From: Macrostomum hystrix
Taxonomy: Eukaryota > Animalia > Platyhelminthes
Direction: 5' to 3'
Assembly (NCBI GenBank): GCA_950097015.1
Contig: CATNEN010000024.1
Coordinates: 3,472,001 to 3,536,000 of the forward strand
DNA: 64,000 nucleotides
Program-made: the position numbers and the translations under genes
The notes under the pieces: generated by a model
Database searches by the model: none
Told to the model about the DNA's origin: nothing
Seen by the model: the letters and a program-made list of their open reading frames with translations, nothing else
Shown here: in pieces, positions 1 through 64,000 of the stretch
Numbering within the stretch: position 1 is the first letter of the stretch
How the letters are laid out: the number at the start of each line of letters is the position of its first letter

Positions 1-1003
1 GTTAAGATAAGACAGTGGAGAGATGAGACACGGGAGAGATGAGACACAGGTTAAGATAAGACAGTGGAGAGATGAGACAGGGGAGAGATGAGACACGGGA
101 GAGATGAGACACGGGAGAGATGAGACACGGGAGAGATGAGACACGGGAGAGATGAGACACGGGAGAGATGAGACACAGGTTAAGATAAGACAGTGGAGAG
201 ATGAGACACGGGAGAGATGAGACAGTGGAGAGATGAGACAGTGGAGAGATGAGACACGGGAGAGATGAGACACGGGAGAAATGAGACACGGGAGAGATGA
301 GACACTGGAGAGATGAGACACAGGTTAAGATAAGACAGTGGAGAGATGAGACACGGGAGAGATGAGACAGTGGAGAGATGAGACACGGGAGAGATGAGAC
401 ACGGGAGAAATGAGACACGGGAGAGATGAGACACTGGAGAGATGAGACACAGGTTAAGATAAGACAGTGGAGAGATGAGACACGGGAGAGATGAGACACG
501 GGAGAGATGAGACACAGGTTAAGATAAGACAGTGGAGAGATGAGACACGGGAGAGATGAGACAGTGGAGAGATGAGACACGGGAGAGATGAGACACGGGA
601 GAAATGAGACACGGGAGAGATGAGACACTGGAGAGATGAGACACAGGTTAAGATAAGACAGTGGAGAGATGAGACACGGGAGAGATGAGACACGGGAGAG
701 ATGAGACACGGGAGAGATGAGACACGGGAGAGATGAGACACGGGAGAGATGAGACAGGGGAGAGATGAGACAGGGGAGAGATGAGACACGGGAGAGATGA
801 GACAGGGGAGAGATGAGACACGGGAGAGATGAGACAGTGGAGAGATGAGACACGGGAGAGATGAGACACGGGAGAGATGAGACACGGGAGAGATGAGACA
901 GTGGAGAGATGAGACAGTGGAGAGATGAGACACGGGAGAGATGAGACACGGGAGAGATGAGACACGGGAGAGATGAGACTCGGGAGAGATGAGACTCGGG
1001 AGA
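1..1003. repeat. 16-bp satellite GAGAGATGAGACACGG (family S16)
   Basis: Tandem units with a recurring ACAGGTTAAGATAAGAC variant; runs off the window start. Confidence 0.97.
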
Positions 1004-1593
1004 GCATTTAGAGCCAGGGTCTTGACTTCGGAGCTTTTGAAGTTTGCATGTCGGGGGTGGCCGATCTCTGTTACGGATAACTAAAATAAGTCGAATAAGT
1101 ATTCAGTTGCACTGAAACTCACGCGCAAAAAAAGCTTAAAGCAATCGCAATTTATTTTTTCCCTGAGAACTGTGGACTGATAATTTCATAGTTAAAATGT
1201 CGATAATTTCTCTCTGATAGCAATGATTACTTTATAATCGAATTTGTTGTTTACAGCCTACTGCTTCGGTATCAGTAGCATAAGTAATTATATGCGGATT
1301 TGTCTGTGTTTTTGCCTGTGCTGCTGATAAGTTGATTTTTTTGACAGTATAAACGCGTAAATATTTTGTAACGATTCACCTTCATTTGCACCAATAATTA
1401 GTTTTTTCAATTTTGCACCATTTAATTTTTCATTCAGAAAATTTATATGTTCTCATTGTCCCTATGCCTAAATATAAAGTAGTTTCTAATTGGTTATCCT
1501 GAAATAAATTATGAAATCATTACTATGAGAGAAAAATAAAACGTTTTAGTTTTTTGCATTATCTCTTAAGGATTATGAACTTCTTCTGGGATC

Positions 1594-1775
1594 AGGCAGC
1601 TGTTAAATGGGTACCAGCATCAGTTGGGGTAATTGATGGTTGGTATTGTGTCCGACCAGTTCATGGACTGAACAGCCGTAGGCAGTCTTCAGTTGCTACT
1701 CGTTATATGCAACGGCTGTGCCGTTGGCTGCACGTCTGGCCTAAATGGGGCAGGTGTAAACAATCAGTATTATCA
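1594..1775 (+). mobile_element. SINE family 2 fragment
   Basis: CAGCTGTTAAATGGGTACCAG...CCAGTTCATGGACTGAACAGCCG matches 37090-37160. Confidence 0.6.
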
Positions 1776-1797
1776 TTAGTTCACCCAGTCGCAAGGT

Positions 1798-2458
1798 GAC
1801 ACGCCTGTCAATAAAGACAGGTTATCTGATATAAAAATCAATCTACACAGGTTATCTGATACACCTGTCAATCTGGACAGGCAATCTGATAGTCCTGACA
1901 ATCTAGACAGGCAATCTGATACACCTGTCAATCTGGACAGGCAATCTGATACACCTGTCAATCTAGACGGGCAATCTGACACCTGTCAATCTAGACGGGC
2001 AAGCTGACCTGTCAATCTGGACAGGCAATCTCACGCACCTGTCAATCTAGACAGGCAATCTGATACACCTGTCAATCTGGACAGGCAATCTGATACACCT
2101 GACAATCTAGACAGGCAATCTGATACACCTGTCAATCTGGACAGGCAATCTGATACACCTGTCAATCTAGACAGGCAATCTCACGCACCTGTCAATCTAG
2201 ACAGGCAATCTGATACACCAGTCAATCTAGACGGGCAATCGGACACCTGTCTATCTAGACGGGCAATCAGACACCTGTCAATCTAGACAGGCAATCTGAC
2301 ACCTGTAAATCTAGACGGGCTATCTGACACCTGTCAATCTAGACGGGCAAGCTGACCTGTCAATCTGGACAGGCAATCTCACGCACCTGTCAATCTAGAC
2401 AGGCAATCTGATACACCTGTCAATCTAGACGGGCAAGCTGATACACCTGTCAATCTAG
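1798..2458. repeat. Minisatellite of about 26-30 bp, ACACCTGTCAATCT(A/G)GACAGGCAATCTGAT
   Basis: Tandem units with an internal CTGTC/GACAG hairpin. Confidence 0.95.
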
Positions 2459-2861
2459 AAAATAATTAGCAAATTTTAGTTACCTGCAGTACCCCAATAT
2501 TGTGCAGTCAAAATTAGAAAACATTTTTGGGACTCAGACATTTTCAATCAGTTGTAACGAGGCAAACTATATGCTTGAAAATCATCTTAATTAATCTCAC
2601 TTCAGCAACGAACGTGTCAGAAAAAATATTAGACACGCTATCAGACAGCGATAGCAATCTAATCGCATGTCTGCACGCGTTATAACATTAAACAGAAACC
2701 TTTAGAAAACAAAAGTAATTGGCTATGAGTAGGACAGCATGACAATACAATGTGTTTACAAAATTGAACTTTAAAATTATTTTACACGAGTGTCCACCAA
2801 GTTTTAAACTTTAAATCCTATCAATTCAGAAATTCCATTCAGTTAGTCTGATCGGAGTTCA

Positions 2862-3223
2862 GGGGGTCGGTTGCAGAGCGGTTAACTCGTTTGCCTCTCG
2901 CACCACGGTCCCTAAGTTCGATTCCACGGCGAGGCCACATTTATTTGGGGCGCAGCCGCGGAGAGAAGGCTTGGGGGCTTGTCGTGCAATTTACGCCTTT
3001 GAGGGCCAACCTCCAAGGCGCAGTGAAATGTACACTGCCTGACGATGAGAAAGTCAGGGCAGATGTACACACCTGTGTGAGCGTGTGCCTGCGTACAGTA
3101 TCTGTGGGCGTGTGTGCTCAGGAGTCAGCGAAATAGGCAGAATTGCCTCCTCGCTGGCTGCGGGTCTAGTGTCACCAAATAATGTGCCATTGCCCTCAGC
3201 CCTCCCGCAATTATTATTGTTAT
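2862..3223 (+). mobile_element. tRNA-derived SINE, family 1, apparently full length
   Basis: A-box-like GGTTGCAGAGCGGTT, B-box AGTTCGATTCC, (ATT)-type tail, CTGATCGGAG on both flanks; second copy at 6851-7427 (-) and fragment near 41580-41630 (-). Confidence 0.75.
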
Positions 3224-3234
3224 ACTGATCGGAG

Positions 3235-3825
3235 ATCCCATTCAGCCAATCTGATCAGAAATCCCATTCAACCAATCTGATCAGAAATCCCATTCAGCCA
3301 ATCTGATCAGAAATCCCATTCAACCAATCTGATCAGAAATCCTATTCAACCAATCTGATCAGAAATCCCATTCAACCAATCTGATCAGAAATCCTATTCA
3401 ACCAATCTGATCAGAAATCCCATTCAACCAATCTGATCAGAAATCCCATTCAACCAATCTGATCAGAAATCCCATTCAACCAATCTGATAAGAAATCCTA
3501 TTCAACCAATCTGATCAGAAATCCCATTCAGCCAATCTGATCAGAAATCCCATTCAACCAATCTGATCAGAAATCCTATTCAACCAATCTGATCAGAAAT
3601 CCTATTCAACCAATCTGATCAGAAATCCCATTCAACCAATCTGATCAGAAATCCTATTCAACCAATCTGATCAGAAATCCCATTCAACCAATCTGATCAG
3701 AAATCCCATTCAACCAATCTGATAAGAAATCCCATTCAACCAATCTGATCAGAAATCCCATTCAACCAATCTGATCAGAAATCCAATTCAACCAATCTGA
3801 TCAGAAATCCCATTCAACCAATATG
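3235..3825. repeat. 26-bp minisatellite TTCAACCAATCTGATCAGAAATCCCA
   Basis: About 22 near-identical units. Confidence 0.96.
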
Positions 3826-4152
3826 AAAAAATCCTATTTTACCATTGTGATCTAATCTGAACAGAAGTCAATCAGTGTGCGATTCGATTTTTTTCCAGAA
3901 TAATGAAAACTCAATGAGGAAGGATACTGTTAAGTGAAGTTGTGAGATTTAGCAAGCAAGTGTTTTGGGAATATATATATATATGTATGTATATACGAAT
4001 AGGTATATTGCACATGGTCTGCAACAAACCAATTAATACTGGGGACAGAGAAGGACACGCTCAACACCTGTGACTCATCCGAGTTAATGACAGTAAAGGT
4101 GAGCTATATGTGTACTCAACAGTCCTGGCAGTTAAATATGAGTTCCATTATC

Positions 4153-4323
4153 TCAGCATTGATTTGCAGAATTGTTCGTCTTCGGGCAGTACTTGTGCAG
4201 CTCGCTGCTCAGCAAGTGCTTCCTCTCCGATGTACGGTTGAATGAGTTCAACAAGAAGGTGGTGATCTTCAGGAACAGGTGCTTCTGAGCGCCTCGCATG
4301 CTGTGATCCTCATCCGGGTAGGT
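4153..4323 (-). CDS. DPP4-family last exon (catalytic His)
   Basis: atccag|ACC TAC CCG GAT GAG GAT CAC: [28 protein letters not shown]...NQC*. Confidence 0.93.
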   Translation of the reverse strand, partial: TYPDEDHSMRGAQKHLFLKITTFLLNSFNRTSERKHLLSSELHKYCPKTNNSANQC

Positions 4324-7300
4324 CTGGATTTGGTATATAAAATTAAATAATGTGCGTTTGTTTCTACTGACAGTAGGACTGTTAGTTTTCAGTCTCAGCT
4401 GGGTTGTGACCAAGTGAACGATCTGAGGATTGTGACCAAGTGAAGTATCTGTAGATTGTAACCAAGTGAAGGATCTGAGGGTTGTGACCAAGTGAAGCAT
4501 CTGAGGGTTGTGACCAAGTGAAGGATCTGAGGGTTGTGACCAAGTGAAGCATCTGAGGGTTGTGACCAAGTGAAGGATCTGAGGGTTGTGACCAAGTGAA
4601 GAATCTGAGGGTTGTGACCAAGTGAAGCATCTGAGGGTTGTGACCAAGTGAAGGATCTGGGGGTTGTGACCAAGCGAAGGATCTGTAGATTGTGACCAAG
4701 TGAAGGATCTGTAGATTGTGACCAAGTGAAGGATCTGTAGATTGTGACCATGTGAAGGATGTGTAGATTGTTACCAAGCGAAGGATCTGTAGATTGTGAC
4801 CAAGTGAAGGATCTGTAGATTGTGACCAAGTGAAGGATCTGAGGGTTGTGACCAAGTGAAGAATCTGAGGGTTGTGACCAAGTGAAGGATCTGAGGGTTG
4901 TGACCAAGTGAAGGATCTGAGGGTTGTGACCAAGTGAAGGATCTGAGGGTTGTGACCAAGCGAAGGATCTGAGGGTTGTGACCAAGTGAAGGATCTGAGG
5001 GTTGTGACCAAGTGAAGGATCTGTAGATTGTGACCAAGTGAAGGATCTGTAGATTGTGACCAAGTGAAGGATCTGTAGATTGTGACCAAGTGAAGGATCT
5101 GGGGGTTGTGACCAAGTGAAGGATCTGGGGGTTGTGACCAAGTGAAGGATCTGAGGGTTGTGACCAAGTGAAGAATCTGAGGGTTGTGACCAAGTGAAGG
5201 ATCTGGGGGTTGTGACCAAGCGAAGGATCTGAGGGTTGTGACCAAGTGAAGGATCTGAGGGTTGTGACCAAGTGAAGGATCTGAGGGTTGTGACCAAGTG
5301 AAGGATCTGAGGGTTGTGACCAAGTGAAGCATCTGAGGGTTGTGACCAAGTGAAGGATCTGAGGGTTGTGACCAAGTGAAGAATCTGAGGGTTGTGACCA
5401 AGTGAAGCATCTGAGGGTTGTGACCAAGTGAAGGATCTGGGGGTTGTGACCAAGCGAAGGATCTGTAGATTGTGACCAAGTGAAGGATCTGTAGATTGTG
5501 ACCAAGTGAAGGATCTGTAGATTGTGACCATGTGAAGGATGTGTAGATTGTTACCAAGCGAAGGATCTGTAGATTGTGACCAAGTGAAGGATCTGTAGAT
5601 TGTGACCAAGTGAAGGATCTGAGGGTTGTGACCAAGTAAAGAATCTGAGGGTTGTGACCAAGTGAAGGATCTGAGGGTTGTGACCAAGCGAAGGATCTGA
5701 GGGTTGTGACCAAGTGAAGGATCTGAGGGTTGTGACCAAGCGAAGGATCTGAGGGTTGTGACCAAGTGAAGGATCTGAGGGTTGTGACCAAGTGAAGGAT
5801 CTGTAGATTGTGACCAAGTGAAGGATCTGTAGATTGTGACCAAGTGAAGGATCTGTAGATTGTGACCAAGTGAAGGATCTGGGGGTTGTGACCAAGTGAA
5901 GGATCTGGGGGTTGTGACCAAGTGAAGGATCTGAGGGTTGTGACCAAGTGAAGAATCTGAGGGTTGTGACCAAGTGAAGGATCTGGGGGTTGTGACCAAG
6001 CGAAGGATCTGAGGGTTGTGACCAAGTGAAGGATCTGAGGGTTGTGACCAAGTGAAGGATCTGAGGGTTGTGACCAAGTGAAGGATCTGAGGGTTGTGAC
6101 CAAGTGAAGCATCTGAGGGTTGTGACCAAGTGAAGGATCTGAGGGTTGTGACCAAGTGAAGCATCTGAGGGTTGTGACCAAGTAAAGGATCTGTAGATTG
6201 TGACCAAGTAAAGGATCTGTAGATTGTGACCAAGTAAAGAATCTGATGGTTTCTTTTTGCTGCAATTGTAGTGTGTGGCAATGTACATATGCGTTCACTT
6301 CTCTGGGTGTCTAATGTACATCAACCGCGTGCATGCCATTCTCTCTCACTTTTACACCTTGGCACTGATTGCTATTTGACTCGTGAGTCAACAAATAAAT
6401 CTCTGTAAAACTTCGTCAACTCTAAGTCGCAGTCTCTCTACCTTAGTCCACACAATTAACGAGCACAAAAACTCAATGCGGTTCTCACCGCGAACTCGAA
6501 GTTAACTTTCTGTTGCACCAACAGTTTGACAAATTGGGCGCTGTTCTGAAAATGCACATTATCTGCAACCAAAAACAGGGCTTGGTTTTAGTTATTATCA
6601 TTTATCTGTCTTGTGAAATTTGCATATTTGCAGCTTACCATCGCCAGTTCCGTGGGCCAGCAGCAAGTCTTTGTTCCAGAAATTGGCAGCCAATCGAGAC
6701 ACGTTTGTCCTCTGGAGGGATTTTTGTTATTTTAGTGTCAGAAAAATTTTAAGTAACAAAAAGCTAATTTGAATAGTCACCTTATAATTCTCTGACGTTG
6801 CATCGGACTTCACACCCAGATAGCGTTCTGTATAGCCGGTGTCTGCAAATCAATAATAGTAATAGTAATACGAGCGTAGTTCTAGGGGCCTAATCGGCAA
6901 TAACATGTCAATTAGCCACACTAGACCCGCAGCCAGCGAGGAGGCAAATCTGCCCATTCCGCAGTGTACACTCTCACTGTGCCTTGGAGGTTAGCCCTCA
7001 AGGGCGTAAATTGCACGGGGGGTTTCACAAACTCGAAATTTCACAACGTCGAAAGCACCTTTCTTCACAAGGTCGAAAGTTCACAAGGTCGAAATTTCAC
7101 AACATCGAAAACTAAAATAGCAGCTACCTTCACTAGGTCGAAACTTCATAAGCTCGAAACTTCACAACGTCGAAAGCTTTAGCAAGAGATTTCATAGCTG
7201 CTATGAAGGTAGCTGCTATTTTAGTTTTCGACGTTGTGAAGTTTCGACCTTGTGAAGTTTCTAGCTTATGAAGTTTCGACCTTATGAAAAAAATTGCTTT

Positions 7301-10300
7301 TCGGTGTTGTGAAATTTCGAGCTTGTGATAGCACCCCAATTGCACGACAAGCCCCCCATGCATTATCTCCCCGGCTGCGCCCCAAATGAATGTGGCCTCG
7401 CCGTGGAATCGAACTCCGTGACCTTCGTTTTACTCTTCTTATAAAAAAAGTTAATAAAAATGTTCTACAACTTTTTTAAAGACATTCTTTCCATCCCTCC
7501 ATTTGAGATCTGAGATTTTCGCGGGACTAATTCCACTCGCGTCACGACAACTCTCAACCTGATCAGTCTCGAAAAGCTTTCCTGACAACTCAAGAATGAT
7601 GGAGAGGTCACTCACTACTAGTGATCTTGAAGGAGAGAGAATTGAAGCAGAGACTTGCCAAGATAGGGACAAACTTTGAGAAGGAACTGTGTAGCGAAGT
7701 TTGAGCAGAGGCCATCTAAATTAAGGCACTAACAGGGTGTCAGGATCTTCCCAGATGCCATGCTGTTAAAGTACAAGTTGAAGAAAAAACACTACAACTT
7801 AGAGAATGCTAATCTAATTTTCTTCCTGACAGTAGAAAAAACCGCTTTTGATTGGATTTAAAATACGTGTAAAATGCAAACATTCTACTTGGGATTATCT
7901 TATCCTCATTGAGGGGATCTGGGATGCATTCTAGTCATGTCTAGTCATTTCTAGTTCTTTTCATTTCAACATTTCTAGTCATGTCGAAAGCGCAAATCAT
8001 CGAACAGACTTTAGAATCCTACTGCCAGTGTCCCATTACGGGGCTTTGAATGAATTAGCATTGCAAATTTTAGTTGCGCAGAAGCATCTGCCCAAATGAT
8101 TTGGCCAGACACTGGGACACAACAATCGGAGTGACTGCAACTTTAATTCCACAATTCTAAAGGTCAAGGGTACGCATACACATCGTCACTCTCTAACACA
8201 CGTCGTCACTCTCTAACACACGTCGTCACTCTCTAACACACGTCGTCACTCTCTAACACACATTGTCACTCTCTAACACACATTGTCACTCTCTAACACA
8301 CATTGTCACTCTCTAACACACATTGTCTCTCTCTAACACACATTGTCACTCTCTAACACACATTGTCACTCTCTAACACACGTCGTCACTCTCTAACACA
8401 CATTGTCACTCTCTAACACACGTCGTCACTCTCTAACACACACTGTCACTCTCTAACACACATTGTCACTCTCTAACACACGTCGTCACTCTCTAACACA
8501 CACTTGTCACTCTCTAACACACAGTCGTCACTCTCTAACACACACTGTCACTCTCTAACACACGTCGTCACTCTCTAACACACATTGTCACTCTCTAACA
8601 CACATTGTCACTCTCTAACACACATTGTCACTCTCTAACACACGTCGTCACTCTCTAACACACATTGTCACTCTCTAACACACGTCGTCACTCTCTAACA
8701 CACACTGTCACTCTCTAACACACATTGTCACTCTCTAACACACATTGTCACTCTCTAACACACATTGTCACTCTCTAACACACGTCGTCACTCTCTAACA
8801 CACATTGTCACTCTCTAACACACGTCGTCACTCTCTAACACACACTGTCACTCTCTAACACACGTCGTCACTCTCTAACACACACTGTCACTCTCTAACA
8901 CACGTCGTCACTCTCTAACACACACTGTCACTCTCTAACACACATTGTCACTCTCTAACACACGTCGTCACTCTCTAACACACGTCGTCACTCTCTAACA
9001 CACATTGTCACTCTCTAACACACATTGTCACTCTCTAACACACATTGTCACTCTCTAACACACATTGTCTCTCTCTAACACACATTGTCACTCTCTAACA
9101 CACATTGTCACTCTCTAACACACGTCGTCACTCTCTAACACACATTGTCACTCTCTAACACACGTCGTCACTCTCTAACACACACTGTCACTCTCTAACA
9201 CACATTGTCACTCTCTAACACACATTGTCACTCTCTAACACACATTGTCACTCTCTAACACACGTCGTCACTCTCTAACACACATTGTCACTCTCTAACA
9301 CACGTCGTCACTCTCTAACACACACTGTCACTCTCTAACACACATTGTCACTCTCTAACACACATTGTCACTCTCTAACACACATTGTCACTCTCTAACA
9401 CACGTCGTCACTCTCTAACACACATTGTCACTCTCTAACACACGTCGTCACTCTCTAACACACACTGTCACTCTCTAACACACGTCGTCACTCTCTAACA
9501 CACACTGTCACTCTCTAACACACGTCGTCACTCTCTAACACACATTGTCACTCTCTAACACACATTGTCACTCTCTAACACACATTGTCACTCTCTAACA
9601 CACGTCGTCACTCTCTAACACACATTGTCACTCTCTAACACACGTCGTCACTCTCTAACACACACTGTCACTCTCTAACACACATTGTCACTCTCTAACA
9701 CACATTGTCACTCTCTAACACACATTGTCACTCTCTAACACACGTCGTCACTCTCTAACACACATTGTCACTCTCTAACACACGTCGTCACTCTCTAACA
9801 CACACTGTCACTCTCTAACACACGTCGTCACTCTCTAACACACACTGTCACTCTCTAACACACGTCGTCACTCTCTAACACACACTGTCACTCTCTAACA
9901 CACATTGTCACTCTCTAACACACATTGTCACTCTCTAACACACATTGTCACTCTCTAACACACGTCGTCACTCTCTAACACACATTGTCACTCTCTAACA
10001 CACGTCGTCACTCTCTAACACACACTGTCACTCTCTAACACACATTGTCACTCTCTAACACACATTGTCACTCTCTAACACACATTGTCACTCTCTAACA
10101 CACATTGTCACTCTCTAACACACGTCGTCACTCTCTAACACACATTGTCACTCTCTAACACACGTCGTCACTCTCTAACACACATTGTCACTCTCTAACA
10201 CACATTGTCACTCTCTAACACACATTGTCACTCTCTAACACACATTGTCACTCTCTAACACACGTCGTCACTCTCTAACACACATTGTCACACTCTAACA

Positions 10301-13300
10301 CACAAGTCACTCTCTAACACACATTGTCACTCTCTAACACACATTGTCACTCTTTAACACACATCGTCACTCTCCTACATACATCGACACACACACACAT
10401 CGTCAAACACGCACATCGTCACTCACGCACATCGTCACTCACGCACATCGTCACTCACACACATCGTCACACACGCACATCGTCACACACGCACATTGCC
10501 ACTCCCGCACACAAATCCAGCACCCAGTTGGAATATAAGAGTTTCTTAGTCGCTGGGAGCCCAGGTTCCAGATTCACTCACTGTAGTAATAGAAGTCAGT
10601 GACTGGAGCCACAGCCACAGCCGTTGAGAAATATGAGTTATTAGCATTGGACTCGTGACCCATCATGTGCAGCGCCATGAAGCCTCCGTACGACCAGCCG
10701 AACACGGCGATGCACGATTTGTTGACGTACTGAAGCCGTCTCAGTTCGGCCAGAGAGTCCATCTGGTCCTCCAGTTCGACGTTGGCGAAGTTGTTCTTGA
10801 TGGCGAACAGGTGGCTAGAGCCGCGATTTGCTGTGCCCCGACCGTCGATGCTGGCGGACATGATGTACAAGCTGCTGGCCAGGTAGTGCTGCCAGCCCAG
10901 ATCGTATTTGCGAGTCACCATCTGGGATGAGGGACCAGCGTAGCTGCGGGTGGTGAACGGTGAAGATGGGGTAAGATTGTTGAACTAGGCTGCAATTAGC
11001 ACACTGGAATCCAATCAAGTTCAGTCTTAACAAATATAGATTATGAAGCGATCAAAAGTTTCACTGTCTACGTAAAAATCCAGATAAGTTAGTTTGAAAG
11101 GATTTTGTTGACTGCGTTTGAAGAGGTCCAGTTGACTGCGTTTGAAGAGGCCCAGTTGATTGCGTTTGAAGAGGTCCAGTTGATTGCGTTTGAAGAGGTC
11201 CAGTTGATTGCGTTTGAAGAGGTCCAGTTGATACAGTTAAAGAGGACTGTGTTTGAAGAGGTCCAGTTGATACAATTAAAGAGGACTGTGTTTGAAGAGG
11301 TCCAGGTGATACAGTTAAAGAGGACTGTGTTTGAAGAGGTCCAGGTGATACAGTTAAAGAGGACTGTGTTTGAAGAGGTCCAGTTGATACAGTTAAAGAG
11401 GACTGTGTTTGAAGAGGTCCAGTTGATACAATTAAAGAGGACTGTGTTTGAAGAGGTCCAGTTGATACAACTAAAGAGGACTGTGTTTGAAGAGGTCCAG
11501 TTGATACAGTTAAAGAGGACTGTGTTTGAAGAGGTCCAGTTGATACAATTAAAGAGGACTGTGTTTGAAGAGGTCCAGGTGATACAGTTAAAGAGGACTG
11601 TGTTTGAAGAGGTCCAGTTGATACAGTTAAAGAGGACTGTGTTTGAAGAGGTCCAGTTGATACAATTAAAGAGGACTGTGTTTGAAGAGGTCCAGGTGAT
11701 ACAGTTAAAGAGGACTGTGTTTGAAGAGGTCCAGTTGATACAGTTAAAGAGGACTGTGTTTGAAGAGGTCCAGTTGATACAATTAAAGAGGACTGTGTTT
11801 GAAGAGGTCCAGTTGATACAATTAAAGAGGACTGTGTTTGAAGAGGCCCAGTTGATACAATTAAAGAGGACTGTGTTTGAAGAGGCCCAGTTGATACAAT
11901 TAAAGAGGACTGTGTTTGAAGAGGCCCAGTTGATTGCGTTTGAAGAGGTCCAGTTGATTGTGTTTGAAGAGGTCCAGTTGATACAATTAAAGAGGACTGT
12001 GTTTGAAGAGGTCCAGTTGATACAATTAAAGAGGACTGTGTTTGAAGAGGCCCAGTTGATTGCGTTTGAAGAGGTCCAGTTGATTGCGTTTGAAGAGGTC
12101 CAGTTGATTGCGTTTGAAGAGGTCCAGTTGATACAGTTAAAGAGGACTGTGTTTGAAGAGGTCCAGTTGATACAGTTAAAGAGGACTGTGTTTGAAGAGG
12201 TCCAGGTGATACAGTTAAAGAGGACTGTGTTTGAAGAGGTCCAGTTGATACAATTAAAGAGGACTGTGTTTGAAGAGGTCCAGTTGATACAATTAAAGAG
12301 GACTGTGTTTGAAGAGGTCCAGTTGATACAATTAAAGAGGACTGTGTTTGAAGAGGTCCAGGTGATACAATTAAAGAGGACTGTGTTTGAAGAGGTCCAG
12401 TTGATACAGTTAAAGAGGACTGTGTTTGAAGAGGTCCAGTTGATACAGTTAAAGAGGACTGTGTTTGAAGAGGTCCAGTTGATACAATTAAAGAGGACTG
12501 TGTTTGAAGAGGTCCAGTTGATACAATTAAAGAGGACTGTGTTTGAAGAGGTCCAGTTGATACAGTTAAAGAGGACTGTGTTTGAAGAGGTCCAGTTGAT
12601 ACAATTAAAGAGGACTGTGTTTGAAGAGGTCCAGTTGATACAATTAAAGAGGACTGTGTTTGAAGAGGTCCAGGTGATACAGTTAAAGAGGACTGTGTTT
12701 GAAGAGGTCCAGTTGATACAGTTAAAGAGGACTGTGTTTGAAGAGGTCCAGTTGATACAGTTAAAGAGGACTGTGTTTGAAGAGGTCCAGTTGATACAGT
12801 TAAAGAGGACTGTGTTTAAAGAGGTCCAGTTGATACAATTAAAGAGGACTGTGTTTGAAGAGGTCCAGGTGATACAGTTAAAGAGGACTGTGTTTGAAGA
12901 GGTCCAGTTGATACAGTTAAAGAGGACTGTGTTTGAAGAGGTCCAGTTGATACAGTTAAAGAGGACTGTGTTTGAAGAGGTCCAGTTGATACAATTAAAG
13001 AGGACTGTGTTTAAAGAGGTCCAGTTGATACAATTAAAGAGGACTGTGTTTGAAGAGGTCCAGGTGATACAGTTAAAGAGGACTGTGTTTGAAGAGGTCC
13101 AGTTGATACAGTTAAAGAGGACTGTGTTTGAAGAGGTCCAGTTGATACAGTTAAAGAGGACTGTGTTTGAAGAGGTCCAGTTGATACAGTTAAAGAGGAC
13201 TGTGTTTGAAGAGGTCCAGTTGATACAAGTTAAAGAGGACTGTGTTTGAAGAGGTCCAGTTGATACAAGTTAAAGAGGACTGTGTTTGAAGAGGTCCATT

Positions 13301-16300
13301 TGATACAAGTTAAAGAGGACTGTGTTTGAAGAGGTCCAGTTGATACAGATAAAGAGGACTGTGTTTGAAGAGGTCCAGTTGATACAGTTAAAGAGGACTG
13401 TGTTTGAAGAGGTCCAGTTGATACGTTCGAAGAGGTCCAGTTTATACATTCGAAGAGGTCCAGTTTATACCTTCGAAGAGGTCCAGTGAATCATTTCTAA
13501 TGGTATCTAATATTGAAAAAACGTCTCCTATGGGTAAGTAAAAAGGCCGAGAACTAACACTTTGAGCACCAGCGGGTACTGGCTGAAGTGTGACTCGTTC
13601 AGCTGTCTCGGCAGCACCAGTTTGGCGTTCACCTCCAACGGATCGGCGCGCGACATCTGCGTGGTCTTGTCACGCAGTTTGATCTTTCTGAACTCCACCC
13701 TGGGCAGGTTCTTGCCGACCAGTTCAACGTTGAAGTCGTCGTTCATCTCCACCCACATGAACGGTGGGTAGCGCTCTGCCGGTTCAATGAAGGTTCAATG
13801 GAGTTTTTGTCATCCAAAAAAACTGTTATTTGTCACTTCAAAGGCAGAAGACAGCTGAGCGAAAGCTAATGAAATTTTGTAAACTTCAAAGGTCCTTTGA
13901 GGCCCATTCTTCTTGTCTGTTTCAATATATTTCCTGTTGAGTTAGCTGACTTTCTTGGCAACTAGCTCTGGGTTGCCTTCAACTGCTTCTAGACCTATGA
14001 CGTTTGCTTCAAGAAGAGAGACAGAAAATAACTCTCTATTCCGTTCTCTGTAAATTATTTCTTCACTAGTCCCTGCACTCTTCCGCCTTGGCACTCCCTG
14101 CACTCTTCCGCCTTGGCACTCCCTGCACTCTTCCGCCTTGGCACTCCCTGCACTCTTCCGCCTTGGCACTCCCTGCACTCTTCCGCCTTGACACTGCCTG
14201 CACTCTTCCAGTTTTTTAAATTCGTTGAAGCTACGTTAAAAGTTACGTTAAAAGAACAGCAAAAGAACAACGTGAAAAGTTCATATCTCGCTAGTGCAGT
14301 TTTAGCTTTTAATAAATTTTCCTAGAAACTAAGTGTCCCGTCCTTCTTCTTCTAGTGGTCCTTGAATTTACCTTCGTAAGAATTCTTTACAACAAAATAG
14401 GCAAACGGGTTGGGTCCGAGGCACTCTAGCATCAGGTAGGCACTCGATGGGCTGTAGGCGGCTCGGTTGTACTGGCAGCCTGGCATGTGACAGGTGATGC
14501 AGTTGGCAGGTGAGCTATTCTCAACCGCAGCAATCCTGCGGAAGCATTTTTGGGGGGGGGATTAAACTGGAGTAAAGATGAGATTTGCGGTAATCGTTAA
14601 ATGAGGACAAGAAAAAAACACAGGTGAACGACTAGCCTAAGTGCAACCGTTTCTCCGTTCTCTTAATAGTATTGAGGATTATTTCATAAACCTTATAAAA
14701 ATTGTTTAACTTTTTGTAATTGCTGGCAAAAGAAAGGAAGTCGAGAGTTGAGCAGTAGGTTTTTTCAGCCTCTAAAATGTACTTTAATTATGCCTAAGGA
14801 AATTTGGAAGTTAAGTTCACATATTGTTATAAAATCTTCACACTTGAAAGTCATAACCGGATCATTAACCTCTACTAGTACATGAAGCCCGAGCTAGGTA
14901 TTCTGAATTAACGATAATTTCAAGTCAGGCGCATTGAAATTGGCTAGTTTAATTTCCGGGATTGTCCGAAGTGAGTGAACTGTGAAGTGTCCAGGATGTG
15001 GCATGAAATATGGCTGCCAAGTATTATAATTAGAGTCATCTGGTAATATTCCTTCAAAATTCAATATTACTGTTTATATACTGTCGCTCTTAACTTTGTT
15101 ATTTTTCTAATTACAAAGCACATTCAGCAATTCCAGACATTGCTTTTAGTCAGTCAGTCAGTCAGTCAGTCAGTCAGTCAGTCAGTCAGTCAGTCAGTCA
15201 GTCAGTCAGTCAGTCAGTCAGTCAGTCAGTCAGTCAGTCAGTCAGTCAGTCAGTCAGTCAGTCAGTCAGTCAGTCAGTCAGTCAGTCAGTCAGTCAGTCA
15301 GTCAGTCAGTCAGTCAGTCAGTCAGTCAGTCAGTTACCTATGCACATGCATCATAGTCGCGTCCTGGTCGTCATCAGTTTCCCCTCGACAGGACAAAAAG
15401 TGCAGCTGCTTGTTGGCTAAATCGTAATGCAGAATGTCGGCGACGTCATATTTGGCGGGCGTGATCCATGCGATCTGGTTGAAGCCACTCAGCTGAAAGT
15501 GGGGATAGGGGCATTTACAATCGAGTATCAAATTTAGACTTGGAATCCCAAGTGCTTGTCTAAGGGGATTTCGGTCGACGGTTCTACCCTAGCAAGCAAC
15601 AAGCGGTAATGCACTTGAAGGAGAAGGCATAATAGCACAATCCAACTTTGCTTCTGAACTCCGTAGACTCGCTGTCGCGTCTAGAACCGCTGGGAATAAC
15701 AAGTTAGTGCTCGGGTACTGCTTTGTGTATATATGTGTGCATATATATATTGCAAATAGTTACTAGGGTTGCACGAAGAGCCATTGTGTAGGACAGAGAG
15801 ATTCGGCATGTTACACATTCGTTCCTTGTTGGCTAACTACTTACCGACATGTAAAAACTATTTTGTTCAAAACATGAATTTGTTCGGCTAACAATACATG
15901 CGTTGAATAGCAGCTGTTTTCTAAAGCGCTCATTTGAAGCCGGTCGCTCCTTACCCGAAGCGCGGCGATCCGTCTATAGCCGGAGTTGTGCAGCACTGTA
16001 AACAGCCGCCCTGACTGCGGCTCCATCAGCGGCTCCGAGGCTGTCTGCTTGTTGAAATCCATCCAACCTGTTGGCTGACTGCCGCTGAAGAACTAGAGGG
16101 CGGTTGTCAAAGATGAGTATAGGTGCGTGAGCAGCAAATTCTGTAGGAATATTCTTGACAAACTGGAATTTGCCTGTACGATTGTATCAACTTTCTTTCG
16201 AACATTTCCTAAAGCAATTGAATGGTCTTCTTTTCTCTCGAAAAAAATGAAAAAAGATCTCAAAAAAATAATGCCATGGGTTTGGCAAACTCATAACAAT

Positions 16301-19300
16301 TGTTCCAGAGGACTAATGTTACCATTGTCTCATGGATTTCCTTTTGCGCAATGTTTTTTTTGCTTCGTGGAACGGGAATTTTCCTGGCTCCGTCAATTCA
16401 TAGGCCCACGAAATTGCATAGGCCCAGATAATTGAAACTGTCTCAGAAATTTCCTTTTCTCAAACGGTTCCCCCTTGGCTCTGGAATTGAACTTCAACAA
16501 GGTATTCTCCTTGACATACGGATTTCACTTGATTCAGGATCCCCCTGAAGTAGGGATTTCCCATGACTCAGGGATTTTCCCTTGACTCAGGGGTTCACCA
16601 TTAACTAAAGAATTCCCTTCGTCTCAGGGATTCCCCTTTGACTCAGGGATTCCCCTTTGACTGAGGGATTACCCTTCGACTCAGGGATTCCCCTTTGACT
16701 GAGGGATTACCCTTCGACTCAGGGATTCCCCTTTGACTCAGGGATTCACCCTTGTCTTGGGGATTCCCAAGTTACTCAGGGATTCCCCTTTGACTCAAGG
16801 ATTCCCCATGACTCAAGGAGTCACCCTTGACTTAGGGATTCCCAAGTTACTCAGGGATTCCCCTTGACTCAGAAATTTCCTCGACTCGGGAATTTCCCTT
16901 AATTCTCGAATTATTCTAGAAATGTTAGGATTGTTAGAAATACTTATTTTCTCATGTATTTCTTATGAATTAGCTCCTCGGAAATCTCACCAGCTTGCAT
17001 GGAGATGTGACAGCATTAGGCGCAGTATTGCACACAGCCAGATAGCCGCTATCCTGATTGCGATTCACCCAACCAACAATCAGCTGATTGGAGTCGAACC
17101 AGCGCACCAGGGTCACATAGTGCTCAGCTGGCACAGCGCCTGGTGGACTGAGTTTAACCGTTGTACGGCTGGTGATATCATAGACTAGCAGAGCCACCTG
17201 CGTCAGGGGTGTCACGGCGCCCGCCTTCGGATATCGAATGCTGCGCTGCTGGAGGTACATGTTGGACGGACTGCCGTACCAGGGCATGTCGTAGGCCTGC
17301 ACTAGGGAGTCGTTGAACGTCAGGTAGGCGATGCGCGAATTGCCCGGCGACACCCAGAGTGCCTCGCTGCTCTCCAGGATTTCCTCTGTTCCAATGCGGG
17401 CAGATTGTGTTTGCGGGGCCGATGTGACACTGGGAATACCAAGCTAGTTTTCTGTCAGTTCCCTGCTCCCCACACTCTTCAGCTCTACTCCTTACACTCT
17501 TCCGCCCCTACTCCCAACAGTCTTTCGCTCCTACTCCCTACACTCTTCCGCTCCCTACTCCCTGCACTCTTCCGCTCCCTACTCCCTACACTCTTCCGCT
17601 CCCTACTCCCTGCACTCTTCCGCTCCCTACTCCCTGCACTCTTCCGCTCCCTACTCCCTGCACTCTTCCGCTCCCTACTCCCTGCACTCTTCCGCTCCCT
17701 ACTCCCTACACTCTTCCGCTCCCTACTCTCTACTCTCTTCCGCCCCTACTCCTTACACTCTTCCGCCCCTGCTCCCTACACTCTTCCGCCCCTACTCCCT
17801 ACACTCTTCCGCTCCCTACTCCCTACACTCTTCCGCTCCCTACTCCCTACACTCTTCCGCTACCTTCATAGACCCAGTTGCAGGTGCCGACAGTGACTCC
17901 CGGATCACTAGAACTGTTTGTGATCTTTACTGCCGGCCTTTCGAACGGCTTGTCAGAGTAATAAATGTTGTTCTCGTACACAAATGCCTACGGTGTGCGT
18001 GAGGCGAAAAATGATAATTTAGGCTAATTAGTTGACAAGGCGAAGAAAATAATAAGATGCCATAGAATTGAGTGAAACAGAAAAAAGTGGCAGAGGAGAG
18101 GGCGGAGGCAGAGGAGAGGGCGGAGGCAGAGGAGTGGGCGGAGGCAGAGGAGAGGGCGGAGGCAGAGGAGTGGGCGGAGGCAGAGGAGTGGGCGGAGGCA
18201 GAGGAGAGGGCGGAGGCAGAGGAGTGGGCGGAGGCAGAGGAGTGGGCGGAGGCAGAGGAGTGGGCGGAGGCAGAGGAGTGGGCGGAGGCAGAGGAGTGGG
18301 CGGAGGCAGAGGAGTGGGCGGAGGCAGAGGAGTGGGCGGAGGCAGAGGAGTGGGCGGAGGCAGAGGAGTGGGCGGAGGCAGAGGAGTGGGCGGAGGCAGA
18401 GGAGTGGGCGGAGGCAGAGGAGTGGGCGGAGGCAGAGGAGAGGGCGGAGGCAGAGGAGTGGGCGGAGGCAGAGGAGTGGGCGGAGGCAGAGGAGAGGGCG
18501 GAGGCAGCAACCTCATCAACTCACTACAAAGGCGCTCTCGGAGCCCCACTGAACGGCGCGCAGTCTAGCCGGGCTGGCATCGCAGTTGCCCTCCGGGCAG
18601 AGACTCTTCTCAACAATGCGCCTGCGAGAAGGCGGGAGAGATGAGGGAGGGATTGGCTCGTAATTCCCTATATTGGTTCTGCGGCACGTTTGACAGAAAA
18701 TATTTTCGATATTCCGTTTTCAACTCGCATTTTAGAAAACATGGCAGAAAGACTGATAAGGGGATAAGAAATGGAAATCCAGCTAGAATTTCAGATCTCA
18801 CCCTCCTGCTGTCTTGGGCAGAGCCACCAGTTTGTAGTAGGCGCTGGATGAGTGCCGGTAAATCTAAAATATCGCCAGCAACAGTTGCAACAACTATGGC
18901 ACATTCTCGTAGCTTTGTTAAATATTCTCTACTTTATCTACCTCTCCGCTATACATATCTAATACCCGTCCATTAGCTTGTATGTTATGCTAGCACTTAA
19001 TCAACTCGCTGAATAGTTTTCTCCCTGCTCCATAAAATCCGCAAAAAGCACCAAATTGGAGTTTTTGTAGCATTTAAAGCTAACCTTTTCCGGGCTGCTT
19101 TGAATTAGCAGATTCTGACAGTCACTAGAGGCGACAAAGTATCCAATGCTGCCCTGGAAGGAATTCGCACAGACAGCTTTAAGTAAAAGTTTCTGCCAAA
19201 TAACATCAATCAAATCGAAATAAATCATTACCTCGCTAAACTGGTCCTTAGAGAGCAGTCTTGAGATCGATTTGTTATGTGGATTCAAACTGGCTTGCAT

Positions 19301-22300
19301 TATGTCGCCAGAGGTGGCATTTAAATATAGCAGAACGTCTGCGGTAGAATGTGTGTTTTGTTAGATTTTTTTCTTGTCTTGCTGCTGATGCACGATGCAA
19401 AACATTGTCGTCCCTCACTCCGTCAACCACCTCACATCCCTTCTTCCGATTGGCAGTTGAATATTTCTCTACCCTAGCGGAAAACTTTCGCCACAAAAAT
19501 GTATATCGTCCCCCCACTACGCTGACCACCTCACTCCACATCATCCTACTGGCTCGTGAAAGTTAATTCTCTACCCCAGCTGAAAACTTTCCGTCAACCA
19601 CCCCACTCCCCATCATCCCACTCGCTCGTGAATGTTAATTTTCTACCGCAGCTGAAAACTTTTGCCAAAAATGTATACTCGTATCGTCTCCCGCTACGCC
19701 AACCACCTCACTCCAGATCTTCCAACTGGCTCGTGAACGTTAATTCTCTACCCCAGCTTAAAACTTTCCGTCAACCACCTCACATCCCTTCTTCCGATTG
19801 GCAGTTGAATATTTCTCTACCCTAGCGGAAAACTTTAGCCACACAAATGTATATCGTCCCCCCACTACGCCAACCACCTCACTCCCCATCATCCTACTGG
19901 CTGGTGAATGTTAATTCTCTACCCCAGCTAAAAACTTTTGCCACAAAAATATATCGTCCCTTAATCCGCTAACCACCTCACTCCCATCATCTTACTGGCT
20001 GCTGAATGTTAATTCTCTACCCCAGCAGAAAATTTCGCGAATGTTATTTCATGAACCACTGTAGCTTTAATCTCACGCCATTAATACCCATCCGCCCTTT
20101 TTAGGTCCCTACCTGCTTTGTTGCAGCTAAGCCACTGGTAACGTAACTGCCTCAGTTTCTTCATTATCGACATCGACTCAGTGAAGGTGAGCGGTTCTCC
20201 AAGGTGCAGTTCATTGTTTCCTGCAAATGCAACGCTCCAAAATTTAAATTTAGCAATATTGAGTGTTAATTTACTAAGTGTTTTTTCTGTTTTATGATCA
20301 TTTCTACAAATTGATTTTTAACAGTAAATGTGTATCGGGGTATGTGGAATACAGAGAAACAAAATTGGAATACATTATCAGATACACTTGTACGAGTACG
20401 AGCTAAATAAGTTTACTAGTGATGCTAAAAAATAGACAAAAATAGAATGCGGTAATTGATTTCATTGTTACTATGCGGCGCATTAACAATAGAAAGACCA
20501 CGCTATTTCCCCCCCCTGGGGCTCATGGCGATTGGTTGAATCGCATTTTAGGAGATACACAAAATAGAAAATGTTGGTATTTGAAATAGCCCCCCTGTGG
20601 ACTTTCTAATGTTAAATAGCATAGCTATCGCTGGCAACTGGCTGGCAGGCAGAACTGAAGTACTAGATCAGGGGTCGGCAAACTCCGGCCCGCGGGCCAG
20701 ATGCGGCCCTCGAAGCTCCCAAATCCGGCCCTTTGCCCCTTCTGACATCTACAGTGTCCTGTTTCATCTCTCTCGTGTCTAATCACTCCCGTGTCTAATC
20801 TCTCCCGTGTCTAATCTCTCCCGTGTCTAATCTCTCCCGTGTCTAATCTCTCCCGTGTCTAATCTCTCTCGTGTCTAATCTCTCTCGTGTCTAATCTCTC
20901 TCGTGTCTAATCTCTCCCGTGTCTAATCTCTCCCGTGTCTAATCTCTCTTGTGTCTAATCTCTCCCGTGTCTAATCTCTCCCGTATCTAATCTCTCCCGT
21001 GTCTAATCTCTTACCTGTCTTATCTCTCCCGTGTCTCATCTCTCTCGTGTCCCATCTTTCCTGTGTCTCATCTCTTACGTGTCTCATCTCTCCCCTATCT
21101 CATACTTATACAGTCAATGCGGCCCGCTGTCGTCTTTTGGGCTCTCTCTTTGGCCCGCCAGCAAATAAGTTTGCCTACCCCTGTACTAGTAGAACTAACA
21201 GTAGAACTACCAAGGGGGGGGGAAATTTCCCCCCCCCTGACAATTTTTTTTGCTGCACCCGAACGGAACAATGCAAGCACACGAAACTCAAGAACACGGG
21301 CCAACTTTTTGTTGCGCATCTTCTGAAGCAAGAAACAAGTCGCCAGCCCTTCAGACCGTCGAGATATTCAATGTTTCTGGCCGAAGGTCCGATTTTTCCC
21401 ATAAGAGCTAGTGTATTTCATACACCCCTATACACGAATTTGCACTGCGCCTCAGTGCCGCCTTGCCAGGCCTTCAAACTTTATCAGCATGTCACCCGAG
21501 TGTGCCTGCATCATCTCCGTCTTCGGTGGTCACCTACCTTTATATAGAGTCTAGACAGACTGCTGGACCTTCAAGGGCTACAGCAGGTGGAACTAAGCTA
21601 CTATGGTCACCCTGAAGCGAATTTCTCAAATTTCAATGCTCAAGCCAAAATATTAGGCGCAGCTCAACCACAGGACACCATCGCCTAGTCTGTCAACCAA
21701 TCAGTCACCACCCAACGCTGTTAGCATTCGGGCGCTGCCAAAAAAATTGTCAGGGGGAGAAACGGGCGGCAAAATGGCTTGGTAGTCCTACTGCTAAGTG
21801 TCTTGCTTCATGACCCAAATTAATTGTCTCCATCTGGGATGAGATTCGAACTCTCGACCTCGGTCAGATTTCCGAAGCCCTTAACCAGTGGGCTACAATT
21901 TCTCCGGTCGGGCTAGATAGATCTACTGTAACTGTGGATGTACTACAGTAGTACAATCTCATTGTGCGACAATTGCAGATAAGCAAACAAATGATCTTCA
22001 AGAACAAAGGTACAGTGCAGCTGGATATAATATACGAAGTTACAAGCAAGTTACTCTGTGTGTTTAGCCTGGGTTTGTGCTATCCTGTTGAATATAAAGG
22101 CAGAAAACGATATCTCGTAACTAGCAATAATTTGGACAAAGAAAAACAGGATTTTGTGTGTGTGTGTGTGTGCTTGTGTGTTTGCATATACATGGGTAAG
22201 CCTGATTAAGCGCAAAATTCACACATCGTTTTCTCAAAAGTTGTAAAAAAATGCACAATTACATTTGCCCTAATGCTAGTGACAAAATACACGCAGGTTC

Positions 22301-25300
22301 TGAACGAATCGCTTTAAATTTTTGCTTGCTTTGTGCTTAAAATGTGCACATTCAGTTCGGCTTTTAAACCTTTGGTCACCAATATATCCAATATCCAATA
22401 TACATAGGCTTATACCAGTCAGCAGAAAGGGGAGAAAAAGGAGTAAGCCAAGCTTCTTGATGTCTTTCAGCTGCAGGTGTTTTTTGCTGCCCATCCCCCC
22501 TGCAGCGTGTCCCCTTTCTTCCCTCTTTCTTCCCCCAAACATTTTTCTCTTTGCCAAAACTGCTGCTTCTAAAAGATAAAAATGGTGTATTTCGTGACGC
22601 TGCTAGGTCGTCAAACATAATGATTCTAACTAGTGCAGCTATTTCGTGTCCATTTGTAAATGTGTTTGTCACAGAATTTTAGCAATTACAGCTGTTGAAG
22701 AACCGAAAATAAGCTTTCTCAAAGAACGTGTCTGATTAAAAAAATTTAAGAAACTTGCTTTTGCTTTGTGGATCAGCAAAAACATTCGTCTTTGCTGTTA
22801 GACTAGCCATTTTTTTGTTAGACGAGATATTTGTCTGTTACAAAAAACATTTGTCTGTTACAAAATACATTTGTCTGTTAAAAAAACGTTTGCCTGTTAG
22901 ACAACTTATTTTTCTGTTAGACATGGCATTTTGTCTGTTAGACAGGACATTTGTCTGTTAGACAGGGCATTTTGTCTGTTAGACAAAGCATTTGTCTGTT
23001 AGACAGGGCATTTTGTCTGTTAGACAAAGCATTTGTCTGTTAGACAGAGCATTTGTCTGTTAGACAGGTCATTTGTCTGTTAGACATGGCATTTGTCTAT
23101 TAGACAGGGCATTTGTCTGTTAGACATGGCATTTTGTCTGTTAGACATGGCATTTGTCTATTAGACATGGCATTTTGTCTGTTAGACAGGGAAATTTGTC
23201 TATTAGACATGGCATTTGTCTATTAGACAGGGCATTTGTCTATTAGACATGGCATTTGTCTGTTAGACATGGCATTTTGTCTGTTAGACAGTAAATTTGT
23301 CTGTTAGACAGGGCATTTGTCTGTTAGATCTCCCCTGCCTAGATAAGGTCACCCTGATGCAAGACATTTTTTATGTTAAGACACTAACATTTTTTAATTT
23401 GGGTTTCGATAGGAATACAACAAGGGTCAGGGAGTCGCATAGACAAGCAGAAGTGGGGATTCAATTTTAGCCGCATACAAATGTATAAAACAAACAATAA
23501 AACAAAAGCTATAACTGGGGCTCAGTAACTATAACAAATGATAATCAAATTTATGCGAAAGTGTGCTAAATATCTACACAAATCGAGCTGTTCCGCTTAC
23601 CAAACAGATCTGTTCGAGGAAAAAACGAAAAATAGAAAATAAAATAGCAAGCATTAGTATAATTTCAGCTAGATAATAAATTACCACGTGGTTACTACGC
23701 ACAAAAAGTGATGCTCAACTGCCATTTACCTATCGGCTGAATTAAGCTAAGTGAATAAGAAAACATTTTCACCTATTAGACTAGACATTCACCCATTTGA
23801 GTCGGCATTCACTCATTTGATCATGCATTCACCCATTTGATCATGCATTCACCCATTTGATCATGCATTCACCCATTTGATCATGCATTCACTCATTTGA
23901 TCATGCATTCACCCATTTGATCATGCATTCACCCATCTGATCATGCATTCACCCATTTGATCATGCATTCACCCATTTGAGTCGGCATTCACCAATTTGA
24001 GTGGCCATTTACCCATTTGAGTCGGCATTCACCCATTTGATCATGCATTCACCAATTTAAGTCGGCATTCACCCATTTGAGTCGGCATTCACCCATTTGA
24101 GTCGGCATTCACCCATTTGAGTCGGCATTCACCCATTTGAGTCGGCATTCACCCATTTGAGTCGACATTCACCCATTTGAGTCGGCATTCACCCATTTGA
24201 GTCGACATTTACCAATTTGAGTGGGAATTCACCCATTTAATCGGGTATTAACCCATCTGATCGGGCATTCACCCATTTGATCATACATGCACCCATTTGA
24301 GTCGGCATTCACCCATTTGAGTCGGCATTCACCCATTTGAGTCGGCATTCACCCATTTGAGTCGGCATTCACCCATTTGAGTCGGCATTCACCCATTTGA
24401 GTCGGCATTCACCCATTTGAGTCGACATTTACCAATTTGAGTGGGAATTCACCCATTTAATCGGGTATTAACCCATCTGATCGGGCATTCACCCATTTGA
24501 TCATACATGCACCCATTTGATCATACATGCACCCATTTGATCATGCATTCACCCATTTGAGTCGGCATTCACCCATTTGAGTCGGCATTCACCCATTTGA
24601 TCATGCATTCACCCATTTGAGTCGGCATTCACCCATTTGAGTCGGCATTCACCCATTTGATCATGCATTCACCAATTTAAGTCGGCATTCACCCATTTGA
24701 GTCGGCATTCACCCATTTGAGTCGGCATTCACCCATTTGAGTCGGCATTCACCCATTTGAGTCGGCATTCACCCATTTGAGTCGACATTTACCAATTTGA
24801 GTGGGAATTCACCCATTTAATCGGGTATTAACCCATCTGATCGGGCATTCACCCATTTGATCATACATGCACCCATTTGAGTCGGCATTCACCCATTTGA
24901 TCATGCATTCACCCATTTGATCATACATTCACCCAATTGATCATACATTCACCCATTTGATCATACATTCACCCAATTGATCATACATTCACCCATTTGA
25001 TCATACATTCACCCATTTGATCATACATTCACCCATCTGATCATACATTCACCCATTTGATCATACATTCACCCAATTGATCATACATTCACCCATCTGA
25101 TCATACATTCACCCATTTGATCATACATTCACCCAATTGATCATACATTCACCCATTTGATCATACATTCACCCATTTGATCATACATTCACCCATCTGA
25201 TCATACATTCACCAATTTGATCATACATTCACCCAATTGATCATACATTCACCCATCTGATCATACATTCACCCATCTGATCATACATTCACCCATTTGA

Positions 25301-28134
25301 TCATACATTCACCCAATTGATCATAAATTCACCCATTTGAGTCGACATTCACCCATTTGAGTCGGCATTCACCTATTTGAATGGGCATTCACCCATTTGA
25401 GTGGGCAAATGGAAAGGTTTAGCAAATTTTTCCCATCAGCAGCTTGTCTAATCTATGGGATTTACTCTGTGATGGGGTATACGCAGAGTCTGCTTTTATC
25501 CGCTGAGCTAATCCGTAACTCGCTGAAGTCGTTTGAATGGGGCCCAGCCCATGGGAAAGCCAGGAAATATGAACCGGACGGAGCCTCCAGCAAGGAGGAT
25601 GGATGCTTCCTTCTGCTGCTTCAAGAATTCCTTCAAGGCGGGCGACTCAGCTTACAAGAGAGAGAGAGAGTGAGTGAAGGGCGAGGCCAAGGCAAGAAGC
25701 TGGGACAGGTGAGGATAAATAGATCGCTATCCTTCCCTGCATGACTCGCAGCTGGCGATCCCCCCTACCCAACCAGGCCCAGGTGTAGGGAAAACGCTGG
25801 ATCTCGTAAAGAATAAGGAAATGGGAGAAATTCCCCATTGCACTATGCGGGTGTTGGGATAAGCGACAGGTGCTGCACATCTCCCAATCATTTTCTATCT
25901 CTCCCCTCATCTTCTTGTCGTCTTTCAGGTGAGCCAAGTGTCTTCGCTACTATCCCTTGAGGGGGAGGTAGCTCGGCGGATTAGGCGAAGATCACGCGGG
26001 AAGTGTTGGATTATCGATCCTTAATTCTCATCCATTCGATGCATACGAGATTAGCAATGACAGGGTCGGGACTTTAATCAAAGTGGATCTAGAAAGCACA
26101 GGGGACTAGATTACAGACAGGTGTTAATTAGAGACATCAAGGTTGAATCTTCAGGTCACCTCCGTGTACTGCACTGCTTGCCAACTCTCTAGTCTGCTTA
26201 TTTGGCTCAGATTATAAGTGCTCCAAGAGTTATTTCAGCTTTAATCTAGTCTCTCCAGTCTAGTCTGTCTCATCTAGTCTGTCTCATCTAGTCTGTCTCA
26301 TCTAGTCTGTCTCATCTAGTCTGTCTCATCTAGTCTGTCTCATCTAGTCTGTCTCATCTAGTCTGTCTCATCTAGTCTGTCTCATCTAGTCTGTCTCATC
26401 TAGTCTGTCTCATCTAGTCTGTCTCATCTAGTCTGTCTCATCTAGTCTGTCTCATCTAGTCTGTCTCATCTAGTCTGTCTCATCTAGTCTGTCTCATCTA
26501 GTCTGTCTCATCTAGTCTGTCTCATCTAGTCTGTCTCATCTAGTCTGTCTCATCTAGTCTGTCTCATCTAGTCTGTCTCATCTAGTCTGTCTCATCTAGT
26601 CTGTCTCATCTAGTCTGTCTCATCTAGTCTGTCTCATCTAGTCTGTCTCATCTAGTCTGTCTCATCTAGTCTGTCTCATCTAGTCTGTCTCATCTCTCCA
26701 GTGTCGGCTTCATCTCTCCAGTCTCGAGAGCCAATTCCAGCCTCTCCCATGGCCATCTTTAACTTTAGTTTCGCTCTAGTCGGCATTCGCGCAGTTGGTC
26801 TCAATTTCAGAATTCACGTATCTCCTGCCTTTTTTCCATGCTAATTCCCAATGGACCAGGACCCACCGATAAGCCGCCCAAAGCGCAGGGGGATAGTTTC
26901 ACTCATTGCAACTGTTTCGGGTTTGTTGAGGAAGTAGAGAAATTCATATTTTGTCCTGCAACTAGCAAACTTAAAGAGGTAGAATGTTCTAGTGTGTCAA
27001 GGCAGGCAGAAAACTAAAATAAACTCTAAAAGAAAATAGCGTGGCGCAAATTTTTTTGCCAAAAAAATTCTAGTCATTTTTTGTAGCAGCAAATCATTCG
27101 ACAATTGCAGCCTGTTCTTATACTTCTCTGCGCAGATGCTCTACGAGAATGGACTGGATTGAGTAAAACAGCGATGCTGAGATAGACAAGGTGAGATTGA
27201 GATGGTGAGATAGACAGGGTGAGATGGACAGGGTGAGATAGACAGGGTGAGATAGACAGGGTGAGATGGACAGGGTGAGATAGACAGAGTGAGATGGACA
27301 GGGTGAGATGGACAGGGTGAGATGGACAGAGTGAGATAGACAGGGTGCGATGGACAGGGTGAGATGGACAGGGTGAGATGGACAGGGTGAGATGGACAGG
27401 GTGAGATGGACAGAGTGAGATGGACAGGGTGAGATAGACAGGGTGAGATGGACAGGGTGAGATGGACAGAGTGAGATGGACAGGGTGAGATGGACAGGGT
27501 GAGATGGACAGGGTGAGATGGACAGGGTGAGATGGACAGGGTGAGATGGACAGGGTGAGATGGACAGGGTGAGATGGACAGGGTGAGATGGACAGGGTGA
27601 GATGGACAGGGTGAGATGGACAGGGTGAGATGGACAGGGTGAGATGGACAGGGTGAGATGGACAGGGTGAGATGGACAGGGTGAGATGGACAGGGTAAGA
27701 TGGACAGGGTGAGATGGACAGAGTGAGATGGACAGGGTGAGGAAACCGAGTTAGACACACAGTGTTAGACAGATGCAAAGTTTTTTATGCAAGCTCATGC
27801 AAAAACTTAACGATTGGCACTGTATGTGCTTTGTTTAAGATGCTTAGAATACCAAAAGAGTTATATAATTAAGAATTTATATCGTTTGAAAGTAAAACAA
27901 CTAAATTATTAAATAAGGAAAGGCGCAATTTTTATATTAAGAGTTAGAGTAAAATAGGAAAAAAGGAAAATGAGCAGCTTTTCGAATTTTCAGAAAAGAC
28001 AACAACAATCACTACTCACTTGGCGTTACCCAGTAAACTGCGAATGCAATTAGGCCCAGAATGGAGGCAATGACCACCAAGGCGATGACGATGCCCTTGA
28101 TGTTCTTCTGCGCCGGCGCGTTGCCAACGAGCTC
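4153..28134 (-). CDS. Dipeptidyl peptidase IV-family (S9B, DPP4/DPP6/DPP10-like) type II membrane protein, common coding region of 17 exons
   Basis: Exons joined by hand: 28134-28020, 20220-20113, 19338-19232, 19153-19085, 18863-18802, 18621-18525, 17987-17864, 17385-16991, 16092-15955, 15492-15338, 14535-14372, 13775-13559, 10943-10582, 6842-6781, 6711-6639, 6562-6489, 4323-4153. All introns GT-AG, phases match, total 2493 nt = 830 aa plus TGA. Motifs: TM segment, [53 protein letters not shown]. Exact orthology not resolvable without a tree. Confidence 0.95.
4400..6245. repeat. 26-bp minisatellite TTGTGACCAAGTGAAGGATCTGAGGG with 780-bp higher-order period
   Basis: Variant block ACCATGTGAAGGATGTGTAGATTGTTACC recurs at 4747 and 5527. 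Confidence 0.97.
6489..6562 (-). CDS. DPP4-family exon
   Basis: ttgcag|AT AAT GTG CAT: (D)[24 protein letters not shown]|gtgaga; phase 1 to 0. Confidence 0.93.
6639..6711 (-). CDS. DPP4-family exon (catalytic Asp)
   Basis: ctccag|[24 protein letters not shown]|gtaagc; phase 0 to 1. Confidence 0.93.
6781..6842 (-). CDS. DPP4-family exon
   Basis: ttgcag|(N)[20 protein letters not shown]|gtgact; phase 1 to 0. Confidence 0.92.
6851..7427 (-). mobile_element. tRNA-derived SINE, family 1, 5'-truncated, internally deleted, MITE-interrupted
   Basis: Reverse complement matches 2916-3170 in blocks (GTTCGATTCCACGGCGAGGCCACAT; CCTCCTCGCTGGCTGCGGGTCTAGTGT); (ATT/ACT) tail at 6852-6870. Confidence 0.75.
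7018..7337. mobile_element. Foldback MITE with 9-bp TSD (Mutator-like or Merlin-like) inserted in a SINE
   Basis: TSD AATTGCACG at 7009-7017 and 7338-7346; imperfect TIRs GGGG..TCACAA.CTCGAAATTTCACAAC; inner inverted pair ACTAAAATAGCAGCTACCTTCA and TGAAGGTAGCTGCTATTTTAGT. Confidence 0.8.
8180..10345. repeat. 20-bp minisatellite CACA(TT/CG)GTCACTCTCTAACA
   Basis: About 108 units; degenerate tail to about 10500. Confidence 0.97.
10582..10943 (-). CDS. DPP4-family exon (catalytic Ser, GWSYGG)
   Basis: ccgcag|(V)[17 protein letters not shown]...IDGRGT...FGWSYGGF...[12 protein letters not shown]|gtgagt; Ser codon TCG at 10693-10691. Confidence 0.96.
11110..13490. repeat. 39-bp minisatellite with related 24-bp units
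   Basis: GTTTGAAGAGGTCCAGTTGATACAGTTAAAGAGGACTGT; 24-mers at the start and near 11930-12120. Confidence 0.97.
13559..13775 (-). CDS. DPP4-family exon
   Basis: cggcag|(E)[18 protein letters not shown]...[21 protein letters not shown](V)|gttagt; phase 1 to 2. Confidence 0.9.
14071..14210. repeat. 25-bp minisatellite CCCTGCACTCTTCCGCCTTGGCACT
   Basis: About 5.5 units; shares CCCTGCACTCTTCCGC with 17460-17861. Confidence 0.9.
14372..14535 (-). CDS. DPP4-family exon (Cys-rich propeller segment)
   Basis: ccgcag|(R)[44 protein letters not shown]...SYE|gtaaat; phase 2 to 1. Confidence 0.92.
15147..15335. repeat. (TCAG)n microsatellite
   Basis: About 47 perfect units abutting the donor at 15336-15337. 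Confidence 0.97.
15338..15492 (-). CDS. DPP4-family exon
   Basis: tttcag|[35 protein letters not shown]...MHVH(R)|gtaact; phase 0 to 2. Confidence 0.9.
15955..16092 (-). CDS. DPP4-family exon
   Basis: ctctag|[46 protein letters not shown]|gtaagg; phase 0 to 0. Confidence 0.88.
16545..16890. repeat. Degenerate minisatellite of about 21 bp, TGACTCAGGGATTCCCCTT
   Basis: Repeated TGACTCAGGGATT cores. Confidence 0.85.
16991..17385 (-). CDS. DPP4-family exon
   Basis: gaacag|(E)[26 protein letters not shown]...IRYPKAG...WVNRNQD...PCKL|gtgaga; phase 1 to 0. Confidence 0.95.
17460..17861. repeat. 24-bp minisatellite CCCTACTCCCT(A/G)CACTCTTCCGCT
   Basis: Tandem units running up to the donor at 17862-17863. 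Confidence 0.93.
17864..17987 (-). CDS. DPP4-family exon
   Basis: ccgtag|[41 protein letters not shown]|gtagcg; phase 0 to 1. Confidence 0.94.
18088..18507. repeat. 18-bp G-rich minisatellite GGCGGAGGCAGAGGAG(T/A)G
   Basis: About 23 units. Confidence 0.96.
18525..18621 (-). CDS. DPP4-family exon
   Basis: tcgcag|(G)[32 protein letters not shown]|gtgagt; phase 2 to 0. Confidence 0.85.
18802..18863 (-). CDS. DPP4-family exon
   Basis: ttttag|[20 protein letters not shown]|gtgaga; phase 0 to 2; resembles the DPP4 WRHSYTASY segment. Confidence 0.9.
19085..19153 (-). CDS. DPP4-family exon
   Basis: ttccag|[23 protein letters not shown]|gttagc; phase 0 to 0. Confidence 0.83.
19232..19338 (-). CDS. 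DPP4-family exon
   Basis: ccgcag|(D)[35 protein letters not shown]|gtaatg; phase 1 to 0. Confidence 0.82.
19420..20030. repeat. Degenerate tandem repeat of about 110-130 bp
   Basis: Recurring CTACCCCAGCT(G/A/T)AAAACTTT, CCAACCACCTCACTCC and GTGAATGTTAATTCT blocks. Confidence 0.8.
20113..20220 (-). CDS. DPP4-family exon
   Basis: ttgcag|(R)[35 protein letters not shown]|gtaggg; phase 1 to 1. Confidence 0.82.
20669..21183. mobile_element. hAT (Charlie-like) MITE containing a 16-bp satellite
   Basis: TIRs CAGGGGTCGGCAAACT and AGTTTGCCTACCCCTG; flanks TACTAGAT and TACTAGTA (imperfect 8-bp TSD around CTAG); subterminal CGGCCCGC motifs. Confidence 0.8.
20755..21100. repeat. S16 satellite variant GTGTCTAATCTCTCCC inside the hAT MITE
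   Basis: Reverse complement of the unit at 1-1003. Confidence 0.93.
21229..21757. mobile_element. Possible MITE bounded by inverted repeats
   Basis: CCCCCTGACAATTTTTTTTGCTGCACCCGAA at the left and TTCGGGCGCTGCCAAAAAAATTGTCAGGGGG at the right; no clear TSD. Confidence 0.45.
21785..21905 (-). mobile_element. tRNA-like SINE head or tRNA pseudogene fragment
   Basis: Minus strand TAGCCCACTGGTTAAGG (A box) and GAGTTCGAATCTC (B box); I could not fold a full cloverleaf. Confidence 0.45.
22800..23330. repeat. Minisatellite of about 20 bp, ATTTGTCTGTTAGACAGGGC
   Basis: Tandem units with a GTCT-gtt-AGAC mini-hairpin. Confidence 0.92.
23785..25400. repeat. 20-bp minisatellite CATTCACCCATTTGA(GTCGG/TCATG/TCATA)
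   Basis: About 80 units; variant block repeated at 24201, 24421 and 24781. Confidence 0.97.
26270..26695. repeat. 14-bp minisatellite GTCTCATCTAGTCT
   Basis: About 30 essentially perfect units. Confidence 0.97.
27175..27740. repeat. 14-bp minisatellite GAGATGGACAGGGT
   Basis: About 40 units. Confidence 0.97.
28020..28134 (-). CDS. DPP4-family signal-anchor exon (first common exon)
   Basis: aaccag|[38 protein letters not shown]|gtgagt; 115 nt, phase 0 to 1; closely resembles the DPP6 [22 protein letters not shown] exon; no in-exon ATG. Confidence 0.93.
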
Positions 28135-28302
28135 CTGGTTGAAGGTTCGCAAATATCGAAATCATGTTTCTTCATATGAATCATATGATATGAAACTAAA
28201 TCACATGAAAACATTCATCAATATTAGAAAAAGAGTCGATTTAAACAAAAAAGTTTTTTTCTAACATGTAGAACTCTGGGTCACCTGCCAGATACGAAGG
28301 TA

Positions 28303-30065
28303 ATCTCTCCCGTGTCTCATCTCTCCCGTGTCTCATCCCTACCGCGTCTCATCTCTCCCGTGTCTCATCCCTCCCGTGTCTCATCTCTCCCGTGTCTCAT
28401 CTCTCCCGTGTCTCATCTCTCCCGTGTCTCATCTATCCTATGTCTCATCTCTCCCGTGTCTTATCTCTCCCGTGTCTCATCTATCCTATGTCTCATCTCT
28501 CCCGTGTCTCATCTCTCCCGTGTCTCATCACCCCCGTGTCTCATCACCCCCGTGTCTCATCTCTCCCGCGTCTCATCTCTCCCGTGTCTCATCTCTCCCG
28601 TGTCTCATCTCTCCCGTGTCTCATCTCTCCCGTGTCTCATCTCTCCCGTGTCTCATCTCTCCCGTGTCTCATCTCTCCCGTGTCTCATCTCTCCCGTGTC
28701 TCATCTATCCTATGTCTCATCTCTCCCGTGTCTTATCTCTCCCGTGTCTCATCTATCCTATGTCTCATCTCTCCCGTGTCTCATCTCTCCCGTGTCTCAT
28801 CACCCCCGTGTCTCATCACCCCCGTGTCTCATCTCTCCCGCGTCTCATCTCTCCCGTGTCTCATCTCTCCCGTGTCTCATCTCTCCCGTGTCTCATCTCT
28901 CCCGTGTCTCATCTCTCCCGTGTCTCATCTCTCCCGTGTCTCATCACCCCCGTGTCTCATCTCTCCCGCGTCTCATCTCTCCCGTGTCTCATCTCTCCCG
29001 TGTCTCATCTCTCCCGTGTCTCATCTCTCCCGTGTCTCATCTCTCCCGTGTCTCATCTATCCTATGTCTCATCTCTCCCGTGTCTCATCTCTCCCGTGTC
29101 TCATCTATCCTATGTCTCATCTCTCCTGTGTCTCATCACCCCCGTGTCTCATCTCTCCCGTGTCTCATCTCTCCCGTGTCTCATCTCTCCAATGTCTCAT
29201 CTCTCCCGTGTCTTATCTCTCCCGTGTCTCATCTATCCTATGTCTCATCTCTCCCGTGTCTCATCTCTCCCGTGTCTCATCACCCCCGTGTCTCATCACC
29301 CCCGTGTCTCATCTCTCCCGCGTCTCATCTCTCCCGTGTCTCATCTCTCCCGTGTCTCATCTCTCCCGTGTCTCATCTCTCCCGTGTCTCATCTCTCCCG
29401 TGTCTCATCTCTCCCGTGTCTCATCACCCCCGTGTCTCATCTCTCCCGCGTCTCATCTCTCCCGTGTCTCATCTCTCCCGTGTCTCATCTCTCCCGTGTC
29501 TCATCTCTCCCGTGTCTCATCTCTCCCGTGTCTCATCTATCCTATGTCTCATCTCTCCCGTGTCTCATCTCTCCCGTGTCTCATCTATCCTATGTCTCAT
29601 CTCTCCTGTGTCTCATCACCCCCGTGTCTCATCTCTCCCGTGTCTCATCTCTCCCGTGTCTCATCTCTCCAATGTCTCATCACTCCCGTGTCTCATCTCT
29701 CCCGTGTCTGATCTCTCTCGTGTCTCATCTCTCCTGTGTCTCATCTCTCCCTTGTCTGATCTCTCTCGTGTCTTATCTCTCCTGTGTCTCATCTCTCCCT
29801 TGTCTCATCTCTCCCGTGTCTCATCTCTCCCGTGTCTCATCTCTCCAGTGTCTCATCTCTCCCGTGTCTCATCTCTTCCGTGTCTCATCTCTCCTATCTC
29901 TCATCCCTCCCGCGCCTCATCTCTCCTGTGTCTCATCTCTCCCGTGTCTGATCTCTCTCGTGTCTCATCTCTCCTGTGTCTCATCTCTCCCTTGTCGTAT
30001 CTCTCCCCTGTCTCATCTCTCCCTAGTCGTATCTCTCCCTTGTCTTATATCAGCTGTGTCTCATC
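28303..30065. repeat. S16 satellite CCGTGTCTCATCTCTC with 480-bp higher-order block
   Basis: About 110 units; CTCTCCAATGTC variant near 29190 and 29670. Confidence 0.97.
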
Positions 30066-31008
30066 TAGATTAGACTAGATTAGATTAGACTAACTAGATA
30101 GCTGCTGGACGCTAAACTGCATCACAGTAGGCTTAAATAATAAAATGGTCTATAAGAATAATAAGGTAAATAAGGCACCAATTGGACGATCGATTGCTTC
30201 TGGCAGATGAGAGATAGAAATAAGTCGATTAATTTTCTTGGTTCTTCATCTCCAACAGGGGAATTCAGTCAGGCAATTCTCTGGTGAGCTTAACAGCTGG
30301 TAGCGAATCGACTGTCAGACCGGGCACCGGAGAGATCAAAGGCGCCGCCGCGCCGAAATCGGCTGGCAAGAAGCCGACGAAAGCACGTGAGCAAGCGAGC
30401 GAAAGGCCGGTTGTAAAATCAGCCAAAATTTATGGGATTGGTCTATTTTGTGGGCAAAGTCTTTGGGCAAGCGCTTGTTAATTGAATGGTTTGCCTACGG
30501 AAGCTTTGAAACTTTTTTGGTGATTGTTAATCCTTGGTTCTGGAACATTGTGCAGCTGTGTCTCGCGCTTAAAGGCTCTTAAGGTCCTGAGTTCGAAACT
30601 CGGGGAGTTATTTTCTAGAAAGAAAACTATCTTAAGAAAGAAATCCATTCAAAGAGAGAAAGCGATGTCCAGAAAAACAACAACAATTTTAAGATCGTAT
30701 TTTCTCCGCCAACTGTTCTAAGAAAGACGAATTCCAGGAAAGTAGATCATTCCAAGAAAGCTATTTATTTTAAAGTTTCATTCGAATACAACAAATTACT
30801 TAAAGGAAAAAATTAAAAGGAAGAAAATGCTCCATGATAGCAAGAAATATTGAAGACAGAAAGAGAATAATTCCAAAAAGGCAAATTGTTTCTAAAAGCT
30901 TTCTAAGAAAGAACCCGATTTAAAACCTCTAATTCCTCCAAAACAAAATTTGGAGGCACTCGCCAATCATCATGACACAAAGTATGCTAGTTAAAAATAA
31001 AAACTTAC

Positions 31009-31047
31009 TTCATTGAGTGGCACAGCCTGTTGCTTAGCAACCTCCAT
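31009..31047 (-). CDS. Candidate alternative N-terminal exon F
   Basis: gagcATGG context; MEVAKQQAVPLNE|gtaagt (consensus donor), phase 0; acceptor-like ctctctttgcttag 92 nt upstream with no intervening ATG. Confidence 0.62.
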
Positions 31048-31293
31048 GCTCCCAGTGGACTAAACTCAGTGATGTTGTTGACTAGACAACCAATCTGATC
31101 TCCTGATGTGTGTCCCTATCGATTGCTGTCTTTAGCTGTCTAAGCAAAGAGAGGCAAATCCTACTTGCCTCAGGTCCTTTTATCGTTTGCTAATCCAATA
31201 GTTGCTATGCGGCCAGGGAGAATTTTAGCCAATCGCGTTCGTCCTCTGACTAGCTAGCTCTGTCACACTCTCTTCTCTCTACTATCTTGGGTG

Positions 31294-31596
31294 TGTGATG
31301 TTATTCAATGGACTCTTGAATGTTATTCAATGCGTTCACTCTGCACCACTTTGTATTATGGCTTTGCTACCATTGATTGTTTATGTCTGTCGGTCCTTAG
31401 TGCAAGCTGAGTTGTTTACCAGTGTCACGCGTGGCTTGCGTGCTGGTTGAGGTGGCTGGCCCGCGGGGCCCAGCCGTGCCCTAAGCCCTAGGGTCAAATA
31501 GAACAGAGCGATAATATAAGGAGCCGCAACTCCCAACTGACTCGCTACGTTCTAGTGAATCAATTCTTGGCCAGCCTTCAGTCTTAAGTCATTACA
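31294..31596 (+). repeat. 5' LTR
   Basis: Direct repeat of 35288-35590; TG...CA ends. Confidence 0.97.
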
Positions 31597-31598
31597 AA

Positions 31599-31608
31599 TG
31601 GCGACGAG
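31599..31608 (+). promoter_or_regulatory. Primer binding site, probably tRNA-Ser(GCU)
   Basis: TGGCGACGAG 2 nt after the 5' LTR, complementary to a ...CUCGUCGCCA tRNA 3' end; overlaps the gag ATG at 31598. Confidence 0.7.
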
Positions 31609-31774
31609 TTCCGCGCTAGGTGGCATCCCCGTGCTCTCCGCTAACACAGATATCGATGTATATCTGGAGAGACTAGATCACTACTTCACATGCAAAGATG
31701 TGAAAGAGGAGGCGAAGGTGGTCACACTTGTCACGGCAATCGGCGCGGAGGCCTACACGGTGCTACGCAATCTG

Positions 31775-32246
31775 GGCAATATTACTACTTCCGTTCGTTA
31801 TATTATTTTTTCGTTTGAATTCGTGCCACACGTGCATTCTGAGTTTGAAAAGTTGTGCTGACGTGGCTTTGCCGTGACTTGACACTTGGATCTATGTCTA
31901 TGGCAAAATCTGGCAAATATGGGGGAACAGGAAGCTAAGGCACAGAAACTCTGCAGCTGAAGATTTTGCGAAGGCCAAGCTGCGTCAAATGCATGACACG
32001 AGTGCTGCTCTATTCGAAAGCCACCTCGAAGAATTCTTATGGCGCTGTCAATACCCCAAGAATAGCTTCGGTGCCCTCCTCTACTGGATTAGGCACTTAC
32101 CCGGTTTGAAAGAAGAAAGACTGACCAAGACTTTTCAGAACTGTCTGACCAAACTACGACTTTTTGTTACCGTTAAAAATGTTTTTGTCGTTATCTGTCG
32201 TTTGCAAACAAAAAAATAATATAACGAACGGAAGTAGAACATTGCC
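31775..32246 (+). mobile_element. Merlin/IS1595-like non-autonomous DNA transposon nested in gag
   Basis: About 37-bp TIRs GGCAAT(A/G)TT(A/-)CTACTTCCGTTCGTTATATTATTTTTT; 8-bp TSD GCAATCTG (31767-31774, 32247-32254; could also be read as 9 bp); internal remnant KLRQMHDTSAALFESHLEEFLWR resembles the C-terminus of ISXO2/Merlin transposases. Confidence 0.8.
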
Positions 32247-33309
32247 GCAATCTGTGCCAGCCTGACAAGGTAGCGGACAAGACGCTGGACCAGCTGTCTG
32301 AGATTCTGCGCGACCACTATGCACCGAAGCCTTCAGTGCTGGCAGCTCGATTTCGTTTCCAGCGGCGCGTGCAGCAACCCGGCGAGAGTTTCACAGACTT
32401 TGTCGCTGGCTTGAAGGCCTTGTCCGCTCATTGCGCCTTCCAGAACTCATTGGAGGAGCGGCTGCGCGACCAGCTTGTCTTCGGACTGTACAGCGACGCC
32501 TTCCGTGCGAAGCTCCTGGAGGAGGTGAATCCCACATTCAAATCGCTGCAGGAGAAAATGCTCCTCCTTGAGTCAACCGAGCGATCCTCGCAGGAGATGG
32601 CAAGTAAGCCGGCGGCGGCCGTGCCCAGTTGCGCACGCATGGAGGCAAGCGGAGCCAGCGCCGAGGTGCCACTCCAGCTGCACTCGGCGGCGACTCTCCA
32701 CATCAACGAAGCGTCAAGGGCGGAAATAGCGGCAACTTAGGCAAAGGCGGAGGAGACAACGGCCGAGATGGTGGAACCTGCGCAAGCTATGGTGGCGCCC
32801 ACAGCCGTCAACTCTGCAAGCTGCGAGACGCCAAATGCCATTCATGCGGCAAGACGGGCCACATCCGCAAGGTCTGCCGCTCGCCCAAGCTGCAGCTTCT
32901 GCAGGAAACCTCGCCTTCGTCACCGGATGCCTCGTCGCAGATGCCGATTTTCACCGTCCAGCTGCCCTGTGGCAGCTTAGGACCGACGGTGCAGCTACAA
33001 GTGAACGGGCGCCAGTGCCAGTTCATCATCGACACAGGCTCCGCTGTCACTCTGTTGCCGCAGAATTTGCAGCGGACTCGGAGGCTTCTGCCGCAGCTCC
33101 CACTGACGCCATCAACCGCCGTCCTGCGCACCTTCACCGACGAACGATTTCGCCCCATCGGCCAGGCGGTGGTCACCGTCAAGCACAATAGCCAGCATCT
33201 GCAGCTCCCGCTGCTTGTCGTCACGCAGGGCGAATCGGCGCTGCTCGGACGGGACTGGCTGGCTAAGCTGCGGCTGGACTGGTCGAGCATCATGGCGCAG
33301 GTCCTTGGC

Positions 33310-33900
33310 GCTCGTTTCTTGGAATGCTGGCGCAGTACGGCAAGTTCCTGCCGAATCTATCCACCGTGCTGGCGCCGCTGCATCAGCTCCTGGTCAAGAA
33401 CACGCGCTGGTCCTGGGAACGGCCGCAGCAGCAAGCGTTCGCCGAGGCAAAGCGGCTGCTGCTTCGGTCCCCGGTGCTCGTGCACTACAGCCCGGACCTG
33501 CCGCTGCGATTGGAGTGCGACGCCTCTCCCTACGCCTTGGCGTAGTGCTGACGCACCGCATCGGCGACAAGGACTGCGCGGTCGCCTTCGCTAGCCGGAG
33601 CCTGAACACGGCACAGCGCGGCTACTCGCAACTGGACAAGGAGGCGCTGGCCATCATGTTCGGCCTGGACCGCTTCCACCAGTTCCTCTACGGCCACCGC
33701 TTCACCATCGTCACTGACCATCTGCCGCTGCTGGGGCTGCTAGGCGAGCGCAAGGGCATCCCGGCGCATGCGGCCGCCCGCATGCAGCGCTGGGCCTCCG
33801 CCTGGCGAGCTACGACTATGCGCTCGAGTTCCTGCCGACGGAGAAGCACGCTAACTGCGACTCGCTCTCGCGACTGCCGCTGCCGCAGCTGTTCGAGGAG
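33310..33900 (+). pseudogene. Gypsy RT connection and RNase H, frameshifted
   Basis: RSFLGMLAQYGKFLPNLSTVLAPLHQLL...LECDASPYAL, then VAFASRSLNTAQRGYSQLDKEALAIMFGLDRFHQFLYGHRFTIVTDH in another frame. Confidence 0.9.
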
Positions 33901-34129
33901 GAGGCGGCTGTCAACTCGCTGCTACTCGACGAGGGGGCCGGATCGGCCGTCACGGCGCAGACGGTGGAGCGACACACGCGGACAGACGCATCGCTGGGCC
34001 GCGTGCTACGCTGCCTGCAGACTGGGGCGCCCATCGGCGCCGAGCTGAGCGACTGCGCCCGGCGGCAGACGGAGCTGTCGGTTGACCAAGGCTGCGTGTT
34101 GTGGGGCGCCAGAGTCGTAGTACCAGCGG

Positions 34130-35260
34130 CGCTGCGCGATCACGTCATCCAAGAGCTCCACCAGGCGCATCCAGGCACCAGCAGAATGCGCGCCCTAGCT
34201 CGCAGCTACGTCTGGTGGCGATTTGGAGGCTGCAACTAAGACCTGCAGGACCTGTCAGCTCAACCAGCCCGACCCGCCAAAGGCGCCCGTGCAGCCGTGG
34301 CCGTTCCCGTCGGAGCCGTGGGAGCGCCTGCATGTCGACTTCGCCGGGCCTGTCGACGGTCATGTGTACCTGGTGGTGGTGGACGCCCACAGCAAGTGGC
34401 CGGAGGTCGTGCGGATGCGCTGCACCACAGCGGCAGCCACAATCGCGAGTCTGCGGGAGATCTTCGCCCGCCAAGGCATCCTGCGCACGCTGGTGTCCGA
34501 CAACGGGCCGCAGTTCGCCTCCGCCGAGTTCGCCGAATTCACCCGAGCCAATGGCATTCGTCATGTGTTCTCGGCACCTTTCCATCCTGCCACGAATGGC
34601 CAAGCCGAGCGCTTCGTCCAAGTTCTAAAGCGGCATCTGCTCAAGAGTGGTCTTTCTGATGTCGATCTCCAGCGACTACTGCTCGGCTACCGCAACACGC
34701 CACTCAGCGTCAGCGGCGTCGCTCCCAGCCAACTACTTGTCGGCCGGCGGCTCCGATGCCGCCTGAATCTACTGGTACCATCACTGGCCGACGACGTGCG
34801 ACAGCGACAGGAGCAGCTGCTACCGAGCAGGAAGGCGGCGCGTGAGTTCCAAACCGGTGATCGTGTGCTCTTCCGCTACTTCAGCGCCGGTGCGAGAGCC
34901 GGCGACACGCCGCGCTGGGCGGAGGGCGTCATCAAGAGCGCTGGCAGCCGCAACTGCATCGTCGACTCGCAGCGCGGTCAGCACATGCGGCATGCGGATC
35001 AGCTGGTTGCGGCCCGCGCTGACGGCTTCGACCTCGACATCGCTGATGTCGGCCAGCCGCTGACTGATGGCGGCGGTGACGCGACCCTGGGAACTGGCGG
35101 TGCGCGCGCCACTCCTGATACTGTCGCCAGCGGCGCCACCATCGGCGAGGCGGCACCTGAACCCGCCGACGGACCGGAGAGCAACGCGCGTCGGGATGCC
35201 ACGAATCCCCGGCGGTACCCTCTGAGAGCTCGTGGCCCACCTGAGAGACTGCAGCTGTGA
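34130..35260 (+). pseudogene. Gypsy integrase (HHCC plus DDE), frameshift near 34220
   Basis: ELHQAHPG...CRTCQ; LHVDFAGP, VSDNGPQF, NGQAERFVQ; C-terminal RRYPLRARGPPERL. Confidence 0.92.
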
Positions 35261-35287
35261 TGGGAGAAAACTGACTCAGAGGGGAGA

Positions 35288-35590
35288 TGTGATGTTATTC
35301 AATGGACTCTTGAATGTTATTCAATGCGTTCACTCTGCACCACTTTGTATTATGGCTTTGCTACCATTGATTGTTTATGTCTGTCGGTCCTTAGTGCAAG
35401 CTGAGTTGTTTACCAGTGTCACGCGTGGCTTGCGTGCTGGTTGAGGTGGCTGGCCCGCGGGGCCCAGCCGTGCCCTAAGCCCTAGGGTCAAATAGAACAG
35501 AGCGATAATATAAGGAGCCGCAACTCCCAACTGACTCGCTACGTTCTAGTGAATCAATTCTTGGCCAGCCTTCAGTCTTAAGTCATTACA
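35288..35590 (+). repeat. 3' LTR
   Basis: Direct repeat of 31294-31596; preceded by purine tract AGAGGGGAGA (35278-35287). Confidence 0.97.
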
Positions 35591-35774
35591 GGGTGTATTT
35601 CTCGCCAATGGGGCCAGGTTACGACTCTTGTCGAATGATTGTGAATCCCATTCAGTTTCAACAGAACATACCTCTAAAACTCATTTAAGCTCCATCAACC
35701 GCAAATAAGCTCGCACGAAAATTAGCAACCATAGTGAGAATTAATAACACAACAGAGGGCTGCAGTGATGACAG

Positions 35775-36310
35775 AAAGACGAGACTGGGGAGAGATAAGA
35801 CAGGGGAGATAAGACGGGAGAGATGAGACACGAGAGAGATAAGACAGGGGTGAGATAAGACGGGGGAGAGATAAGACGGGAGATAAGACAGGGGAGAGAA
35901 AAGACGGGAGATAAGACGGGGGAGAGATAAGACAGGGGAAAGATGAGACACTGGAGAGATGAGACGCGGGAGGGACGAGAAATAGAAGAGATGAGACACG
36001 GGAGAGATGAGACGCGGGAGAGATGAGACACGTGAGAGATAAGATACTGGAGAGATAAGACACTGGAGAGATGAGACACGGGAGAGATGAGACGCGGGAG
36101 GGATGAGAAATAGAAGAGATGAGACACGGGAGAGATGAGACACTGGAGAGATGAGACATGGGAGAGATGAGACACGTGAGAGATGAGACACGGGAGAGAT
36201 AAGACACGGGAGAGATGAGACACGTGAGAGATGAGACACGGGAGAGATAAGACACGGGAGAGATGAGACACGGGAGAGATGAGACACTGGAGAGATGAGA
36301 CACTGAGACA
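35775..36310. repeat. S16 satellite (GAGAGATGAGACACGG orientation), degenerate
   Basis: Same unit as 1-1003. Confidence 0.93.
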
Positions 36311-36979
36311 GGGAAAAGGCCATACTGACATGCGTGGTGAGCCTATTTTGATTGTGTCGTGTTTTTACTCTGAGCAGAGTTAATTACCCATAGCTTCCGA
36401 AAGCAACTCAGGAAAAGTTGAAGTTATCTGCAAAAGCAATCCGCAAATGAACATGAGCTAAGCTGAGTAGCGTGTGCCAATCACTAAGCCAGCAGAAGCC
36501 ATAGCTAGGTATTCAAATATTCGATACATTTTTCCCAAATCTCAAGTTGGACGCAATTTTCAATGGTGCTTCCTGCTTTGAAAAGCATCTTCTTTTAATT
36601 TTTAATTTTCCTTTCTTTGCTTTGCTGCTACAATGGCCAAACTGGCACAATTGATTTTTTTTTGAAAGCCAGTCTTCTTTGAGACTCGGCTTTCTTTCTA
36701 AGAAAAAAAGTGAAAGCCTTTTGATGCTCTGATTCAAAGGCTGCGCATCCACAGCCATTCATTTTAGCTTGCATCCATTCACAGAAAAATATAACCAAAG
36801 TCAATAAGCTAGTGAGAGAAGTTTCCGGTCTCTCTATTTGTAGAGACAGGGGGCCCACATGTCAAGATAGAAATCGATAATTGCTTCAGTCTCATAAGGG
36901 TAAAATATACATTTATCTATTTATTTAAAAATTGCTTCTTACACAATGGAGCGTTTAATCAATGCAACAATTAGTTTTT

Positions 36980-37210
36980 AGTGCATCGAGCTCCCGACTT
37001 GAAGGTCGGGGGTTCGATTCTTGACTCCACTGAAACAATTTGTATAATTTAGCATGCCACTTGACTCTGCATTGCTTTAGTTCACCCAGCTGTTAAATGG
37101 GTACCAGAATTAGCTGGTGGTTGGTGTGGCGTCTGCCCAGTCCATGGACTGAACAGCCGCATGCAGCCTTCAGATGTGCCTTAGCTGCGGCTGGCTGTCG
37201 GCTGCACCAG
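36980..37210 (+). mobile_element. tRNA-derived SINE, family 2, with CORE-like central segment
   Basis: B-box GGTTCGATTC, then TTCACCCAGCTGTTAAATGGGTACC and CCAGTCCATGGACTGAACAGCC shared with 1594-1775 and 41420-41530. Confidence 0.65.
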
Positions 37211-37919
37211 GGTTAATTCGCGAATTTCTGTTACAAGTGCACGTTTTATGTTTCGCATTTTTATTTTAACTATTGCTACTCAATTCAGTAGTCAATTCAA
37301 AGCCACAAAAAGCAGATTTACTGCGAAATAAAGAATGCAAATTTAGCATTCTGTTACTGCAAGTAGCTAGTTGCGGACATTTCATTCGGAATTCCGATTT
37401 AGTCGAGAGTTGGTTAAATTTACTAATTACACTTGCAATTTTTTTCTCACGCCAAAATACGTCAACTACAGCCCCACGCCTAGATCCCAAATGGGACTAG
37501 GAAAATATTTCTAGTCAGCAACCATCATTGGGGATATTAGCTTGGGGATTTGGGGACTAAATTTGCCAGCCTAAATTAATGGTCGACATATTGAAACATT
37601 TCCTGCAACTTTAGGCTAAGCTTCGGTAAACTTCAAGCCAAGTTATCTGTTTTGCTGCTTAGACAACCGATGAAGCAACATTCTCTTGGCAATTTGTCTC
37701 AAGATCTTTTATTTTACCAGCACTTCTGGCTCTTGTCTTCATCTCTCTGCTTCCTGGCCCATGCGGCTCGCTTCATTGTTAAAGTTCTTCTACTTCGTAT
37801 ATATAATCTATTTTCAGTCTCTCCACTATCCTCTCCTCTCTCTATTCCCAACTGTCTGTCTCCTCTCACTTGTCTCCCTCTCATCTCTATCGTTTTAACT
37901 CTCTCTTTTCTCCACTCAA

Positions 37920-38420
37920 ATTCTCATCTCACCTTTCTCCTCTCTTCTCTCTCCTCTCTCATCTCACCTCTCTTCTCTCTCCTCTCTCATCTCACCTCTC
38001 TTCTCTCTCCTCTCTCATCTCACCTCTCTTCTCTCTCCTCTCTCATCTCACCTCTCTTCTCTCTCCTCTCTCATCTCACCTCTCTTCTCTCTCCTCTCTC
38101 ATCTCACCTCTCTTCTCTCTCCTCTCTCATCTCACCTCTCTTCTCTCTCCTCTCTCATCTCACCTCTCTTCTCTCTCCTCTCTCATCTCACCTCTCTTCT
38201 CTCTCCTCTCTCATCTCACCTCTCTTCTCTCTCCTCTCTCATCTCACCTCTCTTCTCTCTCCTCTCTCATCTCACCTCTCTTCTCTCTCCTCTCTCATCT
38301 CACCTCTCTTCTCTCTCCTCTCTCATCTCACCTCTCTTCTCTCTCCTCTCTCATCTCACCTCTCTTCTCTCTCCTCTCTCCACCCACCTCTCTCCTCTCT
38401 TCTCTCCCCTTTCTCATCTC
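37920..38420. repeat. 28-bp pyrimidine minisatellite TCTCATCTCACCTCTCTTCTCTCTCCTC
   Basis: About 16 units. Confidence 0.95.
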
Positions 38421-39577
38421 TCCTTTTTGCTATCTCTTCTCCCTTACCCCCCCCAATGATATTTAATGTACGAAGGCAATGAGGCTGAGAGTGCGATGCC
38501 GTCATGCGAAAACGATTGGAAATTTCGGAGAGCATGTAAAACAGTTCTAATATATTGTATTAATTTGCGCCCAACTGAGCAAGGTGTAGTTGAACTCATG
38601 TGGTTCTACTCAGATTAGCCTGAGCTATATAGGATGCTGCCACGATGGGTAAATTGGCCATCTGCCTTTTATCTGTTCCACTTCCTACCGTCGGAGATAA
38701 GTCCTCTAATTGGCATCCCCAATTGACAATGTGCATTATTCATAGCATTATTGGACAGTCACCCGACGCACACAGAGGGGTCTTCAAGGGCTCGGGCATG
38801 GGGATAAATTTCCTTCCTTCCTCAATTCCAGTCCTTGCCGGCGACTTCCTTCTAAGGTTGGCCTTCTAAGAGGGGGGAATAATGTGCGAAATAGTGGCGA
38901 TGCGGCAACTGCTGGTGCTGCTGCTGCTGCAAAAAAAGCAGACGATCTCGCATTTCCAGCCAGCCAGCCGGGCCATTTCACGCCAAATATTTTTTGCCTT
39001 TGCCCCCCCCAACAATTTTTTTGGTTCGTTCATTTCTCTATTCCGCTGTGTCTTTCTCTTTCTGTCTCTCTCATTCTATTGCTATTTATATACTATAGAT
39101 ATAATTTCGAATGCATTTATAGATTTAGATTTTGAATCGGCGACCATAGAGAGGAGAGAGAGAGTGAGAGGGTTGCATATCTAGGACAGTAGGGGTGGTG
39201 GAAATGCTTTGAGAAGTGTTCTCTCTCCCTCTCTCTCTCAGCGAGTGTGTGTGTGTATGTGCAGTGACCCCACCGGATATTGTCAGGGTTCTCTGTCGGC
39301 CTATCGCCTAGCAGTCTCATAGCTTTGGCACTCTCCGTATATTGAAGCCCTTCTAGACCATTGCATGCCTCCCCGGCTATCTCGTCACTGGGTGATGATA
39401 GTGCAAATTGTAGAACGAATATTTACTTTCAGCTTCATAATCTGCCTCCTAAAGAAACAATGTTCATGACCTACACTGCAGAATTTTCACTGTCCAATGT
39501 AATTATCTTGATTGATTGATTGATTGATTGATCGAGTGATTGATTGATTGATTAATTCAGATATTTTATTAGAAACC

Positions 39578-40220
39578 TCTCATGTCTCATATCTCATGTT
39601 ATCTCTGTCTCTCATCTCTCGTATTTCATGCTATCTCTGACTCTCATCTCTCATATCTCATGTTATCTCTGTCTCTTATCTCTCATATCTCATCTTATCT
39701 CTGTCTCTCATCTCTCGTATTTCATGCTATCTCTCACTCTCATCTCTCATATCTCATGTTATCTCTGTCTCTTATCTCTTATATCTCATGTTATCTCTGT
39801 CTCTCATCTCTCATATCTCATGTTATCTCTGTCTCTTATCTCTTATATCTCATGTTATCTCTGTCTCTCATCTCTCGTATTTCATGCTATCTCTGACTCT
39901 CATCTCTCATATCTCATGTTATCTCTGTCTCTTATCTCTCATATCTCATCTTATCTCTGTCTCTCATCTCTCGTATTTCATGCTATCTCTCACTCTCATC
40001 TCTCATATCTCATGTTATCTCTGTCTCTTATCTCTTATATCTCATGTTATCTCTGTCTCTCATCTCTCATATCTCATGTTACCTCTGTCTCTCATCTCTC
40101 AAATCTCATGTTATCTCTGAATCTCATCTCTCAAATCTCATGTTATATCTGATTCTCATCTCTCAAATCTCATGTTACCTCTGTCTCACATCTCTCGTAT
40201 TTCATGTTGTCTCTGTCTCT
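39578..40220. repeat. Minisatellite of about 25 bp, TCTCATATCTCATGTTATCTCTGTC
   Basis: Tandem units with higher-order variant blocks; preceded by (GATT)n at about 39510-39555. Confidence 0.92.
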
Positions 40221-40277
40221 TAGGTGTGGCAGGTGGCCTATTATATAACTAAAAACAGTGATTTTATTAAAATTTAC

Positions 40278-40319
40278 CTCGTCAGCGTCTAGATCGTCAT
40301 TGTACTCCGACTCGCTCAT
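40278..40319 (-). CDS. Candidate alternative N-terminal exon E
   Basis: MSESEYNDDLDADE|gtaaat, phase 0; ctgac...tccag directly upstream; acidic end joining ELVG. Confidence 0.6.
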
Positions 40320-41419
40320 TCTGGATCAGACAGTCAGGTTTGGGGTGGGTTGTCAAGCTAAGATGAGGAGCACACTGCACCCGTCAGTGCCAGACTGTTG
40401 CTACCGCCGTGTTTGGTCTTGGCATATGGACGACTTTGTCAACAGAAAGAAATTGTGTTTTCTTTACAAATAGACAAAATTATAATGGGATTTTAGCTTC
40501 GGTTTGGCAAAAATATCAGACTCTCCTATAGGTGCCTGTTGCTGGGATATTGACCAGCGGCGGTGGCCGCTGCTCCTCTTATCCCCGCCGCTTCGCTCTG
40601 CCGAAAGCCGTCCCTCCCCTGCCGCTCTCCCTCCGTCTCTCTCTCTCTCTCTATTCTGGTTGGACGCAGCGAGTATTCTGCATGCTTTTAGAAGAAGCAA
40701 GAAGCTGTCTCTCGGCTGATCCGGCAGTATCTGGGAGGCTGCGGCAACAGCTCCAGAGCCGTCGTTTCGGTTGACTCTGGCAGCTGGTTTGTGTTGCAGT
40801 TTCTGGGGTCTATGGCCACTACTAGCCCTGCTCCTCCTTAGGCAGCTATTCTCTTCCCCTTTTAACTTCCCCTAGTTGCTGGGAGAAAGAGGCAGATGGA
40901 GGGGAGGGGAGAATTGAAGCCGGAGGGAAAACTAAAGGATTTTTTCATGGGGCAAACTGAGGGATAAGAATAGGCGCGGTAGGGAGGCGGGCGGCAACAA
41001 GGCGGAAGAAGGCAGGGCTGAGGGATCAAGTTGAGCTGATGGAAAGGATGGAGGCTGAGATGGGGATTATTTGACAGAGGGGAGAGCGCCAGAGAGGCAG
41101 CAGGGAGTGGTCGGTTGGTTGGAGGTCTCCCGGCGTGTGGAAGTTGGAGCTCAAACTGTGCTCAAATCGTGGCCAAAGAGAGTCTGGGCGACGGAGGCGG
41201 GCAGAGACAAGGAGCAGTTTCAGCAGTTTTGAGCACACTGGGAAAGCCCAACCAGGGCCAACGGAGTCATGAGTTTATTTTTCTTCTTTTGTTAAGAATA
41301 TAATATTAAGAGAGTAAAGCATTGTGACGAGACTTCGTCAGTTTAACTTTAATTTTCATATTTTTCACTCGACTCTGAAGTATAAGTCAGAATCGAAAAA
41401 AATAATAATCAAATGTGCC

Positions 41420-41530
41420 CCTCACCTCGACCACGTTAAATGGGTAACAGCGTTAACTGGGGTATTTTAGGGTGGGTGTGGCGTACCCCAGTCCATGGAC
41501 TGAAAAGTCGTACGCAGCCTTCCCATGCGC
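41420..41530 (+). mobile_element. SINE family 2 fragment
   Basis: GTTAAATGGGTAACAG...GTGTGGCGT...CCAGTCCATGGACTGAA matches 37090-37160. Confidence 0.6.
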
Positions 41531-42301
41531 CGCTCAATACTTTCCATGCCAGCGAGGAAGCTGATCAAATTCTGCTAACTACTGAGTACACGCACAGGTG
41601 TGTACATCTGTCCTGACTATCTCATCGTGACTAAGGATTCCTGACAATTTTTTTTCCAAAGCCGTATCCGGGCAAAGGTTCGTTCTAGTCCCTTCGGCCA
41701 TGTTGTTTGGCATTGTTTATCCCTTATTCGGAAGCACTTTCCCCCCACTCCAATGCCTTTGAACAGGATTTTGTTTCCAAAGATAAGCTTCTAGCTAACC
41801 GTAAGTCCACTGGAAGTCTTTTAGTTGGACTTTTCTGGTTCGGGAAAATATGGAAGAAAATTGCAGACTACCGAAGTATCAGAAAAGGAGGGAGGTCTTC
41901 ATCTTTTATCCTCTCTTTATGATTCCCATTTGGGCGATGGATACGGGTGCCCTGTTCCAGCAGGTGATTGATCTGCTGCGTAGTGAGACATGAGACCCCA
42001 TGACCCCTGCTTTCTCCACCCTTCCCCCTCACCCCCTCCCCCCTCCCATGTCAGATCAAGCTTTGATGTTGAGTCTTCCGGCTTCACTAACCAATTTTTG
42101 TTATAAAAACGTGAAAAAGTTTTGTTATAGGCCGAATAAATGAAATTCTCTGATGCCTACTTATAGTAGAATGATTTTTTGCATTCTTTTGATGAAGACA
42201 TGGATTGAAACTGATACCTTAACCTAGATGGGTCAGATGTACAATGGGCTGCGTAATTAGGAATCAAGTGTCTCTCAGGGGCATTAAAAACGCGATTTTA
42301 C

Positions 42302-42445
42302 CTCTAGTCGTTCAAAGGTTTGATCAACTGTTTCAGTCCGCAGCAGCTGCTGATGCGTGCTCCGCCCGGCGCCGCCGCCGCCGCCGCCAACGCCACCGCC
42401 GCCACCGCCACCCGTATGCATGGCACCTGATCTACTGGCTAACAT
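42302..42445 (-). CDS. Candidate alternative N-terminal exon D
   Basis: MLASRSGAMHTGGGGGGGVGGGGGGAGRSTHQQLLRTETVDQTFERLE|gtaaaa, phase 0; paralogous to exon C. Confidence 0.72.
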
Positions 42446-43539
42446 GGCTATTAATCGGGTAGAAATCACTTCTGATCACTAAAATATCGTCCTTGAAGTT
42501 TAGATTATTTATTATCTGTTTAGTAGAAAGCACAGAAATGGTCACAGACGTGCTGCTAAAGTGTGAATGCAAGGGACAGAAAAGCGTTAAAGAAAAATAG
42601 AAAACGAAGACACTTTATACTGAGCAGCCCTCACTGAAATTCTTTTGTCAACATTGGGGATATATTTTTCCCTTAAACTCTCACACAGAAGAGACTCAAA
42701 AAGTCTTTCCTCTGCTCCCCATTTTGTCTGTTCATTCGATTGCTTCTAGCTGACGAAGATTGAGTAGCCATTGTCTTCCCAAATGAGTACATTCCAAATG
42801 TTTTTATATCCTCATAGTATTAGGCTTCTAAAAGTGGATTCTAAGTTGACGAAGAGGTCCTCTCTTTGCTTAACGAAATTGGAATGAAAAAAATACGAAA
42901 ATATCGAAACCCTACTGCAAGTAGACAGTGTGACAAGGTAAATACTTATTTTCCTATTTTTTCACGAGATATCGTATCTTAGCCAAAAAAATCTGCAGTT
43001 CTTTTTTTCTACAGACTATGAGCCAACATCTGAACTAAAATAAGGACAAACTGACAGAATCCCGCCTGTGGCTGCCTGTCAATTTTATATTTTAGCTCCA
43101 AGGGGGATATATATTTTTACTTTGAGGGGAGCCAGTTATAACAAAAAATATTTCATCCCTCTAAGTCCGTCAATGTTTTTTGAGGAGGCTTATTTGACAG
43201 GCAAGTACTAAATAACATGGCATTGTTGAATTAGAACTGTATTAAAAGCAATTTACAATTGCACAGGCTGCAGTAGGCAGATAGGCCAAGCTATGTCCAT
43301 TGTAGAAGGACATCAGTGCTATTTGGTGTAGATAACAAGCAGGCAATTTGCATGCTAATCTGCGAATATCTGCTACACAGGACAGACGGTCAGACTCGCC
43401 TAGACGCATTGCGCTTCAAGATAAAACTTTCATCTTGTCTGGTCTTGTTGTTCAGTATCCCTGCTAAAAGTACACAAGCTGCTCAACTAACAGACAGTGT
43501 TGCCATTGTGCTATGAGGAGACTATCAACAACAATACAA

Positions 43540-44645
43540 TCAAAGTGTCATTTCTAGTTAGAATGCCATTTTTTTACAATCAAAGTGTCATTTTCTACCT
43601 AAAATGTCATTTTTTACAATCAAAGTGTCATTTTATAATTAAAATGTCATCTTTTACAATCAAAGTGTCATTTCTAGTTAGAATGCCATTTTCTACAATC
43701 AAAGTGTCATTTTCTACCTAAAATGTCATTTTTTACAATCAAAGTGTCATTTTATACTTAAAATGTCATCTTTTACAATCAAAGTGTCATTTCTAGTTAG
43801 AATGCCATTTTTTTACAATCAAAGTGTCATTTTCTACCTAAAATGTAATATTTTACAATCAAAGTGTCATTTTATACTTAAAATGTCATCTTTTACAATC
43901 AAAGTGTCATTTTCTACTTAAAATGTCATTTTCTACAATCAAAGTGTCATTTTATACTTAAAATGCCATTTTTTACAATCAAATGTCATTTTATACTTAA
44001 AATGTCATCTTTTACAATCAAAGTGTCATTTTCTACTTAAAATATCATCTTTTACAATCTGTGTCATTTTCTACTTAAAATGCCATCTTTTACAATCTGT
44101 GTCATTTTCTACTTAAAATGCCATTTTTTACAATCAAAGTGTCATTTTCTACTTAAAATGTCATATTTTACAATCTGTGTCATTTTCTACTTAAAATGAC
44201 ATTTTTTACAATCAAAGTGTCATTTTCTACTTAAAGTGCCATTTTTACAATCAAAGTGTCATTCAGGTGCCATTTTTAACAATCAAAGAGTCATTTTCTA
44301 CTTAAAATGCCATTTTTGGCAATCAAAGTGTCATTTTCTACTTAAAATGCCATTTTTTACAATCGAAGTGTCATTTTCTACTTAAAATGCCATTTTTACA
44401 ATCGAAGTGTCATTTTCTACTTAAAATGCCATTTTTACAATCAAAGAGTCATTTTCTACTTAGAATGTCATTTTCGCAATCCAAGAGTCATTTTCTACTT
44501 AAAATCCCATTTTTTACAATCGAAGAGTCATTTTCTACTTTAAATGCCATTTTTACAATCAAAGTGTCATTTTCTACTTAAAGTGCCATTTTTACAATCA
44601 AAGTGTCATTTTCTACTTAGAATGCCATTTTCTACAATCAAAGTG
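43540..44645. repeat. AT-rich minisatellite of about 40 bp, AAAGTGTCATTTTCTACTTAAAATGCCATTTTTTACAATC
   Basis: About 27 units, each with two related halves. Confidence 0.94.
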
Positions 44646-45182
44646 TGATTTTGTAATCAGAACTTCATTCTTATATAAAGTTTAATTTGTGTTTCGAATG
44701 AAATTTTACAATTCAGCCGTATATTGACAGAAAATAAATAGTTCTGGGCGAAATACGCACTAAAGATTTGCTTTTGAAGCTTATTGTATTTTAATTTTCT
44801 CTCACGCCTTACTTTTTCTGCTAAGTAATTTTTTTAAGGATTTGTACTCGACAGCAAAGTTCTAAAAGTCAGAAAACAATAAAAAACAAACTTCAAAGTA
44901 TAAAACTGCACCCCTTATCGAAACCACTCAAGCAAAAATTTGCGCATAAAATTAACACCTGATGCGAAAAAAATCTAGAAGTTTTGGGTCGGTGGGGTGG
45001 CTGGCGGAACGGCGAAAGCATCGAAGCGGCAACAAACGTGAATTAAATACCAACTATGCACTGCAGCCGTTCCCAAATCAACCAAACACTTTACTTTCTA
45101 CAAGTCTCTGAGGAGTTTGTTGGGGTAAAACTAATCTCAGTTTCTTGAAAACTAATTAAGCATCGGTATTTGCATTTCCTGC

Positions 45183-45365
45183 CCATTTATTCATTTATTC
45201 ATTCGTTCTTTCATTCATTCATTCATTCGTTCATTCGTTCATTAATTTATTCATTCGTTCATTCATTCATTCATTCCTTCATTCATTCGTTCATTCGTTC
45301 ATTAATTTATTCATTCGTTCATTCATTAATTCATTAATTAATTCATTTGTTCATTCATTCATTAG
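45183..45365. repeat. Degenerate (TTCA)n microsatellite
   Basis: TTCA/TTCG/TTAA tetramers. Confidence 0.9.
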
Positions 45366-46146
45366 TTTATTTATTATTTATCGTTGGGTCCTATTTAATC
45401 TAAATCGAATGCAAAGCTGTTATCAAATTAACTTTATTGTGCAGCACACTTGCAAAACAGCTTTTGTATCCTGTTTCGCTGCAACATATGTTTATTAACT
45501 GTGTCGCATCTCTCTCTATCTCTCTGGGGATTCTCATTTTCAAAATCCTTCCCCCTTGTCTCCCTCTCTCTTTTCCCTCTGTTTCTGTCCCCATAGCATT
45601 CTAGCTGGGAAACTTTTATCCTACACTATTCTTCCCCATTCTGCCATGCAGCATCCCACACAAACCTCTTCTACTCAAATTTCAGCGACGCGCCTGGTCC
45701 GCAGGTTTTTGGTAGTCCATAAATTTTTTATCCTCATGTGAGGAACGCCATCCCAGTGTCTCACTGTATGCTTTCCTATGCTCAACAACTCAGCGCAGTT
45801 GGTCAGCGGGAAAGAAAATAAAGTTTTTACAACGATAGCCTGGTGGTCGGGACTAAGCGCCACTTGAGCATAGATTCAGCTCATTGCATGGTGGACTCTG
45901 GCAGTACTGTGTTTCAACTGTTCTCTGTCTGGTGGGGCAATCGTTTCCTTTTACAAGGAATAGTTTCTATTCTGGCTCGATGGAAGTATTAGCTCGTACA
46001 ACCAAAAAGTGAACAACACAGATTAGCTTAGTGGCCAGTTTGACTCTTCATTCGGTGCTATATCCCTAACTCTTGCTTTAAAAACTGTTACAAATTTTCC
46101 CTAATCTGTCTACCTTTCTCTTCACTCTGCCTACTTCTCGGTCTAG

Positions 46147-46332
46147 ATTGTCTCTTTCTCTCCTTACTTTGTCTACTTCTCTCTCAAATTTGTCTACTTC
46201 TCCGTTTACTTTGTATACTTCTCTGTCTACTTTGTCTACTTCTCTGTCTACTTTGTCTACTTCTCTGTCTACTTTGTCTACTTCTCTGTCTACTTTGTCT
46301 ACTTCTCTGTCTACTTTGTCTACTTCTCTATC
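46147..46332. repeat. 21-bp minisatellite TCTACTTTGTCTACTTCTCTG
   Basis: About 8 units. Confidence 0.9.
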
Positions 46333-46375
46333 TGCTATTATTTTCCTAACTCTGTAACCGGCCCAGCTACCTCAC

Positions 46376-46522
46376 CTCCATATTCTCGAACACGGTGTCC
46401 ACATTCTCCGTGCGCCGATTAAAACGGCCCTTCAGCAGGGCGCCACCGGGCCCCGCGCTTCCGTCATCGTCGCCGCCGCCGCCGCCACTCCCGCCGCTGA
46501 CTGTGACACGTGCGGCGAACAT
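46376..46522 (-). CDS. Candidate alternative N-terminal exon C
   Basis: MFAARVTVSGGSGGGGGDDDGSAGPGGALLKGRFNRRTENVDTVFENME|gtgagg, phase 0; acceptor ttttcttttctcaaag 71 nt upstream. Confidence 0.75.
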
Positions 46523-46934
46523 CAGTAAATTTTTAAAGGCTGTTGCTTCTGTGGCTATAGCTGCTGCTGTTGCTTCTGTTGCTGCTGCTGTTGCTTTGAG
46601 AAAAGAAAATTAAAATATTCCAAGAGCTTAAACTACTGGCTGGATGGAATTTGACTGATAGGGGGCCGGCTAAGAAATAGTTGTTCTGAAATCAGCCAAC
46701 CAATGAGCAGTGCCTAGACCGATTGGGTGTTCGCTAAGGTTGAGTGTACTTTGAGCTGGTGTCCGTTTAGCAATGAGCCAGCAGCAGCAGCAGCAGCATC
46801 AGCAGTAGCAGTCGCATTGCTAATTAATCTTTAAATCTATTTTCCTGCCCTTATCCTCGACCTCGCTCAGTGTTTTCATTCCTGCCGTCCTACAGTGATT
46901 TCAGATCACTTGAAGAAATCTTCTAGACTTTATA

Positions 46935-49900
46935 ATATCTACTTCTCTGTTTCCTGATGTCTACTTCTCTATTTCCTGATGTCCAGTTCTCTATTTCCTG
47001 ATGTATACTTCTCTGTTTCCTGATGTCTACTTCTCTGTTTCCTGATGTCTACTTCTCTATTTCCTGATGTCTACTTCTCTAATTCCTGATGTCTACTTCT
47101 CTGTTTCCTGATGTCTACTTCTCTGTTTCCTGATGTCTACTTCTCTAATTCCTGATGTCTACTTCTCTATTTCCTGATGTCTACTTCTCTGTTTACTGAT
47201 GTCTACTTCTCTATTTCCTGATGTCTACTTCTCTATTTCCTGATGTCTACTTCTCTATTTCCTGATGTCTACTTCTCTGTTTCCTGATGTCTACTTCTCT
47301 ATTTCCTGATGTATACTTCTCTATTTTCTGATGTCTACTTCTCTAATTCCTGATGTCTACTTCTCTGTCTCCTGATGTCTACTTCTCTGTCTCCTGATGT
47401 CTACTTCTCTGTCTCCTGATGTCTACTTCTCTGTCTCCTGATGTCTACTTCTCTAATTCCTGATGTCTACTTCTCCATTTCCTGATGTCTACTTCTCTGT
47501 CTCCTGATGTCTACTTCTCTATTTCCTGATGTCTACTTCTCTGTTTCCTGATGTCTACTTCTCTGTCTCCTGATGTCTACTTCTCTATTTCCTGATGTCT
47601 ACTTCTCTGTTTCCTGATGTCTACTTCTCTGTCTCCTGATGTCTACTTCTCTAATTCTTGATGTCTACTTCTCTATTTCCTGATGTCTACTTCTCTGTCT
47701 CCTGATGTCTACTTCTCTATTTCCTGATGTCTACTTCTCTATTTTCTGATGTATACTTCCCTATTTCCTGATGTCTACTTCTCTGTCTCCTGATGTCTAC
47801 TTCTCTGTTTCCTGATGTCTACTTCTCTATTTCCTGATGTCTACATCTCTATTTCCTGATGTCTACTTCTGTGTTTCCTGACGTCTACTTCTCTATTTTC
47901 TGATGTATACTTCTCTATTTCCTGATGTCTACTTCTCTGTCTCCTGATGTCTACTTCTCTAATTCCTGATGTCTACTTCTCTATTTCCTGATGTCTACTT
48001 CTCTATTTCCTGATGTCTACTTCTCTGTTTCCTGATGTCTACTTCTCTGTCTCCTGATGTCTACTTCTCTATTTCCTGATGTCTACTTCTCTATTTCCTG
48101 ATGTCTACTTCTGTGTTTCCTGATGTCTACTTCTCTATTTTCTGATGTATACTTCTCTATTTCCTGATGTCTACTTCTCTGTCTCCTGATGTCTACTTCT
48201 CTAATTCCTGATGTCTACTTCTCTATTTCCTGATGTATACTTCTCTGTCTCCTGATGTCTACTTCTCTAATTCCTGATGTCTACTTCTCTATTTCCTGAT
48301 GTCTACTTCTCTGTCTCCTGATGTCTACTTCTCTATTTCCTGATGTCTACTTCTCTGTTTCCTGATGTCTACTTCTCTGTCTCCTGATGTCTACTTCTCT
48401 ATTTCCTGATGTCTACTTCTCTGTTTCCTGATGTCTACTTCTCTGTCTCCTGATGTCTACTTCTCTAATTCTTGATGTCTACTTCTCTATTTCCTGATGT
48501 CTACTTCTCTGTCTCCTGATGTCTACTTCTCTATTTCCTGATGTCTACTTCTCTATTTTCTGATGTATACTTCCCTATTTCCTGATGTCTACTTCTCTGT
48601 CTCCTGATGTCTACTTCTCTGTTTCCTGATGTCTACTTCTCTGTTTCCTGATGTCTACTTCTCTATTTCCTGATGTCTACTTCTGTGTTTCCTGATGTCT
48701 ACTTCTCTATTTTCTGATGTATACTTCTCTATTTCCTGATGTCTACTTCTCTGTCTCCTGATGTCTACTTCTCTAATTCCTGATGTCTACTTGTCTATTT
48801 CCTGATGTATACTTCTCTATTTTCTGATGTCTACTTCTCTAATTCCTGATGACTACTTCTCTGTCTCCTGATGTCTACTTCTCTGTCTCCTGATGTCTAC
48901 TTCTCTAATTCCTGATGTCTACTTCTCTATTTCCTGATGTCTACTTCTCTGTCTCCTGATGTCTACTTCTCTATTTCCTGATGTCTACTTCTCTGTTTCC
49001 TGATGTCTACTTCTCTGTCTCCTGATGTCTACTTCTCTATTTCCTGATGTCTACTTCTCTGTTTCCTGATGTCTACTTCTCTGTCTCCTGATGTCTACTT
49101 CTCTAAATCTTGATGTCTACTTCTCTATTTCCTGATGTCTACTTCTCTGTCTCCTGATGTCTACTTCTCTATTTCCTGATGTCTACTTCTCTGTTTCCTG
49201 ATGTCTACTTCTCTGTCTCCTGATGTCTACTTCTCTAATTCTTGATGTCTACTTCTCTATTTCCTGATGTCTACTTCTCTATTTCCTGATGTCTACTTCT
49301 CTATTTCCTGATGTCTACTTCTCTATTTTCTGATGTCTACTTCTCTATTTCCTGATGTCTACTTCTCTATTTTCTGATGTATACTTCCCTATTTCCTGAT
49401 GTCTACTTCTCTGTCTCCTGATGTCTACTTCTCTGTTTCCTGATGTCTACTTCTCTATTTCCTGATGTCTACTTCTCTATTTCCTGATGTATACTTCTCT
49501 ATTTTCTGATGTATACTTCTCTATTTCCTGATGTCTACTTCTCTGTCTCCTGATGTCTACTTCTCTGTTTCCTGATGTCTACTTCTCTGTCTCCTGATGT
49601 CTACTTCTCTATTTCCTGATGTCTACTTCTCTGTTTCCTGATGTCTACTTCTCTATTTTCTGATGTCTACTTCTCTATTTCCTGATGTCTACTTCTCTAT
49701 TTTCTGATGTCTACTTCTCTATTTCCTGATGTCTACTTCTCTATTTTCTGATGTATACTTCCCTATTTCCTGATGTCTACTTCTCTGTCTCCTGATGTCT
49801 ACTTCTCTGTCTCCTGATGTCTACTTCTCTATTTCCTGATGTCTACTTCTCTGTTTCCTGATGTCTACTTCTCTGTCTCCTGATGTCTACTTCTCTATTT

Positions 49901-51595
49901 CCTGATGTCTACTTCTCTGTTTCCTGATGTCTACTTCTCTGTCTCCTGATGTCTACTTCTCTAATTCTTGATGTCTACTTCTCCATTTCCTGATGTCTAC
50001 TTCTCTATTTCCTGATGTCTACTTCTCTATTTCCTGATGTCTACTTCTCTGTCTCCTGATGTCTACTTCTCTAATTCCTGATGTCTACTTCTCTATTTCC
50101 TGATGTCTACTTCTCTATTTCCTGATGTCTACTTCTCTATTTCCTGATGTCTACTTCTCTATTTCCTGATGTCTACTTCTCTATTTCCTGATGTCTACTT
50201 CTGTGTTTCCTGATGTCTACTTCTCTATTTCCTGATGTCTACTTCTCTATTTCCTGATGTCTACTTCTCTATTTCCTGATGTCTACTTCTCTATTTTCTG
50301 ATGTATACTTCTCTATTTCCTGATGTCTACTTCTCTATTTTCTGATGTCTACTTCTCTATTTCCTGATGTCTACTTCTCTATTTCCTGATGTCTACTTCT
50401 CTATTTCCTGATGTATACTTCTCTGTTTCCTGATGTCTACTTCTCTGTTTCCTGATGTCTACTTCTCTATTTCCTGATGTCTACTTCTCTAATTCCTGAT
50501 GTCTACTTCTCTGTTTCCTGATGTCTACTTCTCTGTTTCCTGATGTCTACTTCTCTAATTCCTGATGTCTACTTCTCTATTTCCTGATGTATACTTCTCT
50601 ATTTTCTGATGTCTACTTCTCTAATTCCTGATGACTACTTCTCTGTCTCCTGATGTCTACTTCTCTGTCTCCTGATGTCTACTTCTCTAATTCCTGATGT
50701 CTACTTCTCTATTTCCTGATGTCTACTTCTCTGTCTCCTGATGTCTACTTCTCTATTTCCTGATGTCTACTTCTCTATTTCCTGATGTCTACTTCTCTGT
50801 CTCCTGATGTCTACTTCTCTAATTCTTGATGTCTACTTCTCTATTTCCTGATGTCTACTTCTCTGTCTCCTGATGTCTACTTCTCTATTTCCTGATGTCT
50901 ACTTCTCTGTTTCCTGATGTCTACTTCTCTGTCTCCTGATGTCTACTTCTCTAATTCTTGATGTCTACTTCTCTATTTCCTGATGTCTACTTCTCTATTT
51001 CCTGATGTCTACTTCTGTGTTTCCTGATGTCTACTTCTCTATTTTCTGATGTATACTTCTCTATTTCCTGATGTCTACTTCTCTAATTCCTGATGTCTAC
51101 TTCTCTATTTCCTGATGTCTACTTCTCTATTTCCTGATGTATACTTCTCTAATTCCTGATGTCTACTTCTCTATTTCCTGATGTCTACTTCTCTATTTCC
51201 TGATGTATACTTCTCTATTTTCTGATGTATACTTCTCTATTTCCTGATGTCTACTTCTCTGTCTCCTGATGTCTACTTCTCTGTTTCCTGATGTCTACTT
51301 CTCTGTCTCCTGATGTCTACTTCTCTGTTTCCTGATGACTACTTCTCTGTCTCCTGATGTCTGCTTCTCTGTTTCCTGATGTCTACTTCTCTGTTTACTG
51401 ATGTCTACTTCTCTATTTCCTGATGACTACTTCTCTATTTCCTGATGACTACTTCTCTGTTTCCTGATGTCCACTTCTCTATTTCCTGATGTCTACTTCT
51501 CCATTTCCTGATGTCTACTTCTCTATTTCCTGATGTATACTTCTCTATTTCCTGATGTCTACTTCTCTATTTCCTGATGTCTACTTCTCGGTTTC
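46935..51595. repeat. 22-bp satellite TCTACTTCTCT(A/G)TTTCCTGATG
   Basis: About 210 units, the largest array in the window. Confidence 0.98.
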
Positions 51596-51884
51596 CCGAT
51601 GTTTTATTTTTTGTGTTATGTTCTCCTACTTTTATGTCTTCACGCAAGGGGGAACTGCTTGCACTCCTATCAATTTTTTGTCAAAAGTTTCTTTTCATTT
51701 CATAAAATCAAGAAAGACAGAAAAAACCTCTGAGAGACAAAGCTAGAGAATGGCGCCCATGAATTGCTGAATCTTCTTTTAATGTTTTTTAAAGCGGCGA
51801 CTTGAGCAATGAAACTAGCTGTTAGAGAAGGGTTCTCCACATGCGACTGGCCAACTCTTCCCTACCCACTTTATGCCTTCACCC

Positions 51885-53040
51885 CCTCTCATCCTCCACG
51901 TCTCTCTCATCCTCGCCGTCTGTTTCATCCTCGCCGTCTGTTTCATCCTCGCCATCTGTTTCATCCTCGCCATCTGTTTCATCCTCGCCGTCTGTTTCAT
52001 CCTCGCCGTCTGTTTCATCCTCGCCATCTGTTTCATCCTCGCCATCTGTTTCATCCTCGCCATCTGTTTCATCCTCGCCGTCTGTTTCATCCTCGCCATC
52101 TGTTTCATCCTCGCCGTCTCTTTCATCCTCGCCGTCTGTTTCATCCTCGCCGTCTCTTTCATCCTCGCCGTCTGTTTCATCCTCGCCGTCTGTTTCATCC
52201 TCGCCATCTGTTTCATCCTCGCCATCTGTTTCATCCTCGCCATCTGTTTCATCCTCGCCGTCTGTTTCATCCTCGCCGTCTATTTTATCCTCGCCGTCTC
52301 TCTCATCCTCACCGTCTCTCTCATCCTCGCCGTCTCTCTCATCCTCACCGTCTCTCTCATCCTCACCCATTCTCATCCTCGCCGTCTCTCATCCTCACCG
52401 TCTCTCTCATCCTCACCGTCTCTCTCATCCTCACCGTCTCTCTCATCCTCGCCGTCTCTCATCCTCACCGTCTCTCTCATCCTCACCGTCTCTCTCATCC
52501 TCACCGTCTCTCTCATCCTCACCGTCTCTCTCATCCTCACCGTCTCTCTCATCCTCGCCGTCTCTCATCCTCACCGTCTCTCTCATCCTCACCGTCTCTC
52601 TCATCCTCGCCGTCTCTCATCCTCACCGTCTCTCTCATCCTCACCGTCTCTCTCATCCTCACCGTCTCTCTCATCCTCACCGTCTCTTTCATCCTCACCG
52701 TCTCTCTCATCCTCACCGTCTCTCTCTTCCTCGCCGTCTCTCATCCTTGCCCTGTCTCATACTCGCCCTGTCTCATTCTCAGCCAGTGTCTCATCCTCGG
52801 CCAGTCTCATCCTCACCCATTCTCATCCTCGCCGTCTCTCTCATCCTCGCCGTCTCTCATCCTTGCCCTGTCTCATCCTCGCCCTGTCTTATACTCGCCC
52901 TGTCTCATTCTCAGCCAGTGACTCATCCTCGCCCAGTCTCATTCTCGCCCAGTCTCATTCTCGCCCAGTCTCATTCTCGCCCAGTCTCATTCTCGCCCAG
53001 TCTCATTCTCGCCCCGTCTCATATTCGCCGTCTCTATCTT
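51885..53040. repeat. 18-bp minisatellite TTTCATCCTCGCCGTCTG grading into 16/18-bp variants
   Basis: Unit changes progressively along the array. Confidence 0.95.
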
Positions 53041-53379
53041 TAGCTTTTGTCTCAAATGTTTACCACATTCAATTCAGGTTTCAACATTTCATTTCAGGTG
53101 CATCACTCTACTGTTAGTAGAAATGTCAGTGGCTGTGTCGATTAAAAACAGATAGAGTATGAATATTTTAGTGTAATAATTTAATTTAATTTGGGAAAAA
53201 TGCTTCGCAGTTTGAATGCTGGCTCGTAGGATTTTGAATTAGCTAGTCTGAGAGATTTTGCAAATATTTCTAGCATGATCTACGAGTAAATAATTATTTA
53301 CTGCTCTCTCTAAATTCCTACTCTCTTGAAGCAGATTTAGACTGTTAGAAGCAATGCGAGGCTCAATTAACTGCCTCAC

Positions 53380-53670
53380 CGCTGGTCCCTCCGCCACCCT
53401 AATAACACCAGCAGCTCGGCGGTTGAACTCGCCGGTGCTTCGATGGCTCGCTTCGACGGCTGTTGCGAAGCTGGCATCCGCGGTCGTGACTTCGGTTGCC
53501 TCAAAGCCGGACGTCTCGTCTTGGCCGTCGCCGGCGCTATTTTTGTTTCCATGACAACGAACGTTAAGTAAGACACTGACGCGCGTTCGGCCTCGCCATT
53601 TGCCACCGTCGTCGTCGCCGAGGTAGTCGTTGGCGTAGTCTTCAAATAGCGGGTCCGGGGCTGCAGACAT
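53380..53670 (-). CDS. Candidate alternative N-terminal exon B (long, 97 aa)
   Basis: MSAAPDPLFEDYANDYLGDDDGG...GEFNRRAAGVIRVAEGPA|gtgagg, phase 0; acceptor gctttttcttag 29 nt upstream; GC-rich open frame. Confidence 0.62.
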
Positions 53671-54264
53671 GTCTCTCGGTTCGAGGTTCGAATTTTTTTC
53701 TAAGAAAAAGCAGCAAGACTCGAGCCTTGGGTGCTCAGATGGGACGCCAGCCGTTGAATTCTTCTTCTCAAAACGGAGCAGCTGTGCTCAGTGTTTTTCA
53801 TATCCTCGCGTCTCAGGCCAAGGGCTTCTCAGGGGATTGGCGGGCCGTGAATCCTCCTTTTCCCTTTCTTTTCCTGGTCAAGTCTCTCTTTTAGTCGAGA
53901 AAAAAATATATAGTCCTCTGTCTTGCCGCCGCCTGTGCTTCCGGTTATTTCTGCTTTTCGCTAGCAAATTTTCCATCGGACGGTCCGTTGGAACTCAAAT
54001 CCCTTCCTTAGTCCCATGTAAGCCCAACTTCACCTGACCTACATTGGGATTTGATGATAAGGATTTGCGAAGCGAGCAACTTTTTGTCTGCAAGCTGACT
54101 CCTTCAAAAACAACTGCCGAAATTTGATGTTGCTTTTTAATAGCGGGCAAACGCAATGGAAAGGCTTCCTTTCTTCAAAGCAGAAGGGAAGCCACCTTAA
54201 TTAAACCTTACTACAGGTAGTGCTTCGGTTTCGTATGCGTGGCACAAGCACTACACCGCTTTGC

Positions 54265-57200
54265 GTGACTCAAAAGTCATTTGTCAATCCGATCCCTTAT
54301 ATGACTCAAAATTCATTTGTCAATCCGATCCCTTATATGACTCAAAATTCATTTGTTAATCCGATCCCTTATATGACTCAAAAGTCATTTGTCAATCCGA
54401 TCCCTTATATGACTCAAAAGTCATTTGTCAATCCGATCCCTTATATGACTCAAAAGTCATTTGTTAATCCGATCCCTTATTTGACTCAAAAGTCATTTGT
54501 TAATCCGATCCCTTATATGACTCAAAAGTCATTTGTCAATCCGATCCCTTATATGACTCAAAAGTCATTTGTTAATCCGATCCCTTATTTGACTCAAAAG
54601 TAATTTGTTAATCCGATCCCTTATATGACTCAAAATTCATTTGTCAATCCGATCCCTTATATGACTCAAAAGTCATTTGTCAATCCGATCCCTTATATGA
54701 CTCAAAAGTCATTTGTCAATCCGATCCCTTATATGACTCAAAAGTCATTTGTCAATCCGATCCCTTATATGACTCAAAATTCATTTGTCAATCCGATCCC
54801 TTATATGACTCAAAAGTCATTTGTCAATCCGATCCCTTATATGACTCAAAAGTCATTTGTTAATCCGATCCCTTATTTGACTCACAAATCATTTGTTAAT
54901 CCGATCCCTTACATGACTCAAAAGTCATTTGTTAATCCGAGTCCTTATATGACTCAAAAGTCATTTGTCAATCCGATCCCTTATATGACTCAAAATTCAT
55001 TTGTTAATCCGATCCCTTATATGACTCAAAAGTCATTTGTTAATCCGATCCCTTATATGACTCAAAAGTCATTTGTCAATCCGATCCCTTATATGACTCA
55101 AAAGTCATTTGTTAATCCGATCCCTTATTTGACTCAAAAGTCATTTGTTAATCCGATCCCTTATATGACTCAAAAGTCATTTGTCAATCCGATCCCTTAT
55201 ATGACTCAAAAGTCATTTGTTAATCCGATCCCTTATTTGACTCACAAATCATTTGTTAATCCGATCCCTTATATGACTCACAAATCATTTGTTAATCCGA
55301 TCCCTTACATGACTCAAAAGTCATTTGTTAATCCGAGTCCTTATTTGACTCAAAAGTCATTTGTTAATCCGATCCCTTATATGACTCAAAAGTCATTTGT
55401 TAATCCGATCCCTTATATGACTCAAAACTCATTTGTTAATCCGATCCCTTATATGACTCACAAGTCATTTGTTAATCCGATCCCTTATATGACTCAAAAG
55501 TCATTTGTCAATCCGATCCCTTATTTGACTCACAAATCATTTGTTAATCCGATCCCTTATATGACTCACAAATCATTTGTTAATCCGATCCCTTACATGA
55601 CTCAAAAGTCATTTGTTAATCCGAGTCCTTATTTGACTCAAAAGTCATTTGTTAATCCGATCCCTTATATGACTCAAAAGTCATTTGTTAATCCGATCCC
55701 TTATATGACTCAAAACTCATTTGTTAATCCGATCCCTTATATGACTCAAAAGTCATTTGTTAATCCGATCCCTTATATGACTCAAAACTCATTTGTTAAT
55801 CCGATCCCTTATATGACTCACAAGTCATTTGTTAATCCGATCCCTTATATGACTCAAAAGTCATTTGTTAATCCGATCCCTTATTTGACTCACAAATCAT
55901 TTGTTAATCCGATCCCTTATATGACTCACAAATCATTTGTTAATCCGATCCCTTACATGACTCAAAAGTCATTTGTTAATCCGAGTCCTTATTTGACTCA
56001 AAAGTCATTTGTTAATCCGATCCCTTATATGACTCAAAAGTCATTTGTTAATCCGATCCCTTATATGACTCAAAACTCATTTGTTAATCCGATCCCTTAT
56101 ATGACTCACAAGTCATTTGTTAATCCGATCCCTTATATGACTCAAAAGTCATTTGTCAATCCGATCCCTTATTTGACTCAAAATTCATTTGTTAATCCGA
56201 TCCCTTATATGACTCACAAATCATTTGTTAATCCGATCCCTTATATGACTCACAAATCATTTGTTAATCCGATCCCTTCCATGACTCAAAAGTCATTTGT
56301 TAATCCGATCCCTTATTTGACTCAAAAGTCATTTGTTAATCAGATCCCTTATATGACTCAAAAGTCATTTGTTAATCCGATCCCTTATATGACTCAAAAG
56401 TCATTTGTTAATCCGATCCCTTACATGACTCAAAAGTCATTTGTTAATCCGATCCCTTATATGACTCAAAAGTCATTTGTCAATCCGATCCCTTATATGA
56501 CTCAAAAGTCATTTGTCAATCCGATCCCTTATTTGACTCAAAATTCATTTGTCAATCCGATCCCTTATTTGACTCAAAATTCATTTGTCAATCCGATCCC
56601 TTATATGACTCAAAAGTCATTTGTCAATCCGATCCCTTATTTGACTCAAAATTCATTTGTTAATCCGATCCCTTATATGACTCACAAGTCATTTGTCAAT
56701 CCAATCCCTTATTTGACTCAAAAGTCGTTTGTTAATCCGATCCCTTATATGACTCAAAAGTCATTTGTCAATCCGATCCCTTATATGACTCAAAAGTCAT
56801 TTGTTAATCCGATCCCTTATTTGACTCAAAAGTCATTTGTTAATCCGATCCCTTATATGACTCAAAAGTCATTTGTCAATCCGATCCCTTATATGACTCA
56901 AAAGTCATTTGTTAATCCGATCCCTTATTTGACTCACAAATCATTTGTTAATCCGATCCCTTATATGACTCACAAATCATTTGTTAATCCGATCCCTTGC
57001 ATGACTCAAAAGTCATTTGTTAATCCGAGTCCTTATTTGACTCAAAAGTCATTTGTTAATCCGATCCCTTATATGACTCAAAAGTCATTTGTTAATCCGA
57101 TCCCTTATATGACTCAAAACTCATTTGTCAATCCGATCCCTTATATGACTCAAAAGTCATTTGTCAATCCGATCCCTTATATGACTCAAAATTCATTTGT

Positions 57201-58210
57201 CAATCCGATCCCTTATATGACTCAAAATTCATTTGTCAATCCGATCCCTTATATGACTCAAAAGTCATTTGTCAATCCGATCCCTTATATGACTCAAAAT
57301 TCATTTGTCAATCCGATCCCTTATATGACTCAAAATTCATTTGTTAATCCGATCCCTTATATGACTCAAAAGTCATTTGTCAATCCGATCCCTTATATGA
57401 CTCAAAAGTCATTTGTTAATCCGATCCCTTATTTGACTCAAAAGTCATTTGTTAATCCGATCCCTTATATGACTCAAAAGTCATTTGTCAATCCGATCCC
57501 TTATATGACTCAAAAGTCATTTGTTAATCCGATCCCTTATTTGACTCAAAAGTCGTTTGTTAATCCGATCCCTTATATGACTCAAAAGTCATTTGTTAAT
57601 CCGATCCCTTATATGACTCAAAAGTCATTTGTTAATCCGAGCCCTTATTTGACTCAAAAGTCATTTGTTAATCCGATCCCTTATTTGACTCAAAAGTCAT
57701 TTGTTAATCAGATCCCTTATATGACTCAAAAGTCATTTGTTAATCCGATCCCTTATATGACTCAAAAGTCATTTGTTAATCCGATCCCTTATATGACTCA
57801 CAAGTCATTTGTTAATCCGATCCCTTATATGACTCAAAAGTCATTTGTCAATCCGATCCCTTATTTGACTCACAAGTCATTTGTTAATCCGATCCCTTAT
57901 ATGACTCACAAGTCATTTGTTAATCCGATCCCTTATATGACTCAAAAGTCATTTGTCAATCCGATCCCTTATTTGACTCAAAAGTCATTTGTTAATCCGA
58001 TCCCTTATATGACTTACAAATCATTTGTTAATCCGATCCCTTACATGACTCAAAAGTCATTTGTTAATCCGAGCCCTTATTTGACTCAAAAGTCATTTGT
58101 TAATCCGATCCCTTATATGACTCAAAAGTCATTTGTTAATCCGATCCCTTATATGACTCAAAAGTCATTTGTTAATCCGATCCCTTATATGACTCACAAG
58201 TCATTTGTTG
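54265..58210. repeat. 36-bp satellite ATGACTCAAAAGTCATTTGTTAATCCGATCCCTTAT
   Basis: About 110 units, nearly all with TGACTCA. Confidence 0.98.
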
Positions 58211-58392
58211 CGAGTCAAATAGCGATGCTAGAGTCTTTCTACAACAAGCAATGTCACCGTCTTTTTTATCAACAATTTTGTTCACAAAAATCGTATATTA
58301 GCAAACAAACTACTAACTAGTAGGGTGTTTGATACACTGTGCAAAAAACGAATCAGTCAAAAAATCATCAATTTGAAATAGATTTCACTCAC

Positions 58393-58503
58393 TGCCAAGA
58401 CCTCCGGAGGTATTTGATCGAATGCTGCATTTTTTCCTTGCTTTTTCTTAAAGTTTTCTCGGCCACCGCGCCGGTCGCCACCCGCTCCGGATGAGGCGTA
58501 CAT
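58393..58503 (-). CDS. Candidate alternative N-terminal exon A
   Basis: MYASSGAGGDRRGGRENFKKKQGKNAAFDQIPPEVLA|gtgagt, phase 0; acceptor ttttacttatttttatctag at 58643-58644, then (CCAG)n up to the ATG. Confidence 0.6.
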
Positions 58504-58504
58504 C

Positions 58505-58642
<138 letters not shown>

Positions 58643-58894
58643 CTAGATAAAAATAAGTAAAACAAAAAGATTCTCTCTTTATTTAATATGTTTGTCAAAT
58701 CTCTTTTTCTATTTTTAACAGAGACTTTTGTGCAATCGTTTGTACAATTATAATCAGTGAAACAAAATCTACTGTACTTTTACTATTTTACTATTTTCTC
58801 TCTAAAAAATAATTTAGCGAATAATATTTTGTTACTTTCTTAGCACGCAGTATTGACAGAAATGTATAGAAATTTTTCGATCTGTCTTTCGCGA

Positions 58895-59345
58895 TAGTCT
58901 TTCGACATCAAGCGTTGCTACTGTCTTCCGACAACTAGAGATGCTAGTCTTTCGACAGCAAACGATACTATAGTCTTTCGACAATTAGAGATGCTAGTCT
59001 TTCGACATCATGCGATGCTACAGCCTTTCGACATCATGTGATGATACAGTCTTTCGACATCATGCGATGATACAGTCTTTCGACATCAAGCGACGCCACA
59101 GTCTTTCTACATCAAGCGATGCTACAGTCTTTTGACATCAAGCGATGCTACAGTCTTTCGACATCAAGCGATGCTACAGTCTTTCGACATCAACGGATGA
59201 TACAGCCTTTCGACATCATGCGATGATACAGTCTTTCGACATCATGCGATGATACAGTCTTTCGACATCATGCGATGCTACAGCCTTTCGACATCAAGCG
59301 ATGCTACAGTCTTTCGACATCAAGCGATGCTACAGCCTTTCGACA
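58895..59345. repeat. 26-bp minisatellite AGTCTTTCGACATCAAGCGATGCTAC
   Basis: About 17 units. Confidence 0.92.
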
Positions 59346-59802
59346 CCAAGCTACAGCTGATGCTGGTACCTATTTTACAGCAGGGTGAATTCAGGCACTA
59401 GAAAATTCAAGAACATAGCTAAGAATTGAGATGCGAACTCCCGACCACTGTGTAAGAAGTTCATATTTTATCCCAATTTAGCCAGTATTTCCCTACTAAT
59501 AGCTTGTGCTTCTCATTGCTTAATCTCTGCCTAATCTCATTTTGGCCCCAATCCGCCACTTTATCTCATTGGAACTAATGTATTTAGCAAGTTGGCAACA
59601 GCCAGACTGAATGAACGCAATTGCTGTTGCCAAGCTTCAGTTAGTTTGTTGACTCAAAGGCAGTGGTTTGCGGCCAGCTAAACGACTAAGAGAGGAGAAA
59701 TATTCATAAATTTATGAGCACAGTGAGTGAGTGAGAGAGAGAATAGCTGAAATAGTGCCAAAATCGATTGAGCAGTTTGGGTAGCAGACTCAAGTGTGAC
59801 AC

Positions 59803-59837
<35 letters not shown>

Positions 59838-60179
59838 GGCACACAAAGAGAGCATACCACATACTGTAGTGAATCTACACCCGGACACCCCTAGCTGCAA
59901 CCAACACCTAAAAATATAGAGCTATGAGATCACTTATTAACTGAGACACTGCTTTGTTTTATTATTGCTTATAGCCGCACCAGCTGCAAACTGAATAAAA
60001 CAATGCAGAGCAAATTAGCACTTTTATTTTTAGTATTATGCTTATTGGTCTGACAGTGATCGGCGCTAAAATTTGTCGGAAAAATCGCTTTCTTGCTCAT
60101 GTTTTTCTTATGCAATCAACATACTAATGCAGTAGAAGTTAGGAAAAGCTGTTAATAAAAATAATTGAAGGCAGCTGGA

Positions 60180-60830
60180 ACTGTGATTTTTCCCGAAAAC
60201 TGTGATTTTTCCCGAAAACTGTGATTTTTCCCGAAAAACTGTGATTTTACCGGAAACTGTGATTTGTCCGGAAACTGTGATTTCCTAAAAACTGTGATTT
60301 CCTAAAAACTTTGATTTCCTAAAAACTGTGATTTTCCCGAAAACTGTGATTTTCCCGAAAACTGTGATTTCCTAAAAACTGTGGTTTTCCCGGAAAAAAT
60401 TATTTTCTCGAAAACTGATTTTGTCGAAAATTGTGACGTTGCCGAAAACTGTGGGTTTTTGGAAAACTGTGTTTTCCCGGAAAACAGTGATATTCCCGGA
60501 AAACAGTGATATTCCCGGAAAACAGTGATATTCCCGGAAAACTGTGATTTTCCCGGAAAACTGTGATTCTTCCGGAAAACTGTGATTTTCTCGAAAACTG
60601 TGATTTTCTCAAAAACTGTGTTTTTGTCGAAAATTGTTGTTTTTCGGAAAGTATGATTTTCTCGAAAACTGTGATTTCACGGAAACTGGGCTTTTCTGAA
60701 AATTTGTTTCCGGGATATTGTGATTCCACCAAAAAGTGTTATTTTTTCTAAACCTTTAATTCACGAAAGCCGTGATTTCCTGAAAATTGTGTTTCCCCAA
60801 AACTGGGTTTTTTCAGAAAACTATAGTTTC
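60180..60830. repeat. Minisatellite of about 19 bp, AAAACTGTGATTTTCCCGG
   Basis: Degenerate tandem array; second array at 63630-63890. Confidence 0.9.
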
Positions 60831-61394
60831 TTAAACAGTACTTTTCCAGAAAATGGTTTCTAGAAGACTTTAAAAAACTTATACTTCAATGCAAGATGAA
60901 AAGAAAATATACAGGAAAAGAAAACATTTAAAATCATTGAATGAACTTGTTATGCAGCGGTGCAAGTTAACAAGAGTATGTGGGTGTAGAGGGATGCGTG
61001 GGAGAGATTAATGAGGAGAAGAGAGGATGCTTAGTGTTGTGTTTCCATTCTGTCTGTCGATACGTGATACTTCAGGGCTTGAAAGTCGGACTTTTGTCTA
61101 CCCAGCCTTCGTCCCGTCTCTCTGTCTCTTGTTGCACTTTCACAGCTCTTTTCCCAACAGTCGTCGGGACTAAACATGAACAACTAAGAATCGTTATTGT
61201 TTAATTTACTCATTACTTTAACGTTACTTTAACTGTACTACTCACCTTACTACCTTTTACAGCACAACCTACCTCTCATCACACGGTTGACTAATGACGG
61301 TTGACTTATCACATTTTGTTCCGATCTAACTGCTTCAAACCACTCTACCCTTAATCTCAGAGTGTACTTGACATTTCCTAATCTGTTCGTTAAT

Positions 61395-62945
61395 CCACTA
61401 TCTACTTTTCATCCCACTGTCTACTTCTCATCTTACTGTCTACTTCTCATCTTACTGTCTACTTCTCATCCCACTGTCTACTTCTCATCCCACTGTCTAC
61501 TTCTCATCTTACTGTCTACTTCTCATCTTACTGTCTACTTCTCATCCCACTGTCTACTCCTCATCTTACTGTCTACTTCTCATCTTACTGTTTACTTCTC
61601 ATCCCACTGCCTACTTCTCATCCCACTGTCTACTCCTCATCTTACTGTCTACTTCTTATCTTACTGTCTACTTCTCATCCCACTGTCTACTTCTCATCTT
61701 ACTGTTTAATTCTCATCCCACTGTCTACTTCTCATCCCACTGTCTACTTCTCATCCCACTGTCTACTTCTCATCCCACTGTCTACTTCTCATCCCACTGT
61801 CTACTTCTCATCTTACTGTCTACTTCTCATCTTACTGTCTACTTCTCATCCCACTGTCTACTCCTCATCTTACTGTCTACTTCTCATCTTACTGTCTACT
61901 TCTCATCCCACTGTCTACTTCTCATCCCACTGTCTACTTCTCATCTTACTGTCTACTTCTCATCTTACTGTCTACTTCTCATCTTACTGTCTACTTCTCA
62001 TCCCACTGTCTACTTTTCATCCCACTGTCTACTTCTCATCTTACTGTCTACTTCTCATCTTACTGTCTACTTCTCATCCCACTGTCTACTTCTCATCCCA
62101 CTGTCTACTTCTCATCCCACTGTCTACTTCTCATCCCACTGTCTACGTCTCATACTACTAAGTACTTCTCATCCTACTATGTACTTCTCATCCCATGTCT
62201 ACTTCTCATTCCACTGTCTACTTCTCATCCCATGTCTACTTCTCATTCTACTATCTACTTCTCATCCCACTGTCTACTTCTCATCCCACTGTCTACTTCT
62301 CATCCCACTGTCTACTTCTCATCTTACTGTCTACTTCTCATCTTACTGTCTACTTCTCATCCCACTGTCTACTCCTCATCTTACTGTCTACTTCTCATCT
62401 TACTGTCTACTTCTCATCCCACTGTCTACTTCTCATCCCACTGTCTACTTCTCATCTTACTGTCTACTTCTCATCTTACTGTCTACTTCTCATCTTACTG
62501 TCTACTTCTCATCCCACTGTCTACTTTTCATCCCACTGTCTACTTCTCATCTTACTGTCTACTTCTCATCTTACTGTCTACTTCTCATCCCACTGTCTAC
62601 TTCTCATCCCACTGTCTACTTCTCATCCCACTGTCTACTTCTCATCCCACTGTCTACGTCTCATACTACTAAGTACTTCTCATCCTACTATGTACTTCTC
62701 ATCCCATGTCTACTTCTCATTCCACTATCTACTTCTCATCCCATGTCTACTTCTCATTCTACTATCTACTTCTCATCCCACTGTCTACTTCTCATCCCAC
62801 TATCTACTTCTCATCCCACTGTCTACTTCTCTTTCGACAATCTACTTCTAATCTTACCATCTATTTTTCATCCCTCTATCTAATTCTCATCCTACTATCT
62901 ACTTCTCATTCCACTATCTACTTCTCATCCTAGTATGTACTTCTC
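61395..62945. repeat. 19-bp minisatellite TCTACTTCTCATC(CC/TT)ACTG
   Basis: About 80 units. Confidence 0.96.
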
Positions 62946-63629
62946 ATTCTTATAATGTGCTTTGAATCACTCAATCTGCTCGTCATCGTGCTATAGATTT
63001 CTGGTCAATGGAACTGTCACAATGTGCCGTGTCCACCGGTGAACGTGTAGTTAAAATTGGCGCAGAATCGCAATATTTTAACTTGAAGTTTGTTGTCGGG
63101 CCCACAAGTGCTGAATCTTTGGCTTGAAATAATGGTTATTATTTTAAGCCTCGCCTTCAGAGACTTGGGAACTGTCGATAATTGCCTAGCGACAGCAGCG
63201 AAAGTAAAACAGCTAGGGCGAAAAAATCTCGCCTCCCATATACAATGTAGATATGGTTGTTTTTTCTTCATCAAGAGAACGATAGGCCAGACTCTGCAGA
63301 AAAAGGCAGCCCTCTTAATCAAATTTCTGCCTTGAATGAGCGCAAAGACCAAATATTATCTTTCATAGGCCATCCTTTCCGTTCTGTTGACTCAATTTTG
63401 GGAAGAGGGTTGCTCTCCATCAGCTTTTTTCCTTTTTATTCTACAACTGCTCCCAAATTTGGACAGTGTCCCAGATCCATAGCTATGTAGCATGAGAATT
63501 ATAGGACTGATGTAAACGCTACTCTGGAAATCTAACGAGCTACGTTACATTTGTTCTCGTAGATGATACTAAAAAAATTAACTATCCTCAAAGCAAAGCA
63601 AACTGATCTTCATCAGTCTCACAGATGTT

Positions 63630-63890
63630 TCAAAACTGTGTTTTCCCGAAAACTGTGATTTTCCTGGAAAACTGTGATTTTCCTGGAAAACTGTGATGCT
63701 CCCGGAAAACAGTGTTTTTCCCGGAAAACTGTGATTTTACCGGAAAACTGATTTTCCCGGAAAACTGTGATTTTTCCGGAAAACTGTGATTTTCCCGGAA
63801 AACTGTGATTTTCCCGGAAAACTGTGATTTCCTGAAAAACTGTGTTTTCCTGGAAAACTGTGATTTCCCGAAAACTGTGATTTACCGAAA
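63630..63890. repeat. Minisatellite of about 19 bp, AAAACTGTGATTTTCCCGG
   Basis: Same unit and orientation as 60180-60830. Confidence 0.9.
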
Positions 63891-64000
63891 ACCACATTTA
63901 TTCAGAAATAAAATACGAAACAAAAAGAACAGGCTTACGAAGCGTTGGACTGGTGTTGAGGATTTCAGAAAACCCGGGCTTGCCACTAATTTCTCTCCTC

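What the first reader, a model, noticed from the sequence alone, without database searches (positions are those of the whole stretch)
28020..58642. Cassette of at least six alternative N-terminal coding exons feeding one DPP4/DPP6-like transmembrane exon
Seen: the first common exon (ELVGNAP...TM, 28134-28020) has a phase-0 acceptor and no ATG. Six short minus-strand ORFs lie upstream in the unique islands between satellites, each running ATG to a phase-0 GT donor: 58503-58393 (MYASSGAGG...PEVLA|gtgagt), 53670-53380 (97 aa, ...EGPA|gtgagg), 46522-46376 (...FENME|gtgagg), 42445-42302 (...FERLE|gtaaaa), 40319-40278 (MSESEYNDDLDADE|gtaaat) and 31047-31009 (MEVAKQQAVPLNE|gtaagt). Four end in E, giving E-ELVG junctions. 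Known: vertebrate DPP6 and DPP10 use alternative first exons joined to the homologous ELVG/ELG exon, and some of those cytoplasmic N-termini change Kv4 channel inactivation. Inference: this invertebrate gene keeps or independently rebuilt a variable cytoplasmic-tail array of 13-97 aa on a constant ectoenzyme. None of these exons shows as such in the ORF track. Caveat: short ATG-to-GT matches also occur by chance, so the two shortest are the least secure.
Basis: partly seen in the sequence, partly recalled or inferred. Interest (0 to 1): 0.85.

Follow-up and report, generated by a model that had tools for sequence, protein, structure and literature searches.

The report
Six alternative first exons, flatworm DPP6/10-like gene
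A flatworm membrane peptidase gene related to the human potassium-channel partners DPP6 and DPP10 has six alternative first coding exons; two are shown in RNA to splice to one shared membrane-anchor exon, and all six are conserved in a related species, so this human-type gene layout is old rather than a vertebrate invention.

Summary

**What is there**
- The pattern alone is not significant. Unique sequence holds 19 such ORFs on the minus strand and 12 on the plus strand.

**RNA evidence**
- Contigs from four samples of one study cover exactly the common exon.
- They continue upstream into E6 (31047-31009) in two runs and into E5 (40319-40278) in the other two, at the predicted donors.

**Conservation**
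- In three Macrostomum lignano orthologous loci, similarity across 36 kb is confined to E2-E6. In blastn it starts at the ATG for four of these five exons and stops just past the donor.
- Substitutions are mostly synonymous: E3 10 synonymous to 0 nonsynonymous, E5 6:0, E4 15:3.
- E1 has a collinear homologue in the M. lignano paralogue locus.

**Caveats and novelty**
- Splicing of E1-E4 to 28134 is inferred, not seen.
- The gene keeps GWSYGG, so it resembles fly DPP10 (active peptidase), not the inactive vertebrate DPP6.
- RefSeq isoforms of a tick and a nemertean already show variable N-termini joined to the same ELV exon. This is a new member of a known kind.
- The scan noted a similar array elsewhere in this genome (s1-322000, unchecked).

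The parts
58393..58503 (-). E1: alternative first coding exon, 37 aa (MYASSGAGG...IPPEVLA), donor GTGAGT in phase 0. A (GCCA)n microsatellite lies immediately 5' of it.
   Evidence: Sequence. A collinear homologue lies in the M. lignano paralogue locus, L004 2897-2998 (MYTSSGAGGGRPIGSKRKGQRELSISELPPEILA|GTGAGAA). Global score is 77 against shuffles of -15 +/- 9, 0 of 2000 reaching it. It has no RNA evidence, and the orthologous loci could not be tested because their flank ended.
53380..53670 (-). E2: alternative first coding exon, 97 aa. The N-terminal motif MSAAPDPLFEDYAND is conserved, the middle has diverged, and the donor is GTGAGGC in phase 0.
   Evidence: The blastn match to M. lignano starts at the ATG. 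The ORF is kept open at 94/95 codons in M. lignano and ends at the identical GTGAGGC donor. The paralogue locus L004 3607-3840 has the same motif and donor. It has no RNA evidence.
46376..46522 (-). E3: alternative first coding exon, 49 aa (MFAARVTV-Gly-rich-ALLKGRFNRRTENVDTVFENME), donor GTGAGG in phase 0.
   Evidence: In 30 alignable codons against M. lignano there are 10 synonymous and 0 nonsynonymous nucleotide differences. The ATG and donor are conserved. Flanks are 25-30% identical. It has no RNA evidence.
42302..42445 (-). E4: alternative first coding exon, 48 aa (MLASRSGAM-Gly-rich-HQQLLRTETVDQTFERLE), donor GTAAAA in phase 0. It is a tandem paralogue of E3.
   Evidence: The ratio is 15 synonymous to 3 nonsynonymous differences in 30 codons. 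The blastn match runs 42445-42300, from the ATG to just past the donor. In-frame stops lie upstream of the ATG. It has no RNA evidence.
40278..40319 (-). E5: alternative first coding exon, 14 aa (MSESEYNDDLDADE), donor GTAAAT in phase 0.
   Evidence: RNA contigs of runs X2 and X4 join its last 32 nt to 28134. It is 100% identical in protein to M. lignano, with 6 synonymous differences. It is the annotated N-terminus of M. lignano PAA76838.1, PAA89369.1 and PAA74979.1.
31009..31047 (-). E6: alternative first coding exon, 13 aa (MEVAKQQAVPLNE), donor GTAAGT in phase 0.
   Evidence: RNA contigs of runs X1 and X3 join its last 30 nt to 28134. The M. lignano homologue MDAAKQQAVPLNE|GTGAGT is collinear, lying between E5 and the TM exon. 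The paralogue gene models start MDTRKHTQLPD|ELVG.
28020..28134 (-). Common exon 2: phase-0 acceptor, no ATG. It encodes [11 protein letters not shown] plus the transmembrane helix and ends in phase 1.
   Evidence: In one search, contigs of all four runs cover exactly this exon and are spliced on both sides. In one search it aligns end to end with human DPP6 residues 18-55 ([38 protein letters not shown]).
4156..20215 (-). Remaining common exons of the ectodomain: the DPPIV_N beta-propeller and the Peptidase_S9 domain. They carry WVYE|EE, GWSYGG, GTGD|DNVH and YPDEDH. The stop codon follows ...NQC at about 4156.
   Evidence: tblastn of the M. lignano orthologue P0001 against the window; Pfam scan exon by exon; ORF list.
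40925..41018 (-). Conserved non-coding pyrimidine-rich block about 600-700 nt upstream of the E5 ATG. It may be the E5 promoter or a leader element.
   Evidence: Collinear blastn match to M. lignano L002 9172-9273, 70% identity over 108 nt; the block is also present in L001. Its function is not tested.

Best explanation
The window carries a complete gene of at least 54 kb on the minus strand. It encodes a type II membrane, DPP4-family (S9B) peptidase of the DPP6/DPP10 lineage in a Macrostomum-type flatworm.

Six short 5' exons lie in unique islands between intronic satellites, spread over 30 kb. Each carries its own start codon and 13-97 codons of cytoplasmic tail, and each ends at a phase-0 GT donor. 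None has a conserved acceptor, so each can only be a first exon. Whichever one is transcribed splices past the others to the single phase-0 acceptor at 28135|28134 of the ATG-less ELVG/transmembrane exon.

The result would be up to six proteins with an identical membrane anchor and an identical, apparently active ectoenzyme, but different cytoplasmic N-termini. Separate promoters are the most likely source of the alternatives.

Shown here:
- the exons, their frames and their donors;
- E5 to exon 2 and E6 to exon 2 junctions in RNA;
- purifying selection on the peptides of E2-E6, and homology of E1.

Inferred:
- E1-E4 also splice directly to exon 2;
- each exon has its own promoter;
- the tails tune partner binding, trafficking or Kv4/Shal-type channel gating, as in vertebrate DPP6/DPP10.
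For: **RNA**
- One contig per run (X1-X4) covers exactly 28019/20-28134.
- The 30 loose letters upstream are the reverse complement of the end of E6 in X1 and X3, and of the end of E5 in X2 and X4.
- 120-252 nt of transcript lie upstream of the junction.

**Orthologue comparison with three M. lignano loci**
- Nucleotide similarity across 36 kb is restricted to E2-E6 and exon 2.
- blastn matches begin at the ATG of E2, E4, E5 and E6 (53670/1, 42445, 40319, 31047). For E3-E6 they end 2-7 nt past the donor. The masked tblastx search agrees.
- The ATG and the phase-0 GT are conserved in every copy.
- Synonymous to nonsynonymous differences are E3 10:0, E4 15:3, E5 6:0, E6 4:3 and the E2 N-terminus 4:3, against 9:15 in exon 2. 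The 40-nt flanks are 22-35% identical.

**Paralogue locus L004 (protein 54% identical)**
- It has E1-like, E2-like, E5-like and E6-like exons in the same order, each with a phase-0 GT donor.

**Annotated proteins**
- M. lignano PAA76838.1 starts MSESEYNDDLDADE|ELVG.
- Paralogue models start either MSETAECQNDVGDLDAEE|ELVG or MDTRKHTQLPD|ELVG.

**Family placement**
- Pfam finds DPPIV_N and Peptidase_S9.
- The best solved relative is DPP6, at 5e-104.
- Exon 2 aligns end to end with the DPP6 ELVG exon.
- DPP6 and DPP10 use alternative first exons on a common core of 25 exons (PMC3973911).
Against: - No RNA evidence was obtained for E1-E4. Only one read-laying run was available, the runs are assembled contigs that keep one path per branch, and all four come from one study.
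- E1 has a homologue only in the paralogue locus. The orthologous M. lignano flank ended about 970 nt upstream of E2, so E1 was untestable there.
- A UniProt model of M. lignano (A0A1I8I163, P0002) chains E3, E4 and E5 in series rather than as alternatives.
- The middle of E2 is poorly conserved.
- No transcription start, promoter or spliced-leader data were obtained.
- Any channel-related function is analogy only.
Confidence: 0.85

Rival explanations
1. Only E5 and E6 are true alternative first exons. E1-E4 are conserved for another reason: exons of a different transcript, small independent ORFs, or relics. They do not feed the transmembrane exon.
For: Only E5 and E6 junctions were seen in RNA contigs. 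NCBI's M. lignano annotation lists only the E5 form for all three copies. The E4-like block in the paralogue locus has lost its ATG, so such exons can decay.
Against: E2-E4 each show a conserved ATG at the point where the conserved peptide begins (for E2 and E4 the blastn match itself starts there), a conserved phase-0 GT donor, and synonymous-dominated change. This is the signature of a translated first exon that must splice onward. The only conserved phase-0 acceptor downstream is exon 2. Logan contigs drop minor branches, so absence from them is uninformative.
Confidence: 0.1
2. The upstream exons are used in series in one long 5'-extended transcript (E3 then E4 then E5 then exon 2), as in the M. 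lignano model A0A1I8I163, rather than as mutually exclusive first exons.
For: P0002 reads ...FENME-VRIVSE-MLASRSG...FDRLE-IPTVAATPAATGE-MSESEYNDDLDADE-ELVG. In M. lignano the short stretches upstream of the E4 and E5 ATGs are open in frame.
Against: In the window, in-frame stops lie 3 codons upstream of the E5 ATG and about 13 codons upstream of the E4 ATG. The AGs in between put a phase-0 donor out of frame. The 40 nt upstream of each ATG are 22-35% identical between species, which is random. P0002 also contains non-homologous read-through segments, typical of ab initio models. The transcript-based NCBI models start at E5.
Confidence: 0.04
3. The six ORFs are chance ATG-to-GT matches in intronic or intergenic DNA.
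For: Such ORFs are frequent here: 19 on the minus strand and 12 on the plus strand in 18.2 kb of unique sequence.
Against: Exactly the six named ORFs, and none of the other 25, are conserved in M. lignano loci. Two of them are joined to exon 2 in RNA.
Confidence: 0.01

Closest known systems
Vertebrate DPP6 and DPP10 (dipeptidyl-peptidase-like proteins, Kv4 auxiliary subunits)
   Same: Both are type II membrane S9B proteins. Several alternative first exons encode variable cytoplasmic N-termini: five DPP6 and four DPP10 variants, on a common core of exons (PMC3973911). The first common exon begins ELVG and encodes the membrane helix. The window's exon aligns residue for residue with human DPP6 18-55. 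DPP6 is the best solved-structure match of the orthologue.
   Different: The flatworm protein keeps the catalytic triad (GWSYGG, D, H) and the Glu-Glu motif, whereas DPP6 and DPP10 have lost the serine. No similarity was seen between the flatworm N-terminal peptides and the vertebrate ones. Kv4 binding and gating effects are untested. The introns here are filled with satellites.
Drosophila DPP10 orthologue (PMC4873792)
   Same: It is an invertebrate DPP6/10-lineage protein that retains the catalytic serine. Its cytoplasmic and transmembrane part resembles DPP6/DPP10 rather than DPP4. It has been shown to be both an active peptidase and a Kv4 ancillary subunit. This is the best functional analogue.
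   Different: The paper does not mention isoforms or splice variants. The flatworm gene has six first exons. Neither enzyme activity nor channel binding was tested here.
RefSeq isoform sets of 'inactive dipeptidyl peptidase 10(-like)' in Ixodes scapularis (X1-X7) and Tubulanus polymorphus (X1-X4)
   Same: Each gene has four different N-termini of 1-59 aa joined to the same ELVS/ELVG...RNWRG exon, and each keeps GWSYGG. An acidic ...YDDE|ELV N-terminus in the tick, with similar ones in a mosquito and a wasp, resembles the flatworm E5 (...DLDADE|ELVG).
   Different: These are pipeline annotations in other phyla, and no paper describing them was found here. Their exon order and exon-level orthology to E1-E6 were not examined.
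Macrostomum lignano BOX15_Mlig002127g4/g2 and Mlig008602g1 (PAA76838.1, PAA89369.1, PAA74979.1)
   Same: These are the orthologue, about 78% identical in protein over clean exons. The E2-E6 array is collinear, and the E5 N-terminus is annotated.
   Different: Only the E5 form is annotated there. The window comes from a different species, or at least from a sequence absent from the protein database.

Membership tests
S9B dipeptidyl peptidase family (DPP4/FAP/DPP6/DPP10) | DPPIV_N beta-propeller followed by a Peptidase_S9 alpha/beta-hydrolase domain | tested here: met
   Window exons 16991-17353(-) match PF00930 at 7e-24 and 10580-10960(-) match PF00326 at 6e-18. The orthologue P0001 has both domains.
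S9B dipeptidyl peptidase family (DPP4/FAP/DPP6/DPP10) | Type II topology: a short cytoplasmic N-terminus, then a single membrane helix | tested here: met
   Exon 2 encodes ...[24 protein letters not shown], and it aligns with the DPP6 membrane helix seen in Kv4 complex structures.
Active DPP4-type peptidase | Catalytic Ser in GWSYGG, plus Asp and His, and the Glu-Glu substrate-anchoring motif | tested here: met
   GWSYGG lies in the exon at 10574-10921. GTGD|DNVH, YPDEDH and NWVYE|EE are also present. Enzyme activity itself was not tested.
DPP6/DPP10-type gene architecture | First common exon begins ELVG..P.Q[KR]N.[KR]G and encodes the membrane helix | tested here: met
   End-to-end alignment with human DPP6 18-55, E = 0.002 for a 38-aa query. 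The same motif is found in 22 relatives.
DPP6/DPP10-type gene architecture | Two or more alternative first exons, each with its own ATG, spliced to that common exon | tested here: met
   E5|exon 2 and E6|exon 2 junctions are seen in RNA contigs. E1-E4 are supported by conservation only.
Vertebrate 'inactive' DPP6/DPP10 proper | Loss of the catalytic serine (Asp in DPP6, Gly in DPP10; PMC4873792) | tested here: not met
   The serine is retained in GWSYGG. The gene is not a member of the inactive vertebrate subgroup and is closer in kind to fly DPP10.
Kv4 channel auxiliary subunit | Binds Kv4/Shal and changes gating, with N-terminal variants giving different inactivation | not testable with these tools
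   This rests only on analogy with DPP6/DPP10 (PMC3973911) and fly DPP10 (PMC4873792).

The most novel reading that the evidence does not exclude
The variable-first-exon cassette on the ELVG exon is ancestral to bilaterians and existed while the protein was still an active peptidase. At least one exon type, the acidic ...DD[DE]|ELV N-terminus (flatworm E5, and similar ones in a tick, a mosquito and a wasp), would be orthologous across phyla. In flatworms the six tails would give cell-type-specific control of Kv4/Shal channels or of trafficking of the enzyme.

A further untested possibility is a seventh form. The Macrostomum spliced leader ends in ATG, and trans-spliced onto the exon 2 acceptor it would read M-ELVG in frame. 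This parallels the tick RefSeq isoforms that begin M|ELVS.
Probability: 0.3. Interest if true: 0.6.

Novelty: new member of a known kind. Interest (0 to 1): 0.45.

Why it matters
In vertebrates, the alternative N-termini of DPP6 and DPP10 are a main source of diversity in neuronal A-type potassium currents. Together with loss of enzyme activity, they have been treated as a feature of the vertebrate genes.

Here the same gene layout, with the same exon 2 boundary, sits on an apparently active peptidase in a flatworm. It has six conserved tails, some of which predate a gene duplication within Macrostomum. With the tick and nemertean isoform sets, this points to an old bilaterian design in which enzyme and variable cytoplasmic tail coexisted.

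The practical gain is better annotation. Only the E5 form is annotated in M. lignano, and five more first exons are predicted for it. It also offers a small, experimentally tractable animal in which the role of each tail could be tested.

Tried and rejected
1. **Chance.** I counted all ATG..GTRA phase-0 ORFs. The pattern alone is not significant, so the case rests on conservation and RNA.

2. **Finding the window's own protein or isoforms in the protein databases.** None was found. The best hits are M. lignano proteins at about 70-85% identity. The full spliced protein of the window was never assembled or searched. Exons were searched one by one by reference, and the M. lignano orthologue P0001 served as proxy.

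3. **Serial-exon model (P0002).** Rejected because of in-frame stops and unconserved sequence upstream of the E4 and E5 ATGs.

4. **Spliced-leader trans-splicing at the AG that lies 0-2 nt before five of the six ATGs.**
   - The AG is not conserved in position in M. lignano except at E5.
   - The E5 and E6 contigs carry 132-212 and 81-142 nt upstream of the ATG, more than the 35-nt leader.
   - It is therefore not supported for these two exons and untested for the rest.

5. **E1 in the orthologous M. lignano loci.** The 10-kb flank ended about 970 nt upstream of E2, and no hit was found. A homologue was found only in the paralogue locus.

6. **LTR origin of E6.** E6 lies about 250 nt outside the LTR of the intronic retroelement, so it is not LTR-derived.

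7. **The non-collinear 44-nt match 59354-59397 to L001 16617-16660.** This is a dispersed repeat with three copies in the window, not a regulatory element.

8. **Read laying on other islands.** Read laying could be used only once.

Full report
**1. Observation**

The common exon reads as described. On the minus strand...aaccAG|GAGCTCGTT opens a phase-0 exon without an ATG. It translates to [38 protein letters not shown]. It ends CCAA|GTGAGT, at 28020, in phase 1.

The six upstream ORFs are at the stated coordinates with the stated peptides and donors.

The window is about half tandem satellite. The six exons sit in the unique islands between arrays.

The bare pattern is not unusual. In the 18.2 kb of unique sequence upstream of the common exon I counted 19 phase-0 ATG..GTRA ORFs of at least 13 codons on the minus strand and 12 on the plus strand.

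**2. The gene**

Downstream exons on the minus strand, about 20215 to 4156, encode a DPPIV_N propeller and a Peptidase_S9 domain. The following motifs are intact:
- GWSYGG
- GTGD|DNVH
- YPDEDH
- NWVYE|EE

A profile-free search with one propeller exon found Macrostomum lignano proteins as the closest relatives. PAA76838.1 (P0001, 850 aa) is about 78% identical over clean exons. No identical or near-identical protein exists in the database.

Exons were searched singly by reference, and P0001 served as proxy for the whole protein.

**3. Annotated relatives**

- P0001 and two further M. lignano copies begin MSESEYNDDLDADE|[11 protein letters not shown]. This is E5 joined to the common exon.
- A paralogous M. 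lignano family (54% identity) is annotated with two different N-termini on its ELVG exon. One is MSETAECQNDVGDLDAEE (E5-like) and the other is MDTRKHTQLPD (E6-like).
- A UniProt model (P0002) instead chains E3, E4 and E5 in series.

**4. Comparative test**

I fetched the three orthologous M. lignano loci (L001-L003) and one paralogous locus (L004), each with 10 kb of upstream flank.

*Where similarity lies.* blastn of window 27000-64000 against the orthologous loci found collinear similarity only at E2, E3, E4, E5, E6 and exon 2.
- The matches begin at the ATGs of E2, E4, E5 and E6: 53670/1, 42445, 40319 and 31047.
- The E3 nucleotide match begins 25 nt inside the exon, and tblastn carries it back to the ATG.
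- The E3-E6 matches end 2-7 nt beyond the donors.
- After masking tandem repeats, tblastx found the same five exons and nothing else of note.

*Start and donor.* Every copy keeps the ATG and a phase-0 GT at the homologous place. E2 keeps the identical donor heptamer GTGAGGC, with an ORF of 97 codons in the window against 94/95 in M. lignano, although its middle has diverged.

*Codon-level differences.*

| Region | Codons compared | Synonymous | Nonsynonymous |
|---|---|---|---|
| E3 | 30 | 10 | 0 |
| E4 | 30 | 15 | 3 |
| E5 | 14 | 6 | 0 |
| E6 | 13 | 4 | 3 |
| E2 N-terminus | 14 | 4 | 3 |
| Exon 2 | 38 | 9 | 15 |

The 40 nt on either side of each first exon are 22-35% identical, which is random. 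This is the signature of translated first exons under purifying selection.

*E1.* It could not be tested in the orthologous loci because the flank ends about 970 nt before E2. The paralogous locus carries MYTSSGAGGGRPIGSKRKGQRELSISELPPEILA|GTGAGAA about 620 nt upstream of its E2-like exon. Its alignment score to E1 is 77, against -15 +/- 9 for shuffles, with 0 of 2000 reaching it.

*Age of the array.* The paralogous locus also has, in the same order, an E2-like exon (MSTLSAPDPLFKDYAND...|GTGAGGC), an E5-like exon, an E6-like exon, and an ATG-less relic of E4. The array therefore predates the duplication of the two Macrostomum genes.

*Controls.* None of the other 13 minus-strand or 12 plus-strand chance ORFs is conserved.

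**5. RNA**

One run search returned four runs of one 2020 study (X1-X4). Each holds about 25% of the words of a 9.9-kb coding stretch, which equals its exon content.

- In each run, one contig of 1.3-3.0 kb covers exactly 28019/20-28134 and is spliced on both sides. The runs therefore contain spliced RNA.
- In X1 and X3 the 30 letters beyond 28134 are the reverse complement of GCTAAGCAACAGGCTGTGCCACTCAATGAA, the end of E6.
- In X2 and X4 they are the reverse complement of CGGAGTACAATGACGATCTAGACGCTGACG, followed by the shared AG. This is the end of E5.
- Both junctions use exactly the predicted donors and the acceptor at 28134.
- The contigs continue 120-252 nt upstream. This is 81-212 nt beyond the ATGs and longer than the 35-nt Macrostomum spliced leader (PMC8629364).

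Assembled contigs keep one path per branch. The absence of E1-E4 from them therefore says nothing.

**6. Rivals**

- *Serial model (P0002).* It is not conserved. In the window an in-frame stop lies three codons before the E5 ATG, and stops lie about 13 codons before the E4 ATG. The intervening AGs would put a phase-0 donor out of frame. P0002 also contains read-through segments typical of ab initio models.
- *E1-E4 conserved but not feeding exon 2.* This cannot be excluded without reads. However, each has a conserved start and a conserved phase-0 donor, and exon 2 is the only conserved phase-0 acceptor downstream.
- *Chance.* Excluded.

**7. Comparison with what is known**

- Exon 2 aligns end to end with human DPP6 residues 18-55, [38 protein letters not shown].
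- DPP6 is the best solved-structure match of the orthologue, at 5e-104, against 1e-88 for DPP4.
- DPP6 and DPP10 are known to use alternative first exons for variable cytoplasmic N-termini on a common core of 25 exons. Five and four variants are known, and some change Kv4 gating (PMC3973911).
- The flatworm gene differs in keeping the catalytic serine. In this it resembles fly DPP10, which is both an active peptidase and a Kv4 subunit (PMC4873792).
- The layout is already visible in public annotation of other invertebrates. Ixodes scapularis 'inactive DPP10' isoforms X1-X7 carry four N-termini, including MTDPYPIYDDE| and a bare M|, on one ELVS exon. Tubulanus polymorphus X1-X4 carry four on one ELVG exon. 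All keep GWSYGG.
- An acidic ...DD[DE]|ELV tail recurs in a tick, a mosquito, a wasp and flatworm E5.

**8. Verdict**

The finding is real. It is best described as a conserved array of six alternative first coding exons on a DPP6/DPP10-lineage, catalytically intact peptidase gene.
- Two exons are proven by RNA.
- Three more are strongly supported by selection signatures.
- One is supported by paralogue homology.

It is a new member of a known kind, not a new mechanism. 'Kept' is favoured over 'independently rebuilt'. The functional reading, tails tuning channel gating or trafficking, is analogy only.

The scan's note s1-322000 reports a similar four-exon array on another piece of this genome. 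I did not check it, but the M. lignano paralogue locus shows such an array.

Noticed in passing
window 31294-35587 (+ strand): An LTR retrotransposon lies inside the intron between E5 and E6, antisense to the gene. Its two 300-nt LTRs (31294-31593 and 35288-35587) are 100% identical, which suggests a recent insertion. Gag/zinc-knuckle, protease, RT/RNase H and integrase-like ORFs are split over several frames. I only observed it and reconstructed nothing.
   Followed up: partly
window 5-1004, 20766-21094, 28303-30066, 35777-36303: The same 16-nt satellite family (ATCTCTCCCGTGTCTC and its complement) recurs in four arrays, in both orientations, within the introns of one gene. About half of the 36 kb upstream region is tandem repeat.
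   Followed up: no
window 40925-41018 (-); L001 ~9183; L002 9172-9273: A pyrimidine-rich non-coding block about 600-700 nt upstream of the E5 ATG is conserved and collinear between the window and M. lignano, at 70% identity over 108 nt. It is the only conserved non-coding element found, and it may be the E5 promoter or a leader.
   Followed up: partly
window 1593-1620 (+), 37083-37110 (+), 59360-59387 (-); L001 16627-16654: A dispersed repeat core, CACCCWGCTGTAAAATRGGTRCCAGCAT, is present three times in the window and once upstream of exon 2 in each M. lignano orthologous locus. It is probably part of a small mobile element.
   Followed up: partly
L001 7192-7690; L002 and L003 downstream of E4: In M. 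lignano the intron just after the E4 donor begins with a very long in-frame (AGC/GTA)n run, read as poly-Ser or poly-Val. It keeps the ORF open for 200-600 codons and would mislead ab initio gene finders.
   Followed up: no
proteins P0083, P0166, P0168, P0169 (Ixodes scapularis) and P0047, P0179-P0181 (Tubulanus polymorphus): RefSeq names these 'inactive dipeptidyl peptidase 10', yet they carry GWSYGG. The name seems to be transferred from vertebrates and is probably wrong about activity.
   Followed up: partly
L004 7831-8499: The E4-like block of the M. lignano paralogue (LRTADLDSTFNRFE|GT) has no ATG and is preceded in frame by a (DRQT)n microsatellite. It may be a decayed first exon.
   Followed up: no
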